IMG/VR virus record: IMGVR_UViG_3300033463_000010 | Location: 64,001-128,000 of that record | Direction: 5' to 3' (one strand) | Length of the DNA stretch: 64,000 nucleotides | DNA from: a virus | Taxonomy: Duplodnaviria > Caudoviricetes | In this document: piece by piece, positions 1 to 64,000 of the stretch | Numbering within the stretch: position 1 is the first letter of the stretch | How the letters are laid out: every line of letters begins with the position of its first letter | Notes under the pieces: generated by a model | The model's input: only the letters and a program-made list of their open reading frames with translations | What the model was told of the DNA's origin: nothing | The model's database searches: none | Position numbers and translations under genes: made by a program

Positions 1-12
1 CTGTTGAGTGAA

Positions 13-43
13 GACACCCCTGCGTAAAGCGGGGGTGTTTTTT
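13..43 (+). terminator. Intrinsic terminator
   Basis: gacacccctgc-gtaaa-gcgggggtgtt hairpin followed by a T run. Confidence 0.7.
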
Positions 44-71
44 ATAGGGTGGTTGTCCGAAGTTGAAAAAA

Positions 72-84
72 TTTTATTATTTTT
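72..84 (+). promoter_or_regulatory. Candidate late promoter motif TTTATTATTTTT
   Basis: Same motif at 7621-7632 (+) and ~53990-54003 (-), each upstream of putative virion genes. Confidence 0.4.
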
Positions 85-110
85 ATTGACGATAAACTTC
101 AAATGGGGTA

Positions 111-248
111 ATGCTTATGGCAGAAGAAACCACCGCACCCGATTCTTATTCTTACCTGGCTTACATTTTGGCTATGTATGCCGACGAAGAACAGCGTGAC
201 GAAACCCTGTGGACGGGAAACTTCACAGGCGACGTGTTGCCGTATTAG
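111..248 (+). CDS. Small acidic hypothetical protein (45 aa)
   Basis: ATG at 111 to TAG at 246-248 read manually (MLMAEETTAPDSY...), GGGG upstream; below the ORF-track cutoff. Confidence 0.4.
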   Translation: MLMAEETTAPDSYSYLAYILAMYADEEQRDETLWTGNFTGDVLPY

Positions 249-281
249 CGTCTAACAATTTTCCAAACAAGGGACACCCGT

Positions 282-1289
282 ATGTCTAACAAGCATTTCA
301 AGATAGTTGTTAAAGAAGCAAAGAAGAATGAAAGTAAGTCCGACGGTGAACGTGCCGTGGACGACTATGATACCCTTATTGACGGTCTAAAAGAATTGGG
401 ATTTGAGCCGTCGTCCAATGTTCGTAACGGTAAGATTTATCCGTATAGAACAAGGTTCACTGCGACCAAAGACGGCATTAAGTATGGCTTTACTCTTAAT
501 GAAGACCTCACAGGCGAATATCTTGAATCCATTGAAGTCGTTGGTGGAAGCATTTACACGGGCGACCCAAATGACAAGGACGCTAGGGTGTTTAAGTCCG
601 TCGGTGAAGTCCTTGACGCTTTGAAGCAGGTTGACGGTAAGAAGTCCGAGGCTATGGATATGTCTAGGGCGAAGCAGATTGTAATGGGTGACACTCGCCA
701 CAACCCTAAAACGGTTGCTGAGGAAATTGCGTGGTCTGCGTGGGTTGAAAGCGACGGGCACCCTAAAGCATTATTGCGTAAGGCTGCTAGGGATTACTAT
801 AATAGCGGGCTATTGGCTTCTGCTGAAAGGGCACGTTATTTGTTGGACACCTATACAGACGAAATGCGTGAACTTTATAAGGAATTTACGTCGTCGGTTG
901 AACCTGCTGAAGTTGCGTCCACAGGTGAAGTTATCCCGTGGAGTTCTTTTGAAGATATGTCTTCTAAAAATGAAGCTGACGCAGAAGCCTTTATTCAGTG
1001 GATTACTGAAAATGTTGCACGTAAGTTGGTTCGCTATGCTAGTGAGTCAATGAAGTCCGAAAGCCTTTCGCTCAAACAGAAAGAACTTAAAGATATGGCA
1101 CGTTATGGCGAAGCCGAAGACATTACTACCATATCCGACGCAGAAGCAAAGGAACTTCGCAAGAAGGGCGTTGAAACGGTGGGTGTTAGCCGTGGGACCT
1201 ACGGAATGAACGGTGCCTTGCTCCGTGACAAGGACGGCAATAAATACGTGATTACCGCCCGCAGCTCTAACCTGTTCTACTTTGTATAA
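282..1289 (+). CDS. Multi-module putative internal head protein (polyprotein-like)
   Basis: Leader MSNKHFKIVVKE; KKNE, KKSE, KNE and KSE linkers separate about 3 modules; C-terminal module ...SRGTYGMNGALLRD..YVITARSSNLF resembles a small stand-alone phage protein family. Confidence 0.6.
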   Translation: MSNKHFKIVVKEAKKNESKSDGERAVDDYDTLIDGLKELGFEPSSNVRNGKIYPYRTRFTATKDGIKYGFTLNEDLTGEYLESIEVVGGSIYTGDPNDKDARVFKSVGEVLDALKQVDGKKSEAMDMSRAKQIVMGDTRHNPKTVAEEIAWSAWVESDGHPKALLRKAARDYYNSGLLASAERARYLLDTYTDEMRELYKEFTSSVEPAEVASTGEVIPWSSFEDMSSKNEADAEAFIQWITENVARKLVRYASESMKSESLSLKQKELKDMARYGEAEDITTISDAEAKELRKKGVETVGVSRGTYGMNGALLRDKDGNKYVITARSSNLFYFV

Positions 1290-1315
1290 AATTTTTTAAA
1301 TAAAGGAAAACTCTT

Positions 1316-2650
1316 ATGAATAAAACATTCACCTGCTCTATGCAGAAAAAGAAAGAAAGCTTTGCGAAGAAGTCCGAAGCAAAGACTTGCGAAGCCACGT
1401 TTAAGCAGGGCGTGGACGACTTTATCAGTTGTGCCCCGTCGGGTGGTTGGTCCGACTATTGGGCTATGCAGCAGGATTGGGAAGCGTTTAAGGACGGTCT
1501 TTGCCGTGACGGTGTGATTACACAGAAGCAGGCAGATTCTTGGAGTAACCCTTGTACCCCCGAAACTTTTGCTCGCTGGCAGAAGCGTAACGGCTTGGTT
1601 AGCCGTGGTTACGAATCCAAGAAGTCCGAAGACACCTATGACCGTCCTGTGACCTTGTATGCTTCTACTCGTTATGATGACGCAGAAGAAGCACAGAAGT
1701 TCCTTGATAGCATTAGCGGTGGTGAAGTAAAGGTGTCCAAGGAACGCAATGGTGATACCTTGTCTGTGAGCATTGAAGGTGACGATGATGCTATTGACAC
1801 ATTCCTTGCAGTCTATAAGGATAACTATGATACCCTTGAAAAAGATTGCGATGCAGATGTTAATGGTTGGACGGACCCCGTGGATTTGAAGTATTATACG
1901 GTACAGGGTCGTAAGGAACTCACAGGTGAATCCGAAAGCAAGCAGAACGAAAAGAGTAAGGCTGTCTGTGCTGTTTGTGGGGAACCTACAGATGACCCTG
2001 TTTTTGACTATGACCATACTTTCTGTAAGGATTGTTACGGTGACGGTGGGGACGTTTGGAAGGGTGATAAGGCGAATGCTAATGCTAAATTTGTTGTTGG
2101 GACAATGATTAGTCTTGACGGTGTTAAGCAATATATTCGGGAATTTAGACCTCGTACTTTCGTAGCTCAAAACGTAGACACAGGTAAGGAAGTTACTTTG
2201 CCCCGCTCTAGTCTTAATCGTGCTTTCGCTTTATATGACCCTAGAAAGTCGGATTACGACGACAGGGGTAATTTAAAAAACCGTGAATCAAATAAAAAAG
2301 GCGAATCCAAGAAGTCCGAAGGCATTGGCGACCGAATCAAGATGGGCATAGACTACAATATGTTTATGCGTATGTGTGGTTCCGCAGCCTACCTTGATGA
2401 CAATGAAGACTATTGGGATGCACTGTGGGAATACTACTCCGAAATGGGCGAAATTGAAGACGCTTGCGAGTTCTTTGACAACTTGTTCCAATACACCGCT
2501 TGGTGCGATGCAGACGAGGTGTACGATGAATACTTGGACGATAAGTTCAAGGACGAGTCCAAGAGCAAGGAAGAATGTATTGAGGCTGCTGTTGACGCAG
2601 GCGACCTTGACGTTTTCAAGACGGACAAGGGCTATCTTGTAATTCAGTAA
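1316..2650 (+). CDS. Multi-module acidic putative internal head protein
   Basis: CSMQKKKESFAKKSE leader; ESKKSE twice and ESKQNE linkers; CxxC..CxxC module; very acidic C-terminal module. Confidence 0.6.
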   Translation: MNKTFTCSMQKKKESFAKKSEAKTCEATFKQGVDDFISCAPSGGWSDYWAMQQDWEAFKDGLCRDGVITQKQADSWSNPCTPETFARWQKRNGLVSRGYESKKSEDTYDRPVTLYASTRYDDAEEAQKFLDSISGGEVKVSKERNGDTLSVSIEGDDDAIDTFLAVYKDNYDTLEKDCDADVNGWTDPVDLKYYTVQGRKELTGESESKQNEKSKAVCAVCGEPTDDPVFDYDHTFCKDCYGDGGDVWKGDKANANAKFVVGTMISLDGVKQYIREFRPRTFVAQNVDTGKEVTLPRSSLNRAFALYDPRKSDYDDRGNLKNRESNKKGESKKSEGIGDRIKMGIDYNMFMRMCGSAAYLDDNEDYWDALWEYYSEMGEIEDACEFFDNLFQYTAWCDADEVYDEYLDDKFKDESKSKEECIEAAVDAGDLDVFKTDKGYLVIQ

Positions 2651-2667
2651 CAACCCGTGAAATGCAG

Positions 2668-2694
2668 AAGCACCCCTTAATTGGGGTGCTTTTT
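2668..2694 (+). terminator. Intrinsic terminator
   Basis: aagcacccc-ttaatt-ggggtgctt followed by a T run. Confidence 0.8.
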
Positions 2695-2710
2695 ACCTTA
2701 TTGATGTTTT

Positions 2711-2860
2711 TTAAATGCTTGAACCCGACATTGAACTATCCTCACACTAAAGATGTGTAGGATTCCCTAACTTACAGCAACATTCGTCGCTGATGGTTTC
2801 GGGCATTCTCGGTTTTGAAGCCGAGCATTGTTTAAGACTTCGGCAGGTCCCCCGCCTAGT
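2711..2860 (-). ncRNA. Putative omegaRNA/reRNA with guide tgtcgggttcaagcatttaa (2730-2711)
   Basis: TnpB reRNAs overlap the ORF 3' end and right end; the guide follows the terminal TCAA; 5' boundary estimated. Confidence 0.6.
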
Positions 2861-4030
2861 GTCTTCTTAACTCCAAGATACAGAATGTTCCGTGCAGCGT
2901 TTACGTCCCTGTCGTGTTCGGCATTACATACAGGGCATACCCACCGCTTCACGCCTAGCACGACTTCGGGGTTTACGTTCCCGCACACATTACAAGTCTT
3001 GCTTGTATATTGTGCGGGGACTTTGACCAGGTTCGTCTTGTAGGACAGGTATTGCCGAAGCAACCCGAACCCCTGGTCACTGACAACTTTCCCGTGTTCT
3101 TCTTCGGATGACATCTTCTGTAAATTTATGTCTTCCACGAACACGTATTGGTATCTGTCAGCCAGGTCACGGCTTACCTTGTGCAGCCAATCCCTGCGTT
3201 GGTTGACTACCTTTTCGTGCAGCCGTGCAACTTTGGACTTGGCACGGTAATACCTCTTGGACTGCACGTCCTTGCCCTTTACGAACCTGCGGGATTGGAC
3301 CTGTTGGTATTTCTCCAACTGCCGTTCTTTCCTTGTCAAGAAGCGAGGGCACTTGACTTTCGTGCCGTCGCTCAAAGTGAGGAACGAATCGTCGGAGCAG
3401 TTCCAATCTATCCCGACCGCCTTTCCGTTCTGTATTTTAGTTTGTTCTTCTTTAAGTTCTACGCAAATCTTGACATACCATTTCCCGCTTGCAGACCGCT
3501 TGAACGTTATGTTCTTCCACTTGCCCTTGCAGAACTGCGATGATGCGTGGATAGGTATGTAGCCTAATTTTCGTGTGACGTATAAACCTTTTTTTGAAAG
3601 ATACGCTGAATTATTCTGTATGTGATACCGAAACGATACTTTTTCGTTTCGTTTACATTTATATGTCGGTTGGTGTGAAAATGTAGAAGGTTTGTTGCTT
3701 TTTAATGATTTGTAGAAATTAGAATACGCCCCACGTATATCCATCCAAGTTTGTGTTAGTGGTATGGTATCTATTTCTTTAACCCATTCAAGTGCTTCGG
3801 GTTTAAATTTTGTAAATGTCGGTTTGTAACCCTCTATAAGAATTTTGTGATTTTCGTTTTTATTTTTAACAATAATGTTGTAGTATAATCGGCATAGACC
3901 TAGTGTCTTGTTAAAAATAGACACTTGTTCTTTAGTAGGATAGATTCTATATTCGTATGCCTTAAACATAAATTTGATAGTATAGTATGTTCAGCTATAA
4001 ATATACAATCAAAATTTAAAAACGTCAAGG
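2731..4030 (-). mobile_element. IS200/IS605-family (IS1341-like, tnpB-only) element; left end approximate
   Basis: tnpB ORF; right-end hairpin GAATCCTACACATCTTTAGTGTGAGGATAGTTCAA ending at 2731; TTGACG-17-TATATT promoter at ~4027-4000; no tnpA in the window. Confidence 0.75.
2767..3969 (-). CDS. tnpB: RNA-guided endonuclease TnpB (IS605 OrfB type)
   Basis: N-terminal AYEYRIYPTKEQ HTH; RuvC-I GIDWN, RuvC-II VEDIN, CNVCG..CPVC zinc finger, RuvC-III HDRDVNAARNI. Confidence 0.93.
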   Translation of the reverse strand: MFKAYEYRIYPTKEQVSIFNKTLGLCRLYYNIIVKNKNENHKILIEGYKPTFTKFKPEALEWVKEIDTIPLTQTWMDIRGAYSNFYKSLKSNKPSTFSHQPTYKCKRNEKVSFRYHIQNNSAYLSKKGLYVTRKLGYIPIHASSQFCKGKWKNITFKRSASGKWYVKICVELKEEQTKIQNGKAVGIDWNCSDDSFLTLSDGTKVKCPRFLTRKERQLEKYQQVQSRRFVKGKDVQSKRYYRAKSKVARLHEKVVNQRRDWLHKVSRDLADRYQYVFVEDINLQKMSSEEEHGKVVSDQGFGLLRQYLSYKTNLVKVPAQYTSKTCNVCGNVNPEVVLGVKRWVCPVCNAEHDRDVNAARNILYLGVKKTLGGGPAEVLNNARLQNRECPKPSATNVAVS

Positions 4031-4127
4031 GTTTTATGGGTATGCTGTAATATATGGCTATTCTATACGGTATAAAGCTGTCAAAGCGTATTAAATTTAT
4101 TATATTGGTTGTAACTATGGTGGTTAT

Positions 4128-4847
4128 ATGCTGAAACCTGGTAATCAAAAAGTTTATTTCATAGAGAACGACGACTTGTCTAAACTCTATCCCGACGCAG
4201 AAGACGCACAGGACAAAGCCCTGGGCGTTCTTGAAGGCGAGCAGTCCTTTATTATCGTGGACGGTGAACAGCTCCCCATAGGCTACGATAGCGAAAAGGA
4301 TGCTATCCTGGTGGAAGACAGCAGCACTTCCGATAGCGTGATTAAAAAGGCTCGCAAGCTGCTTGACCTGTTCGTGAAGAATGAACTGTTCGGGACCCGT
4401 GAAATTGAAAATGAAAACGGGTTTATGCCCGACGACGATTACCCTATGTCCGTGAATGTCACGGACGGTAATTCGTATCGCACGGTTTCTTATTACCCGT
4501 CTATGCAGCAAATGGCGAATGCACAGGTCCATTTGTGGACGGGAAGCGGGTATAGCACCCACGTATTCTATGTGAACGTCCACAATGGCGACCGCAACCC
4601 CGAAGAAGCCCTGGAAACGGCTGTGGTCCTTGCCGAAAAGATTGACAAGTCCGTATTGTTAGACGTTGCCGAAACCGAACAGGCTATGGCAGACGACGGT
4701 CATTACGACAAGGATAGCGGTGAGGGCGACGCTGTTTTTGAAGAAACATACATTTACGTTGACGCTACAATGTTGGGGGCTTCGCAGCCTTACTACGTGT
4801 ATGCAGAAAATTTCGGAGTGCTGCCCAATAAGGGCGAACTCGCATAA
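4128..4847 (+). CDS. Acidic hypothetical phage protein (two modules)
   Basis: ORF track, phage-like codon usage; internal KNE. Confidence 0.7.
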   Translation: MLKPGNQKVYFIENDDLSKLYPDAEDAQDKALGVLEGEQSFIIVDGEQLPIGYDSEKDAILVEDSSTSDSVIKKARKLLDLFVKNELFGTREIENENGFMPDDDYPMSVNVTDGNSYRTVSYYPSMQQMANAQVHLWTGSGYSTHVFYVNVHNGDRNPEEALETAVVLAEKIDKSVLLDVAETEQAMADDGHYDKDSGEGDAVFEETYIYVDATMLGASQPYYVYAENFGVLPNKGELA

Positions 4848-4861
4848 AAGAGAGGTAGGCT

Positions 4862-5677
4862 ATGTCTAAAATGAAAATCAAGGTCCACGAAAGAAATTCC
4901 GATAATGACCCGCAGCGTTTCTACGATAAATTGAACCCTGCTGAAAAGCGTCGTTTTGACGGGCTTGCCGACACGGTTGAAGCCCTGGTTGGTGTGTTTG
5001 ACGAAAACGGAAAATTGTCTAAACCGCAGCAAGACCAACTCAAGGAAGCCAGGGACACGATTTACGTGTTTGGCTATGCAGCCAGGGGCTATGTAAGTCT
5101 TGCCGACGAAGTTCTTGCCAACTATGGCGTGGAACCTTTGCTTGACCCGAACGAACCTGTCTTTGGCGAATCCAAAAAGAACGAAGACACCGACGACGCA
5201 GCCGAAGCACTCGCAAAGGAACTAGGGGTTTCTGTTGACAAGGTTTCGGATAGCTCCCAGGACTATGACTATTATGAACTCGATTACACGTATGACGTTG
5301 AATTGACGGACGGCACGACTGCTACTTACCTTGTGTATGATAATCAGCAGTCTGCTATTGACGCTGCTGCGGACGATTTGGGTGAACGTTTCCACGACGA
5401 CAGTAGCATACTTGGGGCAGCTATTGAATACTTCGGCTTCGGGACGCTTTCCGATTATTTGAACGGATATGACGACGAAATGGCTGACCTTGAAAGTCTT
5501 TGTGACGACGTGAGTTCCGAAGAATTTGCACGTATGTTGCAGCAGCGGGGCGGTTTGGATTACCGTGGGTTTGCTGAATACAACATAGGTGAACTTGGGG
5601 CTGCTTGGCACCTTTCCAATTATGACGGCAAAGAAGTTGAACTTGAAAACGGTATGCTCGCATATCGTGTAGATTAA
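4862..5677 (+). CDS. Putative internal head protein with acidic YDGKE-type C-terminal module
   Basis: GAGG RBS; leader MSKMKIKVHE; ESKKNE linker; C-terminus LSNYDGKEVELENGMLAYRVD is paralogous to 53049..53957. Confidence 0.65.
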   Translation: MSKMKIKVHERNSDNDPQRFYDKLNPAEKRRFDGLADTVEALVGVFDENGKLSKPQQDQLKEARDTIYVFGYAARGYVSLADEVLANYGVEPLLDPNEPVFGESKKNEDTDDAAEALAKELGVSVDKVSDSSQDYDYYELDYTYDVELTDGTTATYLVYDNQQSAIDAAADDLGERFHDDSSILGAAIEYFGFGTLSDYLNGYDDEMADLESLCDDVSSEEFARMLQQRGGLDYRGFAEYNIGELGAAWHLSNYDGKEVELENGMLAYRVD

Positions 5678-5689
5678 GGGAGTAAGTAT

Positions 5690-7195
5690 ATGTCTTTGAA
5701 AATCAAAACACATAAGTTTGAAAGCCGTGTAGCTCCCGCTGCACAGCGTCGTCCGTTTGGTCGTATGGCTGAATCCAAAAAGTCCGAAGCTACAAGTTTC
5801 GGTGCGGGAATGTCTAAACGCACGGACCTGTCCAAAATGCGTAATTTGGGTGAAGTCATAGACGTTCTTGAAGAACACAAAAAACTTATGGAAAATAAGG
5901 CAAAGGATTTGTCGCAAAGCAAGGAAGACTTGCAGGCTGCGATTAAGTCCCTTAACGAATTTTCCAAACACGTCCTGTTCTTGAAGCAGCAGTCCGTAAA
6001 GGGTATCAAGGACGCACTCACGTTCAACAAGTCCCCCGAAGTCAAGGCTGCTGCCGATATTGAAAAGCACTTGAAGAATGCTCTTAAAATCCTTTACTCC
6101 GATTATGAGAACATTCCCGACGTTACTCAACTGCTGACAGTTGTTGACAGTCGGTATGCTACCCGTGGTGACAAGGTTGTGACCGCCTGGGTTGACAATG
6201 CGACCCGTGCTATTGAAGTGGACGCAAAGACGATTAAGGACAGCATCGCTGCGGGCGATATGTCCGAAGACGACGTTGTGAAACTTGTGACGGTTACTTA
6301 TGCTACCCACGGTGTCAAGAACAAGGACACCGTTGAAAAGGTAACGCCTGTCCTTGAACGTATGAACGCCTTGCTTGCTTCGGCTCCGAAGATTGAAGAA
6401 GCGGTCATTGACCCGAAGGAATTTAAGGAACTCCGTGACCTTGTGGAACAGATTGTTAAGGAAGCGTCCGAACCGACGCTTACTGTCAAGACTGCTATCA
6501 CTACGCTTTCAAAGGGCGAACTCGCAACCGTCCCGTCCGAAGCGTTTGTGTCCGAGGGTCTGCTTGACAAACTCAAAGACCTTGTGGCTTCTCTCAAGGA
6601 CAAGATTTCGTCCCTGTGGAACTCGTTTACTTCCCTGTTCTTCAACCTGGAAGACGAAGCCCTTGAATCGGCTGAAACGTTTGCCGAAGTTGAAGAAGGC
6701 TTTGCCATTATGGGCATTGTCGTTGAATCCTACGTTGCAAAGAGTGTTCCGCTCGGCAAGCAGTTTGAAGTCCTTACGAAGTCCGTGCTTCACTGCTGCG
6801 ATAAACTTGTCAAGGACGCTTCCCTTGCGGGCGAATTTGACGACGAAGTGATTTACGCAGAAGAAGCCGTCAATAATGCCGTTGAGTCGTTCCAGGCTCT
6901 CGGTGAAGCCTGCAAGACTTTGAAGAACGCATTGTCGTATCACAAAAACGAAGACAATATGAACGTTATCGGTATTCTTGCGGACGCTATCACGCAGATT
7001 GTGAACGACGACAATGGCAGTGCCGATACGGAAGGTGGCGACGACTCCGAAGACGACGAAAATTCTGTAATCCGTGACGTTGAAAAGGAATATAGCCCCG
7101 CAGGTGGCGAGGGCGGTGAAGAAGGTCCCGAAGCGAACGGTGGCGAGAACGAAGCCCCGAACCCCGCTGAAATGGGCGAACCCGAAACGTTCTAG
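5690..7195 (+). CDS. Coiled-coil putative head/prohead-core protein
   Basis: GGGAG RBS; leader MSLKIKTHKFE; ESKKSE; helical A/E/K/L composition; acidic G/E tail. Confidence 0.55.
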   Translation: MSLKIKTHKFESRVAPAAQRRPFGRMAESKKSEATSFGAGMSKRTDLSKMRNLGEVIDVLEEHKKLMENKAKDLSQSKEDLQAAIKSLNEFSKHVLFLKQQSVKGIKDALTFNKSPEVKAAADIEKHLKNALKILYSDYENIPDVTQLLTVVDSRYATRGDKVVTAWVDNATRAIEVDAKTIKDSIAAGDMSEDDVVKLVTVTYATHGVKNKDTVEKVTPVLERMNALLASAPKIEEAVIDPKEFKELRDLVEQIVKEASEPTLTVKTAITTLSKGELATVPSEAFVSEGLLDKLKDLVASLKDKISSLWNSFTSLFFNLEDEALESAETFAEVEEGFAIMGIVVESYVAKSVPLGKQFEVLTKSVLHCCDKLVKDASLAGEFDDEVIYAEEAVNNAVESFQALGEACKTLKNALSYHKNEDNMNVIGILADAITQIVNDDNGSADTEGGDDSEDDENSVIRDVEKEYSPAGGEGGEEGPEANGGENEAPNPAEMGEPETF

Positions 7196-7221
7196 TCAAC
7201 GCCTGGTCCGCTGAAAAGTAT

Positions 7222-7256
7222 AGTTGCCGAGGAATACTCGGCAACTTTCATTTTTG
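7222..7256 (+). terminator. Intrinsic terminator
   Basis: agttgccgag-gaata-ctcggcaact followed by a T-rich tail. Confidence 0.65.
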
Positions 7257-7312
7257 ACGCTGCGTGACTATATTTCATATAGGACAACCACGGCATACAA
7301 AAAGGAAACTGT

Positions 7313-7477
7313 ATGACGCTAGACGAAAAAGTAAAAGAACTGTATGACACGCTGAAGCCGATATGCAAGGAAAAGAAATTGAACCTTGCGTGGGAAGTCC
7401 ATAAGGCGTTGAAGAAATTCCGCAGCGAACACCCCGACCTTGACGAACAGTGGTCCATTGAAGCCTTGAAGTGCTGA
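7313..7477 (+). CDS. Small hypothetical protein (54 aa, MTLDEKVKELYDTLK...)
   Basis: AAGGA RBS; ORF read manually; CTATATTT motif upstream. Confidence 0.6.
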   Translation: MTLDEKVKELYDTLKPICKEKKLNLAWEVHKALKKFRSEHPDLDEQWSIEALKC

Positions 7478-7498
7478 CCGTTTTTGACAGGCACTTTG

Positions 7499-7557
7499 TA
7501 GGTATTCTGTTATATTCATTAGGTAATTTGTTAGATTATTAGGTAATTTGTTATATT
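7499..7557 (+). repeat. Three tandem copies of the promoter-proximal motif TAGGTAWTYTGTTAKATT
   Basis: Copies at 7499, 7520 and 7540 (20-21 bp period). Confidence 0.8.
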
Positions 7558-7669
7558 TATTTTGTATAAAATAAATCTTTCCCCATTAACTGAAATTCTG
7601 CGGTAATGCTCCGCAGAATTTTTATTATTTTTAGAATGTTGCAACAATAAAATTAGGAGTATTCCTCAA

Positions 7670-8833
7670 ATGAATTTTACCGAAAATGCAAAGACTAAAT
7701 TTTGGGCTGACCTTTCCGCAGGTGTAAAGTCCACGTTTGGACATTCTCTCGGTGAAGCGTTCCACATTGACCAATACAAAAGTGGTCGCTTCTCGTTTAC
7801 CGAATCCGTGACGGGCGGTCCTGGTGCTGTCACACGGCTTATGGACTCTTTAAAGGCTTCCTCGCCTGTCATTGAGTCGGTTCGTATGACACCGATTTCC
7901 AACGGCTACAACGCTACATACAACGTGTCGGTTGAATTTAACCCCGTCAAGGCTGAATCCGTTTACAGCGACGGCAAGGACAACGTTAAGACCTTTGAAA
8001 AGGACGGCAAGACCTACGTCGTCGGTAGCGACGGAAACGCTATTCCTGTTGACGACCCCGACAAGTTTATGGATAATGTAAACAAGACCACGGGTTCTAG
8101 TTACAAGAAAAAGTCCGAAGACGCAGACCAGGTGGATATGGACGGGTTCCCGATTGAACTTGACTCCGTTATCGCTCTCGCAAACGAAGCCCTTGACGGC
8201 ACGGGCGTTACTATCGCTAACGAAGGCGGTAAGCTGCTTGTCCGTGGTGCGTCCGAACTTGTGAAGCCGACCCAGGAATTTGTCCCCGAACCGTATTACG
8301 GTGCCGACTCTATTGACGGTGGCTACGACGAAGAAACGGGCGACCTGGCTCTTACCATTCCCGAATATCCGACGGAATACGAAATTGAACAGCTCCGTTC
8401 GTTCCTTATTTCTGCGGTCAACTGCATTATGGACCACGCCCTGTGCAAGACTGCCGATTGCTCCGACGACGATTGGTGCAACGCTATGGCAGAAGCAGAA
8501 CCGTGCGAAAGCTACGTTCACAAGTATGGCTACCTGGGCGAAGCATTTGTCGGTAATGACAAGAAACAGGTTGCTATCCTGGTGAAGTCGCTATTGCAGG
8601 AAAACCGCCTGGAAGACGCAAAGAAAGTCGCCACGAAGCATATGGGTGCTGAAATGGCAGAAGGCTTCACCCGCAAGTATGCACCCGAAAAGGTGGAAGA
8701 AAAACATCAAGCGGTCATTACAGACGAAATGGCTCTGCTTGACAGAATGCACGAATCCGCTATGAACCGTGCCCCCGAAAAGGTGGTGGAAATGGATTCC
8801 CTCGTCGCCAAAAATTTAACACAGGAGAAGTAA
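7670..8833 (+). CDS. Putative head/scaffold-associated virion protein
   Basis: AGGAG RBS; acidic; KKKSE linker; directly upstream of the sheath gene. Confidence 0.5.
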   Translation: MNFTENAKTKFWADLSAGVKSTFGHSLGEAFHIDQYKSGRFSFTESVTGGPGAVTRLMDSLKASSPVIESVRMTPISNGYNATYNVSVEFNPVKAESVYSDGKDNVKTFEKDGKTYVVGSDGNAIPVDDPDKFMDNVNKTTGSSYKKKSEDADQVDMDGFPIELDSVIALANEALDGTGVTIANEGGKLLVRGASELVKPTQEFVPEPYYGADSIDGGYDEETGDLALTIPEYPTEYEIEQLRSFLISAVNCIMDHALCKTADCSDDDWCNAMAEAEPCESYVHKYGYLGEAFVGNDKKQVAILVKSLLQENRLEDAKKVATKHMGAEMAEGFTRKYAPEKVEEKHQAVITDEMALLDRMHESAMNRAPEKVVEMDSLVAKNLTQEK

Positions 8834-8836
8834 ACT

Positions 8837-11125
8837 ATGCCGATAAATGATAGTGCAGGTGTAGGTGTTTACCTTATTGACAAGTCGCAGCGTTCTTCTG
8901 TCGCTATCGGTTTCCGTTCTGCGGGTGCCATTGAAGCAGACAGGGGACTTTGTAACACGCCAACCTTGATTTCTAGCGAAGACGACTACGTTAAGGCGTT
9001 TGGCACTCCGTCTATGGAGCGTCACGGTCTTGCTGCTATGGAAGCATATTTGCTTGCACAGCGTAAGGTCCCGCAGGTTCTCGTCCGTGCAAAGGACCCG
9101 ACAATGCTCCCGTCGGACACTCCGTTCGGGGCTATGAAGTTTACCGTGGAAGACGGCAAGTTGGTCGTGAACACGATGCTTCCCGCTATTGCGATTGCTT
9201 CCCCTGGTGAAGACAATGAAGCTATGCTCTATTTCAAGGGCGAAGGCGACTACTGTTCCAAAGAACGCAAGAACGTTGTCGTGCGTTTGAGCCAACCTGT
9301 CACGCAGTCTGCTTACGCAAAGGAAGGTCGTTCCGTCCGTGTGCAGTTGTTTGACTTCAACGGTTCCAACCATATTGACGAAGACGTTCCCGCAGAACTC
9401 GCATTCAACCCCGACGTTGCTAACTTGATTTCCGCTACGGGCGATTTCAAGTTGGACGGCTTCCTGGTTGGTTCCGCTGCGGGCAGCGACGCAGGTGCTT
9501 CGGGCGAACACCCCGTAAAGATTACCGCTTTCGTGAACGGTCGTGTTTATAATCTGCCCGACTTTGACTACTCGTCTTTGTTTGACGGCTCCGATTGGGG
9601 TATGTTTGATAAGTTCGCCCAGGCTGCGAAGGGTGCTACCTACGCAGACGGCAAGCCTGTCATTAAGCCGTCCAAAGAAGAAGCCCAGGGTTCCGACGAC
9701 TATTGGGACCTTTCCCTGCTTTACAGCCCTGGTGAAAACGGTGACGGTTCGGGTTCCGACGCTAACGAAAAGTATGGCGTGTATTACCTGTATTCGGGTA
9801 AGGACGGTGGACCGCAGGAACTCAACTGCTTTGGTCTTTCCATTTCGCTTACGGCTACCGTGGAACTCCCGATTGCCGAAGACCCGACTTCTACCCGTAA
9901 ACTCGCCCCTGGCTTCTACGGCTATCCGTGCGGTAGCGTGACGGTTGCGAAGAAGGGTGACGGTTACGTTGCGAAGTTCAACATTAGCACGAACCTTTAC
10001 CTCAAGAACCGCAGCACCTATATGTTTATGGGTGAACAGAATGAGTATTGGGCTTCCTACTACAAGACCTACTGCGTGAATGACTTCGTGGTGTCTATGT
10101 CTTACGACGACTTTGATTCCAACTACGTGTCTATGCAGATGGACGCTGTAATGGGCGGTTCCAAATACCTTGTTCCGAAGTCTAGCGAAATCTTTGGTGA
10201 CTATACCATTGATTACGAACACGACGACATTACGAACAAGCTGCACTACTTTGAGGGTATGATTAAGGCTAACACCATTCCTATGCAGAACAAGTCCTAC
10301 GCTTACTCGCAGGCACTTCAAGTTTTGCTTGGGGACAACCTTACCCGTTGGCGTTGCTTGGCTACTCCGAACTTGGGTGACGTTATGAACCCTGCGGATT
10401 ACATTTCCGCTATCACGGCTTCTAATGAAGCAACTCTCGGCTTGTCTAACATTGGTCGTGCTGCTGCTACGGACGTGTTCGGAAATCTTACGGGTCGCCA
10501 CGGCAACCGCTTTATTGCCGACTACTGTCAGTATGCTTACCGCACTCTTGCGGGAAAGCGGACCGCAGTCACTATGGCTTGCCTTGTCGCAGACTTGCTC
10601 AATAGCCATTACAACGAAGGTATTGAAGCACGTCCCCCGTTTGGCTACAACTATGGTCAAATTGCCTGCTTGTCCTTGTCGCAGCAGTTTAGCGGTCCCG
10701 AACGCAATATGCTTGCAAGACAGCTCAAGATTAACCCTGTTGTTGAAGACGGTGGTTACTACATTTGGGAAGAACGCACGTCGCAGCTTACCGACACGTC
10801 CTTGTCCGACGTTCATTGTATCATATCGTTTCTGTGGATGAAGTTCGCTATCTATGACGCTATGAAGTCTTTCGTGGCTGAATACAACGACCAATCTACT
10901 GTGAACCGTGGTCTTGCAGTTCTCGGTCAGTTGAACCAAAACTTCATTGACAAGAACTACATTGAAGAAGGCATTGTAAGTGCCGACAAGAACGTTATCG
11001 GTGACGAAGTGCTTCGCTTTGACTACGCAATCCGCTTCAAGGGCGTTGCCCGTTTCGTGGACGTTTATATCACCGCATACAGTCAAACGCAGACTTTGGC
11101 TGTGTCGCTCGCACAGGAGGCTTAA
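8837..11125 (+). CDS. Contractile tail sheath protein (T4 gp18-like)
   Basis: N-terminal GVGVYLID..PTLISSEDDYVKAFGTP; C-terminal ERNML..KINPVV..GYYIWEERT..LSDVH pattern typical of sheaths; followed by a tube-sized gene. Confidence 0.88.
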   Translation: MPINDSAGVGVYLIDKSQRSSVAIGFRSAGAIEADRGLCNTPTLISSEDDYVKAFGTPSMERHGLAAMEAYLLAQRKVPQVLVRAKDPTMLPSDTPFGAMKFTVEDGKLVVNTMLPAIAIASPGEDNEAMLYFKGEGDYCSKERKNVVVRLSQPVTQSAYAKEGRSVRVQLFDFNGSNHIDEDVPAELAFNPDVANLISATGDFKLDGFLVGSAAGSDAGASGEHPVKITAFVNGRVYNLPDFDYSSLFDGSDWGMFDKFAQAAKGATYADGKPVIKPSKEEAQGSDDYWDLSLLYSPGENGDGSGSDANEKYGVYYLYSGKDGGPQELNCFGLSISLTATVELPIAEDPTSTRKLAPGFYGYPCGSVTVAKKGDGYVAKFNISTNLYLKNRSTYMFMGEQNEYWASYYKTYCVNDFVVSMSYDDFDSNYVSMQMDAVMGGSKYLVPKSSEIFGDYTIDYEHDDITNKLHYFEGMIKANTIPMQNKSYAYSQALQVLLGDNLTRWRCLATPNLGDVMNPADYISAITASNEATLGLSNIGRAAATDVFGNLTGRHGNRFIADYCQYAYRTLAGKRTAVTMACLVADLLNSHYNEGIEARPPFGYNYGQIACLSLSQQFSGPERNMLARQLKINPVVEDGGYYIWEERTSQLTDTSLSDVHCIISFLWMKFAIYDAMKSFVAEYNDQSTVNRGLAVLGQLNQNFIDKNYIEEGIVSADKNVIGDEVLRFDYAIRFKGVARFVDVYITAYSQTQTLAVSLAQEA

Positions 11126-11128
11126 TCT

Positions 11129-11731
11129 ATGCCACAGAATATCAAGATTAACGAACTGCTTGGCGATGACTTCAAAGAGTATAACTACGCAGTTACGTCT
11201 AATTGGCGTATTGACTTTTCGGGCAGTAATGAGTTCAAGAAACTGCTTGAAGGTGCCCCTGGTGACGACGGGCACCCTGCGGTGTTGAAGCAACTGTCTT
11301 TTGCGTGTCATTCGGATTTTCAGTTTGAAGCCGACGTTGAATACGCAGAAGCCGAAATCAAGGGCATTCACATTTCGCAGGCTGCTTGGCAGGACCGCTT
11401 CATTGACTCGCTGCCGATTGACGTGTATGAAAATATGGACCATAGGGTGTTCAAGGCTCTCGTCCAGGCTGCTAACAAGACTGCGGGCTACTTTAAGCAC
11501 CGTGATATTGCTGCGAAGACGGAATACACCTTTGACGGTATCACGCTTACCGCTTTGGGCAACACCGTTGACGGTTCCGAACCGTCTAACGCAATCGTGT
11601 ATCACTTGAAGGGTGTGCAGATTAAAAAGGTGCAGTCCCCGAACTACACCTCCGACGCTGCCGAAATCGGCTCCGTGCAACTTGAACTCAAGGCACACGG
11701 TTGGACGATTGGCGACGACGGCACGACCTAA
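11129..11731 (+). CDS. Tail tube protein
   Basis: 200 aa, beta-rich, immediately after the sheath, followed by a strong terminator. Confidence 0.7.
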   Translation: MPQNIKINELLGDDFKEYNYAVTSNWRIDFSGSNEFKKLLEGAPGDDGHPAVLKQLSFACHSDFQFEADVEYAEAEIKGIHISQAAWQDRFIDSLPIDVYENMDHRVFKALVQAANKTAGYFKHRDIAAKTEYTFDGITLTALGNTVDGSEPSNAIVYHLKGVQIKKVQSPNYTSDAAEIGSVQLELKAHGWTIGDDGTT

Positions 11732-11751
11732 TCGCCCCGTGTAATTGTTGC

Positions 11752-11788
11752 AAAATGCCCCGCTCATTTCGTATGGGTGGGGCATTTT
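11752..11788 (+). terminator. Intrinsic terminator of the sheath-tube operon
   Basis: aaaatgcccc...ggggcatttt stem with a ttcg-containing loop. Confidence 0.75.
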
Positions 11789-11815
11789 CTATGCAGAATA
11801 ATGTATATTTAGGCT

Positions 11816-13111
11816 ATGAAGACGTTGAAACTAGCCATAACGAATAACCCCGACCTGTCGGATGTTATAAGAGTGTATAGCAGTATGTTCCGTATGGCTT
11901 ACAATCGTCTTCAAGAGGGTTGTTCCGAGAATACTACGTGGCACAAAATTAAAGAAATTTTCGGTGTAAACTGTTGGCTTGCCTCGTCTGCTGCAAAGGA
12001 AGCACACGGGGTAGTTACGCTTAACAAGGGTAAGAAAGTCTTGTTTGGGGGTAAGTGGAACTTAAAGCAATACCTTAAAGGCTTGATTACCAAAGAGCAG
12101 TTTAAGCATAAGCGGTTGGTGCCCTTATGCAGTATAGGGGAAAAACAATATGCAGGGAACCGCCTGTTTGACTTTGACTTTAATAATCGGACTGTTGTGT
12201 TCAAGCCTGGTAACGGTGTCCGTAAGGAAATACAGTTCTGCCCCGTTAAGAAGAAACTAGCACAAGAGTTAGCCAAAGTTCAAGAGTTAGCCGAACAGAA
12301 GAAAATGCCCGTGACCGTGAAGTTCACGGACAAGCATTTATACCTTACTTACGACGAATCCTTGATTTATAACGAAGCATACAAGAACTTAAAGCACAAC
12401 CGTGTTTTGGGAATAGATATGAACCCCAATTATGTCGGGGTTTCCGTTATTGAGTTTGATAAGAACGACGAATTTAAAATACTGCACAAGGTAGTGTTTG
12501 ACCTAACCGCACTTACGAAGCCTAGCGGTAAGGCAAGCACGGATAAGAAATCCAAATACTTTACGAACAAGCTGAAGCACGAAACTATCGCTATTGCTCA
12601 CAAGATTAACAAGTTGGTGGACTATTGGAAGTGTAGTAAACTAGCCATTGAAGACCTGTCTATAAAACCGAAAGACCAAAATAAGGGCAGGACGTTTAAT
12701 CGCTTGTGTAATAACAGGTGGGAACGTCAACTGTTCGTGAACAAGCTGAAAATGTTGGCTAATATCCACAGGTATGAGCTAGTTGAAGTCAATCCTGCCT
12801 ATTCTTCAATCGTGGGCAACTTTGCATACGGTAGTCCCGATACTCCCGATATGGTTGCGTCCTCTATTGAAATAGCACGTAGGGCTTACAAGAAATTTGA
12901 GAAGGGATGGTTCTATCCCGGGTTTAACGTTGAACGAACAGACGAGCAATGGAAGCAAACGCTGTCGGGAGTGAAAACCTGGAAAGAACTGTTCCGAAAA
13001 GTCAAAGAAACGGGACTCAAATACCGTTTCCTGCTATCCGACTATGTTGGAAATGTAGTCTTGAGTATCTTCTATAGTAAACAGAAGTGGAAATTACTAC
13101 TTTTTAATTAA
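11816..13111 (+). CDS. tnpB: TnpB/Cas12f-like RuvC nuclease lacking a zinc finger (copy A)
   Basis: RVLGIDMNP (D), LAIEDL (E), VNPAYSSIVG, PDMVASS (D); AT-richer than neighbours; inserted in the tail operon. Confidence 0.85.
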   Translation: MKTLKLAITNNPDLSDVIRVYSSMFRMAYNRLQEGCSENTTWHKIKEIFGVNCWLASSAAKEAHGVVTLNKGKKVLFGGKWNLKQYLKGLITKEQFKHKRLVPLCSIGEKQYAGNRLFDFDFNNRTVVFKPGNGVRKEIQFCPVKKKLAQELAKVQELAEQKKMPVTVKFTDKHLYLTYDESLIYNEAYKNLKHNRVLGIDMNPNYVGVSVIEFDKNDEFKILHKVVFDLTALTKPSGKASTDKKSKYFTNKLKHETIAIAHKINKLVDYWKCSKLAIEDLSIKPKDQNKGRTFNRLCNNRWERQLFVNKLKMLANIHRYELVEVNPAYSSIVGNFAYGSPDTPDMVASSIEIARRAYKKFEKGWFYPGFNVERTDEQWKQTLSGVKTWKELFRKVKETGLKYRFLLSDYVGNVVLSIFYSKQKWKLLLFN

Positions 13112-13123
13112 AGGAGATATACT

Positions 13124-13546
13124 TTGGCATTTAACGTAAGAAACGGACTGTCAATCCAATCTGCGATTGATACGACATTTTTAGACACGGCACATTTTGA
13201 CGCAGAATGTGAGTTCCCCCGTGGTTTTGACGAACTGAATAAGTTGGCAATATCCACGGTTGGGGGTCTTCGCCCGTTCATTCTTGAAGACGGTCAGTTA
13301 AAGACCCAGGAATTTACCGTTGAAGCCTACGTGTCTAATAAACAAGATATGCTGCTGCGTTCGCTTTATACGGCAACCGCCCACCCAGGCTACATAGATT
13401 TACGGTTGCCCATAACGCTAATGTGGGGTCACGAAGACAACCCTATGCAGCTAAAATGCTATCTTGCTAAATATGAACCACCCGAATCGGTGTCCTACAA
13501 GGACGCTGAAATCCTGGACGTAAAACTTACGCTACGGGCAATTTAA
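13124..13546 (+). CDS. Putative tail tube-like/baseplate protein
   Basis: AAGGAG RBS with TTG start; position in the tail module. Confidence 0.5.
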   Translation: MAFNVRNGLSIQSAIDTTFLDTAHFDAECEFPRGFDELNKLAISTVGGLRPFILEDGQLKTQEFTVEAYVSNKQDMLLRSLYTATAHPGYIDLRLPITLMWGHEDNPMQLKCYLAKYEPPESVSYKDAEILDVKLTLRAI

Positions 13547-13561
13547 CAACCGAGGTAACAA

Positions 13562-14308
13562 ATGCTAATTCCTGTAAACTCCCTGCCGTCCAACTTCAAG
13601 CCTTACAAATTCAAGTCTTTCAAAATGAAAGCTATGAGTTTGCAGCAGGCGATTGATTTGGGCAAGAACCCGTCTTTGAAAGACATTGTGAAACTCTTGC
13701 AGACGCTTGTGGGCGACGAAATTGACGCAAGCGTTCTCGTCCCTGTGGACGTTAAGTATCTTGTAGCTATGCTTGCGTTCCACGCATACCCGAAGCAGAA
13801 GTGGGACCTGGAACTTACTTGCCCGCACTGTAAGGAAAAACACAAGCGGGCTATCACTATGAGCGATTTCCCGCCTGTTCCTAGCCTTGCAGCGGACGAC
13901 CCCTATCCGCTCACCATTGACGACGGGAAGCACGTTTGGGAATTGGGCTATGCGTCCGTTGACGCTTGGGAAGAAATGGTTAGTAAGTTGGGTATCACAA
14001 AGGACACCGACCTGGACGATTTGGACCCTGCACAGTATATTGACATTGTGGCTCCGTATATCCTGTCTGTTGACGGCAAGAATGAACGGACCCGTGAAAC
14101 GCTTTTGGAAATTGACGACTTCGGCATTTTGAACCTTATGCTTGAAGCTATCAAAACCTACTTCCTGGATGACACGCAGGCTGAATTTGAATGCCCGAAG
14201 TGCAAGAAAAAGTATAGCGTGTCGTTGAGTGCGGTTGAGGTCACTCAATACACCCCGTTTCTTGACAAGACAGCGGTTAGCAAGTATAAGACTAATTTTA
14301 GGCTTTGA
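13562..14308 (+). CDS. Baseplate hub assembly/tail chaperone (T4 gp26-like)
   Basis: LPS..PY N-terminus; CPHC and CPKC motifs; upstream of the tape measure gene. Confidence 0.65.
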   Translation: MLIPVNSLPSNFKPYKFKSFKMKAMSLQQAIDLGKNPSLKDIVKLLQTLVGDEIDASVLVPVDVKYLVAMLAFHAYPKQKWDLELTCPHCKEKHKRAITMSDFPPVPSLAADDPYPLTIDDGKHVWELGYASVDAWEEMVSKLGITKDTDLDDLDPAQYIDIVAPYILSVDGKNERTRETLLEIDDFGILNLMLEAIKTYFLDDTQAEFECPKCKKKYSVSLSAVEVTQYTPFLDKTAVSKYKTNFRL

Positions 14309-14315
14309 CCTTGAT

Positions 14316-14420
14316 ATGAGCAAGTCCGTAGCCGAAGTGGAAGACTACTTGCGGGCTAGGGAAGAAATGCTTGAAAAGGAAAAGAAGCAGGCGAAAGAAA
14401 AGAAACCTATGAGGCGGTAA
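14316..14420 (+). CDS. Short charged ORF (gp51/GT-like; possibly reached by +1 frameshift)
   Basis: Fills the gap before the tape measure gene; +1 frame relative to the upstream ORF; no clear SD. Confidence 0.5.
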   Translation: MSKSVAEVEDYLRAREEMLEKEKKQAKEKKPMRR

Positions 14421-14425
14421 CTGTT

Positions 14426-16411
14426 ATGGCGACCTTGTTTGAAAAAATGGTGGAGTTGAAAGAAAAGCGGGAAAGCCTTTCTAATCAAGGTGGACCGTTC
14501 GCTAAAACTTTGGATAAAACCATAGCGGGTATGAAGACAGTTGCTTCTGCCGTGGATAGGTTGCAGCTTGCCGTAAAGGACCAAATCGCTGCTAATGCCC
14601 TGGCAAAGAAGACAGGCGAAGCTACGGACGTTCAACAGTCTATCCGTGATTTCTTACAAAGGAAAATCGCAGAAGACGATATTGAACGGGAACGCCACAA
14701 GCGTATGATGGATATGGCTGAAAGCCTTGTCCCGAAAGTAAACGACGAACAACTGAAAGCGTTCCGCTTGCAGCAGTTGGTCGCCCGTGAGCATAAGAAG
14801 ACGCTTGAAGCTACCGTTGAAATTGAGAAGAAGAAATACGACCTGCAAAAGAAATCTGCCGAAGAAATGCAGAAGCGTCGTATCAAGGCGATAGAAGCGG
14901 AACGTGCCGAAGCTAATTTTGCCATTAAGGACAAATACGGGACGATTGAATCTGCTATCGCAGGTCTAGGTAATTCGGGCGGGGATTCTCTCGGCAAGTT
15001 CCTTGTGGCGGGTCTAGGTCGCTACGTCAAGGAACGTAAAGAAACCCCGATTGAGGAAGCTACCAAAGAAAAATACGACGCTCTTGTAAATCAGCAGAAC
15101 CGTATTGCCGAGGGCAAAAAGGCTTTGGCTGACAAGGAATTTGGCGTAAAGCAGGCAGACATTACCGAAGACTTCGCTATCCGTGCTGCAAAGCAGGGAA
15201 TAGCGGACCCTGGTTCCGCAGCCAGGTTGTATGCAGAACGGGCACAGAACGTCAAGGCTATCGCAGGTGAGGGCGAGAACCTTGAGAAACAGTTGATTTC
15301 GGGTAAGCCAAAGTTCAATGCCCCTGGAATTGAAAAGGCTGTGCGTGAAGTAGCCCAGGCTGTGAACAAGCCGAAGGAAGTATTGCCCGCAGAAGCCCCG
15401 ACGCTTACACGCAGGGGTATTGAAGCAAACGTGGAACAGGCTACGGCTCCGCAAGCCGAAGTCACGAAGCCCGCTCCGAAAGCCGAAGTGACGAAGCCTG
15501 CCGAACCTGCACCCAGGGTCGTTCCCGAAGAACGCCCCGAAATTGCGTCCACGCTTAAATCGGAAATCCCGAAGAAGGCTCCCGAAGCTAAACCTGCTCC
15601 GAAGAACGCCAGGTTCACGAAAGCCCCTAGACAAAGTTCACCGTTGCTTACTCCCGTCGTAAGGCGTAACGCAGCACCGCAGGCTACCGTGACTAATCCC
15701 GCTTCTACGGGTGTGTTCGGCAGCAAATCGGGTGCCGTGAACTTCAGCGGTATCGGCAAGTCGTTGGGCGGTATCGTTTCAAAGTTGGGGACTATCGCCA
15801 CGTCCGCTGTAAAGTTCCTGGGTCCCTGGGCGTTGGTAGCTAATGCCATTATGTCTTTTGACAGGCTTGTTCCCGTGGTGAGCGGGTTGGCAAGTTCTGT
15901 TATGGATATGACAAAGCTAATAATGCCCTTGATAGTGTCGTCCATAATTGAATCGGGGGCACAGATACTAGGTGGCATTAACGGCTTGATTGAGCTGTTT
16001 GACCACAGCCGTCTGTTTGGTCGTGGTTGGTATAAGGACAACGAAGTTCAATCTATGATTTCGGAAAAGTCCGCAGCGGTTGAAAAAGAAAAGGAAATGC
16101 AGCGTAAGACCAGGCGTGAAGTCACGAACGGTCCAGGCTTCATAGATACTACGTCCGCAAATACCCGTGGGGTCCGTGCTACCGTTATCCGCAGGGAAAC
16201 CGCTCTCACGTCCCCGACCGAAGCTAACGCTATTATGGAACAGTCCAGGGCTGCACAGGCACCCGCACAGCCCGATTACCAGGTTGCCGATTGGCGTAAT
16301 CAGCGTGAACAGAACGAAGCCTTGCGTGACGCTGTTAGGGAGTCTGCAAAGAACCCTGGCACTACTCCGATTATGGTTGCTAACCCTGCTATGGCTCCGT
16401 GGTTTGCCTAA
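14426..16411 (+). CDS. Tape measure-like protein
   Basis: Long helical A/K/E-rich protein with a G-rich hydrophobic segment (GKSLGGIVSKLG..FLGPW); follows the chaperone. Confidence 0.65.
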   Translation: MATLFEKMVELKEKRESLSNQGGPFAKTLDKTIAGMKTVASAVDRLQLAVKDQIAANALAKKTGEATDVQQSIRDFLQRKIAEDDIERERHKRMMDMAESLVPKVNDEQLKAFRLQQLVAREHKKTLEATVEIEKKKYDLQKKSAEEMQKRRIKAIEAERAEANFAIKDKYGTIESAIAGLGNSGGDSLGKFLVAGLGRYVKERKETPIEEATKEKYDALVNQQNRIAEGKKALADKEFGVKQADITEDFAIRAAKQGIADPGSAARLYAERAQNVKAIAGEGENLEKQLISGKPKFNAPGIEKAVREVAQAVNKPKEVLPAEAPTLTRRGIEANVEQATAPQAEVTKPAPKAEVTKPAEPAPRVVPEERPEIASTLKSEIPKKAPEAKPAPKNARFTKAPRQSSPLLTPVVRRNAAPQATVTNPASTGVFGSKSGAVNFSGIGKSLGGIVSKLGTIATSAVKFLGPWALVANAIMSFDRLVPVVSGLASSVMDMTKLIMPLIVSSIIESGAQILGGINGLIELFDHSRLFGRGWYKDNEVQSMISEKSAAVEKEKEMQRKTRREVTNGPGFIDTTSANTRGVRATVIRRETALTSPTEANAIMEQSRAAQAPAQPDYQVADWRNQREQNEALRDAVRESAKNPGTTPIMVANPAMAPWFA

Positions 16412-16423
16412 TGAGGTTGTGTA

Positions 16424-17347
16424 ATGGAACAGACTATTGAATCACAGGAATTTCGTAGGCTCGCCCGTGCGAACTGCTATCGCTACGGGTGCCTCTATAT
16501 TTACTCCGACAAGTATGTTTCACTTGACGAACACAACTTCCCGAACTACCAATGCAGGGAAGGCACGGGTTCTATTGAGAAGTTTCTTACCTTGATACAA
16601 AGCCTGGGTGCGAACGCAGGCGGTAACGACCCGAAAAGCAAGCTATCAAAACCGCTGCCAGGTGTTCAATGGCAGGGCGACAGGTTGGAGCTGTCTATCA
16701 GCCTTGACGGTGTAATGTATTTCACGGACTACCGTGACTATACCACGGTTAAGAAAAACCTGCGTTCCGAAATGTTGGCACAGGGTTGGAAGCAGTTTAC
16801 TTCTAGCAGCCAACTCTTGAATATGAGTTTGGCTTCCTACAAGCCCGCCCGTGGTGGCGACGACGCTCTTTACAACGACGACCCTATGGACGCTGCGGGA
16901 ATGGCTATGATGACTTCGGCTATGCAGCACACGTCCGCACAGGCACAGATTACCGTTGGCTATGCCACAGGCAACAAAGAAATGTATGCCGAGGGCAAGG
17001 CACGTTCGGGGGCTTCTATGTCGGGTCAGTCCGCAGGCGTTCCCGTTATCGGTGGGGCTATCGGCATTGGTGCGAATATGCAGGCGGGTTTGGAAGCTAT
17101 GGGTTCCAATATGAACAGCGGTGTGGCGGGCAAGTGGATGACCGCAGGGCACCCCGTAGAACTTATTATTGAGGGGCAGGTCGCCCGTCAAAGCGTGAAC
17201 GGGGTCCTCACGTCCGCAAAGTTCACGGAAAAGGATTACGTGGTGGACGACACGTCGGGCGGTAATGTCTATCCTACCGCTATGGACGTGAGCATTACCA
17301 TTACGAATATGTATGGCTCTTTGTATAACACTTCTTCTAGCGGGTAA
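16424..17347 (+). CDS. Putative baseplate/tail-tube initiator
   Basis: GAGG RBS; synteny; C-terminal GVLTSAKFT..YPTAMDVSITI tube-fold-like pattern. Confidence 0.5.
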   Translation: MEQTIESQEFRRLARANCYRYGCLYIYSDKYVSLDEHNFPNYQCREGTGSIEKFLTLIQSLGANAGGNDPKSKLSKPLPGVQWQGDRLELSISLDGVMYFTDYRDYTTVKKNLRSEMLAQGWKQFTSSSQLLNMSLASYKPARGGDDALYNDDPMDAAGMAMMTSAMQHTSAQAQITVGYATGNKEMYAEGKARSGASMSGQSAGVPVIGGAIGIGANMQAGLEAMGSNMNSGVAGKWMTAGHPVELIIEGQVARQSVNGVLTSAKFTEKDYVVDDTSGGNVYPTAMDVSITITNMYGSLYNTSSSG

Positions 17348-17350
17348 TGT

Positions 17351-17617
17351 ATGGCAGACTCTAAAACGATTGAACGGTTCCTGGATAACAACAGCGGAAT
17401 GAACCCGCAGTGCGTTATGGGTTACGTCGTGGTGGCTGACTTGAAGACACGCTACCGTCCCGACAAGTTGTTCCCCAGGGACCAATACTTAAAATGGGAT
17501 ATGATTTACAACGGTATAGACACCCCGCACCGTTTGGCTAGGGGTGCTGCCGTTGCACCTGTTGACAGGACGTGGCTTGCCACGGAATTGAACGAACAAA
17601 AGGATTTCAAGATATAA
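17351..17617 (+). CDS. Putative baseplate wedge/tail X (gp53-like) protein
   Basis: RPDKL..W...YNGI motif; synteny. Confidence 0.45.
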   Translation: MADSKTIERFLDNNSGMNPQCVMGYVVVADLKTRYRPDKLFPRDQYLKWDMIYNGIDTPHRLARGAAVAPVDRTWLATELNEQKDFKI

Positions 17618-18420
17618 TGATTGGTTGCGACCTCGGAAACATTGACGAAGTTATAGTCCGCAGGGCTTTGTCGGGCTACACCTTTGCGGAATTTGCCGTC
17701 CCTATGGCTTCTTACTCCGATTCACCGAAGTTCACGCTTACGATTGACGACGTGAAAAAGGAATACAAGGTGGCGGGCAGCGAAGTGTATATGCACGTTG
17801 GCGAGAAGACCCAGGTCAAGATTTCTGCCCTGCTAGGTTCCCAGGAAAAGTGGATGCAGTCTTCGCCTATGTCCGTTGAAAGTGCCGAAGCTGCCGAAAT
17901 TCTAAAAGGTCTAGGTATTGCCGACGGACCTAAAATCCCGATTACGTTCTTGAACCTGTTTTTGAATAACGGGCAGTTGGCTATCCTGCTTGCGAATATG
18001 TCCCCGAAATTTGCTTTCGTGGACTTTGAAAAGGAAAAGGTAGTTTACTATTCCGACCTGTATAAGCAGAAGCCCGTCCAGGTCCAGGTCCCGTTCCGTC
18101 GCCTTTACGGGCGTTCCCCGATTGCGGGGTTTATCGGTTGGGAAGAATCGGTCACGGGTTCCTATCCCGACGACGCACAGACTATTCTGCCGTTCGGACA
18201 GTTCACGAATACGGACCAGGCTGTTATGAGTAACGTGGTGAACAACTGCAACGAAATCGCAAAGCTGTTTAGCGATATGCAGATTTTCACATACTCGCAG
18301 CTTTTGGAAATCGGGTCCACGGTCGTTAGTTCCTTGACTTACGACAAGAAAGTAATCGTTGCGTCCGAAGAACACTACGACAAGAACAGCAACGTTTCGG
18401 CAGTCTATTACTGTATGTAA
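17617..18420 (+). CDS. Putative baseplate hub protein
   Basis: ATG overlaps the upstream TAA (TAATG); end of the tail operon. Confidence 0.45.
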   Translation: MIGCDLGNIDEVIVRRALSGYTFAEFAVPMASYSDSPKFTLTIDDVKKEYKVAGSEVYMHVGEKTQVKISALLGSQEKWMQSSPMSVESAEAAEILKGLGIADGPKIPITFLNLFLNNGQLAILLANMSPKFAFVDFEKEKVVYYSDLYKQKPVQVQVPFRRLYGRSPIAGFIGWEESVTGSYPDDAQTILPFGQFTNTDQAVMSNVVNNCNEIAKLFSDMQIFTYSQLLEIGSTVVSSLTYDKKVIVASEEHYDKNSNVSAVYYCM

Positions 18421-18445
18421 TAAAAATATAACATTTATTTTTGAG

Positions 18446-18482
18446 AATACCTGTTGACGTATAGTAGGTAATTTGTTATATT
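18446..18482 (+). promoter_or_regulatory. Early sigma70-like promoter (inverted-repeat class)
   Basis: TTGACG-17-TATATT with aatacctg/taggtaat flanks. Confidence 0.8.
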
Positions 18483-18515
18483 ATGGTTTTGGATAACCAA
18501 CCGAGGAAAATCATT

Positions 18516-18830
18516 ATGGCAAAATACACTACATTCTCTTTTACCGTGGACGACCTGTTTAACGGTTTGAACAACTCCGACAACTTCACGTCCGTCCAGG
18601 TTCGGACCAGGGATTACAGCGACGGGTATAACCGCATTATGGCTGCTGCAAAGGCACAGTTCGCAGAGGGGACTACGCTTCGCTATGACGTGACGGAAGG
18701 CTGCGTTGATGATTCCAGGTTCGTAATGGACGGTTCCCGTTATACGGTCGTGCAGAGCAAGGACTTTTTCAAACGCCCGCTTCCTGCTACCCTTGAAGAA
18801 TACCGAAACGCAGACAAGAACGACGGCTAG
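18516..18830 (+). CDS. Hypothetical early protein
   Basis: ACCGAGGA RBS; ATG at 18516. Confidence 0.7.
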   Translation: MAKYTTFSFTVDDLFNGLNNSDNFTSVQVRTRDYSDGYNRIMAAAKAQFAEGTTLRYDVTEGCVDDSRFVMDGSRYTVVQSKDFFKRPLPATLEEYRNADKNDG

Positions 18831-18977
18831 TAATGGCTTAATCACAGTCTGCACAGTTTATTCACAGTTGTTAATATACTATATTTGAAATAGGGTGCCC
18901 CAAATGTTCTATTGGGTTTAACGTGTTACCTCTTGTTAATGGGGCACCCCAAAATTTTTTACTAGGAGTGACCGCCT

Positions 18978-19718
18978 ATGTCTTTGAAGATACGACTTCA
19001 CGAATCAAGCGTGACCCGCATTATGTCACACTTGAAGAACTACGACTGCGGGACCATTACTGCGTTCCGTGGAACCTGTGCAAACGCTACGGACAACACC
19101 CTGGATTCCGTCAAGGAATACGAGGGTAAGTCTATCCCGCTTTCTGTAAAGAAGCAGTGGAACCGTGACTTGAAAGCAGCCCTGCTCAAGTTGGGCTACG
19201 GTGTGACCGCTATCAAGGGTCGCTACCGTGAAGACGGTTGGGACACCGCTTCGGACGAAGAATCGTTCTTTGTCGTGAACCTTACCGACGACCCCGACTT
19301 TATCAAGAATATGGCTCGCCTGGGCGAAGCCTACAACCAGGACAGTATCTTGATTAAGGAAAAGGGCAGTGACAACGCCTACCTGTTGGGAACCAACACT
19401 AGCGAGGGTGACTTTGACCCCGCCCTGGGCGAAACGCAGGACATTGGTAAGCTGCACGTAAATATCCCGTTGGACTACCTGGGTGCTTCGTCCGTTATCG
19501 GTAACAAGGCATTCATTTTCAAGGGTGACGACGAAAGCAAGAACGAAGCCAACGGCAATCCGTTTTCGCTTGACACGTTCTTTGCTTACGGCAATTACAG
19601 CAAGAGCGGTATTGCCCAACGTGCGAAGCCCGTGTTGGAAGCCCTGGGTCTGCCGACAAGTCGTCCGATAGCTGCATACAAGCAGGCGTTGGAAAATGCG
19701 GTTTCTTTTAATAAGTAA
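18978..19718 (+). CDS. Conserved myovirus protein with MSLKIRLHE leader (putative internal head protein)
   Basis: AGGAG RBS; ESSVTRI..DCGTITAFR..GYGVT..G.Y.E..EESFFV..YNQDSIL motif recalled from T4-like phage hypothetical proteins. Confidence 0.65.
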   Translation: MSLKIRLHESSVTRIMSHLKNYDCGTITAFRGTCANATDNTLDSVKEYEGKSIPLSVKKQWNRDLKAALLKLGYGVTAIKGRYREDGWDTASDEESFFVVNLTDDPDFIKNMARLGEAYNQDSILIKEKGSDNAYLLGTNTSEGDFDPALGETQDIGKLHVNIPLDYLGASSVIGNKAFIFKGDDESKNEANGNPFSLDTFFAYGNYSKSGIAQRAKPVLEALGLPTSRPIAAYKQALENAVSFNK

Positions 19719-19881
19719 CGCATAGTATTATTAGATTTAATAAGCACCCCATAGACAGGAGCTTTTTATTGACGGAACATATTATTTTAATAGCAGCACT
19801 GCGTTAATTTAAGTTGCCACAGATACACACATAGAAAGCATTTTAGTGGGAACGCTTCCTTTGAAATATAGACGTAAGCAT

Positions 19882-21177
19882 TTATGCAAAAAGGTAACGT
19901 TCCCATTTTTGCGAATGATTGCGTTTACTCAAGACTGCATTTCCGATATAGTCGGATAGCAGGAATCTATATTTCAGTTTAGACTCTTTAATTTTAAGGA
20001 ATAGACTCTTCCAGGTTTTCACTCCCGACAGCGTTTGCTTCCATTGCTCGTCTGTTCGTTCAACGTTAAACTTTGGATAGAACCATCCCTTTTCAAACTT
20101 CTTGTATGCCCTACGTGCTATTTCAATGCTCGCTGCCACCATATCGGGAGTTGTAGGGCTACCGTATGCAAAATTCCCAACGATTGAAGAATAGGCAGGA
20201 TTTACTTCAACTAACTCATACTTGTGTATTCCTGCGAGCATCTTCAACTTGTTTATGAATAACTGTTTTTCCCACTTGTTGTTGCATAAACGATTGAATG
20301 TCTTGCCTTTCTTTTGGTCTTTGGGCTTAATACTTAAATCTTCTACTGCAAGTTTACTGCACTTCCAATAATCTACAAGTCTGTTAATCTTGTGGGCTAT
20401 GGCTAGGGTTTCGTGCTTCAACTTATTCGTATAGTATTTAGACTTTGTATCGGTGCTTGCCATACCACTAGGTTTTGTAAGACGTGAGAGGTCATATACT
20501 TCCTTGTGAAGCACTCTAAATTCGTCGTGGTTGTCAAACTCAATAACAGATACACCTATGTAGTTAGGGTTCATATCTATGCCCAAGACACGATTGTGCT
20601 TCAATCCCTTGTAGGCTTCGTTGTAAATCAAGGATTCATCGTAGGTAAGGAACAGGTGCTTGTCCGTGAACTTCACGGTTACGGGCATCTTCTTTTGGTC
20701 TGTAAGTTCTTGAACTTTTGCTAGTTCGTCGGCTAACTTCTTTTTTACAGGACAGAATTGTATTTCTTTATGGATGCTGCTAGAGGGCTTATACTCTATG
20801 CGGTTGTGGGTTAAATCAAAGTTTATGAGTCTGTTGCCCTTATGGTTTTTGCACCCTACGCTGCAAACAGGGTTCATTCGGTTATAAGTGTATTGTTCCC
20901 TGGTTATGTGCTTTGTTAAGTATTGTTTAAGATTATGTATTCCCCCAAAAACGATATGCCTGCTTTTTACGGAATCAAATAAGTTGTGTGCTTCTTTTGT
21001 TGCTGAAAGTATTATCCAACAGTTCACTTGGAAATGCTTTGATACCCGTGCATATACTTCTGTTTCGGGCATTCCGTCTTGAAAGCGATTAAACGCCATA
21101 CGAACCGCACTGCTAAATACACGCATATCATTTAGCACGTCGGGTCTGTTTATTATTTTTAGTTTTACCGTTCTCAC
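19882..21177 (-). CDS. tnpB: TnpB/Cas12f-like RuvC nuclease lacking a zinc finger (copy B)
   Basis: Same catalytic motifs as 11816..13111; highly similar from KEIQFCPVKKKLA onward. Confidence 0.85.
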   Translation of the reverse strand: MRTVKLKIINRPDVLNDMRVFSSAVRMAFNRFQDGMPETEVYARVSKHFQVNCWIILSATKEAHNLFDSVKSRHIVFGGIHNLKQYLTKHITREQYTYNRMNPVCSVGCKNHKGNRLINFDLTHNRIEYKPSSSIHKEIQFCPVKKKLADELAKVQELTDQKKMPVTVKFTDKHLFLTYDESLIYNEAYKGLKHNRVLGIDMNPNYIGVSVIEFDNHDEFRVLHKEVYDLSRLTKPSGMASTDTKSKYYTNKLKHETLAIAHKINRLVDYWKCSKLAVEDLSIKPKDQKKGKTFNRLCNNKWEKQLFINKLKMLAGIHKYELVEVNPAYSSIVGNFAYGSPTTPDMVAASIEIARRAYKKFEKGWFYPKFNVERTDEQWKQTLSGVKTWKSLFLKIKESKLKYRFLLSDYIGNAVLSKRNHSQKWERYLFA

Positions 21178-21296
21178 ATCTTAAATATACATTATTCTAT
21201 AACATACAGTATGAGTTATCTTGATAATTTTTTTATTTTTGACGGCATCCTGCTATATATGTAGTAGGTTATTATTTCTATGATAGAGGTCCTAAT

Positions 21297-21689
21297 ATGT
21301 CAAAAAACCACGGGTCAAAAGTGACACCCATATCGGCAAAACTTTTCTATGAAAAAGCAATAGCCGACAAAGCCAAGAATTATGCCGAGTTGTTTAGGGA
21401 GGCGTTTCCTACCGAATCTTCTTTGCTTATTGCCCTTGACAATGCCGCGAGGTTCCTGTCAACGTCCTATTTGGCTTTGAACGGCAACGTGACCGCAGAT
21501 TACTTCTGCCTGCACAGCCCGCTTGCGAACTATCCCGACCAACTGCTTTCCTTGATGGTCCTGTTCGTGGACTGCGGTGTGTTTGTCCCGACGGACGAAA
21601 ACCACTTGACGTTCTCACTTGCCTGTGCGAACACCTGGAAGTTCGTAGGTTTTCAAGCGGACGCACCGCAGGGGGAAGTCAGTAAGTGA
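21297..21689 (+). CDS. Hypothetical protein
   Basis: GAGG RBS; ORF track. Confidence 0.6.
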   Translation: MSKNHGSKVTPISAKLFYEKAIADKAKNYAELFREAFPTESSLLIALDNAARFLSTSYLALNGNVTADYFCLHSPLANYPDQLLSLMVLFVDCGVFVPTDENHLTFSLACANTWKFVGFQADAPQGEVSK

Positions 21690-21890
21690 GCCGTCATAAG
21701 AAATACCCTGTAAGCACTCACGAAGATTCCGATATGGTGACAGTCCCGAAATGGGAATATGACACCCTGCGTGAAATCGCCAAACTTCACACAGACCTGT
21801 TGGAGCGGGTCCGTGTAAAGCTGCCCACGGTCTATACCGATTTCAAGAAAGCCCACGGGTAGCCGTCAAAAAAAAATCAAAAAATTTAAA

Positions 21891-21927
21891 AATACCTGTT
21901 GACAAGCAGCAGGTATTTTGTTATATT
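21891..21927 (+). promoter_or_regulatory. Early promoter (inverted-repeat class)
   Basis: aatacctg-TTGACA-agcag-caggtatt...TATATT; 17-nt spacer. Confidence 0.85.
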
Positions 21928-21971
21928 TACAGTGTAAAGAGAAAGACAACCACCCACACCGAGGTTCCAAA

Positions 21972-22589
21972 ATGGCGATTAAGTTCTACGACGGCACTGA
22001 AAAGTATAACGGCTGCGTCCTGTATTTGGGCGAAACCAACTATATTGACTCCACCTACTTCTATGCCTTCGTCTATGACAAGGACCAGGACACCTTTATC
22101 AAGGTGGATTACGACTCCGACGCTTTCGCAGGTGGCGGTTCTGCCGAAGTGGACGCTACCCAGGAAGTCATTGACCTTTACAGGGCACGTTCCCAGGCTG
22201 CTATCGCAAAGCTGAATTACGAAACAGCCTGCAAGCTGCACCAATACCGCCTGGACTTCTGCCACTACGCAGGCGTTACTTTCAGCGAAGCCAACCGCCT
22301 GTTCAATTCCTGCGGTAAGACCACCGACACTATCGTGATTATCGGTAAGCTGCTCCACACGAAGACTTTCAAGAGCGACTTTAGAAAGAAAATGGCAGAA
22401 CAGGTCCGTGCGTGGCTCCACGAAGACACCCCGAAGTTCAAGACCCCGCTTTCTATCAATCAGTTGCAGTGCTGCAAAAGCCCCGTCTTCAAGGGCGACA
22501 GCATTTACAAGGCACCCTGGAACAAGGGCGAATACGTTACGCACCTGGATAACGTGGAACGCTTCTTCAAGGGCTACCGCTCCGTCTAA
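21972..22589 (+). CDS. Hypothetical early protein
   Basis: ACCGAGG RBS; ATG at 21972. Confidence 0.75.
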   Translation: MAIKFYDGTEKYNGCVLYLGETNYIDSTYFYAFVYDKDQDTFIKVDYDSDAFAGGGSAEVDATQEVIDLYRARSQAAIAKLNYETACKLHQYRLDFCHYAGVTFSEANRLFNSCGKTTDTIVIIGKLLHTKTFKSDFRKKMAEQVRAWLHEDTPKFKTPLSINQLQCCKSPVFKGDSIYKAPWNKGEYVTHLDNVERFFKGYRSV

Positions 22590-22599
22590 CTTTTTTCAA

Positions 22600-22636
22600 A
22601 TTACCTGTTGACAACACGCAGGTAATTTGTTATATT
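22600..22636 (+). promoter_or_regulatory. Early promoter (inverted-repeat class)
   Basis: attacctg-TTGACA-acacg-caggtaat...TATATT. Confidence 0.85.
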
Positions 22637-22677
22637 CTATGCAGAAACCACGACAACCATTTACCGAGGATAGCACC

Positions 22678-23790
22678 TTGTCAAAGCATAAGAACAAGCC
22701 GAAGAAAATCAATAAGCCCGTTGAAGAGGCGGTGAACCCTATCGTGTTCAACTGCAACGCCCTTTCCGACAAGTTCCTGGAAGACTGCTATTCATCGGCA
22801 GTGGCTAATATCGGTGATAGCACCGACGGTATGCGTGAATGGTGGGAAGACAATATGATGCGTCCTATCCGTGACACGAAATCTGCCACACGCCTGCGTC
22901 GCCTTAAAGTCCTGCCGTTCACCGTCCACGCCTACGAAGAACGCCTGGGTGTCAAGGTGGATATGAACCCGCCCGTAAAGGGCTATCAGCGTTACGTGAG
23001 TAACGGGGGCATTAACGAATTTCTGTGCAACGCCTACATTAAGCCTAGCCCGACCTGCAAGGTCCGCAAGGTGTCCGAACGTGCTATGAAGTTCCTGCTT
23101 TCCCTGGGTGCCCCTGCCGACGAACTGCGTAAGGAATACCGTGAATATCTTTACAACACGGCAGCACAGCAGCCTACTGAATTTGTTTCGGACTGCATAA
23201 ACGGGAAGTTCTATGAGGAACTTTTGGAACTCCCGATTAACGGTCACACAGACTATATCTACCTGGTAGCTTCTACGGAAATGTGCCATATCCTGCACCG
23301 TCGTGACCCGAAGGTGGGCGAGAACGAATACTTCAACATTCCGCTGCACCCGTCCGTCCGTGACAGTGCCTTGCGTGGTGCCACGTTTGAATACGACGAA
23401 CAGTATGATAATTGGTCCACGGGTAACGTGTTTGATGTTGAAGCCCTGCTTACGAACCTGTGGATTGCTGAATCGCTCCGCACCTGCGAAATCTGTTCGG
23501 AACCCGACTACTCCCGCCACGCTTCGGACCGCCCTGTTATCCTGGCGGGTAAGAAGCCGTTGAAGCATTCCCAGGCTTACCGCTATATCCACATTACAGA
23601 CGAAACCTGGAAGAAGTATGAAAGTGCTTCGCAGTGCGTCCGTGAACAAAAGAACTTCAACGTGGCTAGTTGGTATGTTCGGGCACATTACGCCCGTATG
23701 CACGGCAAGACCGTTCTTGTCAAGGCACACTACGCATACCGTCGCAAGGGCGTAGTCACAGAAAATAACGCAGTGGACTATATCGTTTAG
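22678..23790 (+). CDS. Hypothetical protein with C-terminal WxVRAHY motif
   Basis: ACCGAGGA RBS with TTG start; VRxH motif common in phage early proteins. Confidence 0.7.
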   Translation: MSKHKNKPKKINKPVEEAVNPIVFNCNALSDKFLEDCYSSAVANIGDSTDGMREWWEDNMMRPIRDTKSATRLRRLKVLPFTVHAYEERLGVKVDMNPPVKGYQRYVSNGGINEFLCNAYIKPSPTCKVRKVSERAMKFLLSLGAPADELRKEYREYLYNTAAQQPTEFVSDCINGKFYEELLELPINGHTDYIYLVASTEMCHILHRRDPKVGENEYFNIPLHPSVRDSALRGATFEYDEQYDNWSTGNVFDVEALLTNLWIAESLRTCEICSEPDYSRHASDRPVILAGKKPLKHSQAYRYIHITDETWKKYESASQCVREQKNFNVASWYVRAHYARMHGKTVLVKAHYAYRRKGVVTENNAVDYIV

Positions 23791-23810
23791 GTTTTTAATC
23801 CGAGGTATCT

Positions 23811-26800
23811 ATGAAAGACAACCGCTTTATGGTGGCACACAGTATGCTGACCAATACTATCTACGCAGGGACCACGAACAAGGACGGGACCCTGTGGGTG
23901 TCAAAGTCCGAAGTTACACAGCAGGCGATTGAAGCCGTGCGTGACTATTGTGTGCAGGACCTAACCGACACTTATTACAGGGAAACAAAAGGTAATCCCG
24001 ATTACCCGAAGCCTACAACGAAGTCCTACGAATGGAAGCGTAAGGACGGGGCTATCGTTACTTTGAGCGTATCGGTAAAGTTCCCTAACAAAGAAAACAA
24101 AGCCGAATAACCTGGAGGACCCCTATGGACATTCAGCAACTTCAAGAAATCCAAAAGTCTTACCGCAGCAAGAAAGTATTAGGCGAGCAGGCACAGAAGA
24201 CCCTTGACGCTTGCAAGCGTGGAATGACCGACGATGCCTACGCATTCAGCGAGGGCTTGACGAAATACCTTAACGAAAACTTCAAGCGTAAGTGGATTAG
24301 GTGGAAAAACCCGCTTAACCCCGAAACGGAATTTTTCAAGTTCGCTATCTGCTTTGAGCAAAGCGGGCGTAACGTGTCCGTTCTGTGTTCGCAGGAATTG
24401 GACGTGTCCTACAAGGGCGACGTTCCCAGGGTAAAGCATTTCCGTTATTCGGAATGCTTCCCGATGACTATGGACTGCAAGGACTGTTCCCTTACGGATT
24501 TCAGCACGGAACCCGTGGACGAAAAAAAGATTAACGCATTCATTAAACTTGCAAAGCAAGTTTCGGAGGAATAATTATGAGCAAGTTCAACGATATTGCA
24601 AACAAGCTCCCGAAGACCTACACGTTCGGTCGTGACAAGTGGTTTACTGTGACGGACGTTTTGAATCTTGTCACTGAATTGCAGAACGCCCACGAAGAAG
24701 AAATCCAGGAAATCCAGGCAGCACACAAGCACACGCTTGACCGCATTAACTATGAACGCCTGGAACAGTCAAAGACCCTGGTTACGATTGCGGAATGCTC
24801 CCGCTCCGTCCTGGATAGCCTGGTGAACTTCGTTGACCCCCGTCGTGAAATCCAGGAACTCTTGAAGAAGCATAGCGTCACGGAAGCCGAAAGCGTGAAG
24901 CGTCTTGCTGCGAGCGGTGCCCTTGACGGGGTGTTCACCCGTGACGAACTTCAGCGTATCTATGCAGAATGCGACGGTATCGCCCAGGAAAACAGGGGGG
25001 ATTGTATGAGCGGGCAGCGGACCAAAGTTGACGACGTTCTTGACGTAGTTGCCCGTTACAATGAACTGTGCGTCACGTTGCAGAAAGTGATTTACGACCG
25101 TGACGCTATGTCCGTTGACTGCCCCGCAATTTCCCAGGTAATCCCGAACGTGAACCCCTACGAACCGTCACAGAACACGTTGACCCTGGGTTACTTTCCG
25201 CACCGTGGTTCACGCACGGAACGCTTTGTCACTATCCACCGTGACGAATTAGAAAAACTTTTCAACCACTAACCAAAGAGGAATGCACAATGAAACCCGA
25301 AATCATTATTGTAGATGGCACCGACTTCACGTCGGGAACCAATCGCTTCTATGGAATCCAGGCTACCGTGAGGAAGTTCCTGTTCTTTAAGAAGAAAGTT
25401 ATTGCCTTGAACCCGTTCTGCTACAACACCCCGAAGAAAGCACTTGCAGCAGTTATGGAGCGTTTGACCCACGAAGAACGCAATAAGGCAACTTACTAGG
25501 CGTTCATACAGACCGTTGAAGTTTACGGGTGGTGCAACGGGAAGCCCCTCGCAAAGTATGGCGAGCCGTCCTGGTGGAAAAAGTGGGACTTCACCACGCT
25601 TGCAGAAAAAGCAAAGAATTGGTAAAATTTTTAAGTTACCTATTGACAGCTACCTGGTAATTTGTTATATTCATAACGGACCAAACCACAACCGAGGATA
25701 TTATGAACGTAAAACTGTTCAAGAAAATCTGCGAAGAAGAAGGCTTTATTTTCCACGGTGCCATTGTCGGCATTGTGGAATACTCCGTAGCGAACCCCGT
25801 GTTCCCACAGTCCCTTATGAAAGCTGTGGAACTTTCGTGTGAATATGACGACGACGGGGAGCCTACCGACGAACCCTGCATTGACATTTTCATTTCGGAT
25901 GCGTTCTTCCCGTTCTGCAAGGGCTTCAATCGCCACGTCCACTTAAAGGGTCACTACTGCACCGAAGCAAACTTGCGGGACCACTTGAAGCGTGTCCAGG
26001 AAGCCTACAAGCAAATCAAGGAAAACCTCAAGGTGCAGACTACCTTGACCGTGGACCAATTCTGCGATATGCTCCGTGACACGGACGTTAGCATTCACAT
26101 TGACAGTCGTAAGGCTATGACGAAGACGAAGATTACGCTTGACAAGCCTGTTGCAGAATTTTTGAAGGGGTTTAAGAACAAATGACTTTCAGCAAAGACG
26201 TTGAACTTGCTCTAAAAGGAGGCTCCAATGCTTGACACCGAATACGAAGACAAGCCGATTAAGACAGCCGAAGATTGGATAGAATACATTAAGCGTTACA
26301 AGCAGCGTAACGGCAGCAAGCTACCCGTAGCTATTGCCGTCCCGACAAAAGATTTCCTGGCTCTTGTGAACGACTTCAAGCAGGTGTGCGACTCCAATAA
26401 TAGCCGTCGTGCAAAAATCGCTCCCCTTGAAAGCAAGCTGTATCACGACGTATGGAATTTTGCCGTGTGCAAGGCGAAGCGTTGTGTGAAGTCCGAGGGC
26501 TGTCGCTGCTATTGCAGGCTCCGCTATTCCTGTAAGCACAGCGAATGGGCTTACCGCAGGGGTAACGTTCCGACGGAAGATTTCTTTGAAAAGTTTAAGG
26601 GACCGACAAATCACCACGGGGACTATTGGACCCGCAGACAGGAGGAACCCGCCAATGACTAAAGACGAACCGTTAAAGTTCTTTAAGCCCGCTAACGGTG
26701 TTGCGACTATCCGCATTATCGGGGATTTGGTTAAGGATTGCCCGATGTATAACTTTTGGAAATCCGACGACCACGGGTGCCTTGACCGCAAGCAGAAACT

Positions 26801-28963
26801 TGCGAATGCCGAACCCGTTGAATGCGAAGTCTTGGAATAGGTGGCTGACTATGCAGGCTGAATATAACTTGAAGCTGACCTGGGACGAAATAAATTGGCT
26901 GCGAAACGTGGTCCGTGAGAAGCGTGATTTCTACAAGAATGCGTCCCACATAAACTACAAGGTTGAAACGGAACGCTCAAAGTCCGTTTCGGCTAAAATT
27001 GAAAATACAATGTATCCGTGTTTCGGGGATTAGTCTATGGAAAAGAATTTTAGGACATTTGGTTGGGAGTCCCGTTGGGACGACAAGTGCTTTGAATATC
27101 TCAAGGACGCTAACGTGTCGTTCCATAAGTGGTGGCAGGATGAATTTGAGGAACCCGCAGAACCGCAGGAACGCCAGGAACCGCAGACCGCCAGGGAAAA
27201 GTTGGAACAGGCAGAAGTAGCCGAATACGAAGTCCTGGACGATTCGTCTATGGGCTGCTCTGCATTACTTTGTTTTGGGAACTAATTTATGAACAGACCG
27301 ATTTACAAGAACGACGCTTCGGGTTCCTACGAAGTCACGAACATTCTGTTTTACTCGCCCGAAAAGTATTCAGTTTGGAACCTCGCTAACCTGGCTAACT
27401 ACATATACGACCTGCATTTTTCTCACGGGTGCGTTGGCGGGTATTGCCGTTTTACGTTCTACAACGCTACTGACTTTATCCTGGACGAACTGTATCTAGG
27501 CAAGACGGCAGTTATGCAGGTTGTCTTGTCTAACGGTAAGGTTGACGAATACAACTTGTCGCTGCACCACAATCGCACGTATAGGACTACCGACGGTAAG
27601 CTATCCTTTACTGCTTTGGAATGCAGCTATTCGCCAAAGGACCCGAAGACGAAATCCGCTATGCCGAAAGTCCCTACCGTCCTGCTTTCCGCAGACGATT
27701 GCAGCAGGACGTATAAGATCCTGGAAGACATTACCGTTCCTGTGGACGCAGAAAAGGCTATGCAGCCCGTTACAAAGAAGTTGTCAACGTTGGATTTCGC
27801 TATGGCGTATGCGAAGTCTGCACTGCAAGCCTATACGTGGGCAAAGGTTGAAGTCGCCCCGATTGACGAACCGCTTTTCAAATACGCTGTAACGATTTCT
27901 AAAAAGTGAGGACTGTATGGCATTCCCGAAAGGATATGGATTTTACGGCTCTTGTGCGTTTTGTCCCTGTAACAAGGAATGCGACCAGGGTAGGCACTGC
28001 AAGATTTTTACGAAAGCCAATCCCGACAAGTTAAACAAGCCTCGAACTCTGCATTATGTTTTAAGGACCGACAAGGAAAACTACACGGTTACGGACTTGC
28101 TTTTGCGGGGCGTGGTGTGGACCCTGCGTTTTGCTATCGGTGCCTTGATTGCTTACTTTATTTACGATAGAACAAAGTAAAGGATTTTTATGGACGAACT
28201 TGAAAAAGAAACTGAAGGTATGGGGGCGAAGAACGTCCCCGAAGTAGGGAAAGTTTACCACGTATTTGACGACGGCAAGATTACGCTTATGCGTCATTTC
28301 CTGGTGAAGTGCAAGGAAGTAATCCCGTTTAAGAAACTTTCAACGGACCCGAACTACAAGAAACTCTACGAAAGTTGGCAGGAAACCGTAAAGGAAATTG
28401 ATTGGGTATTCAGCCCCGAAACCGATTACGTCGCCTGGTGTGAACTGTTTGACGAAGACACGAACGAAGTCGTCCCGAACGAAGAACCGCTTTATTACGC
28501 ACGGACAAAGTATTGGGAGTGGTTCGGCTTCGGGACTATGCTTGACGACGGCAGGGTGAAACTGTTGGAAGCCCACGCCAGGACCTTGCAGGACACCGTG
28601 AACAGCCTGCAAGCAGACCTGGAACAAGCCCGCATTTTTATCAAGGCTTTGGACGTTAAGAAGTTGGTTGCGGAACGTGACAGCCTATCCAGGCAGAATG
28701 AAGAACTAATCGCAGAAGTTGAAGACTACAAAGAGAAGTATTGCAAGTGGCACAACTTTACGCAGGATATTTGCACAGTGTTCGGGGACTCAACCTACAC
28801 CTACGTGGCTATGGAGGGTTGGTTGAAGAAAATGTGCGATGCCGACGTTTTGGACCGCTACCTGGCTTTGGCTGACGACGTATGCAAACGTCTGCTGAAA
28901 GTCAAGCCCCACGAATGGGAAGACCCCGTTTGCAAAAAGAGCAAGAGCCTGTGTAGCTTTTGA
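23811..28963 (+). other. Cluster of small hypothetical early ORFs (23811..24110, 24125..24574, 24577..25272, 25290..25499, 25703..26185, 26228..26662, 27037..27285, 27289..27909, 27917..28180, 28190..28963)
   Basis: Tightly packed co-oriented ORFs with GAGG/GGAG RBSs. Confidence 0.7.
25635..25671 (+). promoter_or_regulatory. Early promoter (inverted-repeat class)
   Basis: TTGACA at 25643 and TATATT at 25666. Confidence 0.8.
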
Positions 28964-28982
28964 CGAAAAATAAACTATATTT

Positions 28983-29117
28983 GTAGTCAAGTGTTTAAGC
29001 CTGCGGGTGACTTCGCTAGTGTAGGCACCCTTGTCCACCTGCCTAGCGGACATACCCCGTATAGCACACTACCTTACGCAACGCCCCTGCGGACTAACAC
29101 ACCGCAGGGGTATTTTA
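28983..29117 (+). ncRNA. Candidate structured small RNA (two hairpins with complementary loops) plus terminator
   Basis: Promoter-like AATAAACTATATTT at 28969-28982; no ORF; gggtg/caccc and tgtcc/ggaca stems; terminator cccctgcgg/ccgcagggg. Confidence 0.55.
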
Positions 29118-29136
29118 ATTATTTTACAATTTGCTA

Positions 29137-29165
29137 TTGACAACTATCGGGTAATTTGTTATATT
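29137..29165 (+). promoter_or_regulatory. Early promoter
   Basis: TTGACA-17-TATATT with GGTAATTTGT spacer. Confidence 0.8.
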
Positions 29166-29199
29166 TGGGGTAGAAACCACTTAAACCGAGGATAGCTGA

Positions 29200-29394
29200 A
29201 TGAACCCACACGAACACGCCTTTGAATTTTGCCTGTATATCCAACAGTGCGGACGTGCCGTCCCTGCACGTTTCTTTACAGTAAAGGGCGAAGACTCCGA
29301 AGACGCTGCTATCACTGCCGAAGAAAAGGGGCAGCGTATCTGTAAGCGTAACAAGTGGAACTACGGGGGCGTGGAATGCTGTGGTTTGGCGTAG
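29200..29394 (+). CDS. Hypothetical protein
   Basis: ACCGAGGA RBS. Confidence 0.65.
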   Translation: MNPHEHAFEFCLYIQQCGRAVPARFFTVKGEDSEDAAITAEEKGQRICKRNKWNYGGVECCGLA

Positions 29395-29457
29395 TCGCCA
29401 GGTAACGCACCCGCTGAAAATAATCTATATTCCGATAAACAACAAAATGGAGTTTTT

Positions 29458-29592
29458 ATGCAGAAGTGTTCTATGCAGAAGAAGATTGAAAGCCTTCGCA
29501 AGAAAAGCGAAACGGTTGATGACGAAGGGCTGACCTTTTCGTATGATGGCGTGAACGTTATGGTCCACGAAGGTCATTACACCCGTAAGTAG
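29458..29592 (+). CDS. 44-aa protein MQKCSMQKKIESLRKKSETVDD... (leader-dominated mini cargo)
   Basis: Read manually; GGAG RBS; AATAATCTATATT at 29419; leader shared with 1316..2650. Confidence 0.65.
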   Translation: MQKCSMQKKIESLRKKSETVDDEGLTFSYDGVNVMVHEGHYTRK

Positions 29593-29609
29593 TTGCAGTG
29601 GGCACGGCT

Positions 29610-30167
29610 ATGAGTTACTTTTCAAAAGATGCCTACGACCGCAAGCGGGAATACGCTTACAGAACGTCTGCCGACGGTGTTGAGCGGATTGCGTCCTACA
29701 TTGTAGCCAATACGATGCAGCCCGACGACCCCGACGCAGAACAGCGTATGGACGAACTTGTGGAAGAATTGCAGCCCATCGCAGAACTGTCGCATAAGCG
29801 TCACGAAATCCATTCCACGAACCCGCAGCACTTCGCCAACGACATATCGTTGCTTACCGAGGTGGGCAATGAATACTCCGACGGGTGCTTGATTGATACC
29901 GTGGAAGAACTCAACCGCAAATACTCCCTGGTTCCCGAAGGCATTCCCTACATAGGGGATGTTCTTGTTTCTCCCGAATCGGACACCACCGAAGAAATCC
30001 TGGATTACTACGGCAAGGAACCTACGGGCGACGAAGATGCCGACCGCAACACTGCCGTGGACCTGGTTGTTGAGGATTGGTCCAACGTCATAAACACCTG
30101 GAGTTCTGCCGTCCGTGCGTGGTTCGGGAAACTGAATCGGAAGGTCGGCTCCGACTTCCCCGACTAA
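29610..30167 (+). CDS. Acidic hypothetical protein
   Basis: ORF track; followed by a terminator at ~30192-30216. Confidence 0.7.
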   Translation: MSYFSKDAYDRKREYAYRTSADGVERIASYIVANTMQPDDPDAEQRMDELVEELQPIAELSHKRHEIHSTNPQHFANDISLLTEVGNEYSDGCLIDTVEELNRKYSLVPEGIPYIGDVLVSPESDTTEEILDYYGKEPTGDEDADRNTAVDLVVEDWSNVINTWSSAVRAWFGKLNRKVGSDFPD

Positions 30168-30236
30168 TCAGCCGAATCCTGCGAACTTTAAGCCCCGACC
30201 GCCCGTCGGGGTTTTTGTTATACAAAAATTTTTCAA

Positions 30237-30273
30237 ATTACCTATTGACAACTATTAGGTAATTTGTTATATT
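30237..30273 (+). promoter_or_regulatory. Early promoter (inverted-repeat class)
   Basis: attaccta-TTGACA-actat-taggtaat...TATATT. Confidence 0.85.
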
Positions 30274-30309
30274 TACCACAGAACCACATAAAACCGAGGA
30301 TAGTTTCCT

Positions 30310-30657
30310 ATGTGCAAGTATTGTGAGAAGTCCACGGACTTCATTGTTGACCCGTCCTACTACGACGACCTTGAAGACAATCCGTCTATCACTCCCGAAG
30401 ACAGGCAGAAGATTACGGGCTGCTACCCGCTCATAAAGGACGGGGACCCTGGACCGCTGTTCAATCCTCCGCTAGGGACAATGCTCCGTCGTATGGGCAG
30501 CAGCGACGAAGACGGCAGACCCCTGGAAGAAAAGGACCGTGTTGTTTGGCTAGACGGTAACAAACTCTATGCAGAAACTAGCCGTCGTGAGTATGGCGAA
30601 CGCTGCGTTGAAATCAAGTTTTGCCCTATGTGTGGCAAGGAACTCAAAAAGGAATGA
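30310..30657 (+). CDS. MCxYC...KFCPMCG zinc-ribbon family protein
   Basis: N- and C-terminal CxxC pairs; paralogs elsewhere in the window. Confidence 0.7.
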   Translation: MCKYCEKSTDFIVDPSYYDDLEDNPSITPEDRQKITGCYPLIKDGDPGPLFNPPLGTMLRRMGSSDEDGRPLEEKDRVVWLDGNKLYAETSRREYGERCVEIKFCPMCGKELKKE

Positions 30658-30660
30658 CCT

Positions 30661-31408
30661 ATGACCGATAAATTTCAAAGAGTATCTACACTTAAAGAAG
30701 CGAAAGCCCTGGGTTGCTTAATTCAAAGATTCTACCTGGACCGCAAGCCCGACAAGAAGGGTCGTCTGCGTTACGTGTATCACTTCTGCACTGAAAAAGG
30801 AACACTCCTGGGAATATCAAAAATCGTCACGCAGAAAGCCTCGTCCCTTATTTGGCGTAACGACCGTGCATACTATCTAGGGACCGACGGGAAGCTGCAC
30901 GGGATTGTCCGTAGCCGTTAAAACCAGGTTCTTTCCGCAGCCCCTTATATTCACGCCTATTCACAAGGTTACTATGAAACTCACTACAAAGAAATTCTCA
31001 AAGGAAACGATTAAGAAATACACCGTCCAAAGCAAGTTACCGCTGTCAAGCCTACAGACTTTGGATTGGAACCCGAACCTTAACAAGACGCAGCGTAAGG
31101 CTGTCGTGAAAGAAGTCAAGCGTTTGTTGGCAGGCTCCGTCGTGTATTTTAGCGAAGCCCTGCTCCCCGACAAGACCACAGGCGTTGCCTACCTTACGCC
31201 CTTTAACGTATTTTGGCAGGGTAACAGCCTGTGCGTTTCGGGTGAGTTTATCTTTATCCATAAGGACAAAGCTGTGCTGTCCGTATTCAAGACCTGCGAA
31301 ACTAACTATGTCATTCCCGAAATCGTGGTCCACACGGTTACTTACCAGGACTTCACCGATATGCTAGGGAAGCGTTACAAGCAACTCACACCGAAGGCAA
31401 AGTTCTAA
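30661..31408 (+). other. Two hypothetical ORFs (30661..30921; 30974..31408)
   Basis: ORF track; the second is paralogous to 34266..34718. Confidence 0.6.
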
Positions 31409-31854
31409 TGGCTAAACGCACCTGGACCGACGAAGAAATCGCCCTGCTAGCACAGCACAAGGTCCCGCAGGGACGTTCCCTTAACGCTGCCCGCATTAAG
31501 GCGTGGGAGCTGCATATACCGTTCCGTCCGAACGACCCAAACGCAGAACCCACGGTCCCGCCACGGAACCCGATACAGGTCCCGACCTGGACCGACGACG
31601 ACCTGTCTATGCTTCAAGAAAAGGTGCTGCCCCCGAACCGAACATTGAGTGCTGCATACAGCAAGGCTAACCGTATGCACGTCCCGTTCAACCGAATCCG
31701 AAAGCAGAAGACCCCGCAGAAAGAAAAGGTGGCACTGCTCAAGGAACAGATAGTCCAGGAACTTAAAACCGAACACAGCATACGTTCAACCGCCCACAAG
31801 TTCGGATTGGCGTTCACGGCTGTCCGTAACATAGCCCAGGAACTTAAATCTTAA
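31408..31854 (+). CDS. Putative DNA-binding protein (two Myb/SANT-like WTDEE repeats plus C-terminal HTH)
   Basis: KRTWTDEEIALL..GRSLNAA and PTWTDDDLSML..NRTLSAA; SIRSTAHKFGLAFTAVRNI. Confidence 0.6.
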   Translation: MAKRTWTDEEIALLAQHKVPQGRSLNAARIKAWELHIPFRPNDPNAEPTVPPRNPIQVPTWTDDDLSMLQEKVLPPNRTLSAAYSKANRMHVPFNRIRKQKTPQKEKVALLKEQIVQELKTEHSIRSTAHKFGLAFTAVRNIAQELKS

Positions 31855-31866
31855 AGGAACCTATCA

Positions 31867-33365
31867 ATGCAATACACAGAAACAATCTCTATCCCGTGGC
31901 ACACCTTTGCGGACGAAAAGCCCCGTTCCAACAAGGATATTGTAGTTAAGCCTTACGGGGCTAATACGTTCTTTGCACCCAAAGACATTATTCACGCAGA
32001 GGATGTCCCCCAGGCACTTATGACGCACAATAAATACGACGTATGGGCGTATGCGGACGAAATCAAGACCCTGCAAACCGATGGCAGAATCCTGCCCGAT
32101 ACGGGTGACTTTATCACCAGGGACAACGTAAGCTATTTTGCGGTCATTTCGGTGTCCGACTACATTTTTGATTACGACCCCGACAATTACTATGAAAATG
32201 TTATTGCCGAAGTCACGCTGAAAGACGGAACCAAAATCCCGTTTGACGTTCCCGTGTTCAAGGACCCGAAAGAAATTTGTCACCCGCACACGCTGTTCTA
32301 TAACGGGAACCGTTATGTCATTGACATTATGCCGAACAACGACGACCCGACCCACAAAGACAATTACAGGGCGGTAATCCGTCGCTGCAACGGACCCGAA
32401 TCCCCTGTGTTCGTTTACGGGGAAGTGTTAGCGTTCTATCAAGAGAAGTAGCCTATGCCTAGAATTACCGAAACAATCACGATTACCTGGCACCGCTTTG
32501 CCGAAGAAAAGCCCGAATACCGCAGGGACCTGTGGGTTATTCCCGAAGACGCAACGAAACACAACTACATAAAGGCTGTGTTCCTGGAAGACAATATCGT
32601 TTACCCGATGGTGGATTTGGACCCTATCTTTCCGACGAAGCAACAGAAACTTCTTTGGACATACAAGGACCAAATCATTTATGACCGAAAACCCGAACGC
32701 AGCCCCGCACCTTTGCAGAAGCCTTATGATACCCGCCTGTTGGAGCTGCTGCATACGCTCCCCCAGGAAACCCAGGACAAGTTCCTAGTCATAGCCACCA
32801 ACTATGCCGACCGATACTGCGAAGAATACGACATACACCTGGAAGAATTTAGGCGTATCGGCTACCTGCGACAGTTGAGCAAGCAAGTGTATTGTGCGTT
32901 GAACACGAAGTTATACTACGACAAGAACCACGACCCCCAGGAAGTAAAGGACATTTTTGAAATTGCCAACTACTTCCACTCAAAGTTTACCTGGCTGCTC
33001 AACGATAACATTATGCAGCGTTCCAAAGGATTGAACGCCCCGTTGGAGGAAATTCCGCTATGAAACGAAAGACACCTAAAACCATAGACGCAGAGACCCT
33101 GGTGTTAAGTCCGCTATCCACTTTCACGTTCAACCGCAGCGGGCGATACCTTGTAGCCCTGGGCGAAATACTGCCCCCGCCCTGTTCGTCCGTGTATCAC
33201 CCCGACCAACAGGGCGAAGTCAATACGACGGGCGGTCTGTGGGAAGCCTGGTATGACGCAGAAAGCCCCTGCTCTATCCGTATCGTGTCAAACCCGAAAG
33301 AACTCACGCCTATAACCAACGTGACCGCCTGGGCGTTCCTGGGAACTTCCAGGAAGCCCGAATAG
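31867..33365 (+). other. Hypothetical ORFs 31867..32451 and 32455..33063 (WxxFxxEKP, DUF551-like N-termini), and 33060..33365
   Basis: Shared TETIxIxWHxFAxEKP motif. Confidence 0.65.
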
Positions 33366-33535
33366 GAAAAACAGTAATATATTACCATTTTTCGTCACAC
33401 GGGTTTTTGCCCGACCAAACCCGAAATGTGCAGAAAAACTGCACATATTTGGCTTTGGTCCCCCGATTTTCGGCTGTTCAAGTAAAAATACAGGTCATTC
33501 CGCAGCTATCTAAAAATCTTGAAAATTTTTTTTGA

Positions 33536-33572
33536 AATACCTATTGACAAAGATTAGGTAATCTGTTATATT
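33536..33572 (+). promoter_or_regulatory. Early promoter (inverted-repeat class)
   Basis: aataccta-TTGACA-aagat-taggtaat...TATATT. Confidence 0.85.
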
Positions 33573-33603
33573 TAATGCAGAGCCACTTAAAACCGAGGAA
33601 TTT

Positions 33604-36600
33604 ATGATTAGCATTATCAAAGCAGACCGTGAGAACTATTCGTTCCTGCTCAAAGTCGTCCATCACAACCCCGACCAACTTTATGAAATAGCCGAAGCTA
33701 TTATGGCTGAAGGTAGCAGTAGCGTGTATGAATGCGGGGATTATTGGGTAGTCATTCCTAACGATGACTATACCACCTTTGACAAAATGTCCGCTGTAAT
33801 CCACGGTCTTATGGACAAATATAATGACAAGGCTCCTGCTGTCAATGAAGATTGGCACTACAAGTTTGAAGACTTGAATCCCGTGTTTGCTTCCGAAATC
33901 CAGGGCGGTATGGACCCGAACGACGAATACTACCCCCGTCAGCAGGTGGACGCTGCCATTTGCGAATTGGACGCACACCGCCTGTGCTTTGACACCGACC
34001 GCAAGTATTATACGGAGCAATACGATAACGCCCGCAAGCGTTGGATGGATTACGAAAACCGCCTGCTGCACAGCAATTACAGGCGTAGCTGCCGTATCGT
34101 CAAGGATTGTCGCAGGAAACTGTTGGAATGGAAGAACCTCTGCACCATTTTCAGCGACCCGAAGGCTCTTGAAGTAGCCAAAGCCAAAGTAGCCCTGTGG
34201 ACCAAATGGGAAGCCCGTTGGGTTGAAATTTCTCACCGTTACATTTGCTTCTAAAGGAACCCGTTATGAACCAATTCAAGTTTTCCGACGAAATCCTGGC
34301 TACCTGCACGACCCAGGAAGAATCCCTGTTCCATATTAACCCGAAACTGTCCTGGCGTGAAGACCTTACCCAAAAGCAGAAGCGTCAAATCGTCAACGCT
34401 GTAAAGACGTTCGCAAAGGACTACGTGTTCTATCAGCGACATATTAGCAGCGTGAATATGAACTGCGACGCATTCTACAAACTCAAATCCCTGTCCTGGT
34501 CAAAGGATTACCCCGACCAACTGTGGGCTGAATTTGACATTGTGAACGTGCATAAGGACCGTGAGGGCTTCACGATTACCTATGAATCCGACCACGACCT
34601 CATTGACCCGAACCCGTTCCTGGGTAAGCCCGTCCCGCTCGCCCAATACAAAAAGACCCTGTTCAACCTGTTCAACTGCATTTCCCGCAAGACCCTGGGA
34701 AAGAACGTCTGCTTCTAAAAGGAAAGCCCTATGCTACCCGAAATCGGAACCATTGAAATCGCTGACTGCCTGGTGTATGACCCCGACTCTGTTGAGGATT
34801 ACGTCGCCAAACTTCAAGCCACTATCGCAGACCTCCAGGCGAAGCTAGACGAACGTGACAGCCGTTATGTTATCCTGCGTAGCGACGGCTTCTACCTTAT
34901 GAGCCTTCGTCCTACGGGGTGGGGTCGTGGGAACTCGCAGACCTGGACCCGAAAGATTGAAGACGCTGCCCCGTGCCCTTACGAAGAAGCCCAATCCGTC
35001 CTGGCGTTCCTTGACGAAATCCGTATGCCCCTGGACGGCTCCACGTTCCAGGCTGTAAAGGTCCTGCCGAAAGATAAACCAAACCCGCCCCTGTCGGTCC
35101 CGACCGTGGGCGTAGAACCTATCCACAAACCACTTTAAGGAACCCAAACCTATGTCCGATACAAGAGAAAACGTAATCGTAATTAGACCCAAAGCGGAAC
35201 GTCCCGTTGACCCCTGGGTTATCCGTATGGACCGCATTTCCGCATACCACCCTAGCATTGACCCCGACACAAAGGACCGCTTCCTGGGACTCCTGGTTGA
35301 CGGTCAGTTACTCCGTTTCAACGAAAGCAACCACGAAGCCCTGTTGGTTGACAACGACAACCACAAGTGGGCGGTCGTCCCCTGGGACCAGGCTCATATC
35401 GCTATCCTGGGGCAGCTCGCAGACCAACGCTTCTACACCGAAATCGCAGTGCAGGACGCATTAAAGGAACAGCACAAATGAACTCTATCACCGTTACGGG
35501 CATTCTGCTCATTGTCGTCGGGCTTTACGCCTACGTCCGTGGCATAGCTATGGGCAAGCCTATCGTCAAGCGAAACACGTTCCTTGAAATCGGGGCTATG
35601 CTTGTAGGGGTCGCAGGCTTCTACGCTTTCGCCCTGGGCTTCTTTTTCATTCTCTTGCAACTCCAATAAAGGGGGACGCATTACCTATGTGCGAATTTTG
35701 TAATCCTACTGAAAAGCTAAATCAAAAGCCGATAGTCACGATAGCGGATGCAGCCGAACAGGAACCGTGTTGCAGTCGCTACGGGTATATCGTCACAAAC
35801 GAAGGTCTGCTGTTCGTTCTTCACGGGGAACACGTAATGTCGGCATTACCCGCCAAGTTCTGCCCAATGTGCGGGGAAAAACTAGGGGTATGGCAAAATT
35901 CAAAGAAGGAAACAAACTATGTCCGAAAACCATTGGAAATCCTTTAACCATTCCCTGCCCGAAGACGGAATACCTATTCGGGTAAAGGAATCTCCCGCCA
36001 AAACGCCTATTCTTATGATACGGCACGGGAAAACCCTAAAATACCAAATCCAACCCGACGACCCCTGGCAGGGTGTGGGCGTGTTCACGGAATATGTCTT
36101 CTCGCACTGCGTATGGTGCTACGACTCCCAATACACGCCCGAACCACTACGGGACAACAACCCGCCCATATTCCCGCAGGAACACTTCCTAAAATGGGTC
36201 ACAATCCACCGTCCGCAGACGTATAACGAACTGCTCCGTGAATACAACGACTTCTGCAAGGACAACCCCGAACAGGCTAACAATTTATAAAAGGAAACAA
36301 CCACCTATGAACGAAAAGACCAAACAATCCCTGGACACCGCCAAAGCCGAAAAAGGCTCTCTCATTTCCAAAAAGGACTTCGTGAACGTAATCAAGGACG
36401 TGTTCTCGCCCAAAGACCCGCTCCCGAAATCCGAACCCGCCCCCGAAGAATTTGACAACCCCTACCTCGGCTACGAAATCCGTCAATCGCAAAGGCGTTT
36501 TGACGCTAACCCGTTTAGGGTCCTGCTCCAATGGTTCGGTGCCGACGAAGAAAACGGCTACGTCGTCCTGTTCAACCACCTGTTCGGGAACGGTGGCACT

Positions 36601-37246
36601 GCAAAGGACTTGAAAGACATTCTCAAGAAAGTCCACAAGGAACAGGAATACTTCCTGGTGGGCATACCCGAAAATTTCTAAAAGGACAACCCACGCCTAT
36701 GCCCCTGTTTATTTCCAAGCAAGCCGAACGGGACTACTACACGCTCCGTCGCACGATGGACCTGGCACAGTTCAAGAACGACCGCCCCCTTATTGATTGG
36801 TGCGAGCGGTTCCTTGCACTGTTCCGTCCCGTCCGTGAAATCCGAACAGCCCTGCTGCTCCCGCACCACCGCAAATTGGACTTTGAAGACCTAATCCCGA
36901 AGCAGCCCCCGCTAATCACGAACGCTGCGTGGCTGCTCCCCGAAGACTTCAAGAAAAAGTATTGGAAGACCTACCCGACCAAACGCTAGAGGAACCCCCT
37001 ATGTCACCCGAAACCGTAATCCCCTTAATCATTATCGTCTGCGTAATCCTGGCGTTCGCCCTATACAGCCGTGAGCTGCACAGGCAAATCGCCCGCCAAA
37101 AATACATACGCTGCATTTACAGGTTCAAGGTCTATGCACTGCTCACGTCCCTGCGTGACGACGTGTATTCAAAGACCTACTCCCGCTATTGCAGGCGTAT
37201 GGAAAAATGGCTCTCGCTCGCCAAACAATACCGCTCCAAAATGTAA
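33604..37246 (+). other. Cluster of hypothetical early ORFs (33604..34254, 34266..34718, 34731..35138, 35152..35481, 35687..35947 zinc ribbon, 35919..36290, 36307..36681 and others)
   Basis: Co-oriented, packed ORFs with AAGGA RBSs. Confidence 0.7.
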
Positions 37247-37299
37247 CCGATAGGGCGTTTCCGTCCCGCAACCCCGAATACATCTGTAAAAATTTTATG

Positions 37300-37336
37300 A
37301 ATACCTGTTGACAATACGCAGGTATTTTCTTATATT
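37300..37336 (+). promoter_or_regulatory. Early promoter (inverted-repeat class)
   Basis: aatacctg-TTGACA-atacg-caggtatt...TATATT. Confidence 0.85.
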
Positions 37337-37627
37337 ATGCCCAGGAACACAACCACAGCCGAGGAAACCCCCTATGAAAAAAACCGTATTGGCAAATCAC
37401 CGTTGACAACCCACGCTTCGGAACGTCTAGTGGCGAACTCGCAGAAACCCGTGAAAAGGCTCTCGCCAAATTCTTCGCTGCCGTAAAGGAACAGACCCCC
37501 GACCAAACCGTTCGCCTATACGAAGTGGGCGAATGCGGTTTCGTCCGTCCCGAATACACAGTCACCCGAAAATAACCTATATTTCCTACCGTATATTCCC
37601 CAACTATTTCCAAAGAGGAAACACCCT

Positions 37628-38014
37628 ATGCCCTACAAATTCAAAATCAAGACCCACGAAGCCCGATACAACAGCGATGCCGACCTGTTTGACCAACTCT
37701 ACGCCCAAAGCCAGGAACTCCGCAAATGGCGTAAAGGCGAACTCCCGTTCAAGAAAGCCACGGGTGCCATTATCAAGGCTCTCTCACGTCGTATCGGTCC
37801 CCGAACCGCACACACCGCTTTCAAGAGCCGTGGCGTGAAAGACAGCTACGACTACCTTATGGCTAACTGTATGGCTGAATACGCTGCCGTCGCCTGCCTG
37901 GACAAAGGCGAAGACTTTATCAAGTCCTTCCTGGACGACAAGTCCCAAACACTCCCGAACGACGTGTGGGACAAGGCTGCAAAGCAGTGGATTGACGACG
38001 CAAAGGACCTGTAA
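37628..38014 (+). CDS. Putative internal head protein with MPYKFKIKTHE leader
   Basis: GAGGA RBS; AATAACCTATATTT at 37571; leader motif. Confidence 0.6.
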   Translation: MPYKFKIKTHEARYNSDADLFDQLYAQSQELRKWRKGELPFKKATGAIIKALSRRIGPRTAHTAFKSRGVKDSYDYLMANCMAEYAAVACLDKGEDFIKSFLDDKSQTLPNDVWDKAAKQWIDDAKDL

Positions 38015-38123
38015 CACATTCAACACAAAACCCCGCCCTACACAGGCATTACCCGAAGCCCCCGCCACACACAGGCAGGGGCTTCTGTCATACAATCCCC
38101 GCCAAAAACTTTGCAGGTTGCTA

Positions 38124-38152
38124 TTGACAGCTACTAGATAATTTGTTATATT
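38124..38152 (+). promoter_or_regulatory. Early promoter
   Basis: TTGACA-17-TATATT. Confidence 0.8.
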
Positions 38153-38188
38153 ACAGGTATCAACCACCCCAAACCGAGGATATACCCT

Positions 38189-38863
38189 ATGACCCAAAAC
38201 CCCGTGGACGCTCGCATTCTGCACGAAAAGGCACTGAAAACCGCTAGTGCCCTCAAATACGTCGTAGTCCCCCTGGCGGGCAACACCCCACGCCCCGCCA
38301 CTTCCATTCAACCCACCGACGACGCTGCCGACATAGCATTCGGACCCACACCCTGCGTCTTCACCCTGCCGACAGCATACGAACTCGTCCGAAACTTGAA
38401 AGCGACCAGGGGGTTGGTCTGCACCTGTATAACAGAAGTGCAGTTCCACGAACTAGCCTTGAAATCCTACGCAGACACCACATATACGGAGTAAAACAAT
38501 ATGGCACAATCCCCGCTCCCATACACTTTCCGAACCCAAACCATAACCCTTATCCCCATAGAATACTTCAACGTCTGCTGCGACGGGCGTTACCTCGTCT
38601 TGTTCAACGGCTCCATACACGAAGCCCGATACACCCATTCCGAAACAGCGTTCCGTCTGCTCAAGGACCCCGACAGCCCCATACCGCCCTGGAAAATCAC
38701 AGCCTACGCTTTCCTGGGCACAACCCTTAAAACACAGCCCCGCCACAAGTCCAGGCAGGGGCTTTGTCATACAAACACCCCGCACACAAAAACGACACAC
38801 GAACAAAAATCCCCAAAATCCCATAAACCTACAACAACACCAATACAGGCAACGCACATATAG
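38189..38863 (+). other. Hypothetical ORFs 38189..38494 and 38501..38863 (paralog of 33060..33365)
   Basis: GRYLV...EAxY...(V/I)TA(W/Y)AFLGT shared. Confidence 0.6.
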
Positions 38864-39427
38864 CCAATACCTTACACGCCAATACACACCTATACGCATA
38901 CGCCCTATACCACATACGTGACTCTCACGCATTAGCCCTATACTCGCACACTCCCCCTATATCACCCATACGCACCTGTGTTACTCACTATCCCCTGGCT
39001 CACTATCCCCTGGCTCCACATTCTACCCTAGCTGCTCGCCTGTGCCCCTATACGGAAGCCCGTCCGCTACCCCTGGTCCGTCACCTTTCTATGACACCTG
39101 TCACCGTTTTATGACACGTCCCCTGGCTCTTATTCGGCTCTTGCGGACCCGCTTACCGTCACGCAGCACCCCCGCTGCTCCCGCTTACAGAGGGGCGGGT
39201 GGGGCAATTATGTCAATTAGCAGAACTATATCAATTATATCAATTAGCATAATCCAAAAGAATAATCTATATTGTTGGCGTAAGGTAAAGTGTTATATAG
39301 ACCTAAAAACCCCCGCCCCCGAAGCCCTGCTGTCGGAGCGGACAAGTTAAGCACCCCTGTTCGGGTGAGTCCATACAACTTAACGTGTATGGCATAGGAC
39401 CCGTGCATACAAATGAATTGACAATAT

Positions 39428-39736
39428 ATGACAAATCAAATTAGCACCACGGACCTGCTCGCACTCGCACTTGTGCGTAGCGGTCTGCACACGCTCCCGC
39501 TTGAAAGCATACACCGCTACGGCTTACGGCTTGTCACGAAGTTGGGACAGGACACGGGCGAACGTTGGACGCTTCTGTGGGGACGACGTTACCTGGAAGC
39601 CGTGACAGCCCTGTTCGTGCAGGTGGACGACGAAGTAGCCGAACTGCAAGTGGACACGGATTCCCTGGGCAAAGTGTTGGACGGGATAGACGGAAAGGTG
39701 ATTAGTGCAGCGGAGGAATTGGAATGGGTGGAATGA
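39428..39736 (+). CDS. Hypothetical protein
   Basis: ORF track. Confidence 0.55.
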   Translation: MTNQISTTDLLALALVRSGLHTLPLESIHRYGLRLVTKLGQDTGERWTLLWGRRYLEAVTALFVQVDDEVAELQVDTDSLGKVLDGIDGKVISAAEELEWVE

Positions 39737-40144
39737 TTACGATAGCGTTCGTGGCAGCTTTCCTTTATGCGGGGAAGCGACTGTTCAGCGTCAAGGATTG
39801 GGGCGAGCAGCCCAGGACCCGCACACGCATAAACGGTGTGGACGTTGGGGCGTATAAGCGTTTCCACGAAAAGCACCAGGGACCAGGAACGAAGTTCCAG
39901 CCCGTCCCGAAGTAACGCTGTGCTTTCCTGCACAGACTGACTTGCTACGGCAAGCCTGGGCACCCCTGCTAGTGGGGGGGGTGCCCTAATCGTATGCGTG
40001 GAGCGTGTATTAGCGTTTTGTTCGGTGTGCTAATACATAGCATAGTGATGTGATAGCATCTTGACTTTAATGCTAATTGACATAGGCAGCGTGTATTAGT
40101 ATATTTTCAGTAGTGCTAATTCACTTTAACCATAGAGGTTTATT

Positions 40145-40480
40145 ATGGGCAGAACATCCCCGTCGCAGAAGTATGCTGCGATTTCGTCAAGAATAGCCGA
40201 GGGCATTACGATACTTTACCCTAGTGATGTTCAATTCTATTTGAACTACTGCAATAAGAATGGGATTACGCCCATTCCCGTGACAGAAGACCCCAACGCT
40301 ACGCCTGTCCGTGAAAATGTAAACAGGGTAAGATACACGGATATTATGGACCGTCTAAATAGAGGGCGTAGTATAGACGCTGTGGATTATCAGTTCTTGA
40401 AGCGGTATTGCAAGCGTATGGGCTTGGAATTACCCGTAGTGGAATCCCGTATGCAATTTTGGTTAAAGAAGGGGGATTAG
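40145..40480 (+). CDS. Hypothetical protein with internal repeat (QFYLNYC / QFLKRYC)
   Basis: GAGG RBS; ORF track. Confidence 0.6.
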   Translation: MGRTSPSQKYAAISSRIAEGITILYPSDVQFYLNYCNKNGITPIPVTEDPNATPVRENVNRVRYTDIMDRLNRGRSIDAVDYQFLKRYCKRMGLELPVVESRMQFWLKKGD

Positions 40481-40481
40481 T

Positions 40482-40856
40482 ATGGTTAGGACAAGAAAGG
40501 CTTACAGCGAGCTATCGGACAGGGCAAAGCGTCGCCAATGTTTTAGAGGTTCTGTTGCGTGGAAAACATTAAAGGGACAAATAGCCCATTTGCAGAATAA
40601 TAAATGTTTCGTTTCGGGCAGACCACTTACGAACAGGGCGAACTTGCACCATTTGGATTTGGACCCCGAACATTACGAATACGTGGAGGATGCGTCACGG
40701 TTTGTTTACCTATCTGCGGACATACACGATGCAGTTCACACGCTGTTCAAGTGCCCTGTTGGGTGGAAGAAAGCCCTGGAAAATTTGGCTGTGGTTCTAC
40801 AGCGTATGGACGAATTGAACGGGCTAGTGGACGGGAAGCCCGTAAAAGAAAAATAG
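40482..40856 (+). CDS. Small HNH endonuclease
   Basis: W..LK.......CFVSG..L...LHH..........FVYL...H...H pattern. Confidence 0.7.
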   Translation: MVRTRKAYSELSDRAKRRQCFRGSVAWKTLKGQIAHLQNNKCFVSGRPLTNRANLHHLDLDPEHYEYVEDASRFVYLSADIHDAVHTLFKCPVGWKKALENLAVVLQRMDELNGLVDGKPVKEK

Positions 40857-40866
40857 GTGGAGCATT

Positions 40867-40893
40867 AAAAGGATAGCCAGGGGCTATCCTTTT
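40867..40893 (+). terminator. Bidirectional intrinsic terminator
   Basis: aaaaggatagcc-agg-ggctatcctttt. Confidence 0.75.
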
Positions 40894-40904
40894 AGTTTCA
40901 CAGG

Positions 40905-40945
40905 CAAATTTATTATCATTTACATAGTAAATGATAATAAATTTG
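40905..40945. repeat. Perfect 19-bp AT-rich inverted repeat (3-nt loop)
   Basis: caaatttattatcatttac-ata-gtaaatgataataaatttg. Confidence 0.9.
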
Positions 40946-41002
40946 GTCCCCTTTGGCAAGGGTCCCTTTTGTTACTTTTTGTTTACATTTCGCTACCGTA
41001 AG

Positions 41003-41230
41003 AAAAGCACCGCCAGGACTATATGGCGAATCCTGGCGGTGCCCCTGGGCGAACGTGATTAGCTACTCACGACCGCCCGTGTGTTTGGGCGTGTGACCGC
41101 CCCTGCTCGCCCGCTGTAAAACAGCGTTCGCCACCGCTTACGTTCGGTCAGTATGATTTGAGCGTCACTGCCCGTATAGTGGGCAGGATAGGCTTACCTG
41201 GGTTACGGTCCCTACGTCTAGGGAATCTAT
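41003..41230 (-). ncRNA. Candidate multi-stem ncRNA ending in a terminator
   Basis: gcaccgccagga/tcctggcggtgc hairpin with U tail on the minus strand; ggcgaacg/cgttcgcc enclosing further hairpins. Confidence 0.4.
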
Positions 41231-41234
41231 ATGA

Positions 41235-41270
41235 AAATATAGTAAAATCTACGGAGATTTTACTATATTT
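41235..41270. repeat. Perfect 16-bp inverted repeat containing CTATATTT on both strands
   Basis: aaatatagtaaaatct-acgg-agattttactatattt. Confidence 0.9.
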
Positions 41271-41377
41271 ATCTATGTAGTATTCAAGATAAGCAGTTAG
41301 TGGTATTTCTGTTAATCTTATACCTTTGATGCTCACAGTTGCGTTAAATACCACAATAGACGTGACTGTGGGCATTT

Positions 41378-42430
41378 TTGGTAAACACTATGGATGTCAC
41401 ACAGTATGGTGCCGAAACCGTCACATACGCTCACGTACACGCATTATTGAAGACTCTAGGAAATCGTAGTAGAGATTTTATACGATGTTTTGATATAACT
41501 TCTATATGGTGCTACAAGTATGCCTATATAGTTTTACAAGGCTTTCTCCCACGGGGTCTTATAGCTTGGGAACAGCATCACATTGTCCCTGTATCTTATT
41601 ACAGGTCTATTGGTTTGCCGTGTAGTAGGCGTGACAGACTAATATGCAGGAACAATCTTACAGAACTTACAATAAAGGAACATATATTCGCCCACTACTG
41701 TATGGTCAACTGTTGTACGCATATTAAAACGAAGCGAAAACTAATTAGAGCGTTTTATATAATGTTTTATGGCGTAAGCGAAGGCAATCGTGTGTATAAC
41801 GAACTCTGTGGCACCCCATACTTTATGGCGTTTGCGACTATCACAGAACAACAGGTTTTGGGTCATTTAAGTTCCGTTACATTTGCCAGGAAACCCAACA
41901 ATTTGGTTAAACGACAGATTGTTAGGGAATATCACAGACACCCTAAATACCCGATTGCTATTATCTATTCCTCGCCATTATCTATATATAGGGCATACGT
42001 AAAACATTATAACCCGCTAACTCTAGTTAATAAAAACTATTGCAAATGGCTATCACGTGTATTGTGCATATATGCAAGGTATGTGCGTATGCTTGCAATA
42101 GAACTTGCAGTAAAGAAGAATGTGCGGTTTAGCGACTATATACTGCGTCCTGTCCCTATAGCATACAAAACTAGGTTACTATCTGTTGACGTGTGCCATA
42201 GATTGTGGCGTGGGTCGGTCTTCGCTACATTAGACTATATTGATACCTATTTAGGTGCATCCCCAATCCCGATAGAATTAGAAACCCCGCATAGCCCTGT
42301 AATACAGTTAGGGTATAACGGTGGACTACCCTCACAAAAACCTAAACGCCCTATACGATATGTCCGACATATACTAGATACTGTTGTTTGTGACGAACCA
42401 CTTGTAATGCTCCACGGCTGTGGACTATAA
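41378..42430 (+). CDS. HNH homing endonuclease-like protein (start uncertain, possibly ATG at 41390)
   Basis: WEQHHIVP...NNLTELTIKEHIFAH; AT-rich with atypical codon usage. Confidence 0.7.
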   Translation: MVNTMDVTQYGAETVTYAHVHALLKTLGNRSRDFIRCFDITSIWCYKYAYIVLQGFLPRGLIAWEQHHIVPVSYYRSIGLPCSRRDRLICRNNLTELTIKEHIFAHYCMVNCCTHIKTKRKLIRAFYIMFYGVSEGNRVYNELCGTPYFMAFATITEQQVLGHLSSVTFARKPNNLVKRQIVREYHRHPKYPIAIIYSSPLSIYRAYVKHYNPLTLVNKNYCKWLSRVLCIYARYVRMLAIELAVKKNVRFSDYILRPVPIAYKTRLLSVDVCHRLWRGSVFATLDYIDTYLGASPIPIELETPHSPVIQLGYNGGLPSQKPKRPIRYVRHILDTVVCDEPLVMLHGCGL

Positions 42431-42507
42431 GCGTAAATCTTGCGTAATGCAATCACGTGGTCGCAGTCCCACGCACATAGTGTCCCTAGTATTTACTATA
42501 TACGTAA

Positions 42508-42535
42508 AAGCCCCGCAAGGAATCCCTGCGGGGCT
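42508..42535 (-). terminator. Terminator at the convergence of the two arms
   Basis: agccccgca..tgcggggct with an A run on the left. Confidence 0.65.
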
Positions 42536-44605
42536 GTAAGAAGGAGAAAATAGGACACACATTATCCTACACCAAATATAACTTAATTCCGATTCAAGCG
42601 GTCGTATTCCCTACGCAGCACGTCGTATTCGTGCTGCTTACTGCTCAATTCCCGTTGCAGGTGCCTGTTCATATCCACCAGGTTATCGTAGCCCTGGCAG
42701 CGTAGCCTGTATTTCCTGGTCCGCTGCACCAGGTCCCGCATACGCCTGCGGTCCGACCCGTGGGTGAACATACACCCTAGCGTAAAGGCGACGAACGCCA
42801 CAAACAGATAACTCATTTGTCCCCCTTGCGTTTGGCGAATGCGTCAGCCCCATAGTGGAATTTGTAGTATAGGTCCATTCCGCACTTCGGGCAGACACAA
42901 TCGTAGTTGCGGAGTTTGTCATAGTCGCACTTCGGATTTAGGCACTTCATTGTCGCCCTCCCGCTTACGCAGCATCTTACACAGCATAAGGTTGTCCCAT
43001 TTCAGTTTGTCGTTTTCGTGTTCCAGGTCACGGATTTGCTCACGGGCGTTCCTGTGGGCGTGTAGGTAGCCCAGGGTCCAACAGCAAAGGACGCTGACAC
43101 CCATTTGCCAATTATCCGTCAGTATGCTCCAAATAGCGTCTGTCATTCGTCCCTCCCCGTCGCCATCTTGTGAAACGCCCTGGCTTTCGCTTCCCATTCA
43201 GCAGCCTTGTGCTTCCAATCCTTGACTTCCTCTTCTAGCATTTGAACGTCGTGTTCCGCACACAGGTTGTCCTGTTCTAGTTGCGTATTACGCTCCCGCA
43301 GCAAACGTATTGTTTCGTTGTAGTCTTCGGACGCACCCCGCAGCAACTTGCGGTAGTGGCTGTCTTGGAAAAAGCGTCCTATCGCATACCCTAGCATTAG
43401 GGCATACACGCCCGCCAGGATATTCAATCCAACATAGTCTATCATAGGTCCTCCAGGTTTACAGGTTCAAATTTCATTACGGGTTTCTCTAGCCCGAACG
43501 CACGGGCGAGCAGGTCAGCCATTACCAGGCTTGTCTTTCCCACTAGCGGATAGCCACTTTCGGGCGGGGGTGTGTTCGGGGCGTAGCGAACAGGCGTTTT
43601 TCGGGTGTCAATTTTTGGCATATTCTAGGTAATCCCTTATATTCATAGTTTGTGTGTAAAATCGGTAGGTAGGGTTTTTAACTTGTAAGCAAGGGCAGGC
43701 GGGGCGGGGGGCGTTGTTCGCCTGCCATAAATATAACAAAATATCTAATACAATACCACGCCCCCGCTAGAAAATCCGCAGCGTATCGGAAGTGAATATA
43801 ACACTTTACCCTGTGCAGTGCTACTTGAACCCGCAGATACGTTTTATAAGGGACTTGCAGTCGTCTGTGCAGGCGTAGTAGCAGCAATCCCCGACCAGGT
43901 TGGGATTAGAGCCGTGGTTTTCCATAAGCCCCTTTGTGACAAGTCCCTCGCATATCACGCCATCGTTTGACGTGGGCTGTGTGCAGAAGTGGTTACGGAA
44001 GGCGACCTTCCCGTAATCGTAGCCTAGCGTATGTTTGATAATGTCAATTTCGGCTAGGGATAGTTGAATGTGGTCCAGGTCTAGCATAGGCGGTTGAGCG
44101 GGGGTTGCAGGTGGAATATAACAGATTACAGAATGCCCCGACGTTCAACGGTTCGGGCATCCAGGGAAAAGGTGGCACCGCAGACGGAGCAGCGTTTGAC
44201 ATAGACGGGTTTGCCCGTGAGCGGGTCCATACGGGGCTTCACGTCGCCCGCCAAATTGGAAATAACGGGCTTGACGGAGTCCTCGGAATTGCACAGGGGG
44301 CAGCGGGTCCAGGTGTGTGAGAGTTTCATAGGCAATATAACAGGTTATCTAGTAAAGGGCACAGTCCACGGGCGACGTGTCGTCCTGGGTCCAGGGGACA
44401 AGCCACCCGTCGGGACCTGTGACATACTTGACAGCGGGGGTTAGTTTCGGGAAGTAGCCCCACCTGCCGTTGTAGAACCGCCATTCGGTCTGTGGCGGGT
44501 CGGGGGTTTCAAAGTTGGGGTCCTGGTGGACGGACCCTGGGTCCCAATCGCCCATAGTGTAGTTTCCTTGTAATGGTGACAGTGTGTCGGGGTGGATATA
44601 ACAGT

Positions 44606-44995
44606 TTACCTGCGGTATTGTGCAAGGTAGGTGGAGTTGACGGCTTGTTCCAGGGTTTGCCAACGGGCGTATTTGGCTTCGGGAATGGTGACGGCAAATG
44701 CGTTGGCAAGGACTGTGGCGAGTTCGCCAGGTGTAATGGGAAATTCGGACAGGCGTGAGTTGGGACCTATGCCCTCGGTTGAGCGTAGGAAGCGGTCGGC
44801 AAGGTAGTCTGTGACGTAGTGCGTGATTTCGCAGCCGTCGGCTACGATTAGCTTGTCCTGTATATGGTCCTTGCAGCAGTGGAACGATGCAGGGGACCAG
44901 GTAGCCTGGAAGCCCGTATGCTTGCAAACGACGAGTGGCGTGTAGCCGTCGTGGTTGTAGTCAAGTTTGGCGTATATGCAGTCAAGGCAGTTCAT
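44606..44995 (-). CDS. Cys-rich N-terminus plus degenerate acyl-carrier-protein-like domain
   Basis: IGPNSRLSEF..GELATVLANAFAVTIPEAKYARWQTLEQAVN resembles the ACP pattern; DSL serine absent. Confidence 0.45.
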   Translation of the reverse strand: MNCLDCIYAKLDYNHDGYTPLVVCKHTGFQATWSPASFHCCKDHIQDKLIVADGCEITHYVTDYLADRFLRSTEGIGPNSRLSEFPITPGELATVLANAFAVTIPEAKYARWQTLEQAVNSTYLAQYRR

Positions 44996-47900
44996 AGCTA
45001 GGGAAGTTTTTCGTGTTCAACGAAGTGCAGGATAATGTCGCAGGCTTTTTCCAGGTCGTCGGACTGTGCGAACTTGGCACTGTAATCATACACGAAGTCG
45101 CCCGTAGGGTGTTCCAGGAAGACTGTGGTGCCGTCCGTAGTGACGAGTATGTATTGCCCGCTGAACAGGTCCACGGAACCCTGCGGGAGTGGCTTGGCGT
45201 TTTCGGGGAGTGACACAATGCCGTCGCCCTGTTCAACGAACTGCCGTGTGCTGATGCGGTGCGTGTTTCGGAGCAGCAGCGGGCGGGTGTCGCCTGCAAG
45301 CCGTTCCTGGAGCCTGTCAAAGATACTGTCTATCGTAAAAGCCATAGGTCATTTGAGCCATTCGGGTTTGGGGAAGTGCGACGAATAGGTGATTTCGTCG
45401 GTTTCTGTGGATTCAACTTCGTGTGCGTCGTCCCAATAGGTCCGCAGGTCGGTTCCCGTGGGCAGGTAGCAGACGATAATCGCAGCGGTGAAATTGTGGT
45501 CTTCGTCCTGGGTGTAGCCCGTAATCCAATAGGGGCATTGGATAGGCTTGAGCGATTGGAGCGGGCGGGGGTCGTCCACGGATTTGGTCTTGAAGCGATA
45601 GCGTGTGTATGACATAGGGTTTTCCTTATTGGATTAGGGTGGTTTCGGCTTTGGAAACGTGCCCGTTAATGTCAACCGTCCTTTCGTCGTCGGTAAGGTT
45701 GGCAAGCCGTTCGTTAAGTGCGTCAATGGCTTCCTGGGGGACGGGTCTGTTCGTATTGTGCGACGGCAGGTTTGAATACGTCCAAAATACCAGGTGCTTC
45801 GTGTAGGGGTTGAGTTGCAGGCATTCGCCCGACAAGGTGTTCTGCGTGATGATACCGCACAGTCGGCTAGACAGCATAGCGTGGACGGGTCTGCGGTTGT
45901 CGGGTGAGTAGAAGTAGAACGGCTTGTCAAATTCGGGAACCTGTTCCTTGAACGACTTCCAGGCGTAGGGCTGCTTTTCTGTTGACATAATACCTCGGTA
46001 TGGTTGAAAGTAAATATAACAAATTATCTAACGGTCGTCCTTGACGCAGCAGGGGGCGTTGTCAAGCAGCGGGAAGCCCCCGCAGTAGAACGGGCGGTGT
46101 TTTTCTGCCTGTTCTTCCACCCACCGTTCAAAGAACAGGGTGTTGTTCGGGAAGCGGTAGCGGAACGATTTGTGCAGGTCGGAAAAACCTACGTTGCACA
46201 ATATGTCGTAGGGGTCCTGGTCGGTCTTGCTCAAAAGGACATACTTGTTCCGTGGGTAGTTGAAGAATGACACTTTTTCAAGTCCCCATTTTTCTTCGGG
46301 CGTGTGCCAGGGATATACCCAGGTTTCGGTCCCGTCTTCGGACTTGAAGAACTTTATGCCTGGGTAGTTCTTCTCCAGGATAAACTTGAACGCTTCTTCG
46401 GTCATTCGTCGGCTCCCTGGAAGCAGGACGGTATCGGGTCGTCAATGTAGTTGGCTGAAAAGTCGGGCTGCGGTGGTCCGAACTGTTCCACGATACGGGA
46501 CACTTCGGCTTTGGCGATTTCGTCGGACATTTCCGTGCTTTCGTCGTAGCGGGCTACGATTAACCCGTTGTAGCGGATAAAGGCGAGCATACCGTAGTCT
46601 TCAACCAACGTCCCACGGGGACGGCAGAATTTCGCTTGATGCAGGGTCGTATAGGATTCAATGAACGTCCCCAGGGGGCACGTTTCTTTGGTAAGGTTGA
46701 ATTTGGCTAGAAGCAGGTCCAGGACCTTGAGGGCTTTTTCGTTCGGGGTCATACGTTTTCCTTTTGTTCGGGTTCGTCATCATACGGGGGGTTCGGGTGT
46801 TCTTCGCACCATTTGGCGAAGTCGCCCATTTGCTGCACGATAACCTTTTCGTCTTCTTCACGTTCCCGTATGAACTTTTGAAGACCACGTTGGTTATACC
46901 TGCACCCTAGTTCGCCTTTGGCGTTTTCGTAGATATAGTCTTCGTTATCCCCGAACAGCTTGCAGGTCGGGTAGTTTTCCTGGTAATCGTAATCTTCGTA
47001 GGGGCAGTTCTTACAACGCATATCACGGCTTCGTTACAATGTAGTTTATGCCGTTGTCGCAACGGCAGGTGACGTAATCCCCTGTTTTGAGTTCCATATT
47101 GGCTGCGGGGTCGTATTTGGAGCGTCGGGCGATTAGCTCTATGGAGCCTGCTTCTACCAGGAACAGGTCCCCGTCCGAATAGCGGATTAGTGCTTTGAAT
47201 GAGGTTGAAGTCATAGGCGAATATAACAGTTTACCTTGTTAGGGGCTAAAAATTTTTTTTGGGCTACCTGTTACGGTAGGTTCTTTTCAATGTAGTAGTT
47301 CCCGTTATGCTGCACGAACCCGTCGGGGCAGGTCAGTTTCCAGGATTTGTCGCTTCCGAACAAGTCGGTGAAACGGTCCAACTTGCAGCCGTGGTGCTTG
47401 CCGTCCTCGGTCGTATAGGTCGTCGGCTGTTCGGGACCGTCAGCCTGGGTTTGTTTGCGGAGCATAATCATAGGGACTACGCAGAGGCTCCAAAACAGGA
47501 CCACGGCAACTGTAATCGCTGTGGTGATTATAATTCGTTTCCAATCTAGTTTCATAGATGTGTTCCTCGGTTGTGGGTTAATAGCCTTTGCCACCGTGCT
47601 TGTCGGCTTCGGGGTTGGAAGTCACCCACCCCGTATGGTTGCAGTGCAGAAGTTCACGGCAGTCAAAGCAGATTTTGTGGTTCGGGTCCACGGGCGTGGC
47701 GTATGCCCCAGGCTTCCCGCAGACTTCGCAGATTGTCGTATTTTCTTCGGGTTCGGGTAGTTCCGCTATCGCAAGGTTTATACTTCCTTGCGTAAGGTCC
47801 ACGGTTTTTGAACCATACACGTCGTTGCGGGAAATCGTGATTTTGTCCGTTTCGCTAGTCTGCTCATACAGCTTTGCGACGTAATAGTAGCGTAAGGGGC

Positions 47901-50817
47901 TGTCGCACATTTGGACGAAGCCCTTGATTTCCCAATTATGGTCGGGGGTCATAGTGAACGTCGGGGGGCTAGACATACAGCTTTGTTTCAGCATTATACC
48001 TCTTGCCACCATATCACGGATTTTGTTGCCTAGATACGTGACGGCAAAATCCGCACGTTCCATAAGTTCTTGCAGGTCGTAGGCTTCGGGGCACTTGTCG
48101 TAATCTATTGTCATATAAAAACCGACGGGGTTAAAAGTGAATATAACAGGTTATCTAGTCTAGCAAAATCGGTGCAAAATTTTTTATGTCACAGTCGGAC
48201 AATCCATTATTCCGCATCGCTTTTAAAAGAATGCTTTTACCCTTTGGAAATTCCTGTAGTTCGTGTTCTACATATAGACGCAGTGGCAGGATTTCAAATC
48301 CATATAAATGGGTTAGAACCCAAAAGCCTTTTTTAAGTAATGCTTGGCACAAAGGGAACATCGGTTGGGCAATTCCATCCATTTGTTCGCAGATTGCGTT
48401 ACTGTGCATATATTCCCTAGTTTCTATTTGGACTTCGTTTGGAACTTGCGGGTGAAATTTGATTAGTATTTCCATATGGGGTTTCCTTTTAAATTTAAAA
48501 AAGGTTGAAAGTGAATATAACAGGTTATCTAGTATTCCGTAGAAACGTAGAAGTTTTGACCGCAGCGGGAGCAGTGGACCTCGTATTCTGCGGGTGTGTC
48601 GTCGGTAGCGGGGCGTGTGCAGTCGCTTTCCCAAACGGAGCAGGTTTTACCGCAGCACGGACACCACGCTTCCATATCTTCCTCGTTAAGGTGTGATACC
48701 ATACTCATAGAAAGTAGCCCCCTAGTGCAGCATTTTGTCCAATTTGAGCAGGAACGCTATGCCTTGCGTTAGTTCCATTTCACAGAAGAAATTCAGCAGA
48801 TATTCCTTGTTGTATTCAAGGAACCCTGCTATGGGCTTTGCGTGGGCGAACACTTTGGGACAGAACGACGGGAACGACATTTGTTCGTAGTCTAGCTTCT
48901 TTGACCGTTCGCTGTCTGCAACTATCTTTTCTGCGGGAAGGTATCGGTTGAGCCAGGTAAAGGCGTAGCGGATAGCCTGTTGGACGTGTTCTTCCTTGAC
49001 GTATTTCCAGGTTATGTATTGTCCTAGACCTAGCGTAAGGGTCACGTCGTCGGCTATGGTGCATTCTATGTGCTGATGGTCGGGGCTGTATTCTTCCTTG
49101 ACTATAAGACGGGCTACCGTCCCGCCATCTTCGGAACGTTCGTCCGCTTTCAGCACGACGCAGTTGGGGTATTCAGCCTGGATTTTGTGGAAAAATGTGA
49201 ATAAGTCAATGGCATCGCCCATAGGTTATTCCTCGGTTTTAATGTCTTTGTCGGGATAGCACCAAAGGTGCGTTGTAAGTAGTTGCCTGTAATGGGACAC
49301 GGGCAGTTCCCCGTCGCTTGAATAGATAACACGGTCGTGGAACTTGTGTCGGCTTGCGTGTTTCAGCGGTAGGTCCTTTCGTTTGAGCAGGATAGTTGAA
49401 TTGTCCTGCGGGACTTCCTCTTCAAAGCTACGCCAGGTTATAGTGCAGTGTTCGGTCTGTCGCATACGGTGTTCCTATGTCAGCAGGACGTGGAATGAAC
49501 GGATTACGAAATACACCAGGTAGATTATCGCAGCCAACAGAATGACTACGGCAAGACAGCAGCCACAGCCCTTGTCGTCCACGCACTCCGTATCGGAGCA
49601 GCAGAAGATAAAGACAAGGATAGCCACAATCGCTGCCGTGGCTAGACCGTATTCAAGGGGCGTAATCATTTGCGGGTCCTACGTGGAGCCTTACCAGGGT
49701 TAAGACTGTGTTCAAGCGGGACCAGGGCGAAGCCCTGGTGGTCTGTCAAGATATGCCCCTTTGAGCGGGCTATGTCTATTGCACTGATTTGTGTCATAGG
49801 TGCGTTACCATTTCATAATGTTGCGAATGAACTCACGCTGTTCGGGGACGTATTCGTTCAAGATTCTTTCCCTGCGAATGCCTTCTATCACCCCCAGGGT
49901 GAACTGTGCCAGGACGATTAGGAACCCTGCGATTAGGTGGACGTAAAGCGGGCACAGGAGGGACCAATGCCACGGCAGGGCGGTTACGGACCATACCTGG
50001 AACTTGCCCACTTCGGCAAAGTGCAGGATTACCGCCAGGATTGTGTAAATGACCGTGAGCGGGAAAAGTTTGGTTGAGAGTTTGGACAGAATGTTTAGGA
50101 ACAGTGTCATTTTGGTTTTCCTTTTGGTTATGGGTTAAACAGGGGCGTTTCCAAACGGTCCCCCATAGATTAAGGTTTTAGGTGTCTTCGGTTTGGTTTC
50201 AAACAGTATGTCAAACAGGTAGTCCCGCCTTACGCCTGCGTGTTTCTCGCACATTCCGTAATGTTCCACGGAGTAAAGGGCGGGAAGGCTGCAATTACAG
50301 ACAAAGCAGGTGGCACCCCCGAAATCTTTGCGGTGGCGGTCTTTGTATTCTTCGTAGGTTGGTAATGTCGGTATAATCTTGCGGGCATCGTCCTGGACCC
50401 TTCTCACGTTGTCGTCGGGCAGTTCGTCCAGGTATTGTTGAATTTTGGCGAACGGCATACCCTCGGTAATGAGCCGTAAATCGGCAACCGTTCTAGGCAG
50501 CAGGCAGTTCATTTTTATAAACAGGGTCATATCTTCCACGGACTTGAAGTCTTCACGGTCTTCCACCAACTTGCAGTGGTCGCCCAGGGTCCTGTGGACC
50601 ATATAGCATTTGCCTGTATTTAAGCCGATATACCATTGACGCTTTAAGAAATTCAACAGTATTTCGTCGGTATCTTCGTAGGCGTAGGTGTGGTCTATTT
50701 CCACGCAGATACCGCAGCAGAACAACAGGTTAATGATGTTGAATACTGCGTCCCTGGTCTTTTCGTCCCAATGAATGATAGTCATTTTCCCTCGGTGGTT
50801 GTGGTTTTACTATACCG

Positions 50818-50870
50818 AATATAACTAATTATCCAGGCGGTGTCAATAGGTAATCTAACAAAATACCTAG
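50818..50870 (-). promoter_or_regulatory. Early promoter with an extra upstream motif copy
   Basis: TTGACA at 50846-50841 and TATATT at 50823-50818; second TAGGTATTTTGTTAG upstream. Confidence 0.75.
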
Positions 50871-51869
50871 AATTTTAATTGTATCGGGAACATAGGGTTT
50901 TCGGGGACGGGGCTATCGCCCAGGACGATATAGGCAGCGACAAAGAATGCCGTGAGCAGCATTCCGATTGTAGTTAGTCGGGCTTTCAATGACGTAATCG
51001 GGTCAAAGAAAATCGCTAGGCAGGTCAAGCCGATTGCACCGCCCAATAGATACATAATGTCGTAAGTAGTCATTGGGCTAGTCCTTTGTTATACGGAGTG
51101 TAAACGCTTCGTCCCAACGGGAAGCACCCACGGCACGGACGTAGCAGCCGTCCCGTTCCTGGGCGGGCTTTTTGAAGCGGGCGTGTTCACAGATATACTG
51201 CGTCTTCGTTTCACGGATTACGGGGTATCGGGCTATCCCGCCTGCGACAAACGGATTGTTCTGTTCAAGGATTTTCATAGTCTTTTATCCAGGTCTGTTT
51301 CGGCAGGGACTTCAAGAATGTAGTAGTTGGTCTGCTTGAAGTCACCGCACGGGGGTTGCTGTTGGTCTATGGATATTTCTATCCTGTCGTTATAGGACCC
51401 GCTGACCGTTACGGTCATAACCAGGTCTTTTCGGGCTTCGGGGTTGGTTATATGGACTATCATTGTAAAGTTCCTTTTACGTTAGCATCGGCAGAATGTT
51501 CGGGTTTTCCCTAACGATTTCGTCGTGGATTTCCTGGAACGTTTCCATTAGGGTTTCTTTGGCGGGTAGTCGGGAATAGACTAAATCGTGGAAATTGATT
51601 AGGCGGTCCCTGGTTATGAACCTGTGGTCCATAGACTGCGTGTCTGCGTGGACGTGGACGTTCGGGTAATCAAACCACCAGGTAAACATCACACTGCCGA
51701 TTTCAACGAAATTCCAGGTCCCACGCCTGCAATCGGAGCAGGCATAGTAGAACCCGTTGCGTCGTTGCTTCCCGCAAATCGGGCAGCACGGGAACGGCTT
51801 CAGCTTTCGGGTTTTCGGAATGGACCTGTGACGCTTTTTCATTGGGTTGTCCTTTTCGGTGAATGAAAC

Positions 51870-52532
51870 TTATATCGGAACAGTCTTGCAGAGTTCCTTG
51901 TTTTCGTTGGTCCATACGAACCAGGCGTGACACATAGTTGTCGCCCAACGGCTCCCGTGTTCGTCGGTAGGTTGCCCGTTGTTCCAGGTAGCCATACGCT
52001 TTGCGAACGGGAAGCAGAACTTGGGCGGGTGGTCAATAAGGAACTGCTGTCGCTTGTCGCCTTCCCAAAATTGGATTTTGAGAAAGAACGCCAGGTAGCC
52101 TTTCGGTGCCAGGTGCTTCAAGCATTTTTCTGTAAATTCCTGGGCGAGCGAATACGGGGGGTTTGAAACGATTAGGTCGTATTTCGTCTTCGCCATAATC
52201 GCCAACGGTTCATAGAGCAAGAAATCCTGGACCCTGGTGTTCGGGTAGCCACGGTCCACAAGGTCAATAAACACGTTCCTAGCATCCAGGGAATTTTTGA
52301 GCGAATGCGTGAAATAGTCTAGCGTGGCTGTCGCTATGTTCCCGTTGCCTACGCAGGGTTCCAGGAATGACCTGGGGGTGAAATCTTGAAAATCGGGGTC
52401 ATACGTGCAAAGTGCATTAAACAGAGCTGCTACGGCTTTCGGGTCAGTAGCGTAGAAATCATTTTCGGTTCGGTAGCCTGCCGACGGGTTGCCACCTGCA
52501 AGTTGGGCACCCGATAGGGTTGGAAATGCCAT
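51870..52532 (-). CDS. Phage N6-adenine DNA methyltransferase
   Basis: DFYATD, motif I LEPCVGNGNI, motif IV SNPPY, AWFVW. Confidence 0.88.
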   Translation of the reverse strand: MAFPTLSGAQLAGGNPSAGYRTENDFYATDPKAVAALFNALCTYDPDFQDFTPRSFLEPCVGNGNIATATLDYFTHSLKNSLDARNVFIDLVDRGYPNTRVQDFLLYEPLAIMAKTKYDLIVSNPPYSLAQEFTEKCLKHLAPKGYLAFFLKIQFWEGDKRQQFLIDHPPKFCFPFAKRMATWNNGQPTDEHGSRWATTMCHAWFVWTNENKELCKTVPI

Positions 52533-52564
52533 AAGGGTTCCTTGATTAGATTTTGTCCTGTATG

Positions 52565-52617
52565 AATATAACTAATTACCTGGTCCTTGTCAATACCAAA
52601 TATAACAAAATACCTAG
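52565..52617 (-). promoter_or_regulatory. Early promoter of the MTase with a tandem motif copy
   Basis: TTGACA at 52593-52588 and TATATT at 52570-52565; second copy at 52617-52599. Confidence 0.75.
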
Positions 52618-52661
52618 ATAGGGTGCTGAAATAAGCCCCGTGGTCGGGGCTTTGTTATACG

Positions 52662-53039
52662 TTACTTCAAGACTTCGGATTCAAGCCACGGTTTCAGTTC
52701 TACGTCCCACCTGTCCCCGAAAGTCGTATATTCAATATCTACTTCTTTCGGGTTCATTTTTAGAATGTGCGACGGAACGTTCTGTCCCCAAAAAGTCAGC
52801 GGGTATTCCGTGTTGTTACAGATACATTTAGTAGAAACAATCGGCTTGCCCGCTTCTTTCTTTCCACCCAAATGAACGTCCCAATGTTCGGTCTTCGTCC
52901 CGTCGGTAACGTCTTCTATAAGGTGACAGCCACCCCCGTGCGGGAGTTGCAGGCAACTGCGAATAGCGGACATAACCTTTCGGATAAATTCCTGCTTCGT
53001 TAGGTCGTTGGATTCGTGTATGCGGATTTTTAGGGACAT
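52662..53039 (-). CDS. Putative internal head protein with MSLKIRIHE leader
   Basis: Leader almost identical to that of 18978; terminator at 52633-52652. Confidence 0.6.
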   Translation of the reverse strand: MSLKIRIHESNDLTKQEFIRKVMSAIRSCLQLPHGGGCHLIEDVTDGTKTEHWDVHLGGKKEAGKPIVSTKCICNNTEYPLTFWGQNVPSHILKMNPKEVDIEYTTFGDRWDVELKPWLESEVLK

Positions 53040-53048
53040 AGCGACCTG

Positions 53049-53957
53049 TTAGTTGGAGCGGTAGCAGTAGTAACCGCACGGGAGTTCAATTTCCTTGCCG
53101 TCGTAGCGGGCAAGTTCATTGGCGGGACCGTCGGCTTCGGTTATGGCTTCAGCAAGAGCATCCAGGTCCACAAGGTTATTTTCTTTTATGGCTGTATTAA
53201 ATTCTTTTTCGCCAAAGTTATCCTTGAACCACTGAATGTAGTCATCGCCCCAATCTTCAAGGCATTTTTCAACTGCATCTTCTTCGTCAATGTCGCCAAA
53301 TTCTTCCTTGTAGCGTTCGGGTTCGCTTTCCTTAATATCATTCACGTAAAATTCAGCGTCTTCACGTTGAGCGTCTTTGAACCAATCCACGTCAAGGAAC
53401 TGTTCAATGCCACCGAGGTTATCAAAGTTAAGACCCGTAATGCCGAGGTCGTCAAGAATCTGCTTAACACCTTCATTAGAGGCTTCTTCTGCGTCGCTGT
53501 AATCGGCATAGCAGTAGTATTCTTCGTCACCAAAGGTCACACAAATGCCGTTACCAGGTGCATAGCTTTCAAGGGCTGCGTCTTCGTAGTTATTGCCTGT
53601 TTCTTCGGCAAGTTCCTTGACCATAGCCTTTACTTCGTCGGATTCGTCTTCAAGGGCTTCGTGCTTGCGGGACTTGTAGGCTTCCATAGCCTTCTGCATA
53701 GAGCATTCCTTCTTTTGCAGGCTTTCGTCCGTAGAGCGGGAGTAAACCACCTTGCCGTCGTCCACGGAACGCAACTGCATAGCAACAAAAGCCTTGCCCT
53801 TGTTGTCTTCAATCGTGCCGTCAATGAGGTCCTTACGGATAGTCGGGCTGTCGTCAACGACGGCTGCTCTTGTGAGAACGCTTGTCGGTTCATAGTTCGG
53901 GTTAAGGGGCTTGAACTCCTTCATATCCCCGCCTTTGTAGTAAACGTAGCATTTCAT
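53049..53957 (-). CDS. Two-module protein; very acidic YDGKE-type C-terminal domain (possible DNA mimic)
   Basis: AAGGAG RBS; internal ESLQKKECSMQKAMEAYKSRKHE linker; ELARYDGKEIELPCGYYCYR. Confidence 0.65.
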   Translation of the reverse strand: MKCYVYYKGGDMKEFKPLNPNYEPTSVLTRAAVVDDSPTIRKDLIDGTIEDNKGKAFVAMQLRSVDDGKVVYSRSTDESLQKKECSMQKAMEAYKSRKHEALEDESDEVKAMVKELAEETGNNYEDAALESYAPGNGICVTFGDEEYYCYADYSDAEEASNEGVKQILDDLGITGLNFDNLGGIEQFLDVDWFKDAQREDAEFYVNDIKESEPERYKEEFGDIDEEDAVEKCLEDWGDDYIQWFKDNFGEKEFNTAIKENNLVDLDALAEAITEADGPANELARYDGKEIELPCGYYCYRSN

Positions 53958-54072
53958 AATTACGAAACTCCTTTAAGTTGTTTGTCCGTAAAAATAATAA
54001 AAATTCGGTAGGTAGATAAATTCGGTAGGTGACTTCCTGCGTTTCTGCGGGCTTCGCTGCCGTCCTGGTAAT

Positions 54073-54101
54073 AATATAACAAATTACCGTGTAGCTGTCA
54101 A
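54073..54101 (-). promoter_or_regulatory. Early promoter
   Basis: TTGACA-17-TATATT on the minus strand. Confidence 0.75.
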
Positions 54102-54128
54102 TAGTAAATCTTAGATTTTTTTCAAAAA

Positions 54129-57100
54129 TTATTCGTTGCGGTAATAGTCCCGCAGGCTGTCGTTGGAAATAGCATTCACAATTCGGTTGCGTAAAGCCCG
54201 TTCACGGTCGCCTACGCCACACTCCAAGTTAGCCACTTCATACCAGGCTAAAATAATGCCTATGTCACCATCGGTAAGGGACAGCTTGTTCTTTGGGGGT
54301 TCACGCTTTGGCGGTTCTTTCGGGTGGATTAGCGTGAGCGGGTAGATTAGAACGTCCAGGATTTTTTCAAGAATACCCATTACAAGAGTTCCTTTGGGAA
54401 CGGGTGTTCCTCAATATCAATCGTAAATCCGTGAGCAGCGGGTTTTCGTGCTTTCGGGATTTTCATTTCAATGGTGCAGGGTTCCACTATTCCAGGGATT
54501 CCCTGGAAAATGACACGCCAACTTTTCGGCTCATATTTCGGAGCGTTCGCAGGCTTGAAGTTTTTCGGTTTTTCAACTTTAATGCACATAGAGCTAACCT
54601 CGCTTGCAGCATTCGTCGGGAAAGTTTAGGGCACATTCAAACACGCTGTTCGTCACGGGCTGAAAGTGCTTTCAATTACGGCACTTGTCTTTCGGGATAT
54701 ACTTGACTGTAGCCTGGGCTTTGATTTCACGGGGTTCAAACATATTACACCTCTTGAAGTCTAGGACCAATGCGGGTGTCAGCACCCTCGGTAACACGGT
54801 AAGGGATTTCCAGGGCTGCTGCAACCTTGTTCACGATTTCAGCGTCATATCGCCAGGTTGTCCCGAACGTGCTGTGGTCCGCAATCGTTTGAAGTTTGTA
54901 GATACACTTTTCTGCCAACAGCTTTACTTCGGCACCCTTGATTTCACGACGTTGGCTTTTAGACATAATACCCCCTGGGTTAAAGCGTCAAATCTAACTT
55001 GTTCTTTTCGTAGCATTCGTCGCATACACGGTAGGTGTAAAGACTACCAGGAAGCCTGCGGACCGATTCGGTTTTCAGTCGGCAATACATACAGGGCTTT
55101 CCCTTGCGGAAAAGGTTCTTGAAAAAGACTTTGATTTTGTTCATAGCGGTTTTTCCTTTTGTTGGTTAAGGTTGTATTTTTTGCAAATTGCTTTATACAG
55201 GCGAACGCCACAGTGGATAGTGAGCGTCCCCAGGTTGTCTTCAACGTAAATCGCCCTGTTCCACCTGTGGAGTATTCCACGCTTGAAAATAACGGGGTTC
55301 GGGTCTGCCGTTATCTTCTTTGCCGTGTCCAGGTAGGGTTCCAGGTAATGCAATTCGTATTGTGTGCTAGACTGCGACACGGTAATAAATCCCTTGCCTA
55401 CATAACGGACCACTCCGCATATCGGGGCATACGTGTGGTCCGTGATATGGGCTTTATGGGCATACGTCATAATGTCGCTCATTTCGGGGATTCCTATATG
55501 TATAATCGCTTCTCGCCACATATTACTTTAACGGTCTAAAAAATATCCCGCCTTCTTCGTTAGCAGAATCTATCAATTCCACGGGATAAATCCTGGGCTT
55601 TTCATTCGGGTCCGTAACCAGGCTCATAGCCAGGAATGCTTTTTCCCTTGCTTCAAGCAGCGAACAGGTGAACACAGTGCAGTCTTCAATTTTTTGGAAC
55701 GGGGACGGCTTCCATTTCTTGTCAGCGTCCAGGTAGCTGCTTTTCCCGTCGCATTCCTTTACAAGAATGAAACGACGATTCGGGGGTTCAATGTTCAACG
55801 GGGCGTTGATTACCACCGTAGGCAGGTCTTCCATAGGACCGTCGGCAAACAAGATGGCTTGCTGCTTGTAGGTGCCGTCCGTAAAGTCCGCAGTAATCAA
55901 GTAGGTGTGCCAACCGATACGGCTGTCATCGCAGTAGAAACGGCATTTGAGCGTGTCAAGGTTGAACGTATCTTCATACACGTTCTTGATATGGTCTTTG
56001 AGTTCTTGAAGTGACTTGACTTCTACCATACGCTCCATAGATTCGTGGAGCGTGAAAAAACTTCCCGCAGGGCGAATACGCATTATTTCACCTCTTCTTT
56101 TAGATACATAATTGTCAACCCGCCAAAGCGGGATTTGTCCGTAAGGTTTGCCCCAACTTGCCAGGGGATTTCAATACGGACAGTCTTAATGTCGTTGCCG
56201 TCATATTCCTTGCAATAGCTGTCAATGTCATTATTGATAAACGTATTGGCTGCTTCTTCGGTGGAATGCTCCGTGACCGTCCGTATGCAGGGGTTTTCTA
56301 CAAGAGCCTTGTATAAGGGATTGTCAACCCTTTCGCAGCGTGTAACTCTAAACATATTGGACCCCTAGAAGTTGCGGACATACAGGTGGAACTTTTCGTC
56401 CTTGCTTTCAAACGTAAGCGTGAACTGCTTGTCGTCGTCACGCAGAAGCATAATACGGATAGAATAGAACAGGTCTGTGACCTGTTCCCAGGTGTCGCAT
56501 ACAAGAATTTCGTGGGGGTTGGCATAGTAGCCGTCAATGCTTACCTTGTTCGGCTCAAGGTTTCTAATCGCACTGCGGAGCTGTTCAAGAACAACATCTT
56601 TCCAGGGGCGTGTCGGGTCCGCAACGAATTGGAATTGAAGCGGGTTGTTGTTTTTGGTATTTTCCCAAACACCTGTGAACATTTTTACGGGAACGTGCAT
56701 TTGATTATCCTCGGTTGTGGTTTAACTTCACCCTAAATATAATAAAATACCTGTGTGCTGTCAACAGGTATTTCAAAAATTTTTAATTTTTATTTTAGGG
56801 TTCTGCGTCGTCAAAATGCCCGCAGCCTTTGATACGCTCCCCGCACATAGGGCAGAACTTGATAGCCACCGCTACCCAATCGCCATTCTGCGTATATACG
56901 GACAGGTAGTTGTCTTCGTCAATGAAGGCTTCGTCCTTTCCCCTGTCTGCAAACAGTGGGAACCGCTTTGCTTCTTCATTGGTTTCGTGGTCGCAATACT
57001 CACACATAGGCTAGAACTCCAACTTTTGCCCGCACATAGGGCAGAACTTGATTTTGATAGAGTGCAGGGCGAAATCCCAACCGTCCCTACGGACCGCAAG

Positions 57101-60100
57101 CCTGCCCGTATTCATTAACCGAAACAGGTCGCTGCCCTCACCGAAATCTGCTCCCGCCTGTAATCCGTCTTTATGGGTGGTCTTGCAATACTTACACATT
57201 GGTAGCCCCCAGGATTTCACGGAACTTCGCCACGGCTGCGTCGTTCAAGGTTTTGTATTTCATACACATAGCTTGCATTTTGGCGATAACGTCTTCTGCG
57301 GATATTTCGGTAAGTTCTGCAAAGAACGGGATTTCGGTAATCTTTTCGTTGGCGACACGCTTTGAAAGTTCTATGAACCCGCCCTTGATTTCCACGGACC
57401 ACGGAGTTATTTCGGGAACCGTGTATGCACTGTCAGTTCCTACAAGTCTTCCCGACAATCCGAGAGAGTCGCCTTCCTTGCCAACTTCCTGGATTAGAAC
57501 GTAATTGTCCCAGGGGTTGTCTTTTAGGACAAACGTCTTACCCACCAGGCATTTCCTGTAATGACCCAAAATGTCAAGGCACAGCTTTTCGGCATCCAGG
57601 TTCAATGCTGTGCTTTCACCCAGGGACGCTTCTAACTCTTTTAGCAGTGCGTCTTCGGCAGCGGTCCGCTTCTTAATCTGTTGGAGCCTGTTTAGAATGT
57701 TGGCACGTTGCACACGGTCGGGTTCGTAGATTCGTGTTTTAAGGTAATCGTGATAAACCTGGTAAGCCGTGATTAGCTCTTTTGGTGTTTCAATCATAAT
57801 CCTATCCTTGACTTTCTAATTGTAATATAGCACCAGGGCTTTTATTTTCAATTCGGGAGTTCGGGCAGTTCAAAAGAACTTCCAGGACGACTGCGAGCAT
57901 TTCCTTTAAGTTTTCAAACGAATAGGTATGCTCCCACAGTGAGAACCCAATACGGTATTTTTCCAGGCGTTCTTTAAGCGGTTCCGTGATAGGCTTCACT
58001 AGGGATAGGTCTTCTTTCCAATCGGGACCGTAGGAAAGGATTCGGCTACCGTGGATTCCTTCTTTCGTTGCGGTGTTTAGTGTCACCTTGCCGTTGTGTT
58101 CCACCAGGTCTTTCGCAAAGCAGGCTACCGTCCGCAGGTCACACAGGAACCTGCCCGTGAACGGGTCCCCGTGCTGTAACAGACCGTCCAAACGTTGCTT
58201 CCGTTTATGCAGGGCAACTTCAACGTCGGTCATTACTCTTGTGGTTTCTTCGGTTATTTGCTGCATACGCTATTCCAGGTCAATTTTTTTGCAGGTGTAT
58301 TCGTCGCCTGTCTTTTCGGGGTTCCAGGTGTAGCACAGAATAGAGAAATGCGGACCGTCGTCAAGGACAAACGTAATGAACGCCACGAACTGTTCAAGTG
58401 CTTTCTGTTCATACAGCGAAATGCGTGTAGGAACTTCGGGGAACTGCTTTGCGATTTCGGCTTTGCAGTTTTTGGTCGTGGTGGTCATCCATTCCTTGAT
58501 AGTGTCGTAATTGAACTCTTTGGGGAGTTCCATTTCATAGGCAATCTTGACGATTTCTGTAATAGCTTCAAATTTATTTTTCATTTTTCTGTTCCTTTGT
58601 TTCGGATTGTTTCTTTTGTAAAACGTAGTTTATGCACCTGCAAAGAATAGCCCCGCAGGTTTGGAATGACTCAACGCTCTTATCGTAATCCTGGACTTGA
58701 TAGGCTGCGAACGCTTCTGCCATTTCACGCATAAGCATATTGTCGGCACATTCCAGGTCGGAGCGGGAAATCGCCCGTAAGGACATAAGCCACGACCCCG
58801 CCTTTTCGTTCGTGAAGTGCCTACACAGAACAGGCTTTTCTAGCAAATGCTGTTCTAGCTTTTTCTGTATTCCGTCCACGCTACTTGTGTAATCCATTTT
58901 GAGCCTTCTTTTTCAGCAGAGTTTCTTCACGCTTGATATGCTTGCCAATATAGCTTAAAATATACTTGTTACATTCAAGTGCCCCGTCAAGCTGCGGGGC
59001 TTCCCAGGAACAGCAGCAACGTCGGTAGTTGTATAAATTCTGCCGTTGGTTATCCAGGGCTTTCTTGATAGTCTTCAAAGTTTTCAAGTCCATAGGTTGT
59101 CCCCGTTAGAAAAGTGGTTCGGTCCGTTCTTCAATGTATTCAACAGCCTGGATAATCAAGTCAAGCCAAACACGGATTCGCTTCAACCCCTTAATCTTTG
59201 CGTTAGGGTCCTTAATAGCCTTGTCCTTTGCGTAATAGGTGTCAACGGGTTCCTGGAACGGCTTACCGATTTCGTTGGCGATAGCCTTGCAGGTGTCGTG
59301 CCACAGGCTGCTAGAATATGCAGCTATGGTCCCAAGCGGACCCGCAGCGTCGCCCAGGACCTTTACTTCCGCTAGACCCCTTTGGGCAGGGTCGGAAATG
59401 TTAGTTTCAAAATATATAAACGCAGCGATTACAGCGTCCATCCAAACACGGACCCGCTTCAATGAACGGACCTTAATGTTTTCGTCGTTAATGGCTGCGT
59501 CTTCCCTGTAATACTTGTCGGCAGCGGTGAGCAGCTTTTCGTTGTCGTAGTTGTTTACGCCATCGGAGTAGGCTTCCCACAGTTTAGGCGTAAGGACCAT
59601 AAGGACCCCAAGCGGGTCCGCAACATACTTGCCCGCAATCTTGTTCTCAACGTCACCGCCCTCGTAAAAGCTATACTTTTTCTTCTGTTCCATTTTCTTG
59701 TTCCTTTGGGTTATCCAGGCTATTAAGATACCAAGCATACCTCGCAGCGTAGTGCAGGATAATATCAAAATGCAGGGCGTAGTTCCTTGTCTTCTTTGCG
59801 AATCGCACACCCACGGATTGCCCGTTAATAAAGCTGTCGTATTCGTTAGGGGGCATATCCTTTGGTGCCAGGTCGTTACGGATTCCGTCCTTGCCAATGT
59901 AAATCTTGAACAGCGGATAGCCGTTTTCCACCTTGATTTCAAACAGCGGGTGCGACAACCAATAGACGACTGTGAAACCGTCGTCACCGTCTTTTTCTGT
60001 AATGAACCGCAAGGCGTGACAGAAGCGGGCATAGTTTTCAAGGCACCACTTTACAGACGACGCTTGCTTTACACCGTCGTAGCCTGCGAACTCATATCGC

Positions 60101-63100
60101 ACACCGCAGTCGTGCGGGTTGATTTCGGGGAGGCTCTTTAAAATTTCAATAACGCTCATAGTTTGTTCCTTAATTATACCACGCTAATTTGCTTAAAAAG
60201 GCACGGGCTTCTTCGGACGAATTAAAACAAAGTTTTCCGTGGCGTTTAGAATGCCACTCACCCGAACCGTCCTTGCTAATGCGGGTGTCCTTATAATGAT
60301 GCCAAAACCTTTCCCACGTATGCTTATGCTGCGGATAGAATTTTCCACGCTTGTAGGCGATACGGTGCGAGTTGTTCACAGCCAGGAACCATTCGCCCAT
60401 AATGAGCTTGTAAAGCGACGAGCCTATACCCCAACAAATGATTCCGAATAAAGTGGCTAGGCAGCAAATGATTACAATTTCAATCATAGAAACCCTTTAC
60501 TTGATTTTGTGTTTCACATAACATTCGGGGCACACTGTAACTTTGCGGACGCACACCGTCCCCAATTCATAAATCCTGGCAACCGCCTTAATGGGGTGCT
60601 GCGTAGGCTTACGGCAGTTCACGCAGATATTTGACGAAAACAGACCCATATTACCCCTGGTTGCCCGTATAGGCTTTCAAGATTTGTTCCAGGTAGTCCA
60701 TATTTTCCAGGCACAGGTCTTCGGCACGTTTCAGTTTATCGCAAAATTCCTTTATGCTCCAATGACTATTAGGGTGTTTAGCCAAATAGAATTGAACATT
60801 GAAATAGCGACAAATGTTCCGACGTGCGGACCATAACGCCCGCTTACGCATAAGTGCGTTAATGTCAGCTTTGCCCTTACTTTCGGACAACAGGTTATAG
60901 CGGTTCTTCCACCGTGCAAGTTCCTTTTTAGCCCCGTCCTGCTGTTGTTCCATTTGCGAAATGAGCAGGTCCACGTCGTCCTTGTAATAGAACACCGTAG
61001 GTTCTTCCCAGGTCTTCTCTTTTTCATTCACGACGCAAATTCGTCTTGTCCGTAAGTCAGCCTTATTCATTGGTTGCCCCGCTTTGCCCGATTAAGGTCA
61101 AATTCCATTTTGGATATGATAGCTTTGAGTTTATTGTTTTCGTTACGCAGCTTTATATTTGCCCGTAACTCTTTGTTGAATTTGACCCGATACTTTTCAA
61201 GGTTCCCAAGCAGCGACTTGTTTTGCTGTTCGGAAAATTCCAGGGCTGCTGCCCATTCCTTTTCGGTCATAGGTCTATTCAGCTTCAGTGTCTTTATCTT
61301 TCTTTTCATTTTCTACCGTGTCTTCGGGGAATGCGTCAAACAGTTCGTTGGCGAGCCTGTCTGCTATCGTGATATTTTCAATGACCGTTGCAGTTTGCAT
61401 AGGGTCGTCACAAATACAACTCTTGCACAGCATAACCGCACTTCTCAAGTCCCACAGCTTGTTATACAAGTCCATCGGACGCATATCCATTTGTGCGTCG
61501 TAGGCAGGCTTGCTGACAGTGTAGGCGAATTGTTCCGTGGACGGTTGTATATCCATTTCATAGATATGGACTTCCCTGGAGTTGTGGGAACCCTTCCACT
61601 GCAAGGCAATTTTTTCGGCTGCTTCCCTTGACGGTAGCCCGTCAATATGGTCCATAGCTGCGGGAGCGTTCCCGTATGCGTCGCTGATTGTAAATAAAAT
61701 TCCCCACATAGTTAAATCCTCGGCACACGCTTAACACGCTTTACTTTGAGAAGTCCCAAACGCTTCTTTGCTTCGCAGCGTTCACACAGCGGGTGATATT
61801 CGTTTGCATAGAACGCCTCCCCGCAATTCATACAGTCATACCAATTATCTTCACCATTGAGCCACGCCATAGTTATTTACCTCTTGAAAGTTTATCGCCA
61901 CACAACGGGCAGAATTTGAATTTGAAAACCGCCATACGGTCCACGAACTGCGGGTCGCCCTCGTTGTTAATTACATTAAAATAACCCTGGTCGTCAAGGA
62001 TAGCGTCAATATCCTTGTCCTGGGACTTGATGGACGATTGCGTTTTACACGGACAAAGTTTTTTAGTCATACGTTACTTACCCCAATTTTCGCCAATATA
62101 CTTCTTTACCATATTCTTGTCGTAGTGGTCGGAACCCGTGCAGATACATTCAAATTTGCAACGGCAGCAATAGTGCCAATCGCCACGGTAGGGACAATTT
62201 TTCATAGTTTTGTAGTCGTCGGCAAGTTTGTGTGGGTGCGAGTCCCTTTGCTGCTTTTTAGACAGCAGGTCTTTCAGTTTAGCCGTCACGCTTAAAGCAG
62301 CCCAATTCTGTTCGGGCAGGGACTTTATAATTTCCTGGGCTTCGTCCACGGTCAGTTCCACACAGATAATGTCTTGCCGTTGCTGCATAGGCTATTCCTT
62401 TCCGTCCAAAATCTTGCTTACCTTAAAGTCAATAGCAAGGATTAAATTCAAGCCTACACCCGATTGCAGGGGGCTGAGGTGGCAAATACCGTAGAACAGG
62501 TCGGAATGGTTCCACCCAAGCGATTCCCGTTTGGTCTTGATGGCTTCTACCAAGTGTTTAGCAATGTCGTCCACGTCCTGTTCGGTAGGTTCATTGTCAA
62601 TGCTATATGGCAAGGTGTAGGCTACGTCACAGGTCTTTTCGTTCCGCAATTCAAAAAAGAAGATATGGGGATTGTTGAGGAGGTGGTTATAGCGGTTCAT
62701 AAAGGTGTTCCTTATAGTTCGGGGTTACTTGCCGATTTCTACACAGTGAAATCTGTGTGACAAATCTACCTGCCACACGTTGCCTTCAGCCCTAAAATCC
62801 TTGACACGGTTTTGAGCGACGAAAGAATGACCTGCTTCAATGCAAGCCTTTTCGGTCTTGAAATAGTGAATGACCGTAGAGGTCACAGGGGAGTTAGGCG
62901 TAATCTTGCCGTTGGCTCCCAATAAAGTAAACAATACTAAAACCCACATAATTATTTCCTGTTAAAAAGTATGATTAAACTAATGACTACCGCAAGAAGG
63001 GCACAGGCTAGGTTATGTGACACAATCCCGACGGTTAGGGCTGTCGCCATAGCCATAAGTGTAGCTGCAACTTGCACACGCCTTGCGGTCCACCAGGATT

Positions 63101-63807
63101 CCTTGACTTCCCGTTTCGGTGCTTCGTGGAACAATCCGTTCTTCATAGCACAACCCAGGCAAACGCTACGGGGCTTACCGCTTGCGAACGTTTCACCGCA
63201 AATAACGCATTTACGGGTTTTGTTGTAGTTCGGGAACTTGCGGTCAAATTCCGCTTTAAGTTTCTTTTCGTCTAAATTCCAACCGTCCATTATTTCTTAC
63301 GCTCCCAATGGTTTGGGGACACTTCTTCATATCCCCAAGATTCAAAAAGTTTTCTAGCATCTTCTGTGACGGCAACAGAAATAAATCCTGTTACGGGTCT
63401 TTTGCGTTGTATCATCTTGGAAGCCTCTATAATGGTTTCCTTGATGCTTTTCTTGATAGGTTCGGCAATACCTTTGCCGTCGTTAAGTTTTTCTTCTGTG
63501 AAACTCATTGTTTTTCCCATTGGTCCTTTGCTACTTCAACGTAGCCATTTTCACGGAGCATTTCTTCGGCACGTTTCTTGTCCTGCTCACTGTGACAAAA
63601 GATAGTTCCACGGTTAATATCTACGGGACCCTGGTTCACTTTTACAAGCGTATCGTGCATATCCCGCATAGCCCCGATAATCTGTTCAACGGTGGGTTCA
63701 GTCCAACTTGTCGGGGTAGCGGGCTTCACCAATTTCTTTTTTGAGTTTGAGGTATTCATTCCACTTCTTTTCCATTTCGGGGCTGCACCATTCGTTATGC
63801 GGGACAA
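54129..63807 (-). other. Cluster of small hypothetical ORFs on the minus strand (e.g. 55141..55521, 55523..56083, 56365..56700, 56795..57007 and 57011..57199 zinc ribbons, 57192..57797, 57802..58266, 58270..58584, 58574..58897, 59106..59693, 59671..60159, 60651..61070, 61275..61709, 61873..62070, 62392..62700, 62952..63290)
   Basis: Co-oriented ORFs with overlapping stop/start codons. Confidence 0.7.
56736..56772 (-). promoter_or_regulatory. Early promoter (inverted-repeat class)
   Basis: aaatacctgt-TGACA-gcac-acaggtattt; TATATT. Confidence 0.85.
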
Positions 63808-64000
63808 TCCTGTAAGTCACTTTGCGTTCCACAACCGTGAACGGGCACTTGTCAGTGGTTTCAGTCTGCGAGCGGGTCTGCGTGAACACGTCCTGCAAAG
63901 TAAGGCAGGTCCACATAGTCGGTGCATTGGGGTCGCTCCCGAACTTTACACGATAGTCAATATCGGGTTTCTTGTATTCAACCTTTTCCGAAGCGGGGCG

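What the first reader, a model, noticed from the sequence alone, without database searches (positions are those of the whole stretch)
282..8833. Candidate protease-processed cargo polyproteins: unrelated acidic modules joined by E-S-K-K-(S/N)-E linkers
Seen: the linkers recur between modules in ORFs 282 (KKNE, KKSE, KNE, KSE), 1316 (KKSE, ESKKSE twice, ESKQNE), 4862 (ESKKNE), 5690 (ESKKSE, KNE), 7670 (KKKSE), 18978 (ESKNE) and 29458 (KKSE). The DNA gaatccaa(g/a)aagtccgaag recurs at ~1613, 2303 and 5771. The linker is not seen in the tail or early ORFs. Established: T4 gp21 and phiKZ gp175 prohead proteases cut after Glu in short motifs, and T4 IPI* is a packaged, injected restriction inhibitor. 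Inference: these ORFs are concatenated small proteins packaged in the head, cut at K-(S/N)-E and injected with the DNA. Several modules are very acidic and resemble stand-alone early phage proteins. This would be a modular delivery system for anti-defence or host-takeover factors, with the linker DNA also acting as a shuffling junction.
Basis: partly seen in the sequence, partly recalled or inferred. Interest (0 to 1): 0.85.

Follow-up and report, generated by a model that had tools for sequence, protein, structure and literature searches.

The report
Phage head-cargo polyproteins with ESKKSE joints
A 213-kb uncultured phage strings small unrelated protein modules into long proteins joined by a near-invariant Glu-Ser-Lys-Lys-Ser-Glu peptide that its T4-type head protease probably cuts, so the pieces are probably loaded into the capsid and released there; this has not been measured.

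Summary
ESK(K/Q)(S/N/T)E occurs 12-13 times in this phage's proteome against about 0.2 expected. All copies lie in late, plus-strand genes, and 8 lie within 10 kb of the major capsid gene.

The window starts 12 bases after a gp23-like capsid gene. A gp21-type (Peptidase S77) head protease lies 6 kb upstream. Its catalytic His and Ser align with T4 gp21, and it carries the motif at the end of its catalytic domain.

Four of the six ORFs in 282-8833 start with a short leader ending in Glu, a pattern shared by about 20 otherwise unrelated proteins and resembling the T4 capsid-targeting sequence.

In 15 related contigs and 180 database homologues, modules are gained, lost, moved or stand alone. Protein and DNA homology break exactly at the linkers. 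A fold model puts the linkers in disordered gaps between separate domains.

The most likely reading is a T4 internal-protein system extended into multi-cargo polyproteins. Cleavage, packaging and injection are untested. Module functions are unknown, apart from a leader-tagged SAM lyase elsewhere in the window.

ORF 4128 and ORF 7670 probably do not belong to the system.

I found no published description. The scan has noted analogous polyproteins in this genome and in at least eight other uncultured phages, most of them T4-like.

The parts
282..1289 (+). Cargo polyprotein 1 (335 aa). It has a leader (aa 1-12, ...KIVVKE), then AKKNE, then four modules: aa 18-123, 124-231, 232-260 and 261-335. 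The last 75-aa module is conserved.
   Evidence: Module 18-123 recurs inside 651-aa and 1030-aa polyproteins of relatives. Module 261-335 is the C-terminal module (79-95% identity) of the first ORF after the capsid gene in all relatives, where that ORF is 335-1265 aa long.
639..650 (+). Linker KKSE (ORF 282 aa 120-123)
   Evidence: DNA homology to L016 ends inside it.
1050..1061 (+). Linker MKSE (ORF 282 aa 257-260). The same position reads ESKKSE, EAKKSE or CKKSE in relatives.
   Evidence: Six of the seven related loci begin DNA homology within 10 nt of it. Sequences.
1316..2650 (+). Cargo polyprotein 2 (444 aa). It has a type-b leader (aa 1-21, ...CSMQKKKESFAKKSE) and four modules: aa 22-105, 106-212, 213-335 (zinc-ribbon-like CxxC pairs) and 336-444.
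   Evidence: AlphaFold2 gives pLDDT below 50 at aa 1-24, 93-109, 203-215 and 304-342, with pTM 0.29.
1613..1630 (+). Linker ESKKSE (GAATCCAAGAAGTCCGAA)
   Evidence: L026 homology starts at 1613.
1934..1951 (+). Linker ESKQNE
   Evidence: Lies in a low-pLDDT gap at aa 203-215.
2303..2320 (+). Linker ESKKSE (identical 18-mer)
   Evidence: Six of the seven related loci start DNA homology at 2302-2306 and the seventh at 2285.
2767..3969 (-). TnpB / IS605 OrfB-type gene inserted between cargo genes. It is not part of the system.
   Evidence: phrog_506 at 3.6e-84; Pfam OrfB_IS605, Cas12f1-like_TNB and HTH_OrfB_IS605.
4128..4847 (+). Conserved acidic 239-aa protein (pI 4.17) with no leader or linker. 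Its role is unknown and its membership is doubtful.
   Evidence: 52-65% identical in all relatives. The N-terminal 'KVYFIE' is not conserved.
4862..5677 (+). Cargo polyprotein 3 (271 aa). Leader MSKMKIKVHE, module aa 11-108, ESKKNE, then an acidic module aa 109-271 (pI 4.05).
   Evidence: The first module occurs internally (aa 337-434) in a 669-aa polyprotein of L026.
5168..5185 (+). Linker ESKKNE
   Evidence: L026 DNA homology ends at 5174.
5690..7195 (+). Leader-tagged large protein (501 aa). Leader MSLKIKTHKFES, a 21-aa spacer, ESKKSE, then a conserved 468-aa helical acidic body.
   Evidence: Relatives keep the leader and body but carry none or about 55-135 extra residues between them in the closer relatives (far more in L019). 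In all but the most distant relative, which lacks the segment, the body is preceded by ...SE.
5771..5788 (+). Linker ESKKSE (GAATCCAAAAAGTCCGAA)
   Evidence: In L014 a 328-nt module sits between two copies of this linker.
7670..8833 (+). 387-aa conserved protein just upstream of the tail sheath gene. It has no leader and its KKKSE is not conserved, so it is probably not part of the system.
8837..11125 (+). Tail sheath gene. It marks the downstream boundary of the head-cargo block.
   Evidence: phrog_23 at 3.4e-16.
18978..19718 (+). Leader-tagged S-adenosylmethionine lyase (leader MSLKIRLHES) with ESKNE at aa 186-190 before a 56-aa tail.
   Evidence: Pfam PF23780, 46.8 bits against a cut-off of 28.
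29458..29592 (+). 44-aa ORF made of a type-b leader (…CSMQKKIESLRKKSE) plus 22 residues.

Best explanation
ORFs 282, 1316, 4862 and 5690 are capsid-cargo polyproteins of a T4-type head-assembly system. So are at least seven further genes of this phage and many in its relatives.

Proposed mechanism:
1. A short N-terminal leader (…K-I-x-V-H-E or …C-S-M-Q-K-K-K-E-S) takes the whole chain into the prohead core, as the T4 capsid-targeting sequence does. In some relatives a conserved C-terminal module may do this instead.
2. The gp21-family serine protease then cuts after Glu at the leader and at each E-S-K-(K/Q)-(S/N)-E joint.
3. This releases separately folded modules, mostly about 75-240 aa, which stay in the head and leave with the DNA.

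One leader therefore loads several cargos in equal amounts. Because every joint is encoded by nearly the same 18 bases, modules are exchanged between genes and phages at the joints.

Shown here: the motif statistics, the protease and its aligned catalytic residues, the shared leaders, the breakpoints at the joints, and the predicted domain gaps.

Inferred: the cutting, the packaging, the injection, and any anti-defence role.
For: 1. Motif enrichment and restriction to late head-proximal genes. The same holds in two independent related genomes: 11 and 10 forward DNA hits, with 0 reverse and 0 control hits.

2. The protease. It matches phrog_207 'head maturation protease' at 3.6e-22 and Pfam Peptidase_S77 over profile positions 21-197 of 198, though below that family's cut-off. 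tblastn hits gp21 of RB16, RB43 and Lw1. BLASTP against T4 gp21 gives 31% identity over 149 aa (E 6e-7), with H86 aligned to T4 H85 and the VSSR serine (S140) aligned to T4 S140. Its ...I-S-E-S-K-Q-N-E aligns with T4's ...I-T-E-S-Q-T-A-E at the end of the domain. gp21, phiKZ gp175 and SPN3US gp245 all cut after Glu and trim their own C-termini (PMC9026906, PMC10052503).

3. The motif is conserved at that position in the protease of 9 relatives. The capsid protein has a conserved Y-E-(S/A/N)-(F/Y)-V-x-E-N at about residues 59-66.

4. Leaders. [KR][IL]x[IVLMT]HE occurs 10 times in the first 12 residues of proteins and never internally. CSMQKKxES occurs four times at N-termini and twice internally, each internal copy directly after a linker-like stretch. 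The leaders have the T4 form: hydrophobic P3, Glu at P1, Ser or Ala at P1'.

5. Equivalence of leader and linker. The same module follows a leader directly in one phage and a preceding module plus ESKKSE in another. The ORF 5690 family is leader, then 0 to several inserts, then ...SE, then a conserved body.

6. Breakpoints. BLASTP alignment ends for 119 homologues of ORF 1316 pile up at aa 21-30, 101-110, 201-220 and 311-330. About 20 of 27 internal DNA homology endpoints lie within 10 nt of a linker.

7. Sequence logo over 248 contexts: P6 is E in 73%, P5 is S in 69%, P4 is K, P3 is K in 96%, P2 is S in 84% or N in 16%, P1 is E. P1' is G, A or S in 77%.

8. The AlphaFold2 model of ORF 1316 has low-confidence gaps exactly at the linkers and no fixed arrangement of domains.

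9. A SAM lyase, a known anti-restriction activity in phage T3, carries the same leader. T4 Ip1-3 are injected inhibitors of restriction enzymes that share only their leader (PMC12373910).
Against: - No proteomic or biochemical data exist for this uncultured phage.
- The joint has Lys at P3, unlike T4 (L/I-x-E), phiKZ (S/A/G-x-E) or SPN3US (A-x-E). The protease would need either a second specificity or recognition of the whole hexapeptide, and it is unclear which of the two Glu is P1.
- In several relatives the first polyprotein after the capsid gene lacks the KIKVHE-type leader. Either the leader is not the only targeting signal, or those chains are not packaged.
- Most modules are acidic, whereas the T4 internal proteins are described as basic (PMC9026906).
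- The logo and the module-size figures are inflated by homologous contexts.
- The fold model has only moderate confidence (mean pLDDT 61).
- No module has a demonstrable anti-defence fold. The Lar-like zinc-ribbon hits in homologues are below threshold.
Confidence: 0.66

Rival explanations
1. The hexapeptide is an uncut, charged, flexible hinge in multi-domain virion or assembly proteins. On this reading the proteins act as whole chains, for example as core or scaffold-like fillers or decoration proteins.
For: The linkers are predicted to be disordered. No cleavage data exist. Lys at P3 does not fit any published gp21-family motif (PMC9026906, PMC10052503).
Against: Passive hinges are not normally held to one hexapeptide across hundreds of joints and many genomes. 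The same motif sits at the protease's own domain end and directly after the N-terminal leaders. The same modules also occur as stand-alone leader-tagged ORFs. One relative's ORF stops one residue after a linker.
Confidence: 0.14
2. The polyproteins are sacrificial prohead-core or scaffold components. The protease cuts them so that they can be cleared before DNA packaging, as with T4 gp22, gp67 and gp68. They would then be neither retained nor injected as cargo.
For: They are acidic like T4 core proteins. They lie beside the scaffold and capsid genes. T4 core proteins are cut into several fragments (PMC9026906).
Against: The modules are folded domains, mostly about 75-240 aa, which seem too large to leave through shell pores (an inference). 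Scaffolds are conserved, whereas these chains are hypervariable and shuffled in the way conflict genes are. An enzyme, the SAM lyase, carries the same leader.
Confidence: 0.1
3. The conserved unit is mainly a DNA-level element: a recombination or cassette-insertion site, or a remnant of one. The peptide would then be a tolerated by-product with no role in proteolysis.
For: The 18-mer is more uniform than the peptide requires. The Ser codon TCC fills 15 of 21 linker Ser positions against 34% elsewhere in the same genes (p = 5e-4). In genome G002, 7 of 10 sites are the identical 18-mer. An inserted module in L014 is flanked by two copies.
Against: The sites always lie in one reading frame and on one strand, and they vary at synonymous positions (AAA/AAG, TCC/AGC, GAA/GAG) while keeping the peptide. 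Variants such as ESKQNE, EAKKSE and ESKKPE keep the Glu...Glu frame. The motif also occurs in the protease, where nothing is shuffled. DNA exchange at the joints is compatible with the main explanation and is part of it.
Confidence: 0.06

Closest known systems
Phage T4 internal proteins IPI, IPII, IPIII and Alt, with the capsid targeting sequence (CTS) and gp21 processing (PMC9026906, PMC12373910; Repoila et al. 1994, as cited there)
   Same: Both have a gp21-family protease and a gp23-like capsid protein. In both, a short N-terminal leader ending in Glu with a hydrophobic P3 is shared by otherwise unrelated, non-conserved proteins encoded among the head genes. The expected outcome is also the same: small proteins kept in the head and injected. 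In T4 these inhibit restriction enzymes.
   Different: T4 internal proteins are one cargo per gene, and those described are basic. Here up to about 10 modules hang on one chain (335-1265 aa in this clade), joined by a fixed E-S-K-K-S-E peptide with Lys rather than Leu/Ile at P3, and most are acidic. None of the cargos shows sequence similarity to T4 IPs.
Polyvalent proteins of phages and conjugative elements (Iyer et al. 2017, PMC5512222)
   Same: Many unrelated domains sit in one polypeptide. The genes lie near head and packaging genes. Both are predicted to be packaged and delivered with the DNA, show extensive domain mosaicism, and are proposed to release their domains by proteolysis.
   Different: Polyvalent proteins are defined by recognisable effector domains (zincin-like MPTase, ART, ArdC, ParB, methylases) and usually an embedded peptidase. 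Here no such domain was detected in 7,666 aa of polyprotein, the protease acts in trans, and the joints are one stereotyped peptide.
Inner-body and ejection proteins of phiKZ, 201phi2-1 and SPN3US, processed by gp175 or gp245 (PMC10052503, PMC5694885)
   Same: These are jumbo phages with a diverged gp21 homologue that cuts many head proteins after Glu, sometimes at several sites per protein, and trims its own C-terminus.
   Different: In those phages the multiple cuts mostly destroy long N-terminal propeptides, leaving one mature fragment. Their motifs are (S/A/G)-x-E or A-x-E. No stereotyped joint and no module shuffling at joints have been reported.
Mobile regulatory cassettes (PeSLs) that mediate modular shuffling in T4-type genomes (PMC2839356, PMC4122927)
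   Same: Short conserved DNA motifs at module borders act as recombination junctions that swap accessory genes between related phages.
   Different: Those motifs are intergenic promoter-terminator elements that swap whole genes. Here the junction is an in-frame coding 18-mer that swaps protein modules inside genes.

Membership tests
T4-type internal-protein / CTS cargo system | The genome encodes a gp21-family (Peptidase S77) prohead serine protease with the catalytic His and Ser. | tested here: met
   phrog_207 at 3.6e-22. Pfam S77 at 21.9 bits, below the cut-off of 27 but covering nearly the whole profile. tblastn hits RB16/RB43 gp21. In BLASTP against T4 gp21 (E 6e-7), H86 aligns with H85 and S140 with S140.
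T4-type internal-protein / CTS cargo system | gp23-type major capsid protein with a cleavable N-terminal segment. | tested here: inconclusive
   Pfam Gp23 at 40.6 bits, above the cut-off of 24.4. A conserved E-S-(F/Y)-V-N-E sits at about residues 60-65. Cleavage itself was not testable.
T4-type internal-protein / CTS cargo system | A short N-terminal leader ending in Glu, shared by otherwise unrelated proteins encoded among the head genes. | tested here: met
   About 20 proteins carry it. [KR][IL]x[IVLMT]HE occurs 10 times at N-termini and never internally.
T4-type internal-protein / CTS cargo system | The protease removes the leader, and the mature protein is present in virions and injected. 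| not testable with these tools
   The phage is uncultured and there are no proteome data.
T4-type internal-protein / CTS cargo system | Sequence homology of the cargos to T4 IPI, IPII, IPIII or Alt. | tested here: not met
   The Pfam and PHROG scans of the ORFs (E ≤ 0.01) and the Pfam scan of single modules (E ≤ 1) returned no internal-protein or Alt family.
Polyvalent proteins (Iyer et al. 2017) | 2-15 unrelated domains in one polypeptide, encoded by a phage near its head or packaging genes. | tested here: met
   There are 2-4 modules per ORF here and up to about 10 in relatives. The genes lie next to the capsid gene.
Polyvalent proteins (Iyer et al. 2017) | Hallmark effector domains (MPTase, ART, ArdC, ParB, methylase and others) and, commonly, an embedded peptidase. 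| tested here: not met
   No Pfam family at E ≤ 1e-3 in ten polyproteins totalling 7,666 aa or in the window's ORFs. Elsewhere in the genome, one leader-tagged 506-aa protein has a sub-threshold ParB-like hit.
phiKZ / SPN3US inner-body and ejection proteins | Cleavage motif (S/A/G)-x-E or A-x-E, and homology to the inner-body protein families. | tested here: not met
   The joints have K or Q at P3 and the leaders have I, V, L or M at P3. No PHROG match to inner-body families.

The most novel reading that the evidence does not exclude
The ESKKSE joint is a dual-purpose element. As a peptide it is the head protease's cutting site. As a near-invariant in-frame 18-mer it is the recombination junction of a cassette system. 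That system lets a clade of jumbo phages plug any small protein into a capsid-loading chain, working as an integron-like exchange for injected anti-defence proteins. It would mark hundreds of uncharacterised modules as candidate counter-defence factors.
Probability: 0.3. Interest if true: 0.8.

Novelty: new variant of a known kind. Interest (0 to 1): 0.62.

Why it matters
- **Extension of the T4 paradigm.** If the joints are cut, the classic T4 scheme of one leader and one internal protein extends to one leader and many cargos. It would also explain how large phages diversify what they inject.
- **A way to find injected proteins.** The fixed joint gives a simple sequence rule for picking out probable injected proteins in metagenomes. 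There were 238 joints in 120 homologous proteins here, and almost all modules lack any known family. That makes them a focused pool of candidate anti-defence or host-takeover factors.
- **Engineering use.** The arrangement suggests a natural design for loading several proteins into phage heads, which is relevant to T4-CTS-based delivery work (PMC10229621).
- **Limits.** Everything beyond sequence and comparative evidence remains untested.

Tried and rejected
- **Whole ORFs.** Megablast of window 1-9000 against 50,697 phage records found nothing. Pfam and PHROG scans gave no family for ORFs 282, 4128, 4862, 5690 and 7670. The only hits were chance-level ones: RING-like zinc finger, PFU and Apo-CIII, all below cut-off.
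- **Single modules.** Pfam at E ≤ 1 gave nothing usable.
- **Relatives' polyproteins.** Pfam on ten of them gave no hits.
- **Lar-like hits.** Lar_restr_allev and PaaD zinc-ribbon hits in four homologues score 23-24.5 bits, below cut-offs of 27-28.6. I treat them as generic zinc ribbons, not as evidence of anti-restriction.
- **Protease against PDB sequences.** phmmer found no real hit.
- **Fold searches.** Foldseek of the ORF 1316 model against the PDB gave nothing at E ≤ 0.001, only generic ferredoxin-like folds for module 2.
- **ESM Atlas.** For ORF 1316 aa 336-444 the matches were weak (TM ≤ 0.45, winged-helix-like). For ORF 282 aa 261-335 the best matches were unnamed 72-76-aa proteins (TM 0.56-0.61). 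Neither gave a function.
- **Stand-alone copies of the conserved 75-aa C-terminal module.** Only 14 short proteins turned up, mostly on short contigs, so this is no evidence that it stands alone.
- **Capsid protein against T4 gp23.** Pairwise BLASTP was too diverged to map the T4 cleavage site by alignment.
- **Bare K-(S/N)-E as a site rule.** Rejected, because it is not enriched.
- **Protease-substrate complex prediction.** Not run: the tool's own guidance says enzyme-substrate pairs are rarely informative.

Full report
**Context**

The window is bases 64001-128000 of a 213,231-bp IMG/VR virus record rated 97% complete. I called 318 genes with a codon-usage model. Plus-strand genes run from about 207 kb across the record ends to about 104 kb, and these are the late and structural genes. 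Minus-strand genes fill the remainder.

The finding's span (window 282-8833) lies between the major capsid gene and the tail sheath gene.
- The capsid gene is at genome 62339-63988 and ends 12 bases before the window. It matches Pfam Gp23 at 40.6 bits, above the cut-off, and phrog_138.
- The tail sheath gene is at window 8837-11125 and matches phrog_23.
- About 6 kb upstream of the window lies a head maturation protease at genome 56961-58004. It matches phrog_207 at 3.6e-22 and Pfam Peptidase_S77 over nearly the whole profile, though below that family's cut-off.

**The observation**

Against shuffled proteins, ESK[KQ]?[SN]E occurs 12 times where 0.18 are expected, ESKK[SN]E occurs 7 times against 0.01, and KK[SN]E occurs 13 times against 2.9. 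Bare K[SN]E (48 against 34) is not enriched and cannot define sites alone.

All hits are in plus-strand genes: 13 against 0, with about 30,000 aa on each strand. Eight fall within 10 kb of the capsid gene. None falls in the sheath or other tail genes.

In two related genomes of about 215 kb, a degenerate DNA pattern for the joint hits 11 and 10 times forward, never in reverse and never in the control.

**The protease link**

The protease aligns with T4 gp21 at 31% identity over 149 residues (E 6e-7). His86 aligns with T4 His85, and the Ser of VSSR (Ser140) aligns with T4 Ser140. The assignment of those T4 residues as catalytic comes from my own knowledge.

The segment ...P-K-M-I-S-E-S-K-Q-N-E at the end of the catalytic domain aligns with T4's ...P-K-E-I-T-E-S-Q-T-A-E. 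tblastn also reaches gp21 of RB16, RB43 and Lw1.

gp21 cuts after Glu at L/I-x-E, and it is expected to be trimmed at its own C-terminus. phiKZ gp175 and SPN3US gp245 behave likewise with (S/A/G)-x-E and A-x-E (PMC9026906, PMC10052503).

The joint motif is conserved at this position in the protease of nine relatives. The capsid protein of all relatives has Y-E-(S/A/N)-(F/Y)-V-x-E-N at about residues 59-66. T4 gp23 loses a 65-residue propeptide (PMC9026906), so the residue numbers are similar. I could not map the T4 site by alignment.

**Leaders**

About 20 plus-strand proteins that are otherwise unrelated begin with one of two leader types:
- M-x-(K/L)-(M/L)-K-I-x-V-H-E-(S/A), as in ORFs 4862, 5690 (a variant), 282 (a variant) and 18978.
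- ...C-S-M-Q-K-K-K-E-S..., as in ORFs 1316 and 29458.

[KR][IL]x[IVLMT]HE occurs 10 times within the first 12 residues of proteins and never internally, although N-termini make up only 6% of all residues. The second leader type also occurs twice inside proteins, each time directly after a linker-like stretch, which marks fusions of leader-bearing modules.

The form matches the T4 capsid-targeting sequence: about 10 residues, hydrophobic P3, Glu at P1 and a small P1'. Many leaders run straight into S-K-K-x-E, so the joint looks like the tail end of a leader.

**Modules and shuffling**

Cutting at the joints gives these modules:

| ORF | Module sizes (aa) |
|---|---|
| 282 | 106, 108, 29, 75 |
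| 1316 | 84, 107, 123, 109 |
| 4862 | about 98, 163 |
| 5690 | a 468-aa body |

Four modules in the span have pI 4.05-4.4.

Fifteen related IMG/VR loci (capsid identity 66-91%) carry the same joints in the genes after the capsid gene. Their chains are 335 to 1265 aa long, with up to eight canonical joints plus looser variants.

The same module turns up in different settings:
- ORF 282's last module is the C-terminal module of the first post-capsid ORF in every relative.
- ORF 1316 module 2 sits in a gene upstream of the capsid gene in L026.
- ORF 1316 module 3 sits in the first post-capsid ORF of L013.
- ORF 4862's first module is internal in L026.
- A module of the neighbouring gene 59638 follows a leader directly in L013 and L015.

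A search of 5.8 billion proteins found 180 homologues of ORF 1316. Most share only one module (26-28% coverage at 80-90% identity), and they come from contigs of up to about 225 kb. BLASTP alignment ends pile up at the joints.

At DNA level, about 20 of 27 internal homology endpoints lie within 10 nt of a joint. In L014 a 328-nt module lies between two joint copies in the ORF 5690 homologue.

The ORF 5690 family is leader, then a variable number of inserts, then ...SE, then a conserved body.

The joints favour the Ser codon TCC, in 15 of 21 positions against 34% elsewhere in the same genes (p = 5e-4). They still vary at synonymous positions. This fits descent and exchange of the joint DNA under selection for the peptide.

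**Structure**

AlphaFold2 on ORF 1316 with 53 sequences gives a mean pLDDT of 61 and a pTM of 0.29. Confidence falls below 50 at aa 1-24, 93-109, 203-215 and 304-342, which are the leader and the three joints. The last module is modelled well, with pLDDT of about 68-93 per ten-residue block. The modules therefore look like separate domains on disordered tethers.

**Function**

Pfam, PHROGs, Foldseek against the PDB and the ESM Atlas gave no function for any module in the span. ORF 1316 aa 46-79 matches two PHROG families of 40-57-aa proteins of unknown function.

Elsewhere the same leader marks:
- an S-adenosylmethionine lyase in ORF 18978 (PF23780, above cut-off);
- a protein with an Lcl_C domain;
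- a 506-aa protein with a weak ParB-like nuclease hit and an ESKQSE joint.

T4 Ip1-3 are injected inhibitors of GmrSD restriction enzymes and share only their leader (PMC12373910). An anti-defence role here is a reasonable inference, but nothing shows it.

**What does not fit**

- The joint has Lys or Gln at P3, which is unlike any published gp21-family motif.
- It is unclear which Glu is cut.
- Several relatives' first post-capsid polyprotein lacks the canonical leader while keeping the conserved C-terminal 75-aa module. That module may be a second targeting signal, or an essential cargo.
- ORF 7670 has no leader and its KKKSE is not conserved. ORF 4128 has neither leader nor linker. I leave both out of the system.
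- A TnpB gene interrupts the block at 2767-3969.

**Comparison and novelty**

This system works like the T4 internal-protein/CTS system and resembles the 'polyvalent protein' idea (PMC5512222). It differs from both in three ways: several cargos per chain, one stereotyped joint, and a protease that acts in trans.

Full-text searches for the joint peptides and for protease-processed internal-protein polyproteins found no description. Earlier notes of this scan report the same reading for another gene of this genome and for analogous polyproteins in at least eight other uncultured phages, most of them described as T4-like. Those notes are unchecked AI notes and I did not use them as evidence.

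**Verdict**

It is a new variant of a known kind. My confidence in protease-processed capsid cargo is about 0.66.

Noticed in passing
window 2767-3969 (-); also genome 46851-48089 (+) and window 11816-13111 (+): TnpB / IS605 OrfB-type genes sit inside the late structural block. One lies between two cargo polyprotein genes on the opposite strand (phrog_506 at 3.6e-84). A second strong copy lies at genome 46851-48089 (1.1e-121). A weak TnpB-like hit lies just after the tail tube gene.
   Followed up: partly
window 1062-1286 (ORF 282 aa 261-335): This basic 75-aa module (pI 9) is the invariant C-terminal module (79-95% identity) of the first ORF after the capsid gene in every relative, whatever precedes it (335-1265 aa). 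Several of those chains lack the N-terminal leader. It may be a C-terminal capsid-targeting anchor or an essential cargo.
   Followed up: partly
genome 56961-58004 (6-7 kb upstream of the window), aa 181-191: The protease's ...ISESKQNE aligns with T4 gp21 ...ITESQTAE at the end of the catalytic domain. T4's own protease therefore carries an E-S-x-x-x-E segment containing an I-x-E consensus site at the equivalent place.
   Followed up: partly
L014:13903-15327: A relative's 474-aa polyprotein ends one residue after a joint (...ESKKSEA, then stop). It looks as if the chain had been truncated exactly at a cassette border. The next ORFs carry modules that are fused in other genomes.
   Followed up: no
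genome 17159-18373 (outside the window): A 404-aa ORF matches a reverse transcriptase family (phrog_1423 at 4.3e-35) in the late region of the phage.
   Followed up: no
genome 23403-23783 and 210915-212435 (outside the window): Other leader-tagged proteins carry recognisable domains. One has an Lcl C-terminal domain (PF07603, 41.9 bits, above cut-off). A 506-aa protein has a weak ParB-like nuclease hit and an ESKQSE joint at aa 135-140.
   Followed up: partly
window 19882-21177 (-): A 431-aa minus-strand ORF lies directly downstream of the leader-tagged SAM lyase gene, inside the plus-strand late block. I did not examine it. By its size and setting it could be another TnpB-type insertion.
   Followed up: no

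Follow-up and report, generated by a model that had tools for sequence, protein, structure and literature searches.

The N-terminal capsid-targeting sequence (CTS) of phage T4 is carried by IPI, IPII, IPIII and Alt, and is removed by the prohead protease gp21 (Mullaney & Black 1996, cited in PMC5694885, PMC3012670, PMC9024508). It comprises 10-20 residues and is sufficient to load foreign proteins (PMC5694885, PMC3012670). Propeptides in the T4 record span 6-19 residues and end in hydrophobic-x-E, as seen in MKTYQEFIAE (IPII and IPIII), MELITELFDE (Alt) and MAKINELLRE (gp24). In the giant phages phiKZ, 201phi2-1 and SPN3US, many head-internal proteins are N-terminally processed and the protease undergoes C-terminal autoprocessing (PMC5694885, PMC7411985, PMC10052503), while the first 30 residues of DarB from phage P1 suffice to load a reporter (PMC9024508). 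Here, we analysed a 64,000-nucleotide stretch (‘the window’; positions 64,001 to 128,000 of IMG/VR record IMGVR_UViG_3300033463_000010) of the 213-kb genome of an uncultured phage, in which otherwise unrelated genes begin with a common short leader. We consider it likely that this leader is an N-terminal capsid-targeting propeptide and the functional counterpart of the T4 CTS, differently spelled.

Results

A shared leader at the start of unrelated proteins

Six genes in the window start with M-x(1-5)-(K/T)-I-(K/R)-x-H-E—five strictly and the gene at 282 loosely—and each is preceded by a plausible ribosome-binding site (Table 1). All six N-termini carry exactly the residues reported for them in the initial annotation. 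That annotation had proposed to scan the N-termini of the genome and its relatives, and doing so returned ~16 tagged genes in the whole phage, encoding at least 16 otherwise unrelated proteins, and at least 11 and 7 in two 215-kb relatives. Within the window, the search for further members gave none that was convincing besides the six. A candidate longer member at 56083 on the minus strand, MRIRPAGSFFTLHES, is doubtful.

Table 1 Tagged genes, linkers and predicted head genes, in window (W) or whole-genome (G) coordinates.
Feature	Coordinates	Strand	Description
Prohead serine protease, T4 gp21-type (MEROPS S77), predicted	G 56961-58004		phrog_207 3.6e-22; PF03420 E 1.4e-4
gp23-type capsid gene, predicted	G 62339-63988		PF07068 above cut-off, E 2.7e-10
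Candidate cargo, 335 aa	W 282..1289	+	directly 3' of major capsid gene; degenerate leader MSNKHFKIVVKE (nt 282-317), then EAKKNE (nt 315-332)
Candidate cargo polyprotein, 444 aa	W 1316..2650	+	second tag type MNKTFTCSMQKKKESFAKKSE; linkers ESKKSE (nt 1613-1630), ESKQNE (nt 1934-1951), ESKKSE (nt 2303-2320)
Candidate cargo, 271 aa	W 4862..5677	+	leader MSKMKIKVHE (nt 4862-4891), module A, linker ESKKNE (nt 5168-5185), module B
Candidate cargo, 501 aa	W 5690..7195	+	leader MSLKIKTHKFE (nt 5690-5722), 16-residue spacer, linker ESKKSE (nt 5771-5788), conserved acidic helical module
Candidate cargo, predicted SAM lyase, 246 aa	W 18978..19718	+	leader MSLKIRLHE (nt 18978-19004), then T3-type SAM lyase domain
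Candidate cargo, orphan, 128 aa	W 37628..38014	+	leader MPYKFKIKTHE (nt 37628-37660)
Candidate cargo, orphan, 125 aa	W 52662..53039	-	leader MSLKIRIHE (nt 53013-53039)
Additional tagged genes outside the window (starts)	G 23403, 53972, 58017, 58348, 58620, 59246, 207242, 207691, 208503, 209356		

The tag is 8-12 residues long and basic, with the consensus M-x-x-x-K-I-K-V-H-E. Among 32 tags from three genomes, P3 is always V/L/I/M/T and P1 always Glu, P2 is almost always His, and P1' is mostly Ser or Ala; by its letters, the leader thus ends in a putative protease cleavage motif (aliphatic-x-Glu). As the initial annotation had claimed, the downstream sequences proved unrelated: once 14 residues were removed, the best all-against-all BLASTP E-value was 0.07, and the tagged proteins range from 88 to 501 aa. 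As in T4, a short N-terminal peptide is therefore common to otherwise unrelated proteins.

In a crude set of 331 genes covering the whole genome, the pattern [KRTN][ILVM][KRMNV][ILVMT][HQ]E gave 13 matches in the N-terminal 8 residues of genes versus one among 59,757 internal positions, where 0.07 N-terminal matches were expected (Poisson P ~7e-26); the window alone gave 4 matches against 0.024 expected (P ~1e-8). These P values are generous because the pattern was derived from the same data, but the effect is still overwhelming, and a chance origin of the shared N-termini is excluded. An unbiased all-against-all comparison of N-termini returned the tag family as the largest cluster of the genome.

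Tagged genes cluster with predicted T4-type head genes

The phage encodes a predicted gp21-type protease, which is 31% identical to T4 gp21 over 149 residues (BLASTP E 6e-7). Its PF03420 match spans profile positions 21-197 of 198 and scores 21.9 bits, under Pfam's own S77 cut-off of 27 bits. T4 His85 and Ser140 align in the protein, and neither residue varies across 33 homologues, among them several with precomputed PF03420 matches. Past the catalytic domain lies a conserved E186-S187. The gp23-type capsid gene sits just upstream of the window, and its product has a plausible propeptide site near residue 64 (FVNE followed by NSSAS) that is kept in relatives. A search for Portal_T4 (PF07230) detected no T4-type portal.

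Tagged genes are most densely clustered inside this head module: four sit between the protease and capsid genes, and the window genes at 282, 4862 and 5690 between the capsid and tail-sheath genes. Tandem clusters occur at 58.0-59.6 kb and 207-210 kb of the genome, and the genes at 37628 and 53039 lie in small-gene arrays far from structural operons.

Tagged modules recur inside polyproteins of relatives

Modules that are tagged here are found in relatives inside polyproteins, behind ESKKSE linkers. Each polyprotein contains many linkers and a single tag, at the N-terminus only. Residues 16-106 of the 4862 protein, for which no Pfam or PHROG family was found, are 73% identical to a module within a 669-aa polyprotein of relative G002, and two modules of the 282 protein (residues 10-123 and 247-335) likewise recur in relatives' polyproteins behind ESKKSE-type linkers. 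The module of the 5690 protein occurs in 28 representative proteins, mostly at the C-terminus of polyproteins of 570-830 aa, and usually begins directly behind ESKKSE or a close variant; an AlphaFold model of the 5690 protein has long helices and low confidence, residues 1-54 included, although the whole model is poor. The last module of the 1316 polyprotein also recurs in polyproteins of relatives, and its tag type (MNKTFTCSMQKKKESFAKKSE) is found on the genes at genome positions 59638 and 60700, too. The linkers have Lys or Gln at P3, versus the hydrophobic P3 of the T4 motif, and so a single protease cutting both tag and linker sites is an assumption.

Most candidate cargoes are orphans with fast turnover. 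The 37628 protein matched no family, had an orthologue in neither G001 nor G002 and gave no usable Atlas match. All five homologues of the 53039 protein (58-84% identity) retain M-(S/A)-L-K-(I/V)-x-x-H-E-S. One tagged protein has a lectin-like Lcl_C domain, and the mature cargoes would mostly be acidic (pI 4-6).

A predicted SAM lyase carries lineage-specific leaders

The sole clear enzyme, encoded at 18978, is a predicted T3-type SAM lyase, that is, an anti-restriction enzyme: it scores 46.8 bits against PF23780 (cut-off 28 bits), and Foldseek matched its model to T3 SAM lyase (8BB1, chain 8BB1_E, and 7OCK) with probability 1.00, E 3e-5 and a target TM of 0.60-0.65. In the AlphaFold model (pLDDT 78.8), residues 1-9 fall below 50 and appear disordered, with the first helix starting at residue 11, which places the leader outside the predicted fold of the cargo. 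E9 and S10 are nearly invariant in 47 homologues; this pair might have a structural role instead of marking a cut site.

The SAM-lyase-like family comprises 328 IMG/VR loci. In 77 of 77 parsable ones, a variable leader ends in L(45)/I(25)/V(5)/M(2)-x-E immediately ahead of a conserved SSLSR core; these leaders are lineage-specific and measure 10 to 126, mostly 13-19, residues. All five large contigs with the family have PF03420 (S77 protease) above cut-off. Homologues of 39-45% identity within the window's wider clade retain KI(K/R)x(H/N)E, family members in T4-like phages have MK..I.EW..F.NE-type leaders, and a close homologue (P0011; 62% identity) has only MNE ahead of the core. In the T4-like genome G008, the leader MKLLLENWRKxxxE is common to 5-7 proteins including the SAM-lyase-family cargo. 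Among cultured phages, the family member of Mel-JY01 has the leader MQFKQYILGE followed by SSLSR, and gp189 of CP220 starts similarly to its neighbour gp188. Virion proteomics of a T4-like cyanophage detected a SAM hydrolase (PMC10665884).

The enzyme of T3 itself (gp0.3; PDB 8BB1, 7OCK) belongs to the same Pfam family and has the same fold, but is leaderless and is the first early protein of that phage. By contrast, the 18978 protein and hundreds of IMG/VR loci have a cleavable-looking leader together with a C-terminal helical extension of ~60 residues, which implies that this SAM lyase may be delivered as a pre-made protein.

Beside protease homologues of 54-66% identity the tag reads (I/M/T)(K/R)V(H/K/R/D)E, beside those of 48-50% identity MxKIxLVxxxxEAS, and below 46% protease identity different shared leaders appear, ending in L-x-E. 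Sequence comparison shows the tag to change with the phage lineage rather than with the cargo. Judged at the level of sequence and models, we find a tag that is position-specific, selected at the protein level, modular and located outside the cargo fold.

Weighing explanations of the leader

The initial annotation had read the leader as a T4-like sorting signal with a different consensus. Sequence comparison supports this: a gp21-type protease is predicted, the leader ends in hydrophobic-x-Glu, the head module is where tagged genes cluster, the one cargo model leaves the tag outside its fold, and the same cargo family bears T4-like leaders ending in L/I-x-E in bona fide T4-like phages. Nor is the motif common on clearly non-structural proteins—a finding that would have spoken against it—since the only evident enzyme among the cargoes serves anti-restriction and not housekeeping.

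It is unlikely, yet worth serious consideration, that the tag is merely a cleavable pro-sequence—a good protease substrate, or a peptide keeping the protein inactive—with prohead entry being set by the cargo body or by co-assembly with the scaffold. The last three tag residues do fit the protease motif, the internal ESKKSE linkers are Glu-ending sites without the KIKVH part, and structural T4 proteins, gp23 and gp24, lose propeptides as well (PMC5694885). However, five or six positions before the Glu are conserved, beyond what a cut site needs, and they are so at N-termini only; polyproteins have many linkers but exactly one N-terminal tag; and the unrelated orphan cargoes share nothing else that could target them.

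A function away from the capsid—as a degron or protease-timer, as a localisation signal (membrane, phage nucleus) or as a recognition tag for a chaperone or modifying enzyme—strikes us as improbable. It would suit the genes at 37628 and 53039, which have small genes as neighbours and sit far from the head module, and the lack of assigned functions for most cargoes. Against it stand the concentration of tagged genes within the head module and the T4-CTS-like leaders that the same cargo family bears in phages with bona fide gp21 proteases; a Sec or Tat export signal would also have to be longer and less charged than the tag.

Codon usage bears on whether the conserved feature could lie in the nucleotides—a translation-initiation region, a ‘downstream box’ or a copied recombination cassette—with the peptide as a by-product, a very remote prospect. 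Of 31 tags, 30 encode the leader His by CAC (61% in the genome, 79% in cargo bodies), and AAA encodes the first Lys in 18 of 22 (genome, 34%), a nucleotide-level bias that cannot be fully explained, and the genome does carry a shared early 5' element, TTGTTATAT then ACCGAGGAT. Yet the ACCGAGGAT element precedes none of the tagged genes, whose upstream DNA and ribosome-binding sites differ from gene to gene, and the tag is kept between phage lineages and where cargo identity has fallen to 39-45%. Moreover, the tags use six Leu, three Ile and four Arg codons and both TCN and AGY for Ser; given this free synonymous variation, selection acts on the peptide.

Finally, that the tagged genes are diverged paralogues, with the tag as all that is still recognisable of their common ancestor, is scarcely credible, tandem clusters notwithstanding, given their disparate lengths, the absence of similarity past residue 14, the presence of a T3 SAM lyase fold in one cargo and an Lcl_C domain in another, and the quite different leaders of the SAM-lyase family elsewhere, so that the tag was evidently added to an existing domain.

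Discussion

Under the capsid-targeting reading, which we favour, tagged proteins would be produced late in infection together with the head proteins. The short, basic and strand-like tag (K-I-K-V-H) would dock them on the assembling prohead core—perhaps via an acidic scaffold or the protease itself—and the shell would then close round them. The gp21-type protease would cut behind the invariant Glu (P3 V/L/I/T/M, P2 His, P1 Glu, P1' mostly Ser/Ala) and probably also at ESK(K/Q)(S/N)E linkers, freeing mature proteins within the head. These would enter the next host together with the ejected DNA, and the SAM lyase would destroy S-adenosylmethionine before expression of any phage gene. Cleavage, packaging, docking partner and ejection are steps that we infer.

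A broader reading, possible rather than probable, is that a modular loading system is made up of the tag and the ESK(K/Q)(S/N)E linkers. One address would carry a protein, or a chain of swappable modules, into the prohead, and the protease would remove the address and separate the modules, such that a pre-made, lineage-specific cocktail of effectors, the SAM lyase included, is injected before gene expression. The address would co-evolve with the head machinery, giving every T4-type protease lineage a ‘postcode’ of its own, and the SAM-lyase family would have been re-addressed many times.

If the capsid-targeting reading holds, the T4 principle of address and clip would reach a distant clade of uncultured 210-225-kb phages, which, judging by promoter-like motifs and nearest cargo homologues in Prevotella Lak phages, probably infect Bacteroidota. 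The address would be lineage-specific and readable from genomes alone, and shared N-terminal tags ending in a protease motif would predict virion-delivered effectors in metagenomic phages. The ~16 proteins per genome, nearly all functionally obscure, would become candidate first-strike anti-defence or host-takeover factors. A SAM lyase that is expressed early in T3 would arrive pre-made in many T4-like phages, changing our view of the contest with restriction-modification, BREX and similar systems. We also propose that the tag might load foreign proteins into capsids, a use that rests wholly on experiments in a cultivable relative.

As for known systems, phiKZ, 201phi2-1 and SPN3US are likewise jumbo phages with a gp21-related protease, and theirs cuts after Glu (PMC5694885, PMC7411985, PMC10052503); the E186-S187 pair conserved here behind the catalytic domain is reminiscent of their C-terminal autoprocessing. 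The propeptides of phiKZ and SPN3US, however, mostly exceed 100 residues and have (S/A/G)-x-E as their cut site (PMC5694885), and they do not form a short tag common to several proteins. The present leaders do not match this inner-head type, being 8-12 residues long, shared and aliphatic at P3 as in T4. The P1 DarB signal is also N-terminal and serves to place an anti-restriction protein in the head of a myovirus, from which the protein is delivered along with the DNA, but the signal is longer, known from one protein rather than from many genes, lacks a protease-motif end and needs stepwise Dar assembly.

The cargo-loading peptides of encapsulins offer a cellular parallel: a short terminal peptide directs unrelated enzymes into an HK97-fold shell, as proposed here. 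Unlike the signal proposed here, they are usually C-terminal, remain uncleaved and bind the shell protein directly, and their compartments are cellular rather than virions.

The closest likeness is to T4. In both, a short N-terminal extension (8-12 residues here, 10-19 in T4) on unrelated, fast-evolving proteins ends in hydrophobic-x-Glu, and the next residue is mostly Ser or Ala. Both phages encode a gp23-type capsid protein and a gp21-type protease whose His and Ser are conserved, both have some tagged genes next to the protease gene and others at scattered variable loci, and, like IPI* of T4, one cargo here is a predicted anti-restriction protein. The orphan, fast-turnover and anti-restriction character of the cargoes also matches the T-even internal proteins (PMC3012670). 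Set against the MKTYQEFIAE-like T4 CTS consensus, which is acidic, the tag has no sequence similarity, its own consensus (K/T)-I-(K/R)-x-H-E being basic and strand-like, with His almost always at P2. The present system, known from sequence alone, includes some multi-module polyproteins with ESKKSE linkers that T4 lacks, its cargoes are mostly acidic where T4 internal proteins are basic, and it comprises ~16 tagged genes per genome compared with a handful in T4.

A shared N-terminal tag marks otherwise unrelated phage proteins

The initial annotation had described a common leader on dispersed genes of the window, and all six N-termini quoted in it proved correct on re-reading. The source virus record comprises 213,231 bp (estimated completeness, 97%), and IMG/VR holds two complete relatives of ~215 kb each, G001 (3300028914_000054) and G002 (3300031998_000006), whose sequences we examined in full length. 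Neither 8 kb of the window (megablast) nor the tail sheath (tblastn) matched any GenBank phage, implying that there is no cultured close relative. Scanning N-termini across the genome and these relatives, as had been proposed, revealed ten further clear members, at least 11 tagged genes in G001 and at least seven in G002, with the consensus M-x(1-5)-(K/T)-I-(K/R)-(V/L/I/T/M)-H-E-(S/A/R/K/T).

Within a crude set of 331 genes, the pattern [KRTN][ILVM][KRMNV][ILVMT][HQ]E occurred 13 times in the first eight residues versus 0.07 expected (P about 1e-25, a generous value as the pattern was derived from the same data), and a single time across 59,757 internal positions; the window alone contained four occurrences versus 0.024 expected. 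When all N-termini were compared with one another in an unbiased manner, the largest cluster was the tag family. MITKIKLHNF (G000:200444; G000 is the whole phage genome) and two N-termini with NFKCF in common (G000:21635 and 148253) joined that cluster by chance, while MIIHEA (G000:30760) was excluded because its orthologues sit inside longer ORFs. Across IMG/VR, the exact M-K-I-K-V-H-E pattern hit nothing beyond the relatives already known, except for chance N-termini with hydrophobic residues after the motif, and, as judged from these searches, the precise spelling of the tag is confined to this clade.

Coordinates of tagged genes and associated features (G000, whole phage genome)
Feature	Positions	Frame	Remark
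Tagged genes quoted initially	282, 4862, 5690, 18978, 37628, 53039 (-)	window	named by start position
Further tagged genes	23403, 53972, 58017, 58348, 58620, 59246, 207242, 207691, 208503, 209356	G000, whole-genome scan	
Head protease gene	56961-58004	G000	347 aa
Linker after protease catalytic domain	57516-57533	G000	ESK(K/Q)(S/N)E
gp23-type capsid gene	62339-63988	G000	directly upstream of window
Tail sheath gene	8837-11125	window	
Linkers in cargo genes	1613-1630, 1934-1951, 2303-2320, 5168-5185, 5771-5788	window	ESK(K/Q)(S/N)E, separating swappable modules
Second shared motif	1316-2650 (+)	window	
Second shared motif	59638, 60700, 61132, 93473, 212872	G000	93473 is window 29473
Protein with other N-terminus	55523-56083 (-)	window	186 aa
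TnpB transposase	2767-3969 (-)	window	IS200/IS605-type
Second copy-like TnpB gene	46851-48089	G000	
Promoter-like TTGTTATAT	18473, 21918, 22627, 25662, 29156, 30264, 38143	window	examples

Tagged genes flank a gp21-like head protease and the capsid gene

The head module lies directly upstream of the window. Its relation to T4 is seen in a protein that matched PHROG 207 ‘head maturation protease’ (3.6e-22), Pfam Peptidase_S77 across the full length though at a weak score (1.4e-4; hmmscan on the ORF) and T4 gp21 in a pairwise BLASTP (31% identity, E 6e-7), with His85 and Ser140 of T4 matched; the gp21 relationship rests on these three comparisons. Searching PDB sequences with this protease (phmmer) found nothing, and a six-frame search of the phage's own genome with PF03420 missed it. 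The matched His and Ser were invariant in 33 protease homologues, as was E186-S187 after the catalytic domain, a pair whose counterpart in the T4 gp21 alignment is the C-terminal ITESQTAE. An ESK(K/Q)(S/N)E linker likewise follows the catalytic domain, and this region may be an autoprocessing site.

The protease and capsid genes have four tagged genes between them, and window genes 282, 1316, 4862 and 5690 fall between the capsid and tail sheath genes. A TnpB transposase gene (phrog_506, 3.6e-84) interrupts these cargo genes on the opposite strand. The gp23-type capsid protein contains a conserved FVNE/NSSASSLG near residue 64 (slash, putative cut), which is likely its maturation site given that T4 gp23 is cut at about the same position (LTE/AEIGG, after residue 65). 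No T4-type portal (Portal_T4) match was found. Elsewhere, a 186-aa protein begins with MRIRPAGSFFTLHE followed by S, and in its orthologues the corresponding position again reads (L/I)-x-E-(S/A) (MKIRPAGSFFSIDEA, MLIRPACSGMTLDES). This N-terminus may represent a longer cleavable propeptide, and the protein falls outside the tag family.

Genes adjoining protease homologues in IMG/VR carried leaders that co-varied with lineage. At 54-66% protease identity they began MIIKVHE, MNIKVHES, MQIKVKES or MAMRIRVRES, at 48-50% MxKIxLVxxxxEAS, and below 46% with different shared leaders, e.g., MxxAxDV(I/L)(K/R)LxE or MKTKAQEMLDFLxE.

Internal linkers argue for a role of the tag beyond cleavage

The main rival explanation holds that the tag is a pro-sequence serving cleavage only. 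The modules that follow the tag in 282, 4862 and 5690 recur in the relatives within polyproteins of 570-830 residues, where they stand behind ESK(K/Q)(S/N)E linkers that carry Lys or Gln at P3, the third residue before the cut, and are putative cut sites of the same head protease. The tag is found on the polyprotein N-terminus only. This modularity, with linkers inside and a single N-terminal tag, argues that the tag would do more than mark a cut site. Convergent comparative evidence favors what had been proposed initially, an analogous capsid-targeting sorting signal with a different consensus, and we consider it fairly probable that the tag is a capsid-targeting sequence.

Three head-module proteins have a second shared motif, C-S-M-Q-K-K-(K/I)-E-S-(L/F)-x-K-K-S-E, close to their N-terminus, and it occurs at internal positions as well. 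The module behind this motif in G000:59638 is immediately preceded in G001 by a KIRVHE tag, and the two tags therefore look interchangeable.

Comparison of sequences indicates that neither paralogy nor a DNA element explains the tag: in keeping with the earlier statement that the downstream sequences are unrelated, no similar pair remained among the tagged proteins once the first 14 residues were removed (best E 0.07), 32 tags used six Leu, three Ile and four Arg codons as well as both TCN and AGY for Ser, and the upstream sequences of the tagged genes differed. Codon choice within the tag was skewed at two residues across G000, G001 and G002, with His encoded by CAC in 30/31 cases (genome 61%, cargo bodies 79%) and the first Lys by AAA in 18/22 (genome 34%), a nucleotide-level bias for which the peptide alone does not account. 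Genome-wide, we also noted 37 copies of the promoter-like TTGTTATAT and 25 of ACCGAGGAT, the latter often ~30 nt after the former; together they have the appearance of a common early promoter with its 5' leader and resemble Bacteroidota-type promoters. As a cause of the tag this unit was rejected, since neither element precedes any tagged gene.

Cargo proteins and the variable leader of a SAM-lyase family

No replication, transcription or metabolic housekeeping protein was among the tagged ones, which gives no sign of the motif being common on clearly non-structural proteins, an outcome named initially as refuting. Family matches among tagged proteins were limited to S-AdoMet (SAM) lyase and a lectin-like Lcl_C domain. 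Cargoes 18978, 37628 and 53039 had no orthologues in G001 or G002; 53039 had five homologues elsewhere, all of which kept the tag, and ESM Atlas searches with the orphans 37628 and 53039 yielded no relative that could be used. The AlphaFold model of the 501-aa cargo 5690 (pLDDT 46.7) was too poor for a fold search.

The product of 18978 scored above the cut-off for the S-AdoMet lyase family. Its AlphaFold model (pLDDT 78.8) resembled T3 SAM lyase structures with a match probability of 1.00, and disorder was confined to exactly residues 1-9, i.e., the tag. In alignments of its family (67 protein-database clusters, 328 IMG/VR loci), the conserved core starts at E9-S10 behind a leader very variable in length and sequence that ends in L/I/V/M-x-E in 77/77 parsable loci; the leader/cargo boundary falls exactly at the predicted cut. 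Homologues of 18978 at 39-45% identity, from the wider clade of the window, kept KI(K/R)x(H/N)E. The cultured phages Mel-JY01 (Microcystis; MQFKQYILGE/SSLSR) and CP220 (Campylobacter) encode the same family behind T4-like leaders. Taken together, the family comparisons show that the leader tracks the phage lineage rather than the cargo. In these cultured T4-like phages the family is annotated merely as ‘hypothetical protein’, and within the gp187-gp189 region of CP220, gp189 and its neighbor gp188 have a common MKF.DY.K start.

Peptidase_S77 was above the cut-off in all five large contigs with the family (E 1e-25 to 2e-32). One of them, the T4-like genome G008, has a leader MKLLLENWRKxxxE common to five to seven proteins, SAM-lyase-family cargo among them, which provides a positive control for a shared N-terminal tag being a capsid-targeting sequence. 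A functional precedent comes from a T4-like cyanophage whose virion proteome includes a SAM hydrolase (PMC10665884); that enzyme was absent among the 27 phage records matching the enzyme of the window.

Comparison with the T4 propeptides

The 10-20-residue propeptides of T4 are described as capsid targeting sequences. Such a propeptide directs its protein to the prohead core, is cleaved off by gp21 behind a Glu, and is sufficient by itself for loading a foreign protein (PMC5694885, PMC3012670, PMC9024508). As read from the T4 record, IPII and IPIII start with MKTYQEFIAE, Alt with MELITELFDE, gp24 with MAKINELLRE and gp22 with MLKEQLIAE. The phage tag is of the same length and likewise ends in aliphatic-x-Glu, most often with Ser or Ala next, whereas its body is basic and unrelated in sequence, and the mature phage cargoes are, unlike the T4 internal proteins, mostly acidic.
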